IMG/VR virus record: IMGVR_UViG_3300020045_004267
Span: 1-43,551 of that record
Source of the DNA: a virus
Lineage: Duplodnaviria > Caudoviricetes
Length of the DNA stretch: 43,551 nt
Strand: one strand, 5' to 3'
Both the position numbers and the translations under genes were made by a program. The notes under the pieces are model-generated. The model did no database searches. It was not told the DNA's origin and was given only the letters and a program-made list of their open reading frames with translations. Numbering within the stretch: the stretch's first letter is position 1; each line of letters opens with the position of its first letter. Below are positions 1 to 43,551 of the stretch, in pieces.

Positions 1-61
1 ACGGGCGCTTTGGCGGCACCGGCCTCAAGCCCCTTGCGGGCAGCAGATGTCATAAAGGTCA
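1..61 (-). repeat. 61-bp exact inverted copy of 3141-3201
   Basis: Reverse complement of 1-61 equals tgacctttat...aaagcgcccgt at 3141-3201; identity stops at base 62. Confidence 0.95.
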
Positions 62-91
62 CAGGTTTCTAGAGGCACCCGGCAAAACAAG

Positions 92-158
92 CACGGAAAA
101 CACGAACAACCCCCCAAGAGGTTTTCCGTGAAGGCTCAACACGGAAAACACGGAAAAC
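92..158. repeat. Four copies of CACGGAAAAC (3 direct, 1 inverted)
   Basis: Copies at 92-101, 140-149 and 149-158, inverted at 121-130; non-coding region. Confidence 0.85.
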
Positions 159-187
159 CTAAATCGGGTGCGAAGCACTATCGAACA

Positions 188-215
188 CAAAGAAAAAGGC
201 CCGCCGAAGCGGACC
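188..215 (-). terminator. Intrinsic terminator downstream of primase
   Basis: Minus strand GGTCCGC-TTCG-GCGGGCC followed by TTTTTCTTT. Confidence 0.8.
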
Positions 216-243
216 CTGATCTTGTCGTGTTAAAGGTGAGTAG

Positions 244-2592
244 TTAGACGAAACGCTTGTGCATATACAAGATTGTCGGCCTTCCGCCAGCCTTTTTCAT
301 TCTGACGCTGACTTTGACAATTCCGAGATCACGCTCAAGCCGCATCATCACTTCCTTGTGGTCACGCTCGTTCAGGTCTTTCAGATCACGATGATAGTCA
401 TTGATCGAACCTGCCGACAGCCCTGCTTCTTCGACCCTGACAATGCTTTTCGCAATGCGCTCTGCCATCACCCGCAGCGGGTTCGCACCCAGCTTGTCAC
501 GCGCTTCCTCGATCAACTCGGCGGTATAGAACGACACATAGTCCCATGCCCATTCCACATCAGCGGCTTCAATCACCATCGAACCACGGCTGCGGGCGAC
601 GATTAGCGATATGCGCTGGGTGATCTCTTGCGAGCGCGACCACAAGCCGTCTAAGCGGGCTTCTGTGAGGGCGTCCTGACGATCTGCGATGATCTGCGCG
701 ACCTTGAAGATGAAGGCATAGGCGTCATCGCTGAAAGCCACCTCTGTCGGTTCTTCGACTTCGACCGGGTTCTCGGGGGTGAGGAAATCCTCATCGCTTT
801 CAGGCGGCATCCCGTTCTTGATGATCCACTTCCGAAGACCTTGCGGGATTTTCTTCCAGCGCTTCGGCATCTCGACCTTCCGCTTGGCGCGGCTGTTGAC
901 GATCAGCAGGCGGTTCATAAACCCGTTCGCCACATCGTCTTGGCTCAGGGCGTCGAAGAAGGTTTCCGGCGTCGATAGACCCAGCAGCGTTACGGCCGGG
1001 CGAACGACCCTTGAATTGCGCATCGACTCGACTTGCTCTTTGCTCTTGCCGTTGGTCGAGAACGCCTTGGGCATCATCTCCCCGTTGAGCATCCCGTACA
1101 TCGACATCAGCGTCGTTTGAGCGTCACGCATGTTGGTCGAAGTCGAGTTCGCTGTGCTGTTCAGAAGCCGACCGAACTCGTCATGCACGGTCACATGCCG
1201 GGGCTTCCAAGCCAACTCGCCCATGATCCCGCTGTCGCTGGCATAGCTGGCCGGTCCCATCAACCCCGGCATACCCGACTCCGAAAGGGTCTTCGACAGG
1301 AACAGTCGGGCGAACTCTTTACCGCCCCCGGTCACGCCCAGGTTGACGAGATAGAGCGACGAGAAGTTGTCCATCGGCGTAGTCCAGTAGCGGCCCAACG
1401 TGATGCTGCCCAAGGCAAGGGCGGTCTGCACCGCGAACTGGGGCTGCTCCCTCGTGCTGGTGGCGTTGTAGTGGTCAACTGCCAGCCCAAGCATACCCGG
1501 CACCGTCAACAGATGATCCGGCACACCTGGGACACGCTTCTTGTCGGTGTTGACAGGCAGATCGGCCTTCGGCTCTGACTCGAACATCCGCTGAACCTGC
1601 CTGAGCGACATCAGCGGTGAGCCATCTTCGTAAGTGTCAGGATCGGCAGGCTCATCGTCATCGAACTCGTCGGCGATCCCATCCCACTCGGCCAGATAGC
1701 GGACCTCGTTGGCGGCTTCGATCATGGTGGCGAACGTGACCGGCTGACCTTTGAATTTGCCAAAGCTGCGCCACTGTTCTCGGGCGACACGCATGTTGAA
1801 GCGATCCGGCACCTGTTTCGAGAAGTCGCACCAGACCTTGAAAGCGTCGGGGTGGGCATCAAACTCGTGGTGCAGGGACATGCCGACCTTCACCCACCCG
1901 GCCCGGTCGTCGCACCATGTCGGCAGATCGAGGTTTTGCAGGTAGGCTTCGGCTTCCTCGTAAGAGATCCCCAGCGGTTCCGAGTCGCCCAGCACATACA
2001 ACTCATCATTGTAGCCGCTGATTTCATCCATCACGTCGCCGTCGATCAGCGGGAAGGCGTCAGGTGAGGGTATTTTGCCGTCTTTCCAGCGATATGCGAT
2101 GCCGGTATCGGGGTGAATCGAGGGTGGAAGCGCGACCTGTTTGCCGGTCCCAAACAGTTCGATCTCAGCGGCCCAATGTTTTTTGCCGTCTTCGCCGATG
2201 AAATGCTCGTCGGTGTGCCACAATTTTTTGCTTCGATAGGGCCGATCTGTGAGGAAATACAGGTGCCGGGACGCCCCGCCAGAGCCTGAAATGACCATTT
2301 GGAACTCGGAAATGTCGGTTTCCAGCAGCTTTTTGACGTTTTCTTGGGCGATTTCAGCAAAATCAGGGTCTCGGATGTCCATATCCAGCACATGCAGGTA
2401 AAAACCGTCGATTCTAGACGGATCTCCCAACCTGACGCCAATGTTGCGGCCCTTGATGTATGTCGCCTTGAGATCCTTCGGCGATGCTGTCGGTAACTCG
2501 GTCCAATCTTCCCCGACCGGGCGCTTGGACTTGTTTTTCAGCCAAATGACCGAGAAACCCAGTTCGGCCAATTCGATTGCGTCATTCAGCAC
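244..2592 (-). CDS. Bifunctional primase-polymerase with PriCT-2 and C-terminal helicase-like (DUF3987-like) domain
   Basis: N-terminal Prim-Pol motifs (NIGVRLG, LDMD, SGSGG..RHLYF, QVALPPSIHPDTG); PriCT-2-like WVKVGMSLHHEF; P-loop-like GVTGGGKE; DEFG. Confidence 0.85.
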   Translation of the reverse strand: MLNDAIELAELGFSVIWLKNKSKRPVGEDWTELPTASPKDLKATYIKGRNIGVRLGDPSRIDGFYLHVLDMDIRDPDFAEIAQENVKKLLETDISEFQMVISGSGGASRHLYFLTDRPYRSKKLWHTDEHFIGEDGKKHWAAEIELFGTGKQVALPPSIHPDTGIAYRWKDGKIPSPDAFPLIDGDVMDEISGYNDELYVLGDSEPLGISYEEAEAYLQNLDLPTWCDDRAGWVKVGMSLHHEFDAHPDAFKVWCDFSKQVPDRFNMRVAREQWRSFGKFKGQPVTFATMIEAANEVRYLAEWDGIADEFDDDEPADPDTYEDGSPLMSLRQVQRMFESEPKADLPVNTDKKRVPGVPDHLLTVPGMLGLAVDHYNATSTREQPQFAVQTALALGSITLGRYWTTPMDNFSSLYLVNLGVTGGGKEFARLFLSKTLSESGMPGLMGPASYASDSGIMGELAWKPRHVTVHDEFGRLLNSTANSTSTNMRDAQTTLMSMYGMLNGEMMPKAFSTNGKSKEQVESMRNSRVVRPAVTLLGLSTPETFFDALSQDDVANGFMNRLLIVNSRAKRKVEMPKRWKKIPQGLRKWIIKNGMPPESDEDFLTPENPVEVEEPTEVAFSDDAYAFIFKVAQIIADRQDALTEARLDGLWSRSQEITQRISLIVARSRGSMVIEAADVEWAWDYVSFYTAELIEEARDKLGANPLRVMAERIAKSIVRVEEAGLSAGSINDYHRDLKDLNERDHKEVMMRLERDLGIVKVSVRMKKAGGRPTILYMHKRFV

Positions 2593-2698
2593 TGATCAAC
2601 CCCCGGATGAGGTCTTTACAGGTGAGAATGGGACGCCGGGTGGCGTTTTGCATGTGTCTGACTCCGACTCAGAAGGTTGAAATGCCCGAATCGGTTAG

Positions 2699-2959
2699 TC
2701 AGGTTGAAGCGATGTAAGGCTGGATCATGTTGATAGTCAGGGTCGAGTTGTGCAGGGCGAGCAGGCTGTTCACGCGACGGCCGGGCACCTTGTTGTTGCT
2801 CAACCATTCGAAGACAGTCTTCTTGGTCACGCCCATATCTTGCGCAATGAGGGTCACGTTCAGACCATATTTGCCCTGCTCACCTTTGAAGTCGTCCTGA
2901 TACCACGGCAGGTTGCGCCGCAGCACCTTCCAAAGAGGGTCTTCATTCGTTCCGGTCAT
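2699..2959 (-). CDS. Cro-like HTH DNA-binding protein
   Basis: IAQDMGVTKKTVFEW HTH signature; GAGGA RBS upstream; divergent from the replication operon. Confidence 0.7.
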   Translation of the reverse strand: MTGTNEDPLWKVLRRNLPWYQDDFKGEQGKYGLNVTLIAQDMGVTKKTVFEWLSNNKVPGRRVNSLLALHNSTLTINMIQPYIAST

Positions 2960-3079
2960 CGGGTAGTCCTCGCAGGTTTATGTTGTTGTCACCCTAAACG
3001 TGACTTTCTTCGTTGACAACAGACTTCGCACATGGTTTGCCTTGTCCATCGAAACGACATGATCGACAAGGAGAACCGA
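2960..3079. promoter_or_regulatory. Divergent promoter/operator region
   Basis: Intergenic between divergent genes; TTGACA at 3013-3018; inverted pair TGTTGTCA (2984-2991) / TGACAACA (3014-3021). Confidence 0.5.
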
Positions 3080-3520
3080 ATGTCACTCGAAGACAAGATC
3101 GACGCGCTCACCGTGGCGCTTGAGAAGAACAACGAACTGCTGACCTTTATGACATCTGCTGCCCGCAAGGGGCTTGAGGCCGGTGCCGCCAAAGCGCCCG
3201 TCACCGCAGCGCCGACCGCCGACGCTGAACCCGCCAAGACCACTCGCGCACCGCGCGGCGCGGCCAAGGACAAGGCGCCGAAGATTCCGACCGTCAAGGA
3301 AATCAGCGATCAGACCAAGGCTTTCTTGGATGTCAAAGATGAAGACGAATACACCGAACGTCGCGCATTCGTGACCAAGATTGTCGAAGCGTTCGCTGTC
3401 AAGAAGATGTCGGAAATCGGCGACGGCGACCGGCAGAAGGCTTTGGACTACCTGACGGCCTATATCGCGGGCGAGCAGACCGACCTTGACGACGAAGGCG
3501 GCGAAGAAGACCTGGCCTGA
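3080..3520 (+). CDS. Hypothetical early protein (Ala/Pro-rich linker, acidic tail ending EEDLA)
   Basis: AAGGAG RBS before ATG 3080; usual position upstream of DUF2800 in such modules. Confidence 0.8.
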   Translation: MSLEDKIDALTVALEKNNELLTFMTSAARKGLEAGAAKAPVTAAPTADAEPAKTTRAPRGAAKDKAPKIPTVKEISDQTKAFLDVKDEDEYTERRAFVTKIVEAFAVKKMSEIGDGDRQKALDYLTAYIAGEQTDLDDEGGEEDLA

Positions 3521-3544
3521 TTTTCTGACCGACTGACTGAGTAA

Positions 3545-3577
3545 CACCTTGATACCAAGCCCCCAGGTATCAAGGTG
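3545..3577 (+). terminator. Intergenic hairpin (possible terminator or processing site)
   Basis: Perfect 12-bp stem CACCTTGATACC/GGTATCAAGGTG, 9-nt loop, short T run after. Confidence 0.5.
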
Positions 3578-3634
3578 CTTTCACGACAGGCTGACGCGAT
3601 CTGCCTGTTCTCAAAGCATCTTATGGAGATTGCG

Positions 3635-3886
3635 ATGGACTACTTTGTCACCAGATATGCACTTTCGAATGCTGGATTGCCTACCATCGTTTCCAGTGAA
3701 AACAAGCCCGGTGATGATGGTTTCGTTTGGCTGAGAATGCCAAAACACGCATTCGGCACGACCTTCAAACTGGGTCGGAATGTCTTTCTTTCTAAGGACG
3801 ACGCTGATGCTGCGATCCGGGCAGACCGTGACAAGAAGATCAAGTCTCTTGAGAAGCAGATTGCCAAGCTGCGGCTGATCGGCTGA
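3635..3886 (+). CDS. Hypothetical protein
   Basis: GGAG RBS before ATG 3635; C-terminal coiled coil KKIKSLEKQIAKL; abuts next gene. Confidence 0.65.
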   Translation: MDYFVTRYALSNAGLPTIVSSENKPGDDGFVWLRMPKHAFGTTFKLGRNVFLSKDDADAAIRADRDKKIKSLEKQIAKLRLIG

Positions 3887-3889
3887 CCT

Positions 3890-5125
3890 ATGGGAACGAA
3901 GGCACATGCACGTCTCTCGCCATCATCGGCGAGCCGCTGGTTGCGCTGCCCAGGTTCAATCGCTCTGATTGACGACCTTGCACTCGAAGACGAGTCCGGT
4001 GACGCCGCCAATGAAGGCACGATCCTGCACTATATTGCAGAGCAATGCCTTGTTCTCGGCGAGACGCCCTATGATTGGGTCGATAGCACTGTCAGCCTTT
4101 CAGACATCGCCGAATGGTCGGGCAATGGTGACGGCGGCATCACTAAAGCCAATGATTTCACACTGGAAATCACTGAAGACATGGCCGATCAGATAATGAG
4201 CGGTCTGGATCGCATTGACGAGATCGGCGGAAAGCTGTTCATCGAAAAGCGGCTTGACCTCGGGCGCTGGATGCCCGGTCAGTTCGGCACAATGGATGTC
4301 GGCATCGTCGGCAAGAAGCGGATAACTTGCTTCGACTGGAAGTTTGGCTTCCTGCCAGTATCCCCGGTCGATAACGACCAACTGCGCATTTACGCGCTCG
4401 GCTTCTGGGATCAATACGCTCGTCACATCAGCGATGCCGAAGACTTTCGGTTGATCATCTGGCAACCCCGCGCCCCCGGTGGCGGCGGTGAATGGGACAT
4501 CAGTTTGGATGACCTTCTTGACTTCGGTGATCGACTGAAAAGCGGCGCTGAAGCCACTTACAAGAAGAATGCCAAGCGGATCGCAGGCGACAAACAGTGC
4601 CTGTATTGCCCTGGTGCCAAGACGCTCACATGCGCGGAATATTCGGCCTTCAACCTTGATGCCGTTCGCCTTGATTTTGACTCGATGGAACAGGATGCGG
4701 ATCTCGGTCTGGACCTTCGACCCCCATCCATCGCAGGTCTGACGGCAAAGCAAGCGGCCTTCATAGCGCTGCACCGTGGCACCCTGAACAAGTTCTTTGA
4801 CCGGGTACACGCGCGGGTGCGGGATGACGCGCTCAAAGGCTTCCCTACGCCCGGAGTCAAGGCCGTGGATGGCCGCAGCCCGCCGCGCAAGTACCTTGAC
4901 ACCGAAGAAGCGACCGATGTGGTTGTGGAAGCTGTCGGCAAAGGCCGCGCCTTCACCCGCAAGCTGATCACGCCGACCAAACTCGAAGAATTGGTTAGCC
5001 CCGAAACCTACGCTGACATTGCCCGGTCGCACATCACTCGTGCCGACGCAAAGCCTGTGTTGGTGCATGAAGACGATGCCCGCCCCGCAATCCGGTCGGT
5101 TGTCGATGAGTTCAACGAGGATTGA
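3890..5125 (+). CDS. DUF2800 / Cas4-like PD-(D/E)XK exonuclease
   Basis: HARLSPSSASRWLRCPGS, EGTILH, FGTMD, DWKFG, QLRIYALG, CLYC...C. Confidence 0.9.
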   Translation: MGTKAHARLSPSSASRWLRCPGSIALIDDLALEDESGDAANEGTILHYIAEQCLVLGETPYDWVDSTVSLSDIAEWSGNGDGGITKANDFTLEITEDMADQIMSGLDRIDEIGGKLFIEKRLDLGRWMPGQFGTMDVGIVGKKRITCFDWKFGFLPVSPVDNDQLRIYALGFWDQYARHISDAEDFRLIIWQPRAPGGGGEWDISLDDLLDFGDRLKSGAEATYKKNAKRIAGDKQCLYCPGAKTLTCAEYSAFNLDAVRLDFDSMEQDADLGLDLRPPSIAGLTAKQAAFIALHRGTLNKFFDRVHARVRDDALKGFPTPGVKAVDGRSPPRKYLDTEEATDVVVEAVGKGRAFTRKLITPTKLEELVSPETYADIARSHITRADAKPVLVHEDDARPAIRSVVDEFNED

Positions 5126-5139
5126 AGGAGAACTGCAAA

Positions 5140-6084
5140 ATGGCAGAACGTGAAGCCGATCCACTTCGGATCAAACTGAAGAACGTGCGCCTTTCCTATC
5201 CGCATCTGTACAAGGCGAAAGCCTTTGGTGACGGTGCTGAAGGTGAACCCAAATACAACGCCGCCTTCATCATGGACCCTGAGACCAAGATCGGGCGCAT
5301 CAACATCGCTTTGATCGAGGATGCCATTGATCATGCGATGAATGAGAAGTGGCCCAAGGGTGCGCCCAAGCTGTCTTCGGCCAAGAAGTGTTTGCGCTCG
5401 GGCGACGACCTCGAAGAAGTCAAGGACGGCTATGAGGGAATGGTGTACCTGACGGCCTCTGAATCCAAGCGCCCGCGCGTTCTGGACATCGACAGCGAAG
5501 ACGTGCGCGATGGCGACGAGGGTGCGCCTTACGCGGGCTGCTTTGTCGATGCCATCGTGCGGGTTTGGGCGCAAGACAACAAATATGGCAAGCGTGTCAA
5601 CGCCGGTCTGATCGCGGTCAAATTCCGCGAAGATGGTGAAGCCTTTGGCGGCGCTGCACCGTTCGACAAGTCCGAGTTCGATGACGACGAGGACGAAAAG
5701 CCCAAGGGCCGCAGCCGGTCGCGCGACGACCATGACGAGAAGCCCAAAGGCCGGGGCCGCTCGCGTGATGACGACGAGGACGAAAAGCCCAAGGGCCGCA
5801 GCCGGTCGCGCGACGACGATGACGAGCCGCCCGCCCGCCGCCGTTCCAGCCGTGATGACGACGAGGACGAAAAGCCCAAGGGTCGCAGCCGTTCCAGCCG
5901 TGACGACGATGACGAGCCGCCGCCCCGCCGCCGTGCCAGCCGTGATGACGACGAGGACGAAAAGCCCAAGGGCCGCAGCCGGTCGCGCGATGACGATGAC
6001 GAGCCGCCCGCCCGCCGCCGTTCGCGCGACGATGAGGATGAGCGGCCTGCCCGTCGCCGTCGCAATGACGATGACGTAGCATAG
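5140..6084 (+). CDS. DUF2815 family ssDNA-binding protein with long charged C-terminal tail
   Basis: NVRLSYPHL, PKYNAAFI, YAGCFVDA, GKRVNAGL, DGEAFGG; AAGGAG RBS. Confidence 0.9.
   Translation: MAEREADPLRIKLKNVRLSYPHLYKAKAFGDGAEGEPKYNAAFIMDPETKIGRINIALIEDAIDHAMNEKWPKGAPKLSSAKKCLRSGDDLEEVKDGYEGMVYLTASESKRPRVLDIDSEDVRDGDEGAPYAGCFVDAIVRVWAQDNKYGKRVNAGLIAVKFREDGEAFGGAAPFDKSEFDDDEDEKPKGRSRSRDDHDEKPKGRGRSRDDDEDEKPKGRSRSRDDDDEPPARRRSSRDDDEDEKPKGRSRSSRDDDDEPPPRRRASRDDDEDEKPKGRSRSRDDDDEPPARRRSRDDEDERPARRRRNDDDVA
5680..6075 (+). repeat. Coding tandem repeats (DDDEDEKPKGRSRSR / DDDDEPPARRR)
   Basis: About 5 KPKGR units and 3-4 EPP(A/P)RRR units, near-identical at DNA level. Confidence 0.9.
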
Positions 6085-6091
6085 GCAGATG

Positions 6092-6115
6092 GCGGGGCGG
6101 CTTCGGTTGCCCCGC
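6092..6115 (+). promoter_or_regulatory. GC-rich UUCG hairpin just upstream of the polymerase start
   Basis: GCGGGGCGGC-TTCG-GTTGCCCCGC; no U tract; ends 9 nt before ATG 6125. Confidence 0.6.
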
Positions 6116-6124
6116 TGACACCCG

Positions 6125-8134
6125 ATGACCCAAACCAAAATCACTCAGGTTCTCGATACCGAGATTTATCGGAACTACCTGCTCATCGGCTTTATGAACA
6201 TCGCCAATGACCGGGTGGAATCCGTTGAAGCCTTTGGCGAAAATGCCCGTCTTTCAAAAGAGGATCGGCTTTGGGTCAAAGACCAAATGCGCAAGCGGCG
6301 CAACATCAGTTTCAACGGGATCAACTTTGACAACTGCATTATCTATGGTGCCATCGCAGGTTTGACTTGCATGGAATTGAAGACCATCGCCAACGACATC
6401 ATCGAAGGCGGAATGAAATATTGGGAAGTCGCCGATGCCTACGGCTTTGATATTCCAAGAAACCTAGACCATATCGACCTTATCGAAGTGGCCCCCGGTC
6501 AGGCCAGCTTGAAGATTTTCAATGGTAGGATGCACGGCCTGCGAATGCAGGATCTCCCTATCCATCACGACGCCAAATTGACCGAAGCCGATGTTGAGGT
6601 CGTCTATGAATATTGGAAGAACGATCTCCAAGCGACAAAGCTGCTTCACGCCAACCTGAAAGAGCAAATCGACCTTCGCATCGACATTGGCAAGAAGAAT
6701 GGGCTTGATCTAAGGTCCAAGTCCGATGCTCAGGTGGCCGAAGCCGTCATCAAGAAGCAAGTCACCGACATTTTGGGATTTGCGCCTAAACGGCCAAGCA
6801 TCGCACCAGGAACCAAGTTCAAATACCTCGCGCCGGATTACATCCGGTTTTTCAGCGAGCAGATGAACGACATTCTTGACCGACTCGAGGAATGGGATTT
6901 CCGGCTGGCACCGAAAAGTCAGAAGGTATTGCTGCCTGATTTTATGACCACGGCACAGATCAAACTTGGTCACAGCACATATCAAATGGGGATCGGTGGG
7001 CTGCACTCGACCGAGAAGTGTGCGGCACATTGGGCTGACGAAGACAACCTTCTGAAAGATGTTGACGTGGAGTCCTACTATCCGCGCATCATCATCAACC
7101 GTCGCCTGATGCCGCCGCAGATCGGGAAGGCGTTCCTCAAGGTTTACAAGGGAATCGTTGACCGACGCTTGGCTGCGAAGGCCAAATTGAAGGTTTTGAA
7201 CGAGGAAATAAAAGCACTCAAAGCTGCGATTCTCGGCTCAAACCGACCGTCAGAACTCATGGCTGAAAAGCTGGTAACGCTTGAAGCCGAAGCGCACAAA
7301 TGGGACGTTGAACAAGGCGGTCTGAAAATTGCCATCAACGGTTCGTTTGGCAAACTCGGGTCGTCCTACTCGGCTCTTTTCGCACCTGAACTGCTGATTG
7401 CGACCACAATCACAGGTCAGCTTGCATTGCTGATGCTGATTGAACGGATTGAGCGCAAAGGATTTGCTGTCGTCAGCGGAAACACTGATGGTATCGTCAT
7501 CAAGTGCCCGCGCGCCCGAGAAGATGAGTTGACCTCGATCATCAAGCGCTGGGAAGAAGACACCGATTTCAAAACTGACGAGACGCAATATGAGGCTCTT
7601 TTCTCGGCATCCTGCAACAACTACATCGCAATCAAGAAGGGCGGCGGCACAAAGCGCAAAGGGCATTATGCGAAGTCGGGTCTTGAGGAAAAGAAGAACC
7701 CGACCTTTGATATTTGCGCCGACGCCGTGGCCGCATATGTTGAAAAGGGAACGCCGATCACCGAGACTATCCGTGCCTGCAAAGACATTCGGAAATTTGT
7801 CACCGTGCGCAAGGTCAACGGTGGGGCGATCTGGGGCGTCAAAGAGGTTGAGGTTGAGAGGATCGGCAAGCGCGGTCAGCGGCTGAAGCCTGGTACTTCT
7901 TACGATGTCAGCGAAGCCGAATATCTCGGCTCTGCAATCCGTTGGTATCAAAGCACTTGCGGCATGGGGGCCATCCATTACAAGGGCAGCAACAACATGG
8001 TGCCCAAGAGCGAAGGCGCGCGACCGATCATGCTGATGACTGGTGATTTCCCCGAAGATGTTGACACGGCCTACTATGTGCGCGCTGCACGTCAGATGCT
8101 GAAAGACATCGCATATGAGCAGGAACTGGTTTGA
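6125..8134 (+). CDS. DNA polymerase, family B-like, with 3'-5' exonuclease
   Basis: ExoI LDTE, ExoII FNGINFD, ExoIII YWKND; pol motifs DVESYYP, KIAINGSFGK, NTDG. Confidence 0.88.
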   Translation: MTQTKITQVLDTEIYRNYLLIGFMNIANDRVESVEAFGENARLSKEDRLWVKDQMRKRRNISFNGINFDNCIIYGAIAGLTCMELKTIANDIIEGGMKYWEVADAYGFDIPRNLDHIDLIEVAPGQASLKIFNGRMHGLRMQDLPIHHDAKLTEADVEVVYEYWKNDLQATKLLHANLKEQIDLRIDIGKKNGLDLRSKSDAQVAEAVIKKQVTDILGFAPKRPSIAPGTKFKYLAPDYIRFFSEQMNDILDRLEEWDFRLAPKSQKVLLPDFMTTAQIKLGHSTYQMGIGGLHSTEKCAAHWADEDNLLKDVDVESYYPRIIINRRLMPPQIGKAFLKVYKGIVDRRLAAKAKLKVLNEEIKALKAAILGSNRPSELMAEKLVTLEAEAHKWDVEQGGLKIAINGSFGKLGSSYSALFAPELLIATTITGQLALLMLIERIERKGFAVVSGNTDGIVIKCPRAREDELTSIIKRWEEDTDFKTDETQYEALFSASCNNYIAIKKGGGTKRKGHYAKSGLEEKKNPTFDICADAVAAYVEKGTPITETIRACKDIRKFVTVRKVNGGAIWGVKEVEVERIGKRGQRLKPGTSYDVSEAEYLGSAIRWYQSTCGMGAIHYKGSNNMVPKSEGARPIMLMTGDFPEDVDTAYYVRAARQMLKDIAYEQELV

Positions 8135-8430
8135 ACCGGCGCCCGACATACGGGGAAGGCTATGTTGTCAAAGCCTCAAATGCGGCTGCTGAGAAGGCAG
8201 GCTTCATCCATCGCAAGGTGCGCTATGAAAACCGCAACGGGGCACCTGACGACTGGTATTTTGGCCCCGGGGCGCGGCTGATCATCATTGAACATAAGCG
8301 GCCGGGCAAGGACGCGACTGCGCAACAGAAGCGTGAAGGGGATCGGCTGCGAAAGTTGGGTTTTGATGTGCGCGTTGTCGATACGGTCGAGATGGCGCAG
8401 CGCGTGTTCAGGGATGAGGACTTGCTGTGA
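8131..8430 (+). CDS. VRR-NUC domain nuclease
   Basis: GAPD..., IEHKRPG, Q...LRKLGFDVRVVD; lies between polymerase and SNF2 helicase. Confidence 0.85.
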   Translation: MNRRPTYGEGYVVKASNAAAEKAGFIHRKVRYENRNGAPDDWYFGPGARLIIIEHKRPGKDATAQQKREGDRLRKLGFDVRVVDTVEMAQRVFRDEDLL

Positions 8431-9944
8431 GCAATGGTCTTCGTCGGCGCGACATGCGGCCCTATCAGCGGTGGGGCGTCGATCAGATTTATGACAATGA
8501 AACCACCATCCTTGCATGGGACATGGGGGCGGGTAAGTCGGTCACGGCCCTGACAGCGTTTGACGATCTGTTCGAGGACAAGGTTATCAAGAAGCTGCTG
8601 ATCGTCGCGCCGATGCTTGTGGCTCGGGCAACATACCCCGACGAATTTGAAGACTGGAAGCACCTATCGCATATGGATTGGACTCTGCTCAGGGTCGAAG
8701 ATGAGGATGATCGACTAATCAAATTCCGCAAGGAAGCGCTTGTGTTTGCCCGTAACGTGATCGGTCTGAGCAGCGCCGAAGCGACATCATGGGCCAACAA
8801 GCAGAAGACGAAAAAGAAGGAATGGTTGCGCAAGAAACTGGCCGACGACCGGGCTGAGATCCACATCATCAACCGGGAGTCTTTCGCTTGGCTTTGGCAC
8901 CATTTTGACGATGGTAAGCGGTGGCCCTATGACGCGATCATGTGGGATGAGGCTTCGGCATTCAAGAACGGCACCAAGCGCACGGCGAAGAAGGAACTCA
9001 GCCAATTCGGGGCAATGGCTAAGGCCCGGAAATTCTGCAAGCGCATTGTCCTGATGACCGGCACACCGTCGCCGAAAGGGCTGATGAACCTTTGGGGCTT
9101 GGCCTACATCGCCGACCTCGGGGATAGGCTCGGCACGAGCAAGATCAAGTTCAGGGATCGTTGGTTTGACAGCGATTACATGGGCTGGAATTACAGCCCC
9201 AAGGCCGGGGCACAGGAAGCGATCACAGACCGTCTTTCCGACATCATGTTCGCGCTTGACCCCAGCGATTATCCTGACATGCCCCCGCTGATCAACCGCA
9301 CTTTCCATGTCGATCTCTCGCGTCGGACCATGGAAAGGTACGAGGAATTTAAGAGGACTCTGGTCTCGGAAGCCTATGATGTTGAAGCGGTGAACAAAGG
9401 CGTTTTGGCCGGTAAACTGCTGCAATTCGCTAACGGCAGCATGTACAACGAGGATCGTCAGCCGGTCTGGATTCATGACGAAAAGCTGTTCGCGCTTGAG
9501 GAACTGATCGAGGAAGCTGACGGCGAAAACGTGATGGTGGCATACTCTTTCCGCTTCGACTTGGACCGGATTACGAAGCGTTTCCCGAAGGCTGTCATCT
9601 TCGGCAACGGCGATGTGCGCAAGACAAAAGCCGATTGGAACGCTGGCAAAATTCCCCTGATGCTGGTTCACCCGCAGTCGGTCGGCCACGGCCAGAATAT
9701 CCAGTTTGGCGGTCATATCAACATCTGGTATGGGCTTACCCCCGACCTTGAAACCTATCAGCAATTGAACAAGCGCTTGCACCGCCCAGGGCAGACACGC
9801 CCTGTCTCGAATCATCACATCATCGCTCGGGGTACATTCGATGACGACATGCTGCCGCGTTTGAAGGATCGGGATGCCACCCAGCAGAGCATCATGCGCG
9901 CCTTGCAGCTTGATATGATCGCATTTGGCGATAGATATGCCTGA
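8427..9944 (+). CDS. SNF2-family helicase
   Basis: RPYQ, DMGAGKS, WDEAS, MTGTP, GHGQNIQ, RLHRPGQ. Confidence 0.92.
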   Translation: MSNGLRRRDMRPYQRWGVDQIYDNETTILAWDMGAGKSVTALTAFDDLFEDKVIKKLLIVAPMLVARATYPDEFEDWKHLSHMDWTLLRVEDEDDRLIKFRKEALVFARNVIGLSSAEATSWANKQKTKKKEWLRKKLADDRAEIHIINRESFAWLWHHFDDGKRWPYDAIMWDEASAFKNGTKRTAKKELSQFGAMAKARKFCKRIVLMTGTPSPKGLMNLWGLAYIADLGDRLGTSKIKFRDRWFDSDYMGWNYSPKAGAQEAITDRLSDIMFALDPSDYPDMPPLINRTFHVDLSRRTMERYEEFKRTLVSEAYDVEAVNKGVLAGKLLQFANGSMYNEDRQPVWIHDEKLFALEELIEEADGENVMVAYSFRFDLDRITKRFPKAVIFGNGDVRKTKADWNAGKIPLMLVHPQSVGHGQNIQFGGHINIWYGLTPDLETYQQLNKRLHRPGQTRPVSNHHIIARGTFDDDMLPRLKDRDATQQSIMRALQLDMIAFGDRYA

Positions 9945-10035
9945 AAGTCAGCACTTGTCGGCATAAAGCATTTTTTGTCTTGTTATGTCTGCCAATGTCC
10001 ATAATGGTGCTTTGACCTAAGCCCGTGAGGATAAC

Positions 10036-10227
10036 GTGTCACTTTTGAAAATTGAGCAAGTGCTTGAGATGATCCCCGTCACAAGCCGCACCATCGACAG
10101 GTGGATTGAGGCGGGTGAGTTCCCCCGACCCATCAAGATCGGTCGCACCCGCATGTGGGAGTCTGCCGAAATTGACGTAGCCATCGGTCGCGCCCCGGCT
10201 GCAAAACGTAACGACGATCTGATCTGA
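10036..10227 (+). CDS. AlpA/excisionase-like HTH protein
   Basis: LLKIEQV...SRTIDRWIEAGEFPRPIKIG..W pattern; GAGGA RBS. Confidence 0.8.
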   Translation: MSLLKIEQVLEMIPVTSRTIDRWIEAGEFPRPIKIGRTRMWESAEIDVAIGRAPAAKRNDDLI

Positions 10228-10234
10228 GTTTGGA

Positions 10235-10987
10235 ATGACAAGACGAGATGATTCCGACCTGATTGGAGACGTGCCCGATCAGCCCGCTCGGCGCCGGGGC
10301 GGCAGACCCCGCAAGGACGATCTGACTGCCCCATCCAACCGGAAGAAGTTGGACCTGATCAGACTGGTGGAAAGACGCCGTGCCGCACAGCAGAACCGTG
10401 GGTCATATGGTGAGGTGATCCAGCCTGACGAGGATGACACCGACATGAACATCGGCACTGTCCTGACCGGCGTGTCGCCGACATGGCTTGCCCGTGCATT
10501 TGAAACGCCGCTGGCATTGGTTCAGAAGAAGATCAAAGGCGTTCGCCCGGCCGGTGTTGGTCGATCAGGCGGGGCGCTGTACTCTTTGAAGGACGTGGCT
10601 GGTCGGCTGGTCGATGTTGAGTTCGACCTGAAGCTGTTCCTCGCAAATGTCAAAGACGAAGACTTGCCTGAGTCCCTTCGTCTCAAATTCTGGCAAGCCC
10701 GCCGACAACGGCAGAAGGTTGAACTCGAAGACGGGGCGCTTTGGCGCACTGAAAAGGTTCTGGCCGTCTTCGGTGAGGTGCTGCTGTCGCTGCGGGAAAA
10801 AATACAGGCTTTGCCGGATCGGGTCGAACGCTTGACCGGCATGACGACCGAACAGTACCGGCTTTTCCGGGCCGGGACCGATGAAGTGATGGATGACCTT
10901 CAAGAGACGATCTTGCAGTTCGCCCAACATGATCAAACGCCGGTCGGAATGGATGACCAAGACGATGATGAGGACGATCTGATATGA
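10235..10987 (+). CDS. terS: Terminase small subunit (DUF1441-like)
   Basis: Directly upstream of and coupled (ATGA) to TerL; LPESLRLKFW, GALWRTEKV, LPDRVER. Confidence 0.8.
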   Translation: MTRRDDSDLIGDVPDQPARRRGGRPRKDDLTAPSNRKKLDLIRLVERRRAAQQNRGSYGEVIQPDEDDTDMNIGTVLTGVSPTWLARAFETPLALVQKKIKGVRPAGVGRSGGALYSLKDVAGRLVDVEFDLKLFLANVKDEDLPESLRLKFWQARRQRQKVELEDGALWRTEKVLAVFGEVLLSLREKIQALPDRVERLTGMTTEQYRLFRAGTDEVMDDLQETILQFAQHDQTPVGMDDQDDDEDDLI

Positions 10988-13116
10988 GCATGAATTTCCG
11001 GGTTTTCGGTGATCTTTTGAAGCTGCTCGCCAATTCGATCCGCGCGCCTGAACGGCTCACGGTATCCGAAGCTGCGGCCAAATACCGATACCTTCGGGAA
11101 GCGACTCATACCGGCTATTGGGACAACGACATCGCGCCCTATCTGACCGAAGTGATGGACACGATGGGTTCACTTGATCACACGGCAGTCGTTTTCGCCG
11201 GGCCCGCTCGTTGTGGCAAGTCAGATATTTTCTTCAACTATCTGACCTATTGCGAGATCTGTGATCCGGGCGACATTATGATGATCCACATGACGCAAAG
11301 CAGCGCGCGTGACTGGTCTCAGGGTGATCTTCGCAAGGCGTTCAGGCACTCAAAGGCACTCGGCACTCGGGTCGCGCCGGGTAAGCAGAGCATGAACACC
11401 CATGACATTCGGTTCATCAGCGGTATGCGGCTGCTGGTGAAATGGCCGACGATCACCGAATTGTCGAGTAAGACTCTGCGGCGTGGATGGGCGAACGACC
11501 TTGACCGGATGCCGCTTGATGTTGACAAGGAAGGTCCGGTGTTTGATCTTCTGCGCAAGCGGACTCAGACAGCCGGTCGCAATGGCATGACGGTGGCCGA
11601 ATCCTCACCTGGCTACGAGGTGAAAAACCATCGCTGGATGCCGTCGACTCTGCATGAAGCGCCGCCGACCGAAGGCATTCTTTCGGTCTATAACCGGGGC
11701 GACAAGCGGCGTTGGTACTGGCGTTGCGCGCAATGTGATGATCCATTCGAGGGTGATTTCAAACACCTGAGTTGGTCGAAAACGGGGCCGGATGGGGAAG
11801 CGCTCAATAACGCAGAGCAGGCGACGAGCGCGGTGCTGGTTTGTCCATCTTGCGGCTTCCCGCACACTCACGACCCTGACCCAAAAGCATACCCCACCCC
11901 GCAGCCCGGTAAGGTCGGCCTCAATTTGGGCGGCAAGTGGTTGGCTGACGGCCAGCGTTGGCTTGATGATGGATCGGTGACGGGCAAGACCAACGGCAGC
12001 ATGATCGGGTCGTTCTGGCTCAAGGGCGTGTCGGCAGCTTTCGTGTCCTGGAAGGACTTGGTTCTCAAATACCTTGATGCCATGGAAACCTACGACAAGA
12101 CTGGTGACGCGGGGCCGCTCAAAGCCACGGTCAACACCGATCAAGGACACCCGTTCACCCCGCCGAAACTGATGGCTGATCGCACTCCTGACGAATTGAA
12201 AGTCCGCGCTGCTGGCAATGTGTGGGGCACCCCGGAAGACCCTGCTGTACCGGACGGCGTTCGCTATCTGACAGCCATGATCGACGTTCAGAAGGGTAGC
12301 TTTCAGGTGCAAGTGCATGGTCACGGGTTACATGGTGATCGCTATGTCATTGACCGCTTCTCGATCAGAAAATCAGAACGCCTTGACGGCGACGGTGAGC
12401 GTTGGCCGTTGCGGCCGGGCGCGTATGAGGAAGATTGGCACTTGCTGATCGACGGTGTGATTGAGAAGACCTATCCGCTGATCGACGGCAGCGGGCGTCG
12501 AATGAAGATCAAGGCTACCGGCTGCGACTCGGGCGGCTATGAAGGCACGACTGTCAACGCCTATGCCTTCTGGCGCTATCTTCGGGATGAGCATATGGGG
12601 CAGCATCACACGCGCTTTCAATTGCTGAAAGGTGATCCGAACCTCAACGCGCCCCGATACAAGATCTCGTACCCAGACAGTGACCGGAAAGACCGGCGCG
12701 CGGGTGCCCGTGGTGAAGTGCCGATCCTGATGTTGAACGTCAATCAGTTGAAGGACCACCTTGACGGCTTGCTTGAGCGTCAGGAAAAACCGGGCACGAT
12801 CCATTTCAGCAAGCATTTGCAGGATTGGTTCTTCTCGGAACTGACGGTTGAGGTCAAGGTTGCAAACAAGGGCTGGGAAAACCCGAAGAAGCTGCGCAAC
12901 GAGGCATGGGATTTGCTTGTCTATGACTTGGGCATCTGTCTTTTCCCTCGGATGATCGGTGAGGAAAGCCTGAAACCTGACGCGATGCCCGCTTGGGCCG
13001 AAGAATGGGACGACAACGATCTGGTTTTCATGCCCCAGGATGATGTCAAACCCTTTGAGGTGCGGGAACAGGATGACGAGGTTGACATCACCGCACTTGC
13101 AAAGAGGCATGGCTGA
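10984..13116 (+). CDS. terL: Terminase large subunit, lambda gpA family
   Basis: GPARCGKS Walker A, ESSPG, WYWRCAQC zinc motif, IDVQ, DSGG, RNEAWDL. Confidence 0.95.
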   Translation: MSMNFRVFGDLLKLLANSIRAPERLTVSEAAAKYRYLREATHTGYWDNDIAPYLTEVMDTMGSLDHTAVVFAGPARCGKSDIFFNYLTYCEICDPGDIMMIHMTQSSARDWSQGDLRKAFRHSKALGTRVAPGKQSMNTHDIRFISGMRLLVKWPTITELSSKTLRRGWANDLDRMPLDVDKEGPVFDLLRKRTQTAGRNGMTVAESSPGYEVKNHRWMPSTLHEAPPTEGILSVYNRGDKRRWYWRCAQCDDPFEGDFKHLSWSKTGPDGEALNNAEQATSAVLVCPSCGFPHTHDPDPKAYPTPQPGKVGLNLGGKWLADGQRWLDDGSVTGKTNGSMIGSFWLKGVSAAFVSWKDLVLKYLDAMETYDKTGDAGPLKATVNTDQGHPFTPPKLMADRTPDELKVRAAGNVWGTPEDPAVPDGVRYLTAMIDVQKGSFQVQVHGHGLHGDRYVIDRFSIRKSERLDGDGERWPLRPGAYEEDWHLLIDGVIEKTYPLIDGSGRRMKIKATGCDSGGYEGTTVNAYAFWRYLRDEHMGQHHTRFQLLKGDPNLNAPRYKISYPDSDRKDRRAGARGEVPILMLNVNQLKDHLDGLLERQEKPGTIHFSKHLQDWFFSELTVEVKVANKGWENPKKLRNEAWDLLVYDLGICLFPRMIGEESLKPDAMPAWAEEWDDNDLVFMPQDDVKPFEVREQDDEVDITALAKRHG

Positions 13117-13193
13117 CTGTCCATTTTCGAATTGCTGGATCACCTAGACCGTGATACCTCCTTTGAAGCACAACCCTCGCAGCAGGTTCTATC

Positions 13194-13412
13194 TTGGCAA
13201 CCATTGAAGAACTTCAGGGCTATTTGAGAGAAGCGGAAGCCGCTCGTCATAAGGTGGCGATTGGCAAATCCGTGATCTTGATACGAGATCAGAATGGTGA
13301 GCAGGTTCAGTTCAGGCCGACCTCGATGCGAGAACTCGTCGCGTACATTGACGAATTGCGAGCAGCGCTTGGCATTCGTTGTTCCAAAGGTCCGATGAGG
13401 ATGATTTTCTGA
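13194..13412 (+). CDS. Head-tail joining protein, gpW-like
   Basis: Small gene between TerL and portal; DQNGEQVQF...LVAYIDEL. Confidence 0.8.
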   Translation: MATIEELQGYLREAEAARHKVAIGKSVILIRDQNGEQVQFRPTSMRELVAYIDELRAALGIRCSKGPMRMIF

Positions 13413-15133
13413 TGTCTTTCCTGTCCAGAGATCCAGAGATGCAAGAGTTGATCGGGATGCCTTCGGGTGCCCCGGCAATCCCGCCCGCGTCTATCGGAGT
13501 TCTCCCCGGTGGCGCGGGCGGTGAAAAGGCTATCATCGGCGAGCCTTATGAGGCTGCAAGCCGGTTTGACCGTGAAGTGGCGATGTGGACTCCATCTGCC
13601 CGGTCGGCTGATGGCGACATCACACCCAACAAGTTTTTGCTTGACGCTCGTGTGCGCGACCTCGTTCGCAATGACGGATATACCGCATCTGGCTCTGAGA
13701 TCCGCAAGGACAACATTGTCGGCGATATGTTCCTCTTGAACGCCAAGCCGAATGCCAAAGTTCTCGGTCTGGATGAGGTTTGGGAACAGGAATTTCAGGA
13801 AGAAGTCGAAGCCAAGTTCACGCTATGGGCTGAGAGTCCGAACAACTGGGTCGATGCACAGCGCGTCAACACTCTGACCTCGCTGGTGCGCTTGGCAATC
13901 GCCTTGTACACCACGACCGGCGAAGTCCTTGCTTCCGCCGAATGGATCAAAGGTTTTGACCGGCCTTTCTCGACGGCCATTCAGATGATCGACTCGGATC
14001 GTCTCAGCACACCCATGTACAAGCGCGACGGTCAGTCGATGCGAATGGGTGTTGAGCGTGACCTGTATGGTGCGCCCATCGCCTATAATATCCGCGTGGC
14101 GCACCCGCATGACTTCGCATCCAACTCTTTCCAATGGCGTCGGGTGCCGACACGGACTCGTTGGGGCCGTCAACAGGTCATCCACATCTTTGAGCAGCAG
14201 CGGCCCGACCAATCGCGCGGTGTTGCTGCCATGGCGGCAGGTCTCAAAGAAGCCCGGATCACCAAGAAGTTTCGGGACACAGTTCTGCAAAACGCCGTGG
14301 TCAACGCGACCTATGCTGCCACCATCGAGTCTGATCTGCCGTCAGAAGTGATCTTCAACGCACTCGGGGCCGGTCAGGTTGATCAAGGCGCTGTGCGCAA
14401 GGCAATCGCGGGCTATGCTGGCAGCTACATGGGCGTCAATGAGCAGTTCATCAACGCATCTGACTCGCTGACCATCGACGGGGTACGCATCCCGCACCTT
14501 ATCCCCGGATCGAAGCTGCACATGCAGCCTGCATCCAGCGGCGGGCCGCTCGGCAATGAGTTTGAGGCATCGCTTCTGCGATACATCGCTTCGATTCTCA
14601 ACGTCAGTTATGAGCAGCTTTCCAAGGACTACACCAAGACGAACTATTCGTCGGCGCGGGCATCTTTGAACGAGTCCAACAAGTCGATGCGCGCCATCAA
14701 GCGCAACGTGGCCGACCGCTTTGCATCGCACATTTACATGCTGTGGCTTGAGGAAGCGATTGCTCGCAACGAGATCACGGCGATGCCCCGCAATGCGCCG
14801 AATTTTTGGTCCGGTTTGAATCGTGAGGCTTACACCTCTTGCGACTGGATCGGCGCATCTCGTGGTCAGATTGACGAATTGAAAGAGACTCAGGCTGCGG
14901 TATTGCGCTTGAAGTACAACCTGACATCCTATGAGGATGAAGTTTCTCGTCTTGGTCGGGATTATCGCAAAGTCTTCACTCAGATCTCCCGTGAAAAGGC
15001 GCTGATGACTGATTTGAAGATCGAGGTTGATACCGGCGACGACAACATGATGAATGCTGCTACCGGCGCACCCCGTGAAAAAGAAGCGCGGGATGAAAAG
15101 GAAGACGGCTCAGAGGATAATACCGATGCTTGA
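13412..15133 (+). CDS. Portal protein, lambda family
   Basis: RDLVRND, RPDQSRG, SYEQLSKDY..NYSSAR, IDELKE. Confidence 0.95.
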   Translation: MSFLSRDPEMQELIGMPSGAPAIPPASIGVLPGGAGGEKAIIGEPYEAASRFDREVAMWTPSARSADGDITPNKFLLDARVRDLVRNDGYTASGSEIRKDNIVGDMFLLNAKPNAKVLGLDEVWEQEFQEEVEAKFTLWAESPNNWVDAQRVNTLTSLVRLAIALYTTTGEVLASAEWIKGFDRPFSTAIQMIDSDRLSTPMYKRDGQSMRMGVERDLYGAPIAYNIRVAHPHDFASNSFQWRRVPTRTRWGRQQVIHIFEQQRPDQSRGVAAMAAGLKEARITKKFRDTVLQNAVVNATYAATIESDLPSEVIFNALGAGQVDQGAVRKAIAGYAGSYMGVNEQFINASDSLTIDGVRIPHLIPGSKLHMQPASSGGPLGNEFEASLLRYIASILNVSYEQLSKDYTKTNYSSARASLNESNKSMRAIKRNVADRFASHIYMLWLEEAIARNEITAMPRNAPNFWSGLNREAYTSCDWIGASRGQIDELKETQAAVLRLKYNLTSYEDEVSRLGRDYRKVFTQISREKALMTDLKIEVDTGDDNMMNAATGAPREKEARDEKEDGSEDNTDA

Positions 15134-16391
15134 TCTGATCCGCGCCCGCTTCAAAGAGAATGCTGTTCTGGTATCGCCGGGGCACAGTGGCAGCTTTGAA
15201 GGCTGCATGTCTGCATTGGCGAAGCTGCCTGAATTGAATCAGATGCTTGCGGCGAATGCAAACGGTGATGACTTCTGGCCGCAGCCTGGTGATTGGCGCG
15301 CAGCTTATCGCCCCTATCTGGTCAAGGATGGCATCCTCACCATCCCGGTCAAAGGTGTGCTGCTGCACGATTTTCTCTGGCAAGCGTCGTCATATGCGAC
15401 CGGCTACAAGTACATCGAGAAAGCGCTTGAGCGTGGCCTTTCTGACGGATCGGTGCGCGGCATCATCCTGCATTTGCACACCCCGGGGGGCGATGTTGCG
15501 GGCTGCTTTGAGTTGGTTGACAAAATCTATGCCGCTCGCAAACTGAAACCGATCCGCGCATTCGCACATGAGGCCGCGTATTCGGCTGGTTATGCAATCG
15601 CATCTGCTGCTGGCAAGATCGTGGTCAGCCGCACAGGTGGAGTCGGTTCAATCGGTGTGGTGACAGCCCACGTCGATATGTCGAAGATGCTGGAAGACGC
15701 TGGTTACAAGATCACGTTCGTTCATTTTGGTGAGCATAAGGTTGACGGCAATGCCTATACACCGTTGCCCGATGCCGTGAAACAGCGTATGCAAACCCGG
15801 ATTGACAATTTGGGTGAAATTTTCGTTGCCTCTGTGGCACGAAATCGTCAGATGGATGTGCAAGCGGTCAAAGACACCGAAGCGCTTACTTATTCGGCTG
15901 ACGAGGCTCTGTCGATTGGGCTGGCCGACTCTATTGGCCCTATGGATGACGCCTTGGCCGAATTTTCGGCTGACCTTTCAAACACCGAAGGAGAAGAACA
16001 AATGGCCGATTTTACCCAGGCCCAGCATGACGAAGCCGTCGCCGCCGCAACCGCTGCTGCAACCGCTACGGCAACCGCTACGGCTCTGAAAGCTGGCGCC
16101 GAAGGCGAACGTGCGCGCGTGAATGCGATCCTGACCTGTGACGCTGCCAAGAAGCGCCCCAAGGCCGCGCTGTCTGCTGTCAAAGCGGGCATGACCGTCG
16201 AACAGGCGACCGAGTTCCTTGCCGATCTGGATGAGGAAAAGGCACCTGCCGCGACCAACAACACGCAGCAGAACTTCGACAATGCGATGACCGAGAATGC
16301 GCCGGGCATCACCGCAGGCGATGAAGGTGCCAAACCTTCCCGTGCATCTGCGACTCTGTCCGCAATGGGTCTTGAAAAGAAAAAGACCTGA
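15126..16391 (+). CDS. S49 family prohead protease with C-terminal scaffold region
   Basis: TPGGDV, AYSAGYAIASAA, GSIGVV; Ala-rich tail with ERARVNAIL. Confidence 0.92.
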   Translation: MLDLIRARFKENAVLVSPGHSGSFEGCMSALAKLPELNQMLAANANGDDFWPQPGDWRAAYRPYLVKDGILTIPVKGVLLHDFLWQASSYATGYKYIEKALERGLSDGSVRGIILHLHTPGGDVAGCFELVDKIYAARKLKPIRAFAHEAAYSAGYAIASAAGKIVVSRTGGVGSIGVVTAHVDMSKMLEDAGYKITFVHFGEHKVDGNAYTPLPDAVKQRMQTRIDNLGEIFVASVARNRQMDVQAVKDTEALTYSADEALSIGLADSIGPMDDALAEFSADLSNTEGEEQMADFTQAQHDEAVAAATAAATATATATALKAGAEGERARVNAILTCDAAKKRPKAALSAVKAGMTVEQATEFLADLDEEKAPAATNNTQQNFDNAMTENAPGITAGDEGAKPSRASATLSAMGLEKKKT

Positions 16392-16417
16392 AACCTGAAA
16401 CCTGAAAGGAAGGTCAC

Positions 16418-16843
16418 ATGACTATCACGATCCCGAACCAGGAAGCGAACATCGGCATCCCGACCCACACCACGGAAGACGTGACTGCTGGTCTGCAAGC
16501 CCTGTTCCTGTCCTCGCATCCCGATCCGCTGACCATCGACTATGAAGTCGCTGCTTCGCAGACCCTGGCCGCGTTCAGCGTTGTCGGCTTTGATGCCAGC
16601 AAGCGTTTGATCCCTGCCGTGCTGGGAACCACCGCAGCCATCGGCATCCTGGCACACGCTGTCACCAGCCCTTCCGGCACGGCTTATGTCGGTGCCAAGG
16701 TCTATCGCGGCGGTCACTTCAACCACAACCGCATCGTTTGGCCCGCGACCTACGACACCGACGCCAAGAAGATCATGGCATTCGAAGGTGCCCCGACGCC
16801 GACCAACATTCGCATCGGCGAACCGAAAACGTACACTCCCTGA
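16418..16843 (+). CDS. Head decoration protein (gpD-like)
   Basis: Between protease and capsid; AIGILA, VYRGGHFN...W. Confidence 0.85.
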   Translation: MTITIPNQEANIGIPTHTTEDVTAGLQALFLSSHPDPLTIDYEVAASQTLAAFSVVGFDASKRLIPAVLGTTAAIGILAHAVTSPSGTAYVGAKVYRGGHFNHNRIVWPATYDTDAKKIMAFEGAPTPTNIRIGEPKTYTP

Positions 16844-16884
16844 TCTCAGGGGCTGTATAACGAACGGGTCAACCTGAAAGGAAC

Positions 16885-17997
16885 ATGACCATGGCTCTGG
16901 AACTCTGGTCTCAGCGAGACCTCATTGAAATTCGCCGGGATATGCGGCTTGAGAATCCCAGCGACTTCTTTCGTCGCCGGTTCTTCAGCGGTGCGCCGTA
17001 CTTCTCGCGCAACAAGGAAATCGCCTTCGGTCTGATCGAGGGCACCCGCGCAATGGCACCCTTCGCGCTGCCGTCCTCGATGGGTAAACCCATTATGAAG
17101 ACGCGCGGCGGCAAGCTGGACACCTTCACCCCGGCCTATATCAAGCTGCTTGATGCCGTTCGCCCCGAAGACAGTGTGACGGTCACTGTTGAGGAAATGA
17201 TGAACGGTATGCAGATCAGCATGGATGAGCGCTTTGACCTGCGCACCGCTGAGATCAGCCGCACTCACTTGCAGTCGATCTATCGCACCTATGACTATAT
17301 GTGCGCCAAGGCGATCATCGACGGTCAGGTGACGGTGAAATACCATCCTGATCAGGGCCAGCCCTATCCCAGCGTGACGATCTCGTTCGGTCGTGACTCT
17401 GACCATACCGTTGCCTTTGGTGGCGGCGTGGATTGGGAAGACCCTCTGGCAGACATCTTCTCTGACGTTCAGGACTTCGTTGACACCGCTCGCGCTTCGC
17501 AGTTCGGCGGCAACCTGAACCAGATGTTTGTCGGTGCCAAGGTTGCGCCGTTGTTCGCAAAGAATGCCAGCATTGTCGAGAAACTGGACACCCAGATTCG
17601 CGGCGGGGAAGGCACCAGCTTTACGCGCGGCTTGCAGTTCTACAGCGAGAACAAGAACGATCCGACCTATCTCGGAACGCTTGGTGGCGCTGGCGGGGCC
17701 ATTGAGGTCTATGCGTATTCCGATCAGCAGATGGATGACGATGGCAACCTGATCGAAATGCTGGAACCCGAAGACATCCTGCTGACGGCGCCAGGTGTTG
17801 ACGGTCTGATGGCCTTCGGCGCGATCTATGATCTTGACGCCATGGGTTCGGGCAACGGTGCTGCGACTGACATCTTCCAGAAGCAGTATTCGATCCCCAA
17901 CCCCTCGCAGTTGAACATGCTGTCGCAGTCGGCCCCGCTTCCGATTCCTCGGAATCCGAACCGGACCTTCAAAGCGACGGTCGTTGAGCCGGTTTAA
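16885..17997 (+). CDS. Major capsid protein, lambda gpE family
   Basis: MAPF, FTPAYIK, ISFGRD, SQSAPLPIP; position and size. Confidence 0.93.
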   Translation: MTMALELWSQRDLIEIRRDMRLENPSDFFRRRFFSGAPYFSRNKEIAFGLIEGTRAMAPFALPSSMGKPIMKTRGGKLDTFTPAYIKLLDAVRPEDSVTVTVEEMMNGMQISMDERFDLRTAEISRTHLQSIYRTYDYMCAKAIIDGQVTVKYHPDQGQPYPSVTISFGRDSDHTVAFGGGVDWEDPLADIFSDVQDFVDTARASQFGGNLNQMFVGAKVAPLFAKNASIVEKLDTQIRGGEGTSFTRGLQFYSENKNDPTYLGTLGGAGGAIEVYAYSDQQMDDDGNLIEMLEPEDILLTAPGVDGLMAFGAIYDLDAMGSGNGAATDIFQKQYSIPNPSQLNMLSQSAPLPIPRNPNRTFKATVVEPV

Positions 17998-18017
17998 CCC
18001 GGCTTGACTTGACTTAG

Positions 18018-18045
18018 GCCCGGTGGAGAGATCTGCCGGGCTTCA
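18018..18045 (+). terminator. Hairpin after capsid gene
   Basis: GCCCGGTGGA-GAGA-TCTGCCGGGC followed by TTC (weak U tract). Confidence 0.5.
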
Positions 18046-18069
18046 TCGAAACCAATGGAGAACATTGAT

Positions 18070-18417
18070 ATGGCCTATAAATCTGTCATTTCCCTGAAAT
18101 TCAAATCTGCCGATGGCAAGAAGATCAGCGTGAAATCCGGCAAGATCATCACCGTAACCATGCCTGACGACCTCGTGTCGAAGTGGCTGGACAAGGGTTT
18201 CATCGTCAAGGCGAGTGTTGGCGAAGTGGCCGAAGCCGTTGCAAGCGGCGCTGTCGAACCTTCCGTTCTTGGTGGCACCACCGACGAGAAGCTGTCCAGC
18301 AAGGCCGCAGCCAAAGGCCCGAAGGTTGGCAAGACCAAGGCGGCTGAACCGGCAAAGACCGAACCTGCTGCCGATACGACCAAATCCGAAGGCGGCGCTG
18401 ACGACGACTTGGCCTGA
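18070..18417 (+). CDS. Hypothetical protein (Lys/Ala-rich tail ending DDDLA)
   Basis: GGAG RBS; post-capsid position. Confidence 0.75.
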   Translation: MAYKSVISLKFKSADGKKISVKSGKIITVTMPDDLVSKWLDKGFIVKASVGEVAEAVASGAVEPSVLGGTTDEKLSSKAAAKGPKVGKTKAAEPAKTEPAADTTKSEGGADDDLA

Positions 18418-18428
18418 AAGGAAAGACC

Positions 18429-18683
18429 TTGAAAGAGTACATCGTAAAACGGCCCTTGGAAGCCTTTGACGTGAAAAAGGAAGCGCGGGTTCTTGTTCGC
18501 AAGTCCCAGACTGTCTTCCTGAATGCGGGCGACAAGTCCACCAAGAAGCTGCTGCAATCGGGTCTGATTGTGGGCGCGCAAGTGGATGTTGAAATCGCTG
18601 TGTCTAAGGCTGTCAGCAAGGCCAAGTCGTCGTTGATTGAAACGCCCGACATGCCCGATCACATCGGGTCTTATGGCGAGTAA
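18429..18683 (+). CDS. Hypothetical protein
   Basis: AAGGA RBS, TTG start, TAATG overlap with next gene. Confidence 0.6.
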   Translation: MKEYIVKRPLEAFDVKKEARVLVRKSQTVFLNAGDKSTKKLLQSGLIVGAQVDVEIAVSKAVSKAKSSLIETPDMPDHIGSYGE

Positions 18684-19060
18684 TGGCAGGCTTTCACGAT
18701 GATATGCGTGAAGCGCGGGCGGTGCTGCATGACTATATGTCACGGCCCGCGCTTTGCTTTTTCGATCCCGCCGAACTGAATCCCCGACAGGTAACGGTAA
18801 GGGTGCATGAAAAATGGATGGCCCTTGGCGATCTGAAAGGCACCAATTTCAACTATGCTGAAATCGAAGACGTGACGCCGCGCATCATTTTTTGGCGCAG
18901 CATGATCGAACCTGTTGACAAGATGTTTGTATCCATCGCGCGCGGGATCGCATTCCAAATCGACACCGTTCAACCGCCTGATGACGTGACGATCACCGCA
19001 TTTGCATCTCGTGTGCCGCTCGCCAAGTGCCGCAATTTCAGGCTTCCGGTGACGCTGTGA
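18683..19060 (+). CDS. Head-tail joining/closure protein
   Basis: Position; ARAVLHDYM...VTVRVH...GDL...PRIIF. Confidence 0.7.
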   Translation: MAGFHDDMREARAVLHDYMSRPALCFFDPAELNPRQVTVRVHEKWMALGDLKGTNFNYAEIEDVTPRIIFWRSMIEPVDKMFVSIARGIAFQIDTVQPPDDVTITAFASRVPLAKCRNFRLPVTL

Positions 19061-19662
19061 CGGGTGATCGGTATGCCGTCTTTGTGGATGGCCTTGCTGA
19101 CCTGAGCATTGAAGACATCGCTCCTGCCATCGAACGGGCTGCACAGCAGGCTATCAACGCGACGGCTACCCGCAGCCGGAAGGATGTGGCAGACCAAATC
19201 CTGTCCAAGCTGAATTTTCCGGCGACATATCTGAATCCATCAACCAAGCGATTGATCGTCACCAAGCGGGCCCGGCAGGGAGATCTTGAAGCCATCATCA
19301 CTGGCCGTCACCGCGCCACTTCACTCGCACAGTTTGTCACAGGCGGCATACCTGGCAAGAAGGGTGCCCGTGTCAGTATCAAGCGCGGCAGCAGCGTCGA
19401 GATGCCTAATGCCTTCCTGATGAAGCTGCGAGCGGGCAGCAGCGTTGAGACCAAGAACAACATCGGCCTTGCGATCAGGACCAAGCGTGGTGAGCATCCA
19501 AATGCTGCCTATAAGCCTGTGCCGATCAGCGATACACTTTGGCTGCTCTATGGCCCAAGCGTCTCGCAGGCTATGGTATATGCGGCTGAAAAAGAGCAAG
19601 GTGAAGCCTTGAGTTATCTGACTCAGGAATTTGAACGGCTGATCGCAGCGGGGATATACTGA
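19057..19662 (+). CDS. Neck/tail completion protein (gpZ-like)
   Basis: GTGA overlap start; AIN, VNFP-like LNFPATYL, TSLAQF, LLYGPSVSQ. Confidence 0.7.
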   Translation: MTGDRYAVFVDGLADLSIEDIAPAIERAAQQAINATATRSRKDVADQILSKLNFPATYLNPSTKRLIVTKRARQGDLEAIITGRHRATSLAQFVTGGIPGKKGARVSIKRGSSVEMPNAFLMKLRAGSSVETKNNIGLAIRTKRGEHPNAAYKPVPISDTLWLLYGPSVSQAMVYAAEKEQGEALSYLTQEFERLIAAGIY

Positions 19663-20204
19663 TGAGTTTTGCATCCTTTGGAGTTGTCGGCGCGATCAGT
19701 GTGCAGCGGGTGCCTTTTCGTTTGATGATCATGCGCGCTTTGAGCAGCACACTTGAACAGGTCAACCCGACCAATGGATTCACTTATGACATGCGGGGCC
19801 GGGTTTTTCGTGGTCGTGTGCGCTATGGTGAAACCGATCCGATCCCGATGATTTCCATACTTGAAGCGCCGATCCCTATTGAAGTTGTTCATGCTAAAGG
19901 TGATGCCAACAAGTCGAACGGAAACTGGGAACTGCTTGTGCAGGGCTTTGTCGAAGATGACAAACTCAACCCGACCGATCCCGCCCATCACCTGATGGCC
20001 GAAGTGAAAATGGCACTCACCAAGGACAAGGCAAACAATCGCGCAACCAACATCCTCGGGATGAATGGTGCTGTCTATGAGATGTTCATCGGTCAAGGTG
20101 CGGTTCGCCCGCCTGACGAAGCATCGGACAAGGCTTTCTTTTGGTTGACCCTGACTCTGCGTCTCGCAGAAGACTTGGATAACCCTTATGCTCGACTCAC
20201 TTGA
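19662..20204 (+). CDS. Tail terminator protein
   Basis: VFRGR..YG, PMISILE, LLVQGFVEDD..NPTDPA, FFWL; precedes major tail; exact start uncertain. Confidence 0.7.
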   Translation: MSFASFGVVGAISVQRVPFRLMIMRALSSTLEQVNPTNGFTYDMRGRVFRGRVRYGETDPIPMISILEAPIPIEVVHAKGDANKSNGNWELLVQGFVEDDKLNPTDPAHHLMAEVKMALTKDKANNRATNILGMNGAVYEMFIGQGAVRPPDEASDKAFFWLTLTLRLAEDLDNPYARLT

Positions 20205-20277
20205 TACTGTAAACGGGATTGCTTTTGCTGTAAGTCAAGCAAATGGGATGTGATTCCACCAACGAGAGGACTAAAAT

Positions 20278-21054
20278 ATGGCGCGCAATTTGACTGTCGG
20301 TCGTGGCGAACTCTGGTTCGCTCGCTTTGCACCCGGCACCCAAACCCCGACCGGCGAATACTACATCGGGAACAGCCCCGAGTTCAACTTGACCATCGAG
20401 TCCGAAGAACTGGAACACTTCGACTCGGATCATGGCATCAACGAGTTGGATGAATCGATTCCCCTGTCCACCACCCGCTCGGGCAGCTTCACGACCGACG
20501 ACATCAACCCGGACAACCTGGCCAACTTCTTCTTTGGCGAGACCGATGTCTTCACCGTTGTCGGTGCCGCTGTCGTCAATGAGCCGATCCTGAATGTCGT
20601 CAAGGGCATGACCTATCAGCTTGGCACCACCGACATCAGCCCCTCGGGCGCGCGTATGCTGGATGACAGTGTGCCTCTGGTGTTGACGACCGGCGCGACT
20701 GTCCACGTCGCAGGCACTGATTACACCGTGGATTATGAACTGGGTCGTGTGACGATCCTGACAACTGGTGCCATCGCTGCTGATGCCGACCTTGCTGCCG
20801 ACTATACCACTCTGGACTCGGCCCGTACCCGCACCATTTCCGGCTCGCAGCCGGTGGCCGGGACCATGCGTTACATCAGCTTCAACCCTGCTGGCGCGCG
20901 GATCGACTACTTCATGCCCTATGTGAAGCTGTCGCCGAATGGTGACTTCGCGCTCAAGGGCGACGAGTGGCAGACCATCCCCTTCACCGTTCAGGTGCTG
21001 AAGAAAGAGGGTCTGGAAGCCCTGTATCTGGATGGCCGTCCCTACGCTGTATAA
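20278..21054 (+). CDS. Major tail tube protein
   Basis: GRGELWF, YIGNSPEF, NLANFF, PYVKLSPNGDFALKGDEW. Confidence 0.85.
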   Translation: MARNLTVGRGELWFARFAPGTQTPTGEYYIGNSPEFNLTIESEELEHFDSDHGINELDESIPLSTTRSGSFTTDDINPDNLANFFFGETDVFTVVGAAVVNEPILNVVKGMTYQLGTTDISPSGARMLDDSVPLVLTTGATVHVAGTDYTVDYELGRVTILTTGAIAADADLAADYTTLDSARTRTISGSQPVAGTMRYISFNPAGARIDYFMPYVKLSPNGDFALKGDEWQTIPFTVQVLKKEGLEALYLDGRPYAV

Positions 21055-21082
21055 CTGAACCTGCCCTGAATAGGAGAACTTC

Positions 21083-21571
21083 ATGGCACTAGAAGACTAT
21101 GACATCGAGAAGGCCGATGTCGCACTCCCGAACGGATCAACATTTTCCGTTCGGGGGCTTTCGTTGGCAGACATCGCGCCTTTGATTTCAAAGCGTCGTC
21201 CGCAGATCGAAGCCTTTTTCATCAAGTACGCAGGCAAGGATACCAAGATCAAAAACAAAACGGCTGCTTCTATCGCAGCCGGGGCCATGGTTACGGAATC
21301 CGCTATGGAACTGCTCACTGTCGCACCAGAGTTGGCAGCAGAGATCATCGCAAACGCCGCCGACCGCGCACACCTTCTGCCAAAGATCATGGCTCTGCCG
21401 ATCACTGTTCAGATCGAAGCATTGACCAAGATCGCCACGCTCACCTTTGACGCGGCTGGTGGGCCGGGAAACTTCTTCGCGGCGCTGACTCAGGTAATCG
21501 GGGGAACAACCGATCTTCTGAGCAGCCTCAATCGGTCGCGGATTGGCTCGTCGGCGTTCGCAGGCAAGTAA
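21083..21571 (+). CDS. Tail assembly chaperone (gpG-like)
   Basis: Between major tail and tape measure; contains slippery site GGGAAAC. Confidence 0.85.
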   Translation: MALEDYDIEKADVALPNGSTFSVRGLSLADIAPLISKRRPQIEAFFIKYAGKDTKIKNKTAASIAAGAMVTESAMELLTVAPELAAEIIANAADRAHLLPKIMALPITVQIEALTKIATLTFDAAGGPGNFFAALTQVIGGTTDLLSSLNRSRIGSSAFAGK

Positions 21572-21774
21572 GTCTGCTTTTGGCTAACGGGCATCCTAGT
21601 GCTGCCCGTTACCCCATCGGCAAGGTCTTCTTTGAATGCGAGTTTGTGGTTGAGCGATTGAACCGCGAACATGCAAGTTATTTCAGCCTTCTTCAGCTAA
21701 CAGTGTCTTCGGTCTTCTCGAAGAAAGGCGCGGCTGAGTTCAAAAAACAGATGAAAAAAATGGCCGGCGATTAG
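21466..21774 (+). CDS. Tail assembly chaperone -1 frameshift extension (gpT-like)
   Basis: G-GGA-AAC at 21466-21472 is correctly phased; the -1 frame is open to the stop at 21774 (WLVGVRRQVSLLLANGHP...). Confidence 0.85.
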   Translation, partial: GKLLRGADSGNRGNNRSSEQPQSVADWLVGVRRQVSLLLANGHPSAARYPIGKVFFECEFVVERLNREHASYFSLLQLTVSSVFSKKGAAEFKKQMKKMAGD

Positions 21775-21832
21775 TGATAGTCGCCGTCACAACTTTCGTT
21801 TAGGTTCCCCCTGAGCGGTGAATGAGGGCAGC

Positions 21833-24800
21833 ATGGCAAACCGGGACGTTCAACTTATCATCCGGGCCAAAAATCAGGCCAGCAAGACTCTCGAAGCCGT
21901 TGCCAAATCCCTTGATGAATTTTCCAGCAAGCAGGATCGTCTCACCAGTTCCAGCAACGACACCGATCAGGCTATCGGATCGCTCGGCACCCAGTTTGCC
22001 AAGCTGAACAGCCAAATCGAAGGGTCGAAGGCTATCGACCGCATGTCCGGTAATCTGGACAAGGCTGCGACCGGCATCAACAACCTGCGCGGCACCGTCG
22101 CAAAGTCCGAAGCATCTCTGGCCGAATATGAAGCGGAAGCTGCTGATGCGTCGGCTGCTGTTTCGACGCTGACAGATCGGTCGGAAGAACTGACGGCCAC
22201 GATCCGCAAGCAAAAGGCCGACCTCGCCGAGTCCGCGAAAGACATCACCACTGTCGCGGCAGCAACCCGCGAACTCGCCCGTGCAGAAGCCGCCTATCAA
22301 AAGCAGATCGCTCGTCAGGCCAAAGATAAGAACGTGGATACCGGCGCTGCTCAGAAGCGGCTTGAGGATGCACAGGCTACCAAGAAGACTGCCGACGAGG
22401 CCGCTGTGTCCGCACAGGTGCAGCGTGAAGCCATCGCGCAAACCAACAAGGCTCTGATCGAAAACAACGCCGCCTTGCGGGAAGCTGCCAAGTTTCACAA
22501 GAACCTGCAAGTCGCCGTCGAGACCGAGACACAATCCCTCAACACCAACCGGGTCGCACTCGAACAGGGTGAAGCTGTTTACGGTGAACTGCGCGCCAAG
22601 GTCACACAGGCCGCTCAGGCGTTCGGTGTAGTGGCCGACGAGCAGGGTCGTGTCGCATCCATAACCCCGCGCGTGACCATGGAAGCGCAGCGCCTGGTTG
22701 ACGTGATGGAAGCACTCGCCCGGTACTCGACGCGGGGCCCGGCCGGTTTCGTTGACGCATCCAGCGCTGCCCAATTCCGTAAGGTGCGCGCAGAACTCGA
22801 AGCCAACAAGGCGGCATGGGAAGATCTCCAAGTTGAGATCGCTCGCACGGCCAAGGAAATGAAGGCGACGAGCAAGCCGACGCAAGAGCAGATCGAGGAC
22901 TTCTCGCGCTTGACGCGCGCCGCCCGCGCAGCCAAGGATACCAACGAGCAGCTTCAGGCTGCTATGCACAAGCTGCAAGAGACCTCGAAAGGTTTCACGG
23001 TCACTCAGAGGACCGCCGCCGACGCCACCAAACGACTGACCGACGACCAACTTCGTCAGGGCGTTGCTTTGCGCGAACTTTCGACCGCAATCGACCGTTA
23101 TCGGACTGGGGCGAACTCTCTCGCATCTGCACCCGTGGCCGAAGGTTTGCGCAAGCAGAATGCCGAACTGATCGAATCCAAGCGGCGTGTCGATGTTCTC
23201 GCAGATGCCTTTGAAAAGCTGAACAACCAGATCGCTCGCGGTGACAGCAGCGCATCGACGGCTCGCAGATTCCGTGAGATCGGGGCTGCTCTGAAAATCG
23301 CACAGCGGGAAGCCAAAGAGGCCGCTGCTGCCCTGACCAAATTGTCAGATGCCGACCGGCGCGGAATTTTCAGCGGCAGCATCAATTCTTCGCGCACGGC
23401 TCTTTCCACCTTCCAGCGTATCCGGGGCGAGATCCTTGGCCTTGCGACCGCCTATGTCGGCTTGTACGCGACCATATCGAACGTGTCTGGCGTCATCAGT
23501 GCCTATCAGAAAATGGAAGCTGCACAGAACCGCCTTGGCGTCGTATTCGGCCAGGATGGAACAGCCGTTCGCGGTGAAATGCAGTTCCTGCAAGCACAGG
23601 CTCAACGACTCGGCATCGAGTTTGGCTCACTCGCGGATCAGTACACCAAGTTTGCCGTCGCTGCCGACGCATCCAACTTCTCGCTTGGCGCAACCCGTGA
23701 GATTTTCCTCTCGGTGGCCGAAGCCGGTCGGGTGAACAAACTTTCGCTTGACGACATGAATGGCGTCTTCCTCGCACTTCAACAAATTATCTCGAAGGGG
23801 CGAATCGGTTCTGAAGAATTGCGGCAGCAGCTTGGGGAACGCTTGCCGGGCGCAATGCAGATCATGGCTGACGCGCTTGGCTATACGACTGCCGAACTGT
23901 CTGAGATGATGGAACAGGGCGAAGTCATCGCCAATGAAAGCAACCTGCTGTCATTCGCTCGGGAATTGCAAAAGCGGTTCGGATCGCAGCTTCCCGCCGC
24001 TTTGAAATCGACCACGACCCTGATCGGCAAATTCTGGGACAACGTGTTTCAGGCGCAGCTTCAAGTCGCCAACGGCGGATTCATCGAGGGCTTCAATTCC
24101 CTTCTGAAAGAGATGAACAGCTTTTTCCAAAGCCGGGAAGGGCGTGACTTCTTCCTGTCGCTTGGCGCTGCTGCCGGTAAGCTGGCCGAAGGTCTGCAAT
24201 TTGTGGTGGCGAATTTTGCCACGTTCAAAGCGGCTGCAATCGCAGTCGTCGCAATCAAGATCGGTCAATGGTTCACTGGACTCGCTGGTAACATGCTTGC
24301 CGCGATCAAGACCGCCAAGGACGCCGGGGCGAGCGTCATCGAACTGGCCGTGCAGCAAAAGTCTGCCGCTGTGCAGGCGAGATTGTTGGGTGCAGCGACG
24401 GCAGCATCCTCGGTCAGCATTGTCGCATTTGATCAGAACCTGAGTAAATCCTATCGCGGCGTTGGCTTGTTCGCACAGGCTGGCAATCTGGCGACAAGTG
24501 CTGTCACCAATCTTGGCGTCAAGTCGCTTGTGGCCCGTGCTGGAATGGCGGCATTGACGACGACAACGGCGATCACAACAGCGGGCATCCGGGCACTCAG
24601 CACGGCAGCGAGCCTGTTCGGTGGACCGCTGGCAATCGTGATCCAGTTTTTGACCATTGTGGGCAGTTTCTATCTTGCTGACTGGATCGGTGGCGTCGAT
24701 GCCGCGACCGTCGCAATGGATGAACATAGCCGCATTTTGCAGGCTGTCTTGGGTGACTATGATCGGCTGAAAAATACTACCGGCGATTGGGCTGACGAGA

Positions 24801-27136
24801 TCAAGACCGTCAGCCTTGATCAAGCCGAAAAAAACCTCAAGAACATGGTCGAGATCTTCGAGGAAATGCGGGTCGGAAACGAAGCGCTTCGGGCTTCTGC
24901 CGCTGGCATCTCTCTCAGCCCGTTTGATGATGCGAGCGACAAGCAGGCTCGTGAGATGGCGGAAGCCGTCAAGGATTTGGCAACCGAATTTGCCAAGGGC
25001 GACATCACGGCCAAGAAGTACCGCGAACGCCTGGAAGACCTTTACAAATCGACCGACAGCAACGTGATCAAGGACTACTTGAGTGGTCTGCTGGATACCG
25101 CCCGTGCCATGGAAGCACAGGCCGAAAACACCACCATCGCCGCGCAGATCGCAGAGAAGTTTGGCAGTACCCTTGACATTCTCGGTGGGGCACTCGGCCT
25201 TGCTGCCGTTGGCCTTGAAGACATGGCTGAAGCTGGTGAGGATGCCAACACCGTATTCGATAAAGGCGTCGGATCGGTCGATGCTTACAGTGAGGCGTTG
25301 ACCAAGCTGCAAGGAAAGATTCCAGCACTCGCGGCTGAGATGAAAAAGCTGAAAGACCTTGCTGAAATCGACGCAAGTTTTGCAGAAGGCTTGGCCGCAA
25401 TCGGCGGCAGGGACGACGCATTTGCAGCCGAAAAATACAACACGCTTTCGGGCGCTCGTGACGCTGCGATCACCGCTGTTCTCAGTGAAGCCGACGCAGC
25501 CACCTTCAAAGAAATTGCCGGAAACACCAAAGTATCCCAGCAGCTTTTTGCAGACATCTTCGAGGAAGAGTCCTTCCGCAGCGAAGCATATGACGATGGC
25601 TATGGCACCCAGACCATCGGCTATGGATCGACCTATCTGGATGGCAAGCCTGTGCAGGCTGGTCAGGTGATCACGCAAGAGCAGGCTATGCGGCAGGCTG
25701 TCAATGACCTTGCCAAGCTGATTGCAGGCATCGAAGCCCGTGTTGACGTGCCGCTGTCTGATGGTCAGATGCGGGCGCTGGTCTCATATGCCTACAATGC
25801 CGGGATCGGCTCGCTTGAACGTGACGGCATCCTGCAAAAGCTGAATGCGGGCGACTACGGTGGCGCTGAAAACGCGATCCGCAATGGCGTCAACACCTCG
25901 GGCGGAGTCTACGTCGAAGGTCTGGCAAAGCGCCGGGCCCGCGAAGCTGATCTGTTTGCCAGCGGGGCCGACGATCCGGCTGTCATCGAGTCCATTTACG
26001 AGACCGAAAAGAAGATCACCGAAGAAAAACAGAAGCAGTCGGAAGCGACCGCCAAGGAACTCGGGGATCTCAACTTCGAGAACGAATCCCTGCAAAAGAA
26101 ACTCGACGGCAAAACCCGCGAAGTCTTCATCGAGGAAGGTATCCGGGCGCTGCGGGAAGCCAATGCTGCGATCACCGATGCTGAAATCGCTTCGGCAACC
26201 GAACTGCTTGGTAAGCAATTCGATCTGAATGCACAGCTTGAAGTGCAGAAGAAGACCGGCACCGAGATTGAGCAGATCGAACAGCGGATCAATGACCTTG
26301 AGACTCAGCGCAATGCCCTGCTTGAGCAGCGCGCGATCTATGAGGAAAACGGCAACACTGAAAAAGTGACCGACATTGACGCTCAGGTTCTGGCGCTCAA
26401 CACCCAGCTTACAACCGCCATCGCACAAGCCCAGCAGATGCACCTTGCTCTTGGCGGGGCCGGGGCTGATGCCAGCATCGCAAAGCTGCAAGCTATGGGT
26501 CTGGCGATTGAGAACGCCAACACCAGCGGCCAGAAGATGAAGTACACGGCCACTCAGATGCAGGAAAGCATCGCGTCTTCGCTTGGCAGCGGGATCGTCA
26601 GCCTTGTCGATACATTCGCTTCTGCTGTGGCGAATGGTGAAGATGCAATCGGTGCCCTGGCTGACGGCTTCCGTCAATTTGCTGCCAACTTCCTGCTGAT
26701 GATCGCAAAGATGATCCTTGAGCAGATCACCTTCAACGCTGTGCAACAGATCTCGAAAGCGTTGACGGGTGGCCTTGGTGGCTTCATGGGCTTCCATACG
26801 GGCGGTGTGGTGGGTGCGGCAGGCAATCCGATGATCCAAGCCTCACCCGCTTGGTTCGCCAACGCCACGCGCTACCACACTGGCGGGATCGCTGGTCTCA
26901 AGCCCGGTGAGATGCCTGCTGTGCTGAAAGTTGGAGAAGAAGTGTTGACGGAAAAAGACCCCAGGCATATTCGCAATGGCGGGGCCGCGAAGGGTACGGG
27001 TTCGACTCGAGTCGTCAATATGTTCGACGCTGCTTCTTTCTTGTCCGAGTCGCTGAGTGCGGTTATTGGCGAAGAAGCAATCCTGAATTATGTCCGGGCA
27101 AATCCGTCCGCTTTCAAAGAGGCTATGGGAAACTGA
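21833..27136 (+). CDS. Tape measure protein with embedded GH24 lysozyme domain
   Basis: ~1770 aa Ala-rich helical; tape-measure motif QIISKGRIGSEELRQQLGERLPGA; EESFRSEAYDDG..TIGYG...GLAKRR. Confidence 0.95.
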   Translation: MANRDVQLIIRAKNQASKTLEAVAKSLDEFSSKQDRLTSSSNDTDQAIGSLGTQFAKLNSQIEGSKAIDRMSGNLDKAATGINNLRGTVAKSEASLAEYEAEAADASAAVSTLTDRSEELTATIRKQKADLAESAKDITTVAAATRELARAEAAYQKQIARQAKDKNVDTGAAQKRLEDAQATKKTADEAAVSAQVQREAIAQTNKALIENNAALREAAKFHKNLQVAVETETQSLNTNRVALEQGEAVYGELRAKVTQAAQAFGVVADEQGRVASITPRVTMEAQRLVDVMEALARYSTRGPAGFVDASSAAQFRKVRAELEANKAAWEDLQVEIARTAKEMKATSKPTQEQIEDFSRLTRAARAAKDTNEQLQAAMHKLQETSKGFTVTQRTAADATKRLTDDQLRQGVALRELSTAIDRYRTGANSLASAPVAEGLRKQNAELIESKRRVDVLADAFEKLNNQIARGDSSASTARRFREIGAALKIAQREAKEAAAALTKLSDADRRGIFSGSINSSRTALSTFQRIRGEILGLATAYVGLYATISNVSGVISAYQKMEAAQNRLGVVFGQDGTAVRGEMQFLQAQAQRLGIEFGSLADQYTKFAVAADASNFSLGATREIFLSVAEAGRVNKLSLDDMNGVFLALQQIISKGRIGSEELRQQLGERLPGAMQIMADALGYTTAELSEMMEQGEVIANESNLLSFARELQKRFGSQLPAALKSTTTLIGKFWDNVFQAQLQVANGGFIEGFNSLLKEMNSFFQSREGRDFFLSLGAAAGKLAEGLQFVVANFATFKAAAIAVVAIKIGQWFTGLAGNMLAAIKTAKDAGASVIELAVQQKSAAVQARLLGAATAASSVSIVAFDQNLSKSYRGVGLFAQAGNLATSAVTNLGVKSLVARAGMAALTTTTAITTAGIRALSTAASLFGGPLAIVIQFLTIVGSFYLADWIGGVDAATVAMDEHSRILQAVLGDYDRLKNTTGDWADEIKTVSLDQAEKNLKNMVEIFEEMRVGNEALRASAAGISLSPFDDASDKQAREMAEAVKDLATEFAKGDITAKKYRERLEDLYKSTDSNVIKDYLSGLLDTARAMEAQAENTTIAAQIAEKFGSTLDILGGALGLAAVGLEDMAEAGEDANTVFDKGVGSVDAYSEALTKLQGKIPALAAEMKKLKDLAEIDASFAEGLAAIGGRDDAFAAEKYNTLSGARDAAITAVLSEADAATFKEIAGNTKVSQQLFADIFEEESFRSEAYDDGYGTQTIGYGSTYLDGKPVQAGQVITQEQAMRQAVNDLAKLIAGIEARVDVPLSDGQMRALVSYAYNAGIGSLERDGILQKLNAGDYGGAENAIRNGVNTSGGVYVEGLAKRRAREADLFASGADDPAVIESIYETEKKITEEKQKQSEATAKELGDLNFENESLQKKLDGKTREVFIEEGIRALREANAAITDAEIASATELLGKQFDLNAQLEVQKKTGTEIEQIEQRINDLETQRNALLEQRAIYEENGNTEKVTDIDAQVLALNTQLTTAIAQAQQMHLALGGAGADASIAKLQAMGLAIENANTSGQKMKYTATQMQESIASSLGSGIVSLVDTFASAVANGEDAIGALADGFRQFAANFLLMIAKMILEQITFNAVQQISKALTGGLGGFMGFHTGGVVGAAGNPMIQASPAWFANATRYHTGGIAGLKPGEMPAVLKVGEEVLTEKDPRHIRNGGAAKGTGSTRVVNMFDAASFLSESLSAVIGEEAILNYVRANPSAFKEAMGN

Positions 27137-27137
27137 T

Positions 27138-28133
27138 ATGGCATTTGAATCAGGCACAGTCGCGGGCAACATCGCCATCTGGGACAAGATCATCGACTTC
27201 CTCACCACTGACACGACTCTTGTCGGCGGCGGTGAGGAATGGCAGATCGTTTGGACTCACGCATCAGGTGAGGCCGAAGGCGTCGTACTCAGGGGGCCGG
27301 GCACTGGCGGCACCGATGAGATCTTTGTCGGTCTGATCCGCGTCGACTCTGTCGATACCGATGCGAACCACATCCAGATTTACGGCATGACCGGCATCGT
27401 GGATAGCGCGATCACCATGGAAGATCACATCAACGTCTCGGCACAGGTCCGCATTTGGGCTGATGCCAGTACGATGAAATACTGGATCATTGCGAACGGT
27501 CGGCGCTTCTGCTTGGTGCTGAATATGTCAACGGTCTATCAGGCCGCATACGCTGGTCTTTTCCTACCCTATGCGCCCCCAACCTCGTACCCCTACCCCA
27601 TGTTCATCGGCGGCACCTCGAACATCGACACGACCGTTGCGAACTGGCGTTCGGCATCGACCTTCCATAGTCAATTTCCGTTTTCACCCAAGATCGTCAG
27701 TGCGGCCAGCGTCGGTGATCTTCCCGCAAACGCTTGGCTTCTGGACAGCACGGGCGCATGGCTTTCTGTCACCAGTGATCAGTTTGGCGACGTTTTCATC
27801 ATGCCCACCTATGTCGATACCCTTGACGATGATGAGGTGGATCGCTGGCGCTTGTACGCGGCGTTCAGCGTCACTCAGAACAAGTTGGGATACGAGACGA
27901 TCAGGTCGCGCATCACCACCTCATACGGCGGCGGCTATGCAGTTGAGCAGATGACCTTGGCGCGGGTCAGCCCTTTGACCGAGATGTTCGGGGTGCTGGA
28001 TGGCGCTTTCTTTTGTGCTGGTGTTGGGAACGCCGTCGAGAATATCATCCAGATTGACAGCGTTGATTATGTGGTCGTGCAGGACGTTTTCCGCACATCG
28101 ACCTTGGACTATTGGGCAATGCGTTTGGAGTGA
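27138..28133 (+). CDS. Virion structural / distal tail protein
   Basis: Follows TMP; YW..ANGRR, YQAAYAGLFLPYA..YPYPMFIGG, GVLDG, VVQDVFR. Confidence 0.75.
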   Translation: MAFESGTVAGNIAIWDKIIDFLTTDTTLVGGGEEWQIVWTHASGEAEGVVLRGPGTGGTDEIFVGLIRVDSVDTDANHIQIYGMTGIVDSAITMEDHINVSAQVRIWADASTMKYWIIANGRRFCLVLNMSTVYQAAYAGLFLPYAPPTSYPYPMFIGGTSNIDTTVANWRSASTFHSQFPFSPKIVSAASVGDLPANAWLLDSTGAWLSVTSDQFGDVFIMPTYVDTLDDDEVDRWRLYAAFSVTQNKLGYETIRSRITTSYGGGYAVEQMTLARVSPLTEMFGVLDGAFFCAGVGNAVENIIQIDSVDYVVVQDVFRTSTLDYWAMRLE

Positions 28134-28136
28134 ATC

Positions 28137-29111
28137 ATGGCATACGCTGAACATACGATCACTACCATCGCAGAGATCCCCGCACTGGTTGCTGACTTCG
28201 CTGAAACTCTCGGCTGGATCAACAGCGGCGTGTGCGTTTTGCAGCACCCCGACTATATGGGACTCGGGCCGGGTGGCTTGACCTTCACGGTTACGGGCGG
28301 TGGGAACATCCTGAACGTCGCTTGTTCCGGTCCCGGTAACTCTGCCTATGTGCAGGCGCCGGTACTCGGGGCTGTTCCGGGCACATCACCCGCGCCGACC
28401 AAGCTGTTCTTGATCGGCATGATGACGCCGGAACCCTACATCGCCATCGTGATCCAATTCGGTTACAACAGCTATCGCCATATGTATCTCGGCTTCATGG
28501 AGAAGATCGGCGATTATGAGGGTGGCGAGATCATCGGCGGTCACAATGGCCCGCATCTCGCATTTACGGGTGGCCCGCTGGATTGGCAGTCGCGCGGTGG
28601 CGTTCACACGCTGTTCAAAGGGACTCAATCCCTGCTGGTCAACAGTGCGAATTGTGGCGGCGTTCACGTCGATCATGCTGACAACCCGTCGCATTGGCGT
28701 CACTTCCGCACCTCGGGCTTGAGCAGCCAATTCTTTGATCCTGCCAGCATGGATGGTGAAGAAGCAATCGGCGGCTTTGGTGACGGCTACAACGATATGT
28801 TTGCGGCGCGGGGCCGGAACAACCTGGCGGGCGCGGCTGTGCTGAGTCCGATCAACCTGTTCGCAACGCAGCCGGTCACATCCGAAGTGCGCTTCCGTCC
28901 CATCGGTCGGCCCGCTGGCATTCGCCTGATCAACATTGCGAACCTCGAACCTGAAGCCACGACCTCGATCAGCACAGAGGTTTGGCACTCGTTTGCAGCG
29001 CTTTCGAAGCGAAGCGAAATCACGATGCCTTCAAGTGATGGTAGCACTCTGGCGCGTTTCCGGTCATATGAAAGCAGCTATCACTTGGGCTATGCGTATC
29101 GGAGCGAATAA
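28137..29111 (+). CDS. Virion structural / minor tail protein
   Basis: GGAG RBS; YRHMYLGFMEKIG.Y.GG; tail-tip position. Confidence 0.7.
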   Translation: MAYAEHTITTIAEIPALVADFAETLGWINSGVCVLQHPDYMGLGPGGLTFTVTGGGNILNVACSGPGNSAYVQAPVLGAVPGTSPAPTKLFLIGMMTPEPYIAIVIQFGYNSYRHMYLGFMEKIGDYEGGEIIGGHNGPHLAFTGGPLDWQSRGGVHTLFKGTQSLLVNSANCGGVHVDHADNPSHWRHFRTSGLSSQFFDPASMDGEEAIGGFGDGYNDMFAARGRNNLAGAAVLSPINLFATQPVTSEVRFRPIGRPAGIRLINIANLEPEATTSISTEVWHSFAALSKRSEITMPSSDGSTLARFRSYESSYHLGYAYRSE

Positions 29112-30073
29112 TGCCGACCTTCTCGGGCGCAAAGATGTTTGACGATCTGCTGTTCACCACGATTCCGACCGCAGAACCGACAACCGGCCTGCACCTCGGG
29201 GAATGGCTTTATTCGATTGACGGTCTGCCGATCACCTATGGCGACTTCGGTGATGAAAGCCCAGCCTTCCGGTATGTCGATACCTTCTCGGGCGACTTCA
29301 TCGGGTCGTACTTTGACGACTATTACAACCGCATCTGGTTCATCCCGCCGCGCGTTGACCTCGGGGCTGTCATATCGAATGTGACCTCGAACGTCTTCGT
29401 TTGGAATACCAACACGGTGCCGTCGACTCTCACATCTGTCGTCTATCCTGATGATGAAAGCCTGAGCCTTGCCGACTTCACAGCCCTTGATGTGCTGCCC
29501 GCTCTTTATGGTCGGTACTTCGGTGTGCAGGCTCTGGGTGACGGGCCGTCGCAGATCGCCGGCGATTTTGTCTTCAACTTCGACACCGATGAGTCGCTGA
29601 CCCTACCCGTGACCGGCAACCGTTCGCGCCTTTGGGAGTTCCCGCCGAACTGGTCGCAGGGCTACGAAATGAGCCTTGAATATCGTACTGAGATCATCCG
29701 GTCATATGACGGCAGCGAGCAGCGTCAATCCAGCAGGCAGACACCGCGCAAGTCGGTATCGTTCTCGGCTGTCGTGCATGATGCGACCTTCCGAAAATTC
29801 GTGCAGCACATGAATGCTTGGCATCAGCGCGCGACAATGGTGCCTGAGTTCGGCCGGGCCCACAAGCTGACGGAAGCCGTGGTTGCAGGCGCTATCTTCC
29901 TGCCCTTGGTGCCGTCGCAATGGATGGTCATTGGCGGGGCTGTGGCGTTGTTCAGTGGTAACGTGACGACCAATCGCAGCAGCATTCGCATCATCGAGGA
30001 CATTGACCCTGACGGCATTTGGCTGTTCGCGCCGCTAACCGATGATTGGGCAGCAGGCTCGCGCGTCTATCCC
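29111..30073 (+). pseudogene. Minor tail protein truncated at inversion junction
   Basis: Tail-like up to WAAGSRVYP (DDYYNRIW, PNW, GSEQR..R.PR); the rest of the 430-aa ORF is antisense of the tip protein. Confidence 0.75.
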
Positions 30074-31282
30074 ATAATCGACCTGACCAACGCGCATGAT
30101 CACGCCATCCATGCCGTACTTGGGCCAGTTCATCTTGACCACGCTGCCGGGTGTGATGTCCCAAGCGTTGCGGTTCACGACAGCATCACAACTCATAAGC
30201 GGGGCCGACGCCACTCGAAGATCACGGGCGGCAAGGCGCATCGCCAACTCGGAATTGCGAATACCGGCATATTCCCGGCTGTCGCTCACAACCGATCCTT
30301 GGGCTGCGATGTTGGCGAGATCCTGTATTTGGACCGTCTCAGTTTCTTCGTTCACCGGATTGGTCCAAGTGACGATGATTTCGTTGATCGTCTCGCCCCA
30401 TAGCTTGCGCTGATAGCCGCTGACCGTGGCGTTGCCGGGGTTGATCTCGAACAGGTCGTCAGGGTCATAGTCATCGCGGATCAGCTTGGGCGTCAGCAAA
30501 CCAGTGCGAGGATTCAAGAACATCACCGCCCCGATGTGCCCGAGGATCGTGCCGATGAAGTCTTCCGCGCTTGCCTGCTGCGACCAGAGCAAAGACATGC
30601 CGAAGCCTTCATCGAACAAGGTCTGCGCACAAGCCTCAAAAGCGTCAGTGTCAAGCGATCCTGGTGCTGTCCCGATGCCCCAATCGGTATTGGTCAACAC
30701 CTCGTAAGCGATGTGCATTCCATTGGCGTCAGGGCCGATCATAGCCGTTTCTTCTGGCAGACCCTTGGGACGACGCCGCACAGTGACCCAAGCAGGCTGG
30801 ATATAGGGCGAGTTGGCTTGCCAATAGAAACCGTTGCCGCTTCCCAGAGTACCGCCAAAGATGTTGACGAAGATCGCTTCGGCCAAGCTGAAGTCGCCTT
30901 CGCCGACCGGCGCGGTGGTATCGACAACCGGGAAGTTCAATTCGCTGCCGCCCGCTGTGAAGAACAGCGAAGTCAAGCCGCGATAGGCGGGTGCCGTGGC
31001 CGAGGTCAGCCCGAGTTTGGCCGACAGGTATTCACCCAGAACCTGTGTCGAGTTTCCCGGCAGATAGGTCATCAGGCCGCGAACGCCACCCTCTTTCTTG
31101 ACGCCGCCAAACAGATCACTCTTGTCGATCATCACATGCGTCGGGACAGTCAATTCGCCCGACCATGCTTCCTTTTCACCGACGAAAAGTGAGAGGAACG
31201 CATCGACGGGCCCGGCGCAAACGCCATAGTGAATCGACATATAGTATTCGACTACTTCGACCTTTGGCTTCTTACTGCCCAC
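30071..31282 (-). pseudogene. Tail tip / central fibre (gpJ-like) N-terminal ~400 aa, inverted and truncated
   Basis: MGSKK, CAGPVD, FGGVKKEGG, PAYRG, LTNTDWG, KLIRDDY, AARDL; ends at MRVGQVDYG. Confidence 0.8.
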
Positions 31283-31475
31283 GCGATGACCTCACATTCG
31301 ATACAGCTTTGATCGCCATTGCATCGCCCGTCGCAAGCAGGCTTTCAGGTTCGATCCCGTCGCGCAGAAACGCTTTGAAGTCCAGACCGTATTCAGCAAA
31401 CCAACGACGCTGGCCGCTGGCACAGATGCCAAGCCGACGCAGATCGGACACGGTGATATTCGGCTCAGAGGTCAT
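31272..31475 (-). CDS. Small tail assembly protein (inverted segment)
   Basis: ITVSDLR..GICASGQRRWF...GLDF..FLRDGI...L.ATGD, typical of the gene preceding the tip protein. Confidence 0.8.
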   Translation of the reverse strand: MTSEPNITVSDLRRLGICASGQRRWFAEYGLDFKAFLRDGIEPESLLATGDAMAIKAVSNVRSSRGQ

Positions 31476-31699
31476 CAGCCTTTGACCTTGAACTTGGAAT
31501 AGCGCTTCTCACCGAACCACAGGCAGTTGACACTTTTAATCGTGATTGTGCCAAATGCGACCGGGTAAGGCTTACCGGCGTCAGCGGTAGGATCGTCAAT
31601 GTTGGTGATCTCGGGTGACGTGATCTTGGGCTTCGGCATGATCAGATAGGCGACGACCGAAAGTGCCACACTCAGAAGGAAACTCAGAAAGAATGCCAT
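31475..31699 (-). CDS. Small tail assembly protein (inverted segment)
   Basis: Hydrophobic N-terminus, PKPK, PTADAGKPYPVAFGT..I...NCLWFG; GAGG RBS. Confidence 0.8.
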   Translation of the reverse strand: MAFFLSFLLSVALSVVAYLIMPKPKITSPEITNIDDPTADAGKPYPVAFGTITIKSVNCLWFGEKRYSKFKVKG

Positions 31700-31745
31700 G
31701 CTGTCACCTCGTCAGATGCTGCTCGATAGCACAGGCGCCAGTCGT

Positions 31746-31990
31746 TCAATAGAACTGATTCAAGCGTCCGATAGGGTTTTTGTTGGGGATGAAAGCGCAC
31801 CCGCCAAAGTTGTTCATGTTGTTGTGGATCGTATGGCAATCGGTATCAGGGTCAAGTCCGATGCCGCCTTCGGCCAAAATCAAACTGCGATTGCATCCCA
31901 AAACCATATTGACCGTCATACCTGCCGACAGGTCGCGGGTGATCCCGGCCAGAGTCACCAGCCTGTAATCCGATGGATCGGCGACGGTGC
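31746..31990 (-). pseudogene. C-terminal fragment of DUF2163/BR0599-like tail protein
   Basis: LGCNRS...C...HNNMNNFGG..FIP.KNP C-terminal signature; the N-terminal part is absent; left boundary approximate. Confidence 0.75.
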
Positions 31991-32059
31991 CCGTTCGATA
32001 AGACTTCCTGCAAACCTGCCACCATGCTAAACCGTCGCCACATTCGATAAGAGGTCAAT

Positions 32060-33385
32060 ATGCCCGAACCCCGCACCCTTCCCGGCATTGGATTGACCGG
32101 CGCATGGCCGCTCGGCAGCGACGGGTGGAAGCCTGCGATGGACCTCAACCTCATCACGTTGTCGGCGGTGACGCAGCTTGTCGTGGCGTCCTATGTGACG
32201 GCCCTGCCGGGAAGCCCGACTGACGGTATGATCTATCTGGTGCCAGCGGGAGCGGGCGCAAACGCTCATAAGGTTGCAATCCGCGACGAGGGTGTTTGGG
32301 TTTATGTGACGCCGCGTGAAGGCTGGATCGCATGGGTGCTGGACACTGACACGCAATGGCGCTTCGACGGGGCGGCTTGGATCGAGAACGCTGGATCGGG
32401 CGGCGGCGCTGGCATCTTGTCGGGCACTGTCGATCCGACCACCGAAGGCGTTGACGGTGAGTTCTATCTCAACACCACCACGACCACCTTGTTCGGCCCC
32501 AAAGCTGCTGGTGTTTGGCCTGCTGGTGTGCCGCTGATTGGCCCGCCCGGTACTGACGGCGATGACGGGGCACCCGGCGCACCTGGGGTTGACGGTGACG
32601 ATGGCGCACCTGGGGCACCCGGAGCCAACGGTCTTAACGTGCTGCACGGAACTGTCGCACCGACCACCCAAGGCGTTGACGGTGAGTTCTTCATCAACAC
32701 CACGACCTCGATGCTGTATGGCCCGAAGGCTGGCGGTGTTTGGCCTGCTGGTGTGTCCTTGATCGGCCCGGCCGGTACACCTTACCCTGTTGCGACGGTA
32801 TCGACCAAGACGGCCAACTATAACACTGTCAGCGCCGACTTCTCGGGTAACAAGACCATCCGAATGCAGATGGTTGCCGACAATACCCTGACGGTTGACG
32901 CAGGCATGAGCGGCATCGAACCCCTTCGCGTCTATCAGCAATCAACCGGGTCGACTCTGATCGTGGCCGGTGCTGGCGTGACCATCTATTCTGCGGCGGG
33001 TATGCGCCTTCGCAAGCAGTACAGCATGGTCACGCTGACTCGGATCAATACCGATGTGTATTTCCTGAGCGGCGATCTGATGGACTATTTTGGCGTTGTC
33101 AGCAAGACAGCCAACTATGCGACCGTCAACGCCGACTTCGGCGGTGATCGCCTCATCCGAATGAACCTTGCAGGGGCCAACACTTTCACGGTCGATCCCA
33201 GTATGGCGAACGGCGAGCCGCTGGCTGTCACGCAAGCCGGGGCCGGTCAGACAACCATCGTGGCCGGTGCTGGTGTGACTCTGGTATCCTCGAACGGCTT
33301 GAAGCTGCGGGCACAAAACTCGGTTGCCACCATTATGAAGATCGGCGCCGACAGCTACCTCGTCAGCGGGGATCTCACGGTATGA
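32060..33385 (+). CDS. Tail fibre-like protein (DUF2793-like N-terminus, collagen-like repeats)
   Basis: P.DG..YLV...W.YVTPREGW.AWV; GXY repeats; two internally duplicated modules; GAGG RBS. Confidence 0.8.
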   Translation: MPEPRTLPGIGLTGAWPLGSDGWKPAMDLNLITLSAVTQLVVASYVTALPGSPTDGMIYLVPAGAGANAHKVAIRDEGVWVYVTPREGWIAWVLDTDTQWRFDGAAWIENAGSGGGAGILSGTVDPTTEGVDGEFYLNTTTTTLFGPKAAGVWPAGVPLIGPPGTDGDDGAPGAPGVDGDDGAPGAPGANGLNVLHGTVAPTTQGVDGEFFINTTTSMLYGPKAGGVWPAGVSLIGPAGTPYPVATVSTKTANYNTVSADFSGNKTIRMQMVADNTLTVDAGMSGIEPLRVYQQSTGSTLIVAGAGVTIYSAAGMRLRKQYSMVTLTRINTDVYFLSGDLMDYFGVVSKTANYATVNADFGGDRLIRMNLAGANTFTVDPSMANGEPLAVTQAGAGQTTIVAGAGVTLVSSNGLKLRAQNSVATIMKIGADSYLVSGDLTV

Positions 33386-34005
33386 ATGTTCACATAGCCG
33401 GGATTATCGCTTCCAGCCTGGTGACGGCTGCACCTGCTGTGACGACATGGAATCCGGCTGACAAGCATCCCTCGATCACTCTTTCGAACAGTGACAAATC
33501 CTATCAGGAAGCAACAGCAGCAGGTTGGCTTTCTGTCAGGTCAACGACTTCGAAGACATCCGGCAAGTGGTATTATGAAGTCCGTTTCGATACCGCTGCC
33601 AATTTCTCTGACTATGGATTCGGCAATTCTGCTGCTGGTTTGGCGGGCTATCCCGGTCAAAACACCAACTCTGTTGGCGTAGTCAGCAACGGGGAAGTGT
33701 TCAGAAACGGCTCTCTTGGTCTGCTTATGAGCAGTTTCACGACAGGCGATGTTGTTTGCTTGGCCTTGGATATTGCCAATTTCAAATTCTGGGTCAGGAA
33801 GAACGGCGGGGCTTGGAACAACCTGCAAGGCGGCACTCAAGACCCTGCGACAAACCAAGGCGGTCAAGCACTCGCATCGGCTATGACTGGTGCCATTTTC
33901 TGCATGGGCGGCACAAGCAACACCGCAACCCGGCAAACAGGTCGTTGGGCGGCTGCTGACTTCTCGTACAGCCCGCCTTCCGGCTTCTTGGCCTGGGGTT
34001 CCTGA
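33382..34005 (+). CDS. SPRY/B30.2-like beta-sandwich protein, putative receptor binding
   Basis: TWNPADK..ITLSN, SGKWYYEV, GDVVCLALD, WVRKNG.W, F.YSPPSGF. Confidence 0.75.
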   Translation: MNVHIAGIIASSLVTAAPAVTTWNPADKHPSITLSNSDKSYQEATAAGWLSVRSTTSKTSGKWYYEVRFDTAANFSDYGFGNSAAGLAGYPGQNTNSVGVVSNGEVFRNGSLGLLMSSFTTGDVVCLALDIANFKFWVRKNGGAWNNLQGGTQDPATNQGGQALASAMTGAIFCMGGTSNTATRQTGRWAAADFSYSPPSGFLAWGS

Positions 34006-34088
34006 TCCAAAATTTCAGGTATGGTTGTCGACTCGCCTTTAGGTTAAGTTGGGATCAATCAATATGATTCCCCAACCTGGAGAACGCA

Positions 34089-34346
34089 ATGAAAACGACT
34101 GCCAACCTGAATCTGCCGCTCGCTTTGTCCGGTCATGTGCCCATGAAGCAGAGCGTTGAACGCGCTTTCAACATCCTTGATGAAGCCATGGGTCCGGGCT
34201 TCGGCACAGCCGTCGAGTTCGATCCTGTCGCCACGGCGAACGCTTCCGATCTGGCGACGGCTATCGCACTTGTGAACGCCTTGAAGGTCCGGGTCAACGA
34301 GATGACCGGGATCGCATTCGTGACACGCGATGTTGTTCCCGGCTGA
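34089..34346 (+). CDS. Hypothetical (possible fibre/structural) protein
   Basis: GGAG RBS; A.DLATAIALVNALK motif. Confidence 0.65.
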   Translation: MKTTANLNLPLALSGHVPMKQSVERAFNILDEAMGPGFGTAVEFDPVATANASDLATAIALVNALKVRVNEMTGIAFVTRDVVPG

Positions 34347-34351
34347 ATCCA

Positions 34352-34786
34352 ATGAGATTCGCAGATGTGATTTTGCAGCACGGGCGAGCGCTTGAATGGC
34401 TCACCAGTGCTGCCCTTATGGCCTTCGCTCTGACGCTCTGGTTGCCGGGGAATACCTTGGGAACACCAGCATTCGCCGGGTTCACTCAATTCGGCATCAC
34501 AGAGGTAACGCTCGCTGTCCCGTTGGCGATAGTGGCAACAATGCGAATGGTCGCGCTTATGATCAACGGGATGTGGCGGCGTTCGCCCATCCTTCGGATG
34601 CTGGGTGCAATCTTCGGATTGGCTTGCTTCGCTACCCTGACGCTGATGATCGCTTGGCCCTTCTTCACTGGTTCTGCTGCCGCACCCTCGACCGGCATCG
34701 GGACTTACGCGCTTCTAGCAGGCGCGGATTTCATCGCAGCATACAGGTCAGGCGCAGATGTGGGACAAAATTCAAGCCGTGAGTGA
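34352..34786 (+). CDS. Multi-pass membrane protein, putative holin
   Basis: About 4 hydrophobic segments; upstream of endolysin. Confidence 0.6.
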   Translation: MRFADVILQHGRALEWLTSAALMAFALTLWLPGNTLGTPAFAGFTQFGITEVTLAVPLAIVATMRMVALMINGMWRRSPILRMLGAIFGLACFATLTLMIAWPFFTGSAAAPSTGIGTYALLAGADFIAAYRSGADVGQNSSRE

Positions 34787-35066
34787 ACAGGATTGGGCAT
34801 GGATCGGGACGGTAATCGGCTCGGTCGCGCTTGGTCTGATGGCAGCACTTCGAGGGATGAAGAAGACCCCGGCTCAGGTCGGGCTTCCCGTCACCGTACC
34901 TTTGAACGCCTGTGACTCCACACCCCTCATCACAGAAACCCGGCGCGATATTGGCCGGGTTATTTCCTATCTCGAAGACCATGAGAAAAAGATGGACTTG
35001 CAGCGCGATACGCTGCACTTGATTCACGTTGACACTCAAGTCATTCGCTCACGCAAAGGGGATTGA
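34758..35066 (+). CDS. Single-TM protein, putative holin/antiholin
   Basis: N-terminal TM then helical tail; directly before endolysin. Confidence 0.55.
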   Translation: MWDKIQAVSEQDWAWIGTVIGSVALGLMAALRGMKKTPAQVGLPVTVPLNACDSTPLITETRRDIGRVISYLEDHEKKMDLQRDTLHLIHVDTQVIRSRKGD

Positions 35067-35068
35067 GC

Positions 35069-36013
35069 ATGGAATGGAAAGGCCAAGGCGAGCCTGCGAC
35101 CGCTGCTGACTTTGAAGCGACCGCTCAGATGCTGAACGTCGAAGAACGTGTGATCCGGGCTATCTGGATGGTCGAAGCATCGGGCGAGCCTTTCCGCGAT
35201 GATGGCTCGCTGACGCGCCGGTTCGAACCGCACAAGCTGAAGAAGCCTGTCGGAAATTGGCGCACCTCGATGAACATGAGCGAGAAGGATCGCAACGCAG
35301 CATTCAGCAAAGCCTACGCTGCCGATCCCGAAGACGCCATCCGTGCGACAAGCTGGGGTGGGCCGCAGATCATGGGCTTCAACTATGCCGACTCGGGCTA
35401 CACCTCGGCCCGTCAGATGGTGACAGACTTCGCCAAGGGTGAGGGTCAGCAGCTTCGCGCCTTCGCCCGCCTGATCAAAGCCTGGGGGATCGACAGCGCC
35501 CTTCGCGCCCATGATTGGCTGCGCTTTGCCCTGCGCTACAATGGCAATGCGAACGGCAAGGCTTATGCCACCAAGATCGAAAGCGCATACCGCAAGCTGG
35601 GTGGCGCACCGTCGCCGGTCGTTCTGCGCGTCGGGTCGTCCGGTGAGGCCGTGAAGCGGTTGCAGATGGCCCTTGGTATCAAGGTCGATGGCAGCTTCGG
35701 TGACGAGACTCGAGTCGAAGTGATCCGCTTCCAAGAGCAGATGGGATTGACGCCTGACGGCATCGTCGGGGCCGTGACCTGGCAGAAGCTGCAAGGCTTC
35801 ACCAACGTCAAGCCGAAGGTGCAAGAGACCAAGCGCGACACTGTTGCGACGGTCGGCGAATACGCGGCCATCGGATCGACCGCAGCGGGCGCTATCGCAA
35901 CCGTTGGTGCAGCCCTACCCGAGTCCACCATGAACCTGCTGATCGGTTTCGGCGGGCTGGGTCTGATCGCCTTCCTCGGGCTGACCTTTTACCGCAGATC
36001 GAGGAATGTCTGA
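35069..36013 (+). CDS. Endolysin: N-acetylmuramidase (DUF3380-like) + PG-binding domain + C-terminal hydrophobic helices
   Basis: VEASG, FEPH, TSWGGPQIMGFN, FALRYNG; LRVGSSGEAVKRLQ..DG.FG..FQ..GL.PDGIVG.VTW. Confidence 0.9.
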   Translation: MEWKGQGEPATAADFEATAQMLNVEERVIRAIWMVEASGEPFRDDGSLTRRFEPHKLKKPVGNWRTSMNMSEKDRNAAFSKAYAADPEDAIRATSWGGPQIMGFNYADSGYTSARQMVTDFAKGEGQQLRAFARLIKAWGIDSALRAHDWLRFALRYNGNANGKAYATKIESAYRKLGGAPSPVVLRVGSSGEAVKRLQMALGIKVDGSFGDETRVEVIRFQEQMGLTPDGIVGAVTWQKLQGFTNVKPKVQETKRDTVATVGEYAAIGSTAAGAIATVGAALPESTMNLLIGFGGLGLIAFLGLTFYRRSRNV

Positions 36014-36246
36014 TGTGGGGATGGTTCATCGGCACGAGGATCGGTCGATGGGCTTCCTTGGCCGGGGCTGTCATGCTGGCGGTGATGTCGGCATGGTTTC
36101 TCGGCCGGGCAGCGAAAGGTCGGGAAGCCGAAGGTGAACGCCTCAAGGAGTATGTCGATACCCGGTCGAAGATGGACCGGGCCGACATCTCCCGTGGCAA
36201 TCCTGACGATGATCTTGATTGGCTGAAGAACAGGAGTCAAAGATGA
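36013..36246 (+). CDS. Putative inner-membrane spanin
   Basis: N-terminal TM, follows endolysin. Confidence 0.6.
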   Translation: MWGWFIGTRIGRWASLAGAVMLAVMSAWFLGRAAKGREAEGERLKEYVDTRSKMDRADISRGNPDDDLDWLKNRSQR

Positions 36247-36443
36247 GAAAGCAGCATATCTTCTGGTGGGGAGTACCGTTTATCGGACTCGCGGCCTGCA
36301 CACCCACCAGTCAGATTGGAGTTTGCGATGGCACGGAAGCGGCGCGTTCGAACCATGCGACGGCATTGGTCGAAGATGGTGGGCCGCAAAGTCGGGCGAC
36401 GGGGCGTGACCTCATCGCGTTGATCGACTCAGGTTGCCCCTGA
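36243..36443 (+). CDS. Putative outer-membrane spanin (lipoprotein)
   Basis: Lipobox LAAC after a short signal peptide; two further Cys; ATGA overlap. Confidence 0.7.
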   Translation: MRKQHIFWWGVPFIGLAACTPTSQIGVCDGTEAARSNHATALVEDGGPQSRATGRDLIALIDSGCP

Positions 36444-36665
36444 TCAGACTCGCTGATCAAGGACATGCCATTGTTGGCGCTTCGCCATCTTGATCATCAC
36501 ACTCAGATCAAGCATAGCGCCAACAGTAAACAAGGCTGCGACTGCCAGCCACAACCCACCCCACACAATCATCAGCGCGACAACGGCTGTCTGCAAGACG
36601 ATGCAGGCGAAGTGAAATTGTGCTGTACTTACGACCATATAGGCGGTCAGCAGGAAATTGCGCAT
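36444..36665 (-). CDS. Small membrane protein
   Basis: Two hydrophobic segments; TGATG overlap with the MTase gene. Confidence 0.55.
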   Translation of the reverse strand: MRNFLLTAYMVVSTAQFHFACIVLQTAVVALMIVWGGLWLAVAALFTVGAMLDLSVMIKMAKRQQWHVLDQRV

Positions 36666-38095
36666 CAGTTGACTCCAAATCCGAGTGCTTTGAGATAATC
36701 AAGCCCGTCAGGGGTAACGTCCGATTGCCCGAAGCGTTCCATCAAGAATGACAGATACTCGTCTTCGGCTTCCATGAGGATGCAGTCGAAGCCTTCTCGC
36801 CCGGCCGCGACCGCAGTTGTGCCACTTCCAGCAAAAGGGTCAAGAACTATTCCACCAGGCGGCGTGATGTGGCGCACCAGATACTGCATCAGGGCGATGG
36901 GTTTGACTGTCGGATGCTTCGATCCTGCCCGGTCTTCCTTGCCCGCTTTGGCGCTATAGAACAGCGGGTCCATGTCGGGCCGGGTGCGACAAACATGATC
37001 GGTCCCGTGGTGATCACAACCTTCATCCTCGCACAATTCCTCGATAGGGAAGTGATGGAAGAAGCGAGCCGTCGAACCCTCGTCAGCATAGCCGACCTCA
37101 ACGCGACCGTTCAGGCCCAGATCGCCCGACATGCTCAGACTCTCAGCCACCGCGCGCCGGGTGCCGGGTTTGCCGCTCTTGCCAGCCGGGAACATGCTGA
37201 CGACCTCGGGGCTACCGTCAAGGATCAGGTTCGATGGATAGCGGCCCTCGGGCTGCACAAACTCACCAGCGCCGCCCCGCCGCCAAGCATTGCCCGCTTC
37301 CTCACCCCATAGGTTTTCACGTTCGGTCGGCTTGATCGCATAGGCACCGCCATTCAGGTTGTCAGTGCTTGGCACCCTGCACCCGTTGACGTTGATCGCA
37401 CCGACGCCGTGCTTGAGCATGTTGGCCGCGCCGGTCTTCTCGCTGAACGGCTTCTGGCCCAGATAGATCGGCTCAAGCGCGGGCTTCTGCGCCTGGGTGC
37501 CATAGGCCCACCCTTCCCATCGCGCAGCTTCGGGTGTGACCGGCTTGTCATCATAGACTGGGAAATCCCATGTCTCTCGACCCTGCTGACCATGTTCCAC
37601 GTTGGACTTTGCGAACCCCGGGGCTTTCTGTTGACCTACCACTTCGCGCGTGATGCCCATGGTCCGATCAATGGCCTTACTTGCATTGTGAGCCTTCGGG
37701 AAGCCGGTGCCGAACACCCAGCCGTGCATCGGGTGCATGATGAACCCGGCCATCTCCATCGCACATGCTTGCCAGTGCCCGGTACGCGATCCGCTGAATG
37801 CGAAGACATAGCCGCCCGGCAAAAGGATCTCGTACAGCAGCGCCCAGAACTCGGGATCACGTTCGATGCCGCTGCCGTCCCATAGCTTGCCCATGAACCC
37901 GCCTGACAGGCGCCCGAAGCTGCCATCGTTGCCGTTGGCCCGTGCCGGTGCGCTGCCTTCCTTGCCGAAGCGCTTGGTGACGCTGACAAGGCCATATGGC
38001 GGGTCTGTGACGATGCTATGCACCCGCACACCGCTGTCGATGAGACGTCGAAGCGATTCACGATTATCGCCGGCGTGTATGGTCACTTGGTTCAT
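36665..38095 (-). CDS. DNA amino-methyltransferase (N6A/N4C, beta class)
   Basis: TDPPY near N-terminus; HPTVKP and LDPFAGSGTT near C-terminus. Confidence 0.92.
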   Translation of the reverse strand: MNQVTIHAGDNRESLRRLIDSGVRVHSIVTDPPYGLVSVTKRFGKEGSAPARANGNDGSFGRLSGGFMGKLWDGSGIERDPEFWALLYEILLPGGYVFAFSGSRTGHWQACAMEMAGFIMHPMHGWVFGTGFPKAHNASKAIDRTMGITREVVGQQKAPGFAKSNVEHGQQGRETWDFPVYDDKPVTPEAARWEGWAYGTQAQKPALEPIYLGQKPFSEKTGAANMLKHGVGAINVNGCRVPSTDNLNGGAYAIKPTERENLWGEEAGNAWRRGGAGEFVQPEGRYPSNLILDGSPEVVSMFPAGKSGKPGTRRAVAESLSMSGDLGLNGRVEVGYADEGSTARFFHHFPIEELCEDEGCDHHGTDHVCRTRPDMDPLFYSAKAGKEDRAGSKHPTVKPIALMQYLVRHITPPGGIVLDPFAGSGTTAVAAGREGFDCILMEAEDEYLSFLMERFGQSDVTPDGLDYLKALGFGVN

Positions 38096-38102
38096 GCGGT
38101 CC

Positions 38103-38861
38103 TCATATCAAATCGTCGTTGACTCGAGTCTGGATCGCTTCCAGTTCCCTCGTCGTGCGTTTCATGGTCTCGATCACTGTTTTGACCGCGCCCCAGGTTT
38201 CGGTCAGACCCAGCTTCTGAATTGCTTTGACTGCCTGTGCAATGCGCTTGATCTCGAAGATGGTCATATCGCCGAAGATCTCACGATAGGCTTCAAGTTC
38301 GTTGGCTGCTTCACCATGACGACTGCGATGCGCTTCCAATGCGCGCAGGATCGCCGAACGGGTCTGTTCCTCATGCTGTCTGCGCATACTCGTGACAGCC
38401 TTGTCAGCAGCTTCCCTGATCACATCCTCACCCGGCGCACCAGCACGGCGCAACATGGATGCGATGAAGCCTCTGGTGAGCGTTACGGGCGTCAATGCCG
38501 GGGCTTGCTTGACGGTCCTGATGCTGGTGCCATCGAAGGTCATCAAGCCCCATGTCTCGGGCAATTCCGACGCTTTCACCATCCCGGTCGGAGTCACCAG
38601 ACTCCAACGGTCACAAAATTGGAAGACGGCTTGTGCTTTCGTCGGATCGCGCATCTCGTTGAGGAAGTCACCCCGGCTGACTTTGATCTCGAAACCGTGG
38701 ATCATGTACCCGTTGGAAGGCCAGATGCCCATTGCCACCGCGTCAGCGCTGCGAGAAGCCCTTGTGCCGGTATCGTCGGCCACCTCGTACAGCATTTGCC
38801 AGCCGGGCGCAGGAAACGGCCCTCTCAGTGCCGCTTTGATCATCGCCGATGTCACTTGCAT
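38103..38861 (-). CDS. PD-(D/E)XK nuclease-like (MmcB-like) protein
   Basis: EV...R.ADAVAMG.WPS...HGFEIKVSRGDF, ELPETWGL. Confidence 0.65.
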   Translation of the reverse strand: MQVTSAMIKAALRGPFPAPGWQMLYEVADDTGTRASRSADAVAMGIWPSNGYMIHGFEIKVSRGDFLNEMRDPTKAQAVFQFCDRWSLVTPTGMVKASELPETWGLMTFDGTSIRTVKQAPALTPVTLTRGFIASMLRRAGAPGEDVIREAADKAVTSMRRQHEEQTRSAILRALEAHRSRHGEAANELEAYREIFGDMTIFEIKRIAQAVKAIQKLGLTETWGAVKTVIETMKRTTRELEAIQTRVNDDLI

Positions 38862-39070
38862 AGCTGATCCCGCGCTGCCCGTTTGATCGCGGCTCTTGCA
38901 TTATCAGTCTCGCGTTTGCTTTTCATTCGCGGCGCACCACGGGACAGGACCATTATCATCCGACCTTGCATGTAAATCTTCCAGTGCTTCTTCCCTGCGA
39001 CCGCTTCCCAAGGTAGCCCGGTGGCATCCAAGTCTGGCCGAAGAACCTCAACCCAGTCGCTCTTGCTCAT
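38852..39070 (-). CDS. Small hypothetical protein, HicA-like fold possible
   Basis: GKKHWKIY...helix pattern; ATGA overlap. Confidence 0.6.
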   Translation of the reverse strand: MSKSDWVEVLRPDLDATGLPWEAVAGKKHWKIYMQGRMIMVLSRGAPRMKSKRETDNARAAIKRAARDQLCK

Positions 39071-39492
39071 CGCGCCCAAGGGATCAGGTTGACCCCGGCC
39101 TCATTGAACATATGGGCGACAGCATCAGACTCTTCACCCATCGCCATGAACGTCCCATCGCCGAAGTACACTTCCTTGATCCCAGCTTGAATGATGGTGC
39201 GGGCACAGGACGCGCAAGGTACATGGGTGCAGTACAGCACACAGCCTGCGGTGCTGATGCCCGACCGGGCGCAGAAGGCCACCAGGTTCGCTTCTGCATG
39301 GCTGGCATACAGATACTTCATCGGGCGTTCGCGGCGCTCTGGTGGCTCTTGTACACCAATCGGCGGGCCATTGAACCCCGTGGCGCGGATTGTCCGATTA
39401 GCGTCAACCAGCACAGCACCGACCTTTGTGCTGTCCTTCGACTTGGTTGCCGCGTGTGTTGCAAAACCTTGGAAATATTGATGCCAGTTCAT
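39067..39492 (-). CDS. dCMP deaminase family protein
   Basis: SKD.STKVGAV, TGFNG, HAEAN, PCASC, IIQAGI. Confidence 0.92.
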   Translation of the reverse strand: MNWHQYFQGFATHAATKSKDSTKVGAVLVDANRTIRATGFNGPPIGVQEPPERRERPMKYLYASHAEANLVAFCARSGISTAGCVLYCTHVPCASCARTIIQAGIKEVYFGDGTFMAMGEESDAVAHMFNEAGVNLIPWAR

Positions 39493-41183
39493 ATCAAATC
39501 CTCGATCTCGTTGCGTTTCAATTCAGCCATGATCTGCTTACCGACCCATGTGAACATCGGCACGGCCCAGCTATTCCCAAGCTGCTTGTAGCGGGCACCA
39601 TCAGATGCGCGCTTGGTGCCGACCGTCACGTCAGTAAAGCCATCTGGAAAGCCCATCAGGCGCTCGCATTCAACTGGCATCAGCCGTCGCACTGTCATCG
39701 TCGCGCCGTTGCGCATCACCACGTTGCTGTCAACCGTGTCAACATCGGTGCCCGGTGGCCGATCCCCGCCCGTCCGGTTGCCGCCTGCGCGCAATGTCGG
39801 GCTGACCTGTGATGCGAATGCGATGGTCGGCTCGTCGTAAATGACAGCGTTTTCCTGCCCGCTGTTCCGGCCCAATGGAAAGGTCAACTCGGACATTACA
39901 AGCGGGTCTTGGGTGCCGTGGATCACAGCAACGCAGGGTGCAGCATCGCCCTTGCCCGTCTCACCAGACTGCGCTTGCAGCGCGTTGACCATATCGCCCA
40001 TGTCACCACGACCGTTGCGGGCGATGCGGGGCTGAAAGGCATGAACCACGATGTCGGTGGCCCCTTTATGATCGCGGCTTTGCATGGTTGAAGCGATGTT
40101 GTCGTCAGCATATTCCCCGAAGGACAATAGCCGGTATGGCTTCAAACCATGGACATGATCATGCACAAGGTACGCGCCGCGCTGTGAAAAAAGTTCTTGG
40201 TTGGACTGACCGACTCCGCCTGTATTGTGGCATTGATTCAGGGTCGGATGCGGGTTCTGATCGTCGTCCCAGTGACTTCGACCAATTGAAGTGCCGACAG
40301 CAGATTCCACATGGGCGACGACAGCATCTTGTCCACATCTATCGCCTGATCTTGCGAACCCTGAGCCACTACTTGTAAGGCATGGTGCAATATCGTGGGT
40401 AAAGCCTTGCCCCTTCTCTCTGCTCGGAGCAGAATCCCGGCGCAGGCTTCCGAACTCAAAAAGAACCTGGCCGGGATCGAACCCCTGACGAGAACTTGCG
40501 ACAACCACAACACGCGCGCGTCGTTGGGCCAAGCCGAAATATTGGGCGTCTTTGACGACCCACGCGACTGTTCTTTCGGGTCCAACGACAACACCAGCGT
40601 TCGACCATTTTCCCCTTGGCGGTTCGAGACACACAGTTTCCCCGGCGAGTCCAGCAAGGAAGTGACCGAAGGCATTTCCTCGATCGCTGAGAACCCCGGG
40701 TACATTTTCCCAGACAATGATGCAGGGCTGATCGCCGCGCTCGGCTCGTATTGTGTCGATTGCATTGGCGAGTTCCACAAATTTCAAAGTCAGTTGTCCG
40801 CGTGGATCACTGAGACCGCCGCGCAATCCCGCCACCGAAAAGCCTTGGCATGGGGTGCCGCCACATAGCACATCAGGGGCTTCGGCGGCACCTGACATCA
40901 CCATGTCGGGCAACCGTGTCATGTCACCCCAGTTGGTGATGCTGCTGCCCCAGTCGATCTTTGTCGCGGCTTTGATGGCTTTCTGCCGATCCTTGACATC
41001 GGCATCGCTCAGACCGGGATCGCTTGGCGACAGGGGGAAGTGCGGGGCCGTGGCACCGAAGCGTTCGGCCAGAACCGATGATGCGGAAACATCAACTTCT
41101 GCGAGCCATTCGGCTTTCCAGCCAAGCGATTCCCATGCAACCGATGCCGCTTCAATTCCGCTGCAAACACTTCCAAAACGCAA
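39489..41183 (-). CDS. DNA cytosine-5 methyltransferase
   Basis: SVCSGIE (I), GGTPCQGFS (IV), ENVPG (VI), QRRAR (VIII), RRL.P.ECERLMGFP (IX), YKQLGNS (X). Confidence 0.95.
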   Translation of the reverse strand: MRFGSVCSGIEAASVAWESLGWKAEWLAEVDVSASSVLAERFGATAPHFPLSPSDPGLSDADVKDRQKAIKAATKIDWGSSITNWGDMTRLPDMVMSGAAEAPDVLCGGTPCQGFSVAGLRGGLSDPRGQLTLKFVELANAIDTIRAERGDQPCIIVWENVPGVLSDRGNAFGHFLAGLAGETVCLEPPRGKWSNAGVVVGPERTVAWVVKDAQYFGLAQRRARVVVVASSRQGFDPGQVLFEFGSLRRDSAPSREKGQGFTHDIAPCLTSSGSGFARSGDRCGQDAVVAHVESAVGTSIGRSHWDDDQNPHPTLNQCHNTGGVGQSNQELFSQRGAYLVHDHVHGLKPYRLLSFGEYADDNIASTMQSRDHKGATDIVVHAFQPRIARNGRGDMGDMVNALQAQSGETGKGDAAPCVAVIHGTQDPLVMSELTFPLGRNSGQENAVIYDEPTIAFASQVSPTLRAGGNRTGGDRPPGTDVDTVDSNVVMRNGATMTVRRLMPVECERLMGFPDGFTDVTVGTKRASDGARYKQLGNSWAVPMFTWVGKQIMAELKRNEIEDLI

Positions 41184-41244
41184 GGCGAGATCCTTTCAAG
41201 GCTCAATCACCATTAGGGTTACAAGCTGCACCTGACAAGTGATT

Positions 41245-41487
41245 CTAGATCAGATCATCGTCGGCAGGACGGGATTGCTTGGCGGGTTTCGGCTCTGCTG
41301 GTTTGATCTTCGACAGACATTCGATCAGCGCCGTCACTTCTTGCAAGGCCAGCAGGCAATCCAAGCGATATGGGTTCTCGTTGTTCTGCGAAAAACGCAC
41401 GGTGTTGTTCACCACCGAGACTTTCATGTTGCCGAAGTTGGTGTGATCACCTTCGTTCAGTCGCTCGCTGTGGCTTCGGAATGTCAT
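41245..41487 (-). CDS. Hypothetical protein (ends DDDLI)
   Basis: ATGA-coupled to upstream gene. Confidence 0.7.
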   Translation of the reverse strand: MTFRSHSERLNEGDHTNFGNMKVSVVNNTVRFSQNNENPYRLDCLLALQEVTALIECLSKIKPAEPKPAKQSRPADDDLI

Positions 41488-41771
41488 ATCAGGTCATCAT
41501 CCCTGCTGGGTTTTGCATCTTCGGTCGCGTCTTCTGGCGGGTCGTCATCGGCAATTCCATCTTCGATTGCCAGCAGCTTTTCCCGTAGCTTGAAGCCGGT
41601 GCGATCCTTCGGTTCAGCATTCACATAGGACAAGAACAACTCGGCCTTTGCTTGTGCCTTTTCAGCCGTCGATCCTTGGAACGTGGTGTAAAGGTTGTTC
41701 TTGATCCGCTCAAATTGAGCGATGAATCGGCGCTGTGGCGGCGCGGTATCGCACTCGTAAATGTGGATCAT
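41484..41771 (-). CDS. Hypothetical protein (ends DDDLI)
   Basis: ATGA-coupled at both ends; GAGGA RBS. Confidence 0.75.
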   Translation of the reverse strand: MIHIYECDTAPPQRRFIAQFERIKNNLYTTFQGSTAEKAQAKAELFLSYVNAEPKDRTGFKLREKLLAIEDGIADDDPPEDATEDAKPSRDDDLI

Positions 41772-42025
41772 ATCAGGTCATCCTCTCGCCTGTTGACCGA
41801 TACCCTTGCAGGCTTCGGATCGTCTTTCTTCAACGCCCTGACGCCACCGCGAAGGGCTTGCCGCATTGCTTCGGCAGGGTCAGAATCAAGCGCCGTTTCG
41901 ACCTTGAGCGTTCTGACATTGCGAAACTCACAGCGCCAATTCGGACCTTCCCAATCCTTCGAGAGACTCAGAGTCAGCAGACCGTTGCGCACCGCGCTTT
42001 TCAGATCATCTTCAAGGCTCACCAA
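41768..42025 (-). CDS. Hypothetical protein (ends EDDLI)
   Basis: Overlaps both neighbours in the operon. Confidence 0.7.
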   Translation of the reverse strand: MVSLEDDLKSAVRNGLLTLSLSKDWEGPNWRCEFRNVRTLKVETALDSDPAEAMRQALRGGVRALKKDDPKPARVSVNRREDDLI

Positions 42026-42315
42026 GTCACCTTCCCGAATTTACCCCGGACCTCTCGCCCAGGTGCCGCCTTGATCCGGCGCAGAAGGTTGCTCTTAGCC
42101 ATGCCCGCCGCGCGCTCTGCCGCCGATATGGAAGGGTACTCGACGCCGTTCAGCTTGCCCGGGAACATGGTGCCGCTGTTCAGACCAAGACCGACGTTGT
42201 CAAGGGGGCCCCGCTGGATGGCGCTATAGATGGCAGAGCCGTTGACGCCAAGTGCCTTACCTGCTTCGCTGTGTGACTTGTAATGCACACCTCGGATCGT
42301 CACGGGGCTGCTCAT
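42019..42315 (-). CDS. Small DNA-binding protein with two NUMOD1-like HTH repeats
   Basis: IRGVHYKSHSEAGKALGV and LNGVEYPSISAAERAAGM. Confidence 0.65.
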   Translation of the reverse strand: MSSPVTIRGVHYKSHSEAGKALGVNGSAIYSAIQRGPLDNVGLGLNSGTMFPGKLNGVEYPSISAAERAAGMAKSNLLRRIKAAPGREVRGKFGKVTW

Positions 42316-42824
42316 GCGTCTTCCATCTCAGGCTCATCATCATCATCGTCGTCACCATCCTTGAAGGTAGGATGATTGAGAGTGAATCGACCATCCATGA
42401 ACTCGGCGGCCGGGCGAGAAAAGATCAAGGCCATGTTGCCGATGGGGCTGTAGGTCACATGAACGGTCAGATCAGACTCGTTCAAATGCGAAAAGCCCAA
42501 GGCGTATTCCTTGCCACTTTTGACATGGGTGAAAGTGCAGCCCACCAGACCTTTCGTCGGCGAAGACTTCAGCAGCGCGACAAGCTGATCCTCGGTGAGT
42601 CGGGTCGGCTCTGGCTGCACAACTTCGGGCACTTCTTCGACCGGCATCGGGTATTTCAAGGCCAGCGCGTCAAGCGACAGGTCACGATCCTCGTCAGGCA
42701 ATTCGATCACGGCTGTCGTCTTGGCTTTCCATCCGCCATGACCACCCTTCGGATCAGGTTTCGATGTTGCCGCTGTTGGCGACCACTTGCCGGTGATCGT
42801 CTTCGACCAAAAAAAGAACTTCAT
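42312..42824 (-). CDS. Hypothetical protein with C-terminal DUF1653-like domain
   Basis: HVKSGKEY...E..L...V.Y...F.RPAAEF.DGRF. Confidence 0.65.
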   Translation of the reverse strand: MKFFFWSKTITGKWSPTAATSKPDPKGGHGGWKAKTTAVIELPDEDRDLSLDALALKYPMPVEEVPEVVQPEPTRLTEDQLVALLKSSPTKGLVGCTFTHVKSGKEYALGFSHLNESDLTVHVTYSPIGNMALIFSRPAAEFMDGRFTLNHPTFKDGDDDDDDEPEMEDA

Positions 42825-43219
42825 GCTTTCACCCCATCAATGTCGTCAAGCATCTGAACCATGTCGCCCGTATGGGGCGCGTCGATCCAAACAGCTTGAG
42901 GTGTTTCACCTGTGATCCTGGTAACGCGGGCGTATTCCTTCGCCCGTGCCATCGGAAACGAAGGCAGAGTCCAAAGGGATGTTGTCGCCTTCGGAAAATT
43001 GCGAGATCCCATGTTGACCATCGGCCCCAAGATAGTCTTGTACTTCCGAACGGTGCCGTCTTGGTGCATGTAAGCAAGCACTGTTCCGACGCTGGCAAAC
43101 TTGATCGACTGACCGTCAAATTTGGCGACAAGCACATTCCAAATATCCCGGCTGCGTACAGGCTTGTTGGTATCGGCCAAAACCTTGAGGATCAGCTTTT
43201 CCAGTTCTGATCTCACCAT
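42821..43219 (-). CDS. Hypothetical protein, possible winged helix
   Basis: AAGG RBS before ATG 43219; ILKVL....PVRSRDIW...SV.TVL..M...G.V. Confidence 0.6.
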   Translation of the reverse strand: MVRSELEKLILKVLADTNKPVRSRDIWNVLVAKFDGQSIKFASVGTVLAYMHQDGTVRKYKTILGPMVNMGSRNFPKATTSLWTLPSFPMARAKEYARVTRITGETPQAVWIDAPHTGDMVQMLDDIDGVKA

Positions 43220-43392
43220 GGCCGCACCTTTGGGATCGGGCTGCTTTCCAGATACTCGGCGCTTGTGTCCTCGATCACCATGACGCAAACAGCGTCGGTG
43301 TTGGGCGGCAGCAGCAGAAGCATGTCACGGCAAGCCTGCTCGTGGTTTTCGGTGAGGAACAGCATGGCCGTGGTTGCGAATGCGGTGATCAT
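43213..43392 (-). CDS. Hypothetical 59-aa protein (not in ORF track)
   Basis: Manually translated MITAFATTAMLFLTENHEQAC...PKVRPW; GAGG RBS; overlaps both neighbours. Confidence 0.55.
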   Translation of the reverse strand: MITAFATTAMLFLTENHEQACRDMLLLLPPNTDAVCVMVIEDTSAEYLESSPIPKVRPW

Positions 43393-43550
43393 TTGCGCAC
43401 CTCGTCATCACAAGGGGCCGTCTTGCCGCCGCCGAAGACATACTGCTGCCAGCCGATCCAACACCAGCGACCATCCCGGCCCTTGAGGAAGCCCCAATCG
43501 CGCTTTTTCTTGCCGGTCCATACAAGAGTGACGATCTTGCGCTCACAGGC
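43389..43550 (-). CDS. Partial gene, C-terminus of a possible cupin-like protein
   Basis: TLVWTGKKKRDWGF...W..WQQY; runs off the window end. Confidence 0.5.
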   Translation of the reverse strand, partial: ACERKIVTLVWTGKKKRDWGFLKGRDGRWCWIGWQQYVFGGGKTAPCDDEVRK

Positions 43551-43551
43551 C

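What the first reader, a model, noticed from the sequence alone, without database searches (positions are those of the whole stretch)
3506..41782. Shared C-terminal [D/E]-D-L-[I/A/L]-stop tag on ten unrelated phage proteins
Seen: ten proteins of unrelated families end the same way. These are EEDLA (3520), DEDLL (VRR-NUC, 8430), NDDLI (AlpA-like, 10227), EDDLI (TerS, 10987), DDDLA (18417), NDDLI (nuclease-like, 38103), IEDLI (C5-MTase, 39489), DDDLI (41245), DDDLI (41484) and EDDLI (41768). Near variants occur on SSB (DDDVA) and polymerase (EQELV), and TerS also begins MTRRDDSDLIG. Codons vary (GAC/GAT, CTG/TTG, ATA/ATC, TGA/TAG), an Arg often lies a few residues upstream, and five copies have no in-frame start overlap, so selection looks protein-level. 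No recognisable capsid, portal, tail or lysis protein carries it. Established: acidic-hydrophobic C-termini act as docking motifs (SSB-Ct DDDIPF), and C-terminal residues set ClpXP/Tsp degradation. Inference: a phage-wide sorting tag that recruits DNA-acting proteins to a common hub or controls their turnover. I know of no description of it.
Basis: partly seen in the sequence, partly recalled or inferred. Interest (0 to 1): 0.9.

Follow-up and report, generated by a model that had tools for sequence, protein, structure and literature searches.

The report
Phage-wide docking tag, reader unidentified
Ten unrelated proteins of this Chi-like phage end in the same short peptide, its portal and small terminase carry a matching peptide at their front ends, and related phages each use their own version on the same proteins, so it likely plugs DNA-copying and DNA-packaging proteins into one partner that is still unidentified.

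Summary
Ten of 51 curated genes end in [D/E]-D-L-[I/A/L]: 10 of 26 non-virion genes, 0 of 25 virion or lysis genes. The window is a Chi-like (Casjensviridae-type) phage. Relatives carry lineage-specific versions (DEV, DEL, DDI, DLLG, DLIG, DGLI, DLV) on largely the same proteins. The version follows phage lineage, not host, and does not depend on gene overlap (45/255 vs 75/472).

The tag looks like the tail half of a position-free motif, phi-x-[D/E]-L-[L/I]-G. That motif also sits at the N-terminus of TerS (33/61) and portal (24/56) and inside primase; nine other head/tail families have none. This argues for a docking motif and against a C-terminal degron.

This scan noted the C-terminal tag before on other phage DNA. 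Five paper searches found no description. Closest known: T7 gp2.5 tail and the T4 clamp motif.

The parts
3506..3520 (+). C-terminal tag EDLA-stop on the gp4-like protein, first gene of the replication operon (3080-3520; N-terminal helix, linker, small helical domain); candidate hub
   Evidence: models; 1,869 family representatives
1654..1671 (-). DEFDDD in the primase linker; likely the front half of the full motif (DEFDDL[L/I]G in relatives)
5105..5125 (+). DEFNED-stop at the end of the DUF2800 exonuclease; likely front half of the motif
5671..5688 (+). SEFDDD just after the OB fold of the SSB; likely front half of the motif
6067..6084 (+). Variant tag DDDVA-stop on the Enc34/T7-type SSB
8117..8134 (+). 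Weak variant EQELV-stop on the family B DNA polymerase
8416..8430 (+). Tag EDLL-stop on the small endonuclease (overlaps the helicase start)
10213..10227 (+). Tag DDLI-stop on the AlpA/excisionase-like protein (no overlap)
10250..10267 (+). N-terminal motif DSDLIG of TerS
   Evidence: family count
10973..10987 (+). Tag DDLI-stop on TerS (overlaps the TerL start)
10984..13116 (+). TerL (gpA type), untagged; candidate reader
13439..13456 (+). N-terminal motif MQELIG in the portal leader
18403..18417 (+). Tag DDLA-stop on the gene after the major capsid gene (position of lambda FI; small domain plus long linker)
38103..38117 (-). Tag DDLI-stop on the nuclease-like protein (no overlap)
39489..39503 (-). 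Tag EDLI-stop on the C5 DNA methyltransferase
41245..41259 (-). Tag DDLI-stop on an 80-aa orphan (no overlap, TAG stop)
41484..41498 (-). Tag DDLI-stop on a 95-aa orphan
41768..41782 (-). Tag DDLI-stop on an 85-aa orphan

Best explanation
The ten tags are copies of a short peptide motif kept by protein-level selection, which likely docks into a pocket on one phage-encoded hub and so would gather DNA-replication, recombination, methylation and packaging proteins in one place. Shown: the full form is phi-x-[D/E]-L-[L/I]-G. It sits at N-termini (TerS, portal), in linkers (primase, exonuclease) and at C-termini (SSB, gp4-like, FI-like, integrase, excisionase, methyltransferases, orphans). At C-termini this lineage drops the Gly, and caps differ by phage lineage across unrelated proteins of a genome. 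Inferred: the motif forms a short acidic amphipathic helix; when the pocket changes, all clients follow; tags on TerS, portal and the FI-like protein would bring terminase and procapsids to replicating phage DNA. The hub is unidentified. My odds within the 0.62 are gp4-like protein (3080-3520) about 0.2, TerL about 0.17, primase-helicase about 0.12, SSB about 0.08, other about 0.05.
For: Enrichment in 63 dereplicated loci: 144 of 951 non-virion vs 10 of 632 virion genes, p=9e-23. Independent of start overlap: 45/255 vs 75/472, p=0.6; Chi's eight DEV/DDV tails use all four Val codons and 6 of 8 do not overlap a start. Concerted caps: SSB vs gp4-like tails score 9.2 within genomes vs -1.2 permuted (n=30, p=5e-5; nearest-pair test 9 for, 2 against, 4 ties, p=0.03); five virion control pairs show nothing. 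A genome's SSB cap recurs on 57 other genes vs 5.2 per foreign cap in 26 genomes; pairs 9 for, 1 against, 3 ties, p=0.011. Position-free: N-terminal motif on TerS 33/61, portal 24/56, TerL 1/63, none in nine head/tail families; internal in 18 of 29 primases. Lineage, not host: Salmonella DEV, Cronobacter DDF/DDI, Klebsiella DLV; Ruegeria DLLG, Loktanella DIA, Rhodobacter ALV. Polymerase A/B swaps and loss of the SNF2 helicase and VRR genes leave tags in place. YeP5, with the same replication module and no lambda-like head genes in its annotation, shares ESLI on SSB and exonuclease, which points to the replication module. All three lambda terminase partners are tagged, which points to TerL (FI bridging: PMC13595911 passages; TerS and portal contacts recalled).
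Against: No binding is shown. Several nearest-pair tests were not significant: SSB-FI p=0.25, gp4-FI p=0.07, SSB-TerS p=0.27, portal-TerS N-terminal motifs p=0.5. Some genomes carry two cap styles (G002, G005, G006, G007, and DLA/DVA vs DLI here), so there may be two readers. No column in any core protein tracks the cap cleanly, and trees differ by only 1-2 steps. The gp4-like tag does not dock on its own domain in two models, and a charge-reversal signal vanished after phylogenetic correction (r=-0.05). Acidity is not invariant: about 19 of 153 gp4 homologues have Arg/Lys-rich tails. The N-terminal LLG/LIG form is well conserved across hosts, which also fits a host reader. Tag Leu codons lean to CTG/TTG (57 of 73 vs 44 expected). 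A looser N-terminal pattern also hit 13 of 52 major capsid proteins. A TerL clade has a motif-like N-terminal extension.
Confidence: 0.62

Rival explanations
1. The motif docks on a conserved host protein (for example the beta clamp, RNA polymerase or a chaperone) that phage proteins share.
For: The N-terminal and internal LLG/LIG form is conserved across alpha- and gammaproteobacterial phages. Integrase, excisionase and repressor carry it, and they act without late phage proteins.
Against: Caps differ among phages of near-identical hosts and are shared by kin on different hosts. A fixed host pocket would not make unrelated proteins change together. The recalled clamp motif QL[S/D]LF is not matched.
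Confidence: 0.17
2. There is no single reader: the peptides are sticky patches that let phage DNA proteins co-condense, with SSB tails and the gp4-like oligomer as scaffold.
For: Tags follow stretches poorer in hydrophobic residues (median 0.26 vs 0.32). Some primases and exonucleases carry tandem copies. This SSB and the clade lacking C-terminal SSB tags have long Arg/Asp repeats.
Against: Exact, lineage-specific end residues shared across unrelated proteins suggest a shaped pocket.
Confidence: 0.1
3. The tag is a degradation or stability signal read by a host or phage protease.
For: It ends in hydrophobic residues on a flexible terminus. The lambda portal has a removed N-terminal leader (annotation; removal by the head protease recalled), and the portal motif lies in the matching region.
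Against: The same motif is internal and N-terminal, so no free C-terminus is needed. Acidic C-termini are recalled to block ClpXP and Tsp rather than attract them.
Confidence: 0.08
4. The tag is a by-product of translational coupling: GAGGA plus a spacer plus ATGA reads E-D-x-I-stop.
For: Five of ten copies overlap the next start, four of them with GAGGA 6-9 nt upstream.
Against: Five copies have no overlap; family-wide rates are equal with and without overlap; eleven other overlapping genes in the window lack the strict tag; N-terminal and internal copies cannot arise this way.
Confidence: 0.02

Closest known systems
[quoted passage not shown]
   Same: The SSB here is the same T7/Enc34 type (PF10991) and ends in an acidic tail with a hydrophobic cap that other replication proteins share.
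   Different: Here 10 or more unrelated proteins share it, including packaging proteins; it also occurs N-terminally and internally; the polymerase is swapped between families A and B without tag change, so the T7 reader is unlikely.
Phage T4 sliding-clamp motif LDFL on gp55 and gp33, binding gp45 (PMC9690074 passages; gp43 recalled)
   Same: One short acidic-hydrophobic motif on unrelated phage proteins, read by one phage-encoded hub that couples processes.
   Different: No clamp gene was recognised in the window; the sequence differs; clients include terminase, portal, integrase and methyltransferases; caps vary by lineage.
Bacterial SSB C-terminal tip (DDDIPF, recalled) and the lambda Red-beta C-terminal three-helix bundle that binds it and lambda Exo (PMC6393309 abstract)
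   Same: Acidic peptide with a hydrophobic end; the gp4-like protein has a small helical domain that could be such a reader.
   Different: The logic is inverted (many proteins carry the peptide), and no significant fold match to Red-beta, Orf or Sak was found.
Lambda gpFI, which bridges capsid and terminase (PMC13595911 passages)
   Same: The tagged gene at 18070-18417 sits where FI sits; 1 of 38 homologues hits PF14000 at E=6.6e-4.
   Different: Lambda has no such tag (0 of 59 called genes); the AchV4 orthologue is annotated as a virion protein.

Membership tests
Casjensviridae (Chi-like phages) | gpA-type TerL closest to family members | tested here: met
   best hits Loktanella pCB2051-A, AchV4, N133 at 52-54%, all Casjensviridae in their records
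Casjensviridae (Chi-like phages) | Primase-HTH-exonuclease-SSB-polymerase-endonuclease-helicase-TerS-TerL order with lambda-like head genes | tested here: met
Casjensviridae (Chi-like phages) | Whole-genome taxonomic thresholds | not tested
   The record is 68% complete
T7-type acidic-tail docking system | T7-type SSB with an acidic tail and hydrophobic end | tested here: met
   PF10991 E=9e-33; ends DDDVA
T7-type acidic-tail docking system | Terminal Phe | tested here: not met
   Ends are Ile, Ala or Leu here; Phe only in some relatives such as JC01 and G007
T7-type acidic-tail docking system | Tail binds the phage DNA polymerase | tested here: inconclusive
   No binding test; PolA/PolB swap among kin with like tags argues against
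T4 gp45 clamp-binding motif | LDFL consensus | tested here: not met
   Tags read DDL[I/A/L] and phi-x-[D/E]-L-[L/I]-G
T4 gp45 clamp-binding motif | Phage-encoded sliding clamp | tested here: inconclusive
   None recognised among 47 proteins scanned; genome incomplete; orphans not folded
Bacterial beta-clamp binding motif (QL[S/D]LF, recalled) | Gln and Leu at positions 1-2, Phe at 5 | tested here: not met
   Absent from the ten tags
C-terminal degrons (ClpXP, Tsp; recalled) | Requires a free C-terminus | tested here: not met
   Motif is N-terminal and internal in many relatives and in this TerS and portal
C-terminal degrons (ClpXP, Tsp; recalled) | Shortens half-life | not testable with these tools
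   Needs stability assays
SSAP C-terminal peptide-binding helical bundle (for the gp4-like domain) | Same fold as the Red-beta CTD, Orf or Sak CTD | tested here: inconclusive
   Sak region Z=4.5, rmsd 3.6, 60 aligned, rank 20, within noise; no Foldseek match at E<=0.001 in the PDB; the wide search on the domain-only model could not be run

The most novel reading that the evidence does not exclude
Ordinary 60-kb siphophages run a self-encoded address code: one evolving peptide label and its reader assemble a DNA factory that ties replisome, recombinases, methyltransferases, terminase and portal-bearing procapsids to the phage's own DNA, and lineage-specific caps keep co-infecting phages from using each other's machinery.
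Probability: 0.3. Interest if true: 0.9.

Novelty: new variant of a known kind. Interest (0 to 1): 0.72.

Why it matters
How DNA replication is handed over to packaging in tailed phages without a nucleus-like shell is poorly understood. A single motif on SSB, primase, TerS, portal and the FI-like protein makes this testable with one peptide pull-down in culturable phages such as Ruegeria DSS3-P1 or Rhodobacter RcPescado. The tag also marks orphan genes as likely members of the DNA-handling machinery, and the natural cap variants give a ready specificity series.

Tried and rejected
Translational-coupling origin: rejected. DNA-level repeat: rejected on synonymous variation, with a mild CTG/TTG excess left unexplained. 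Polymerase, SNF2 helicase or VRR nuclease as reader: disfavoured because they are swapped or absent in tagged genomes. A gene present only in tagged genomes: none seen among the 48 most widespread families of 34 genomes. gp4-like domain as reader: no cis docking in two models; charge reversal did not survive contrasts, and control proteins gave equal raw correlations; no significant fold match in the PDB; viral models gave only uncharacterised phage proteins; the Atlas gave only hypothetical clusters. Column co-change over 16 core proteins and parsimony on 12 trees: inconclusive; TerL fits best by 1-2 steps. The wide fold search on the domain-only model was not available. Close relatives were scarce: 2 loci from metagenomes and 3 homologues of the gp4-like protein. 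Paper searches for a description of the tag: searches returned 0 papers; some searches returned 14, 2 and 8 listed papers, judged unrelated from listings only. The library lacks most subscription journals, and no supplements were read.
Full report
Observation. All ten C-termini are at the stated coordinates. In a curated list of 51 genes, 10 end in [D/E]-D-L-[I/A/L]: 10 of 26 non-virion genes and 0 of 25 virion, tail-region or lysis genes (p=7e-4). The 4-mer occurs twice in 13,027 internal positions, so chance is excluded (P=9e-29). Three broken or inverted tail ORFs were left out of that list; none is tagged. Five copies overlap the next start by 4 nt and five do not. Ile is ATA in the overlapping copies and at 38103, and ATC in two free copies.

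What the genome is. The window is a 68%-complete virus record. Gene families and order are Chi-like: primase, HTH, an unknown first gene (here 'gp4-like'), DUF2800 exonuclease, Enc34/T7-type SSB, family B polymerase, endonuclease, SNF2 helicase, AlpA-like gene, TerS, gpA-type TerL and a lambda-like head. The best TerL matches are Casjensviridae at 52-54%; Loktanella phage pCB2051-A is the sister on the TerL tree.

Relatives. I called genes with my own caller, which misses some genes and starts. I examined 83 TerL loci, reduced to 63 at 90% identity, and 34 long records (the 11 named ones cut to 50 kb). Each lineage has its own cap: DEV (Siskin), DDF/DDI (JC01), DEL (FoX4), DDI (RHph_X2_30), DLLG (DSS3-P1), DGLI/EDLI (Phobos), DLV (N133), LIG/DIG (G001, G003), LGI (G005). 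Tag-like ends are on 144 of 951 non-virion and 10 of 632 virion genes. They are no more frequent where the next gene overlaps (45/255) than where it is far (75/472). Siskin's eight tails use all four Val codons, and six do not overlap a start. One oddity remains: tag Leu codons lean to CTG/TTG (57 of 73 vs 44 expected). Lambda, a Septimatrevirus and a Nipunavirus had 0 of 59, 53 and 62 called genes tagged. Of three non-Casjens phages with the same replication module, YeP5 shares ESLI on SSB and exonuclease only; the Vibrio and Corynebacterium phages share no cap by inspection.

Concerted change. SSB and gp4-like tails match within genomes (score 9.2 vs -1.2 permuted, n=30; nearest pairs 9 for, 2 against, 4 ties, p=0.03), while five virion control pairs do not. 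A genome's SSB cap recurs on 57 other genes against 5.2 per foreign cap (26 genomes; four without SSB tags left out; pairs 9 for, 1 against, 3 ties, p=0.011). Other pairings were significant only by permutation, not by nearest pairs (SSB-FI p=0.25, gp4-FI p=0.07, SSB-TerS p=0.27). The pairs were picked greedily by tree distance and are not strictly independent. Caps follow phage lineage rather than host: three caps among Enterobacterales phages and three among Rhodobacterales phages. Several genomes show two styles, one on SSB and gp4-like and another on accessory genes, integrase and excisionase; the window has DLA/DVA on gp4-like, SSB and the FI-like protein and DLI/DLL elsewhere. One reader or two is open.

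The tag is part of a position-free motif. A strict pattern for phi-x-[D/E]-L-[L/I]-G in the first 50 residues hits TerS in 33 of 61 loci, portal in 24 of 56 and TerL in 1 of 63, and none of gpW, protease, decoration, major capsid, FII, Z, U, V or G (47-60 each). It is internal in 18 of 29 primases, sometimes in tandem. A looser pattern hit 40 of 55 portals but also 13 of 52 capsid proteins, so the strict counts are the ones to use. The window has DSDLIG on TerS and MQELIG on the portal. EF[D/N][D/E]D, the front half of DEFDDLLG in relatives, occurs exactly three times in its called proteins: primase linker, exonuclease end and SSB. The clade that lost C-terminal tags on SSB, gp4-like and FI-like genes (G009, G010, G011, G018) keeps Arg-prefixed copies on TerS and, in three of the four, on portal and primase. 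The Chi, JC01 and FoX4 clade lacks the N-terminal form, and the FoX4 portal is tagged at its C-terminus instead. Portal and TerS motifs match within genomes by permutation (p=1e-4) but not by nearest pairs (p=0.5). In 153 gp4-like homologues, 133 end in a hydrophobic cap, while about 19 have Arg/Lys-rich rather than acidic tails; the cap matters more than the charge.

Mechanism (inferred). A motif free of position, on flexible segments, with lineage-wide cap changes is best read as a docking peptide for a phage-encoded pocket. A C-terminal degron cannot explain N-terminal and internal copies, and a fixed host pocket does not easily explain concerted change. Polymerase (A/B swapped among kin with like tags) and SNF2/VRR (absent from four tagged genomes) are unlikely readers. 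Two candidates lead. The gp4-like protein is the first gene of the replication operon, has a long N-terminal helix and a small well-folded domain, and has a homologue in YeP5. TerL is almost never tagged, while its three lambda partners TerS, portal and FI all are (FI bridging from PMC13595911 passages; the other contacts recalled), and its tree fits the caps best by 1-2 steps. Against TerL: tags on integrase and repressor, the YeP5 case, and untagged lambda and Vibrio phages that have a gpA-type TerL. Against gp4-like: no cis docking, no charge co-variation after correction, and no fold link to known peptide readers.

Known comparisons. T7 gp2.5's acidic tail binds the polymerase (PMC12339929, passages and reference titles). 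The Enc34 SSB has the same kind of tail, with its last eleven residues disordered in the crystal (PMC5686142, passages and first part of Results). T4 gp55 and gp33 bind the clamp through LDFL (PMC9690074, passages). Red-beta's C-terminal bundle binds Exo and the SSB tip (PMC6393309, abstract). This system works like those but fails their sequence tests and has far more, and more varied, clients. Five searches found no description; listed papers were judged from listings only, and subscription journals and supplements were not seen. This scan noted such tags before on other phage DNA; a look-up on the portal N-terminal form returned nothing.

Verdict. Real, selected at protein level and family-wide; likely a docking code joining replication and packaging; reader unknown. 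New variant of a known kind, interest 0.72.

Noticed in passing
window 30071-32036: A block of tail-assembly genes is inverted, and parts of three genes are missing at the junctions when compared with AchV4. No long inverted repeats flank it; probably a misassembly of the record.
   Followed up: partly
window 5690-6084 (+): The SSB tail holds five KPKGR-[S/G]-RS-type repeats alternating Arg and Asp/Glu runs. Similar long Arg/Asp tails occur in Loktanella pCB2051-A and in G009, G010, G011, G018, which lack the C-terminal SSB tag.
   Followed up: partly
L183 25739-26881 (-); L184 46793-48568 (-): In two control phages, the processivity factor of Kakheti25 and a helicase of PAJD-1 end in DDIPF, like the recalled bacterial SSB tip.
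   Followed up: no
G017 (L149 1842-2372) and tail terminator genes of many loci: G017 uses DPFA on SSB and the gp4-like protein; tail terminators of many relatives end in a similar [D/N]PF[A/G] or DPY[V/A].
   Followed up: no
P0002-P0004: The closest gp4-like homologues end in RRSLA, RRSLV and RRALV: same hydrophobic cap, reversed charge.
   Followed up: partly
L082, L087, L076, L074, L089, L090, L078 TerL N-termini: One TerL clade has an extension of the type RPPTIDELIG that resembles the motif.
   Followed up: no
window 10036-10227 (+): An AlpA/excisionase-like gene sits before TerS as in temperate relatives, but no integrase was seen in this incomplete record.
   Followed up: no
window 18429-18683 (+): An extra 84-aa orphan lies between the FI-like and FII-like genes.
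   Followed up: no
L178 9980+, L180 2676+: TerL open frames of 1,042 and 1,090 aa in Bosea and Asticcacaulis prophages, about 350 aa longer than usual; possibly an insertion.
   Followed up: no
window 21818-27136 (+): The tape measure protein holds a phage lysozyme domain at residues 1250-1376.
   Followed up: no
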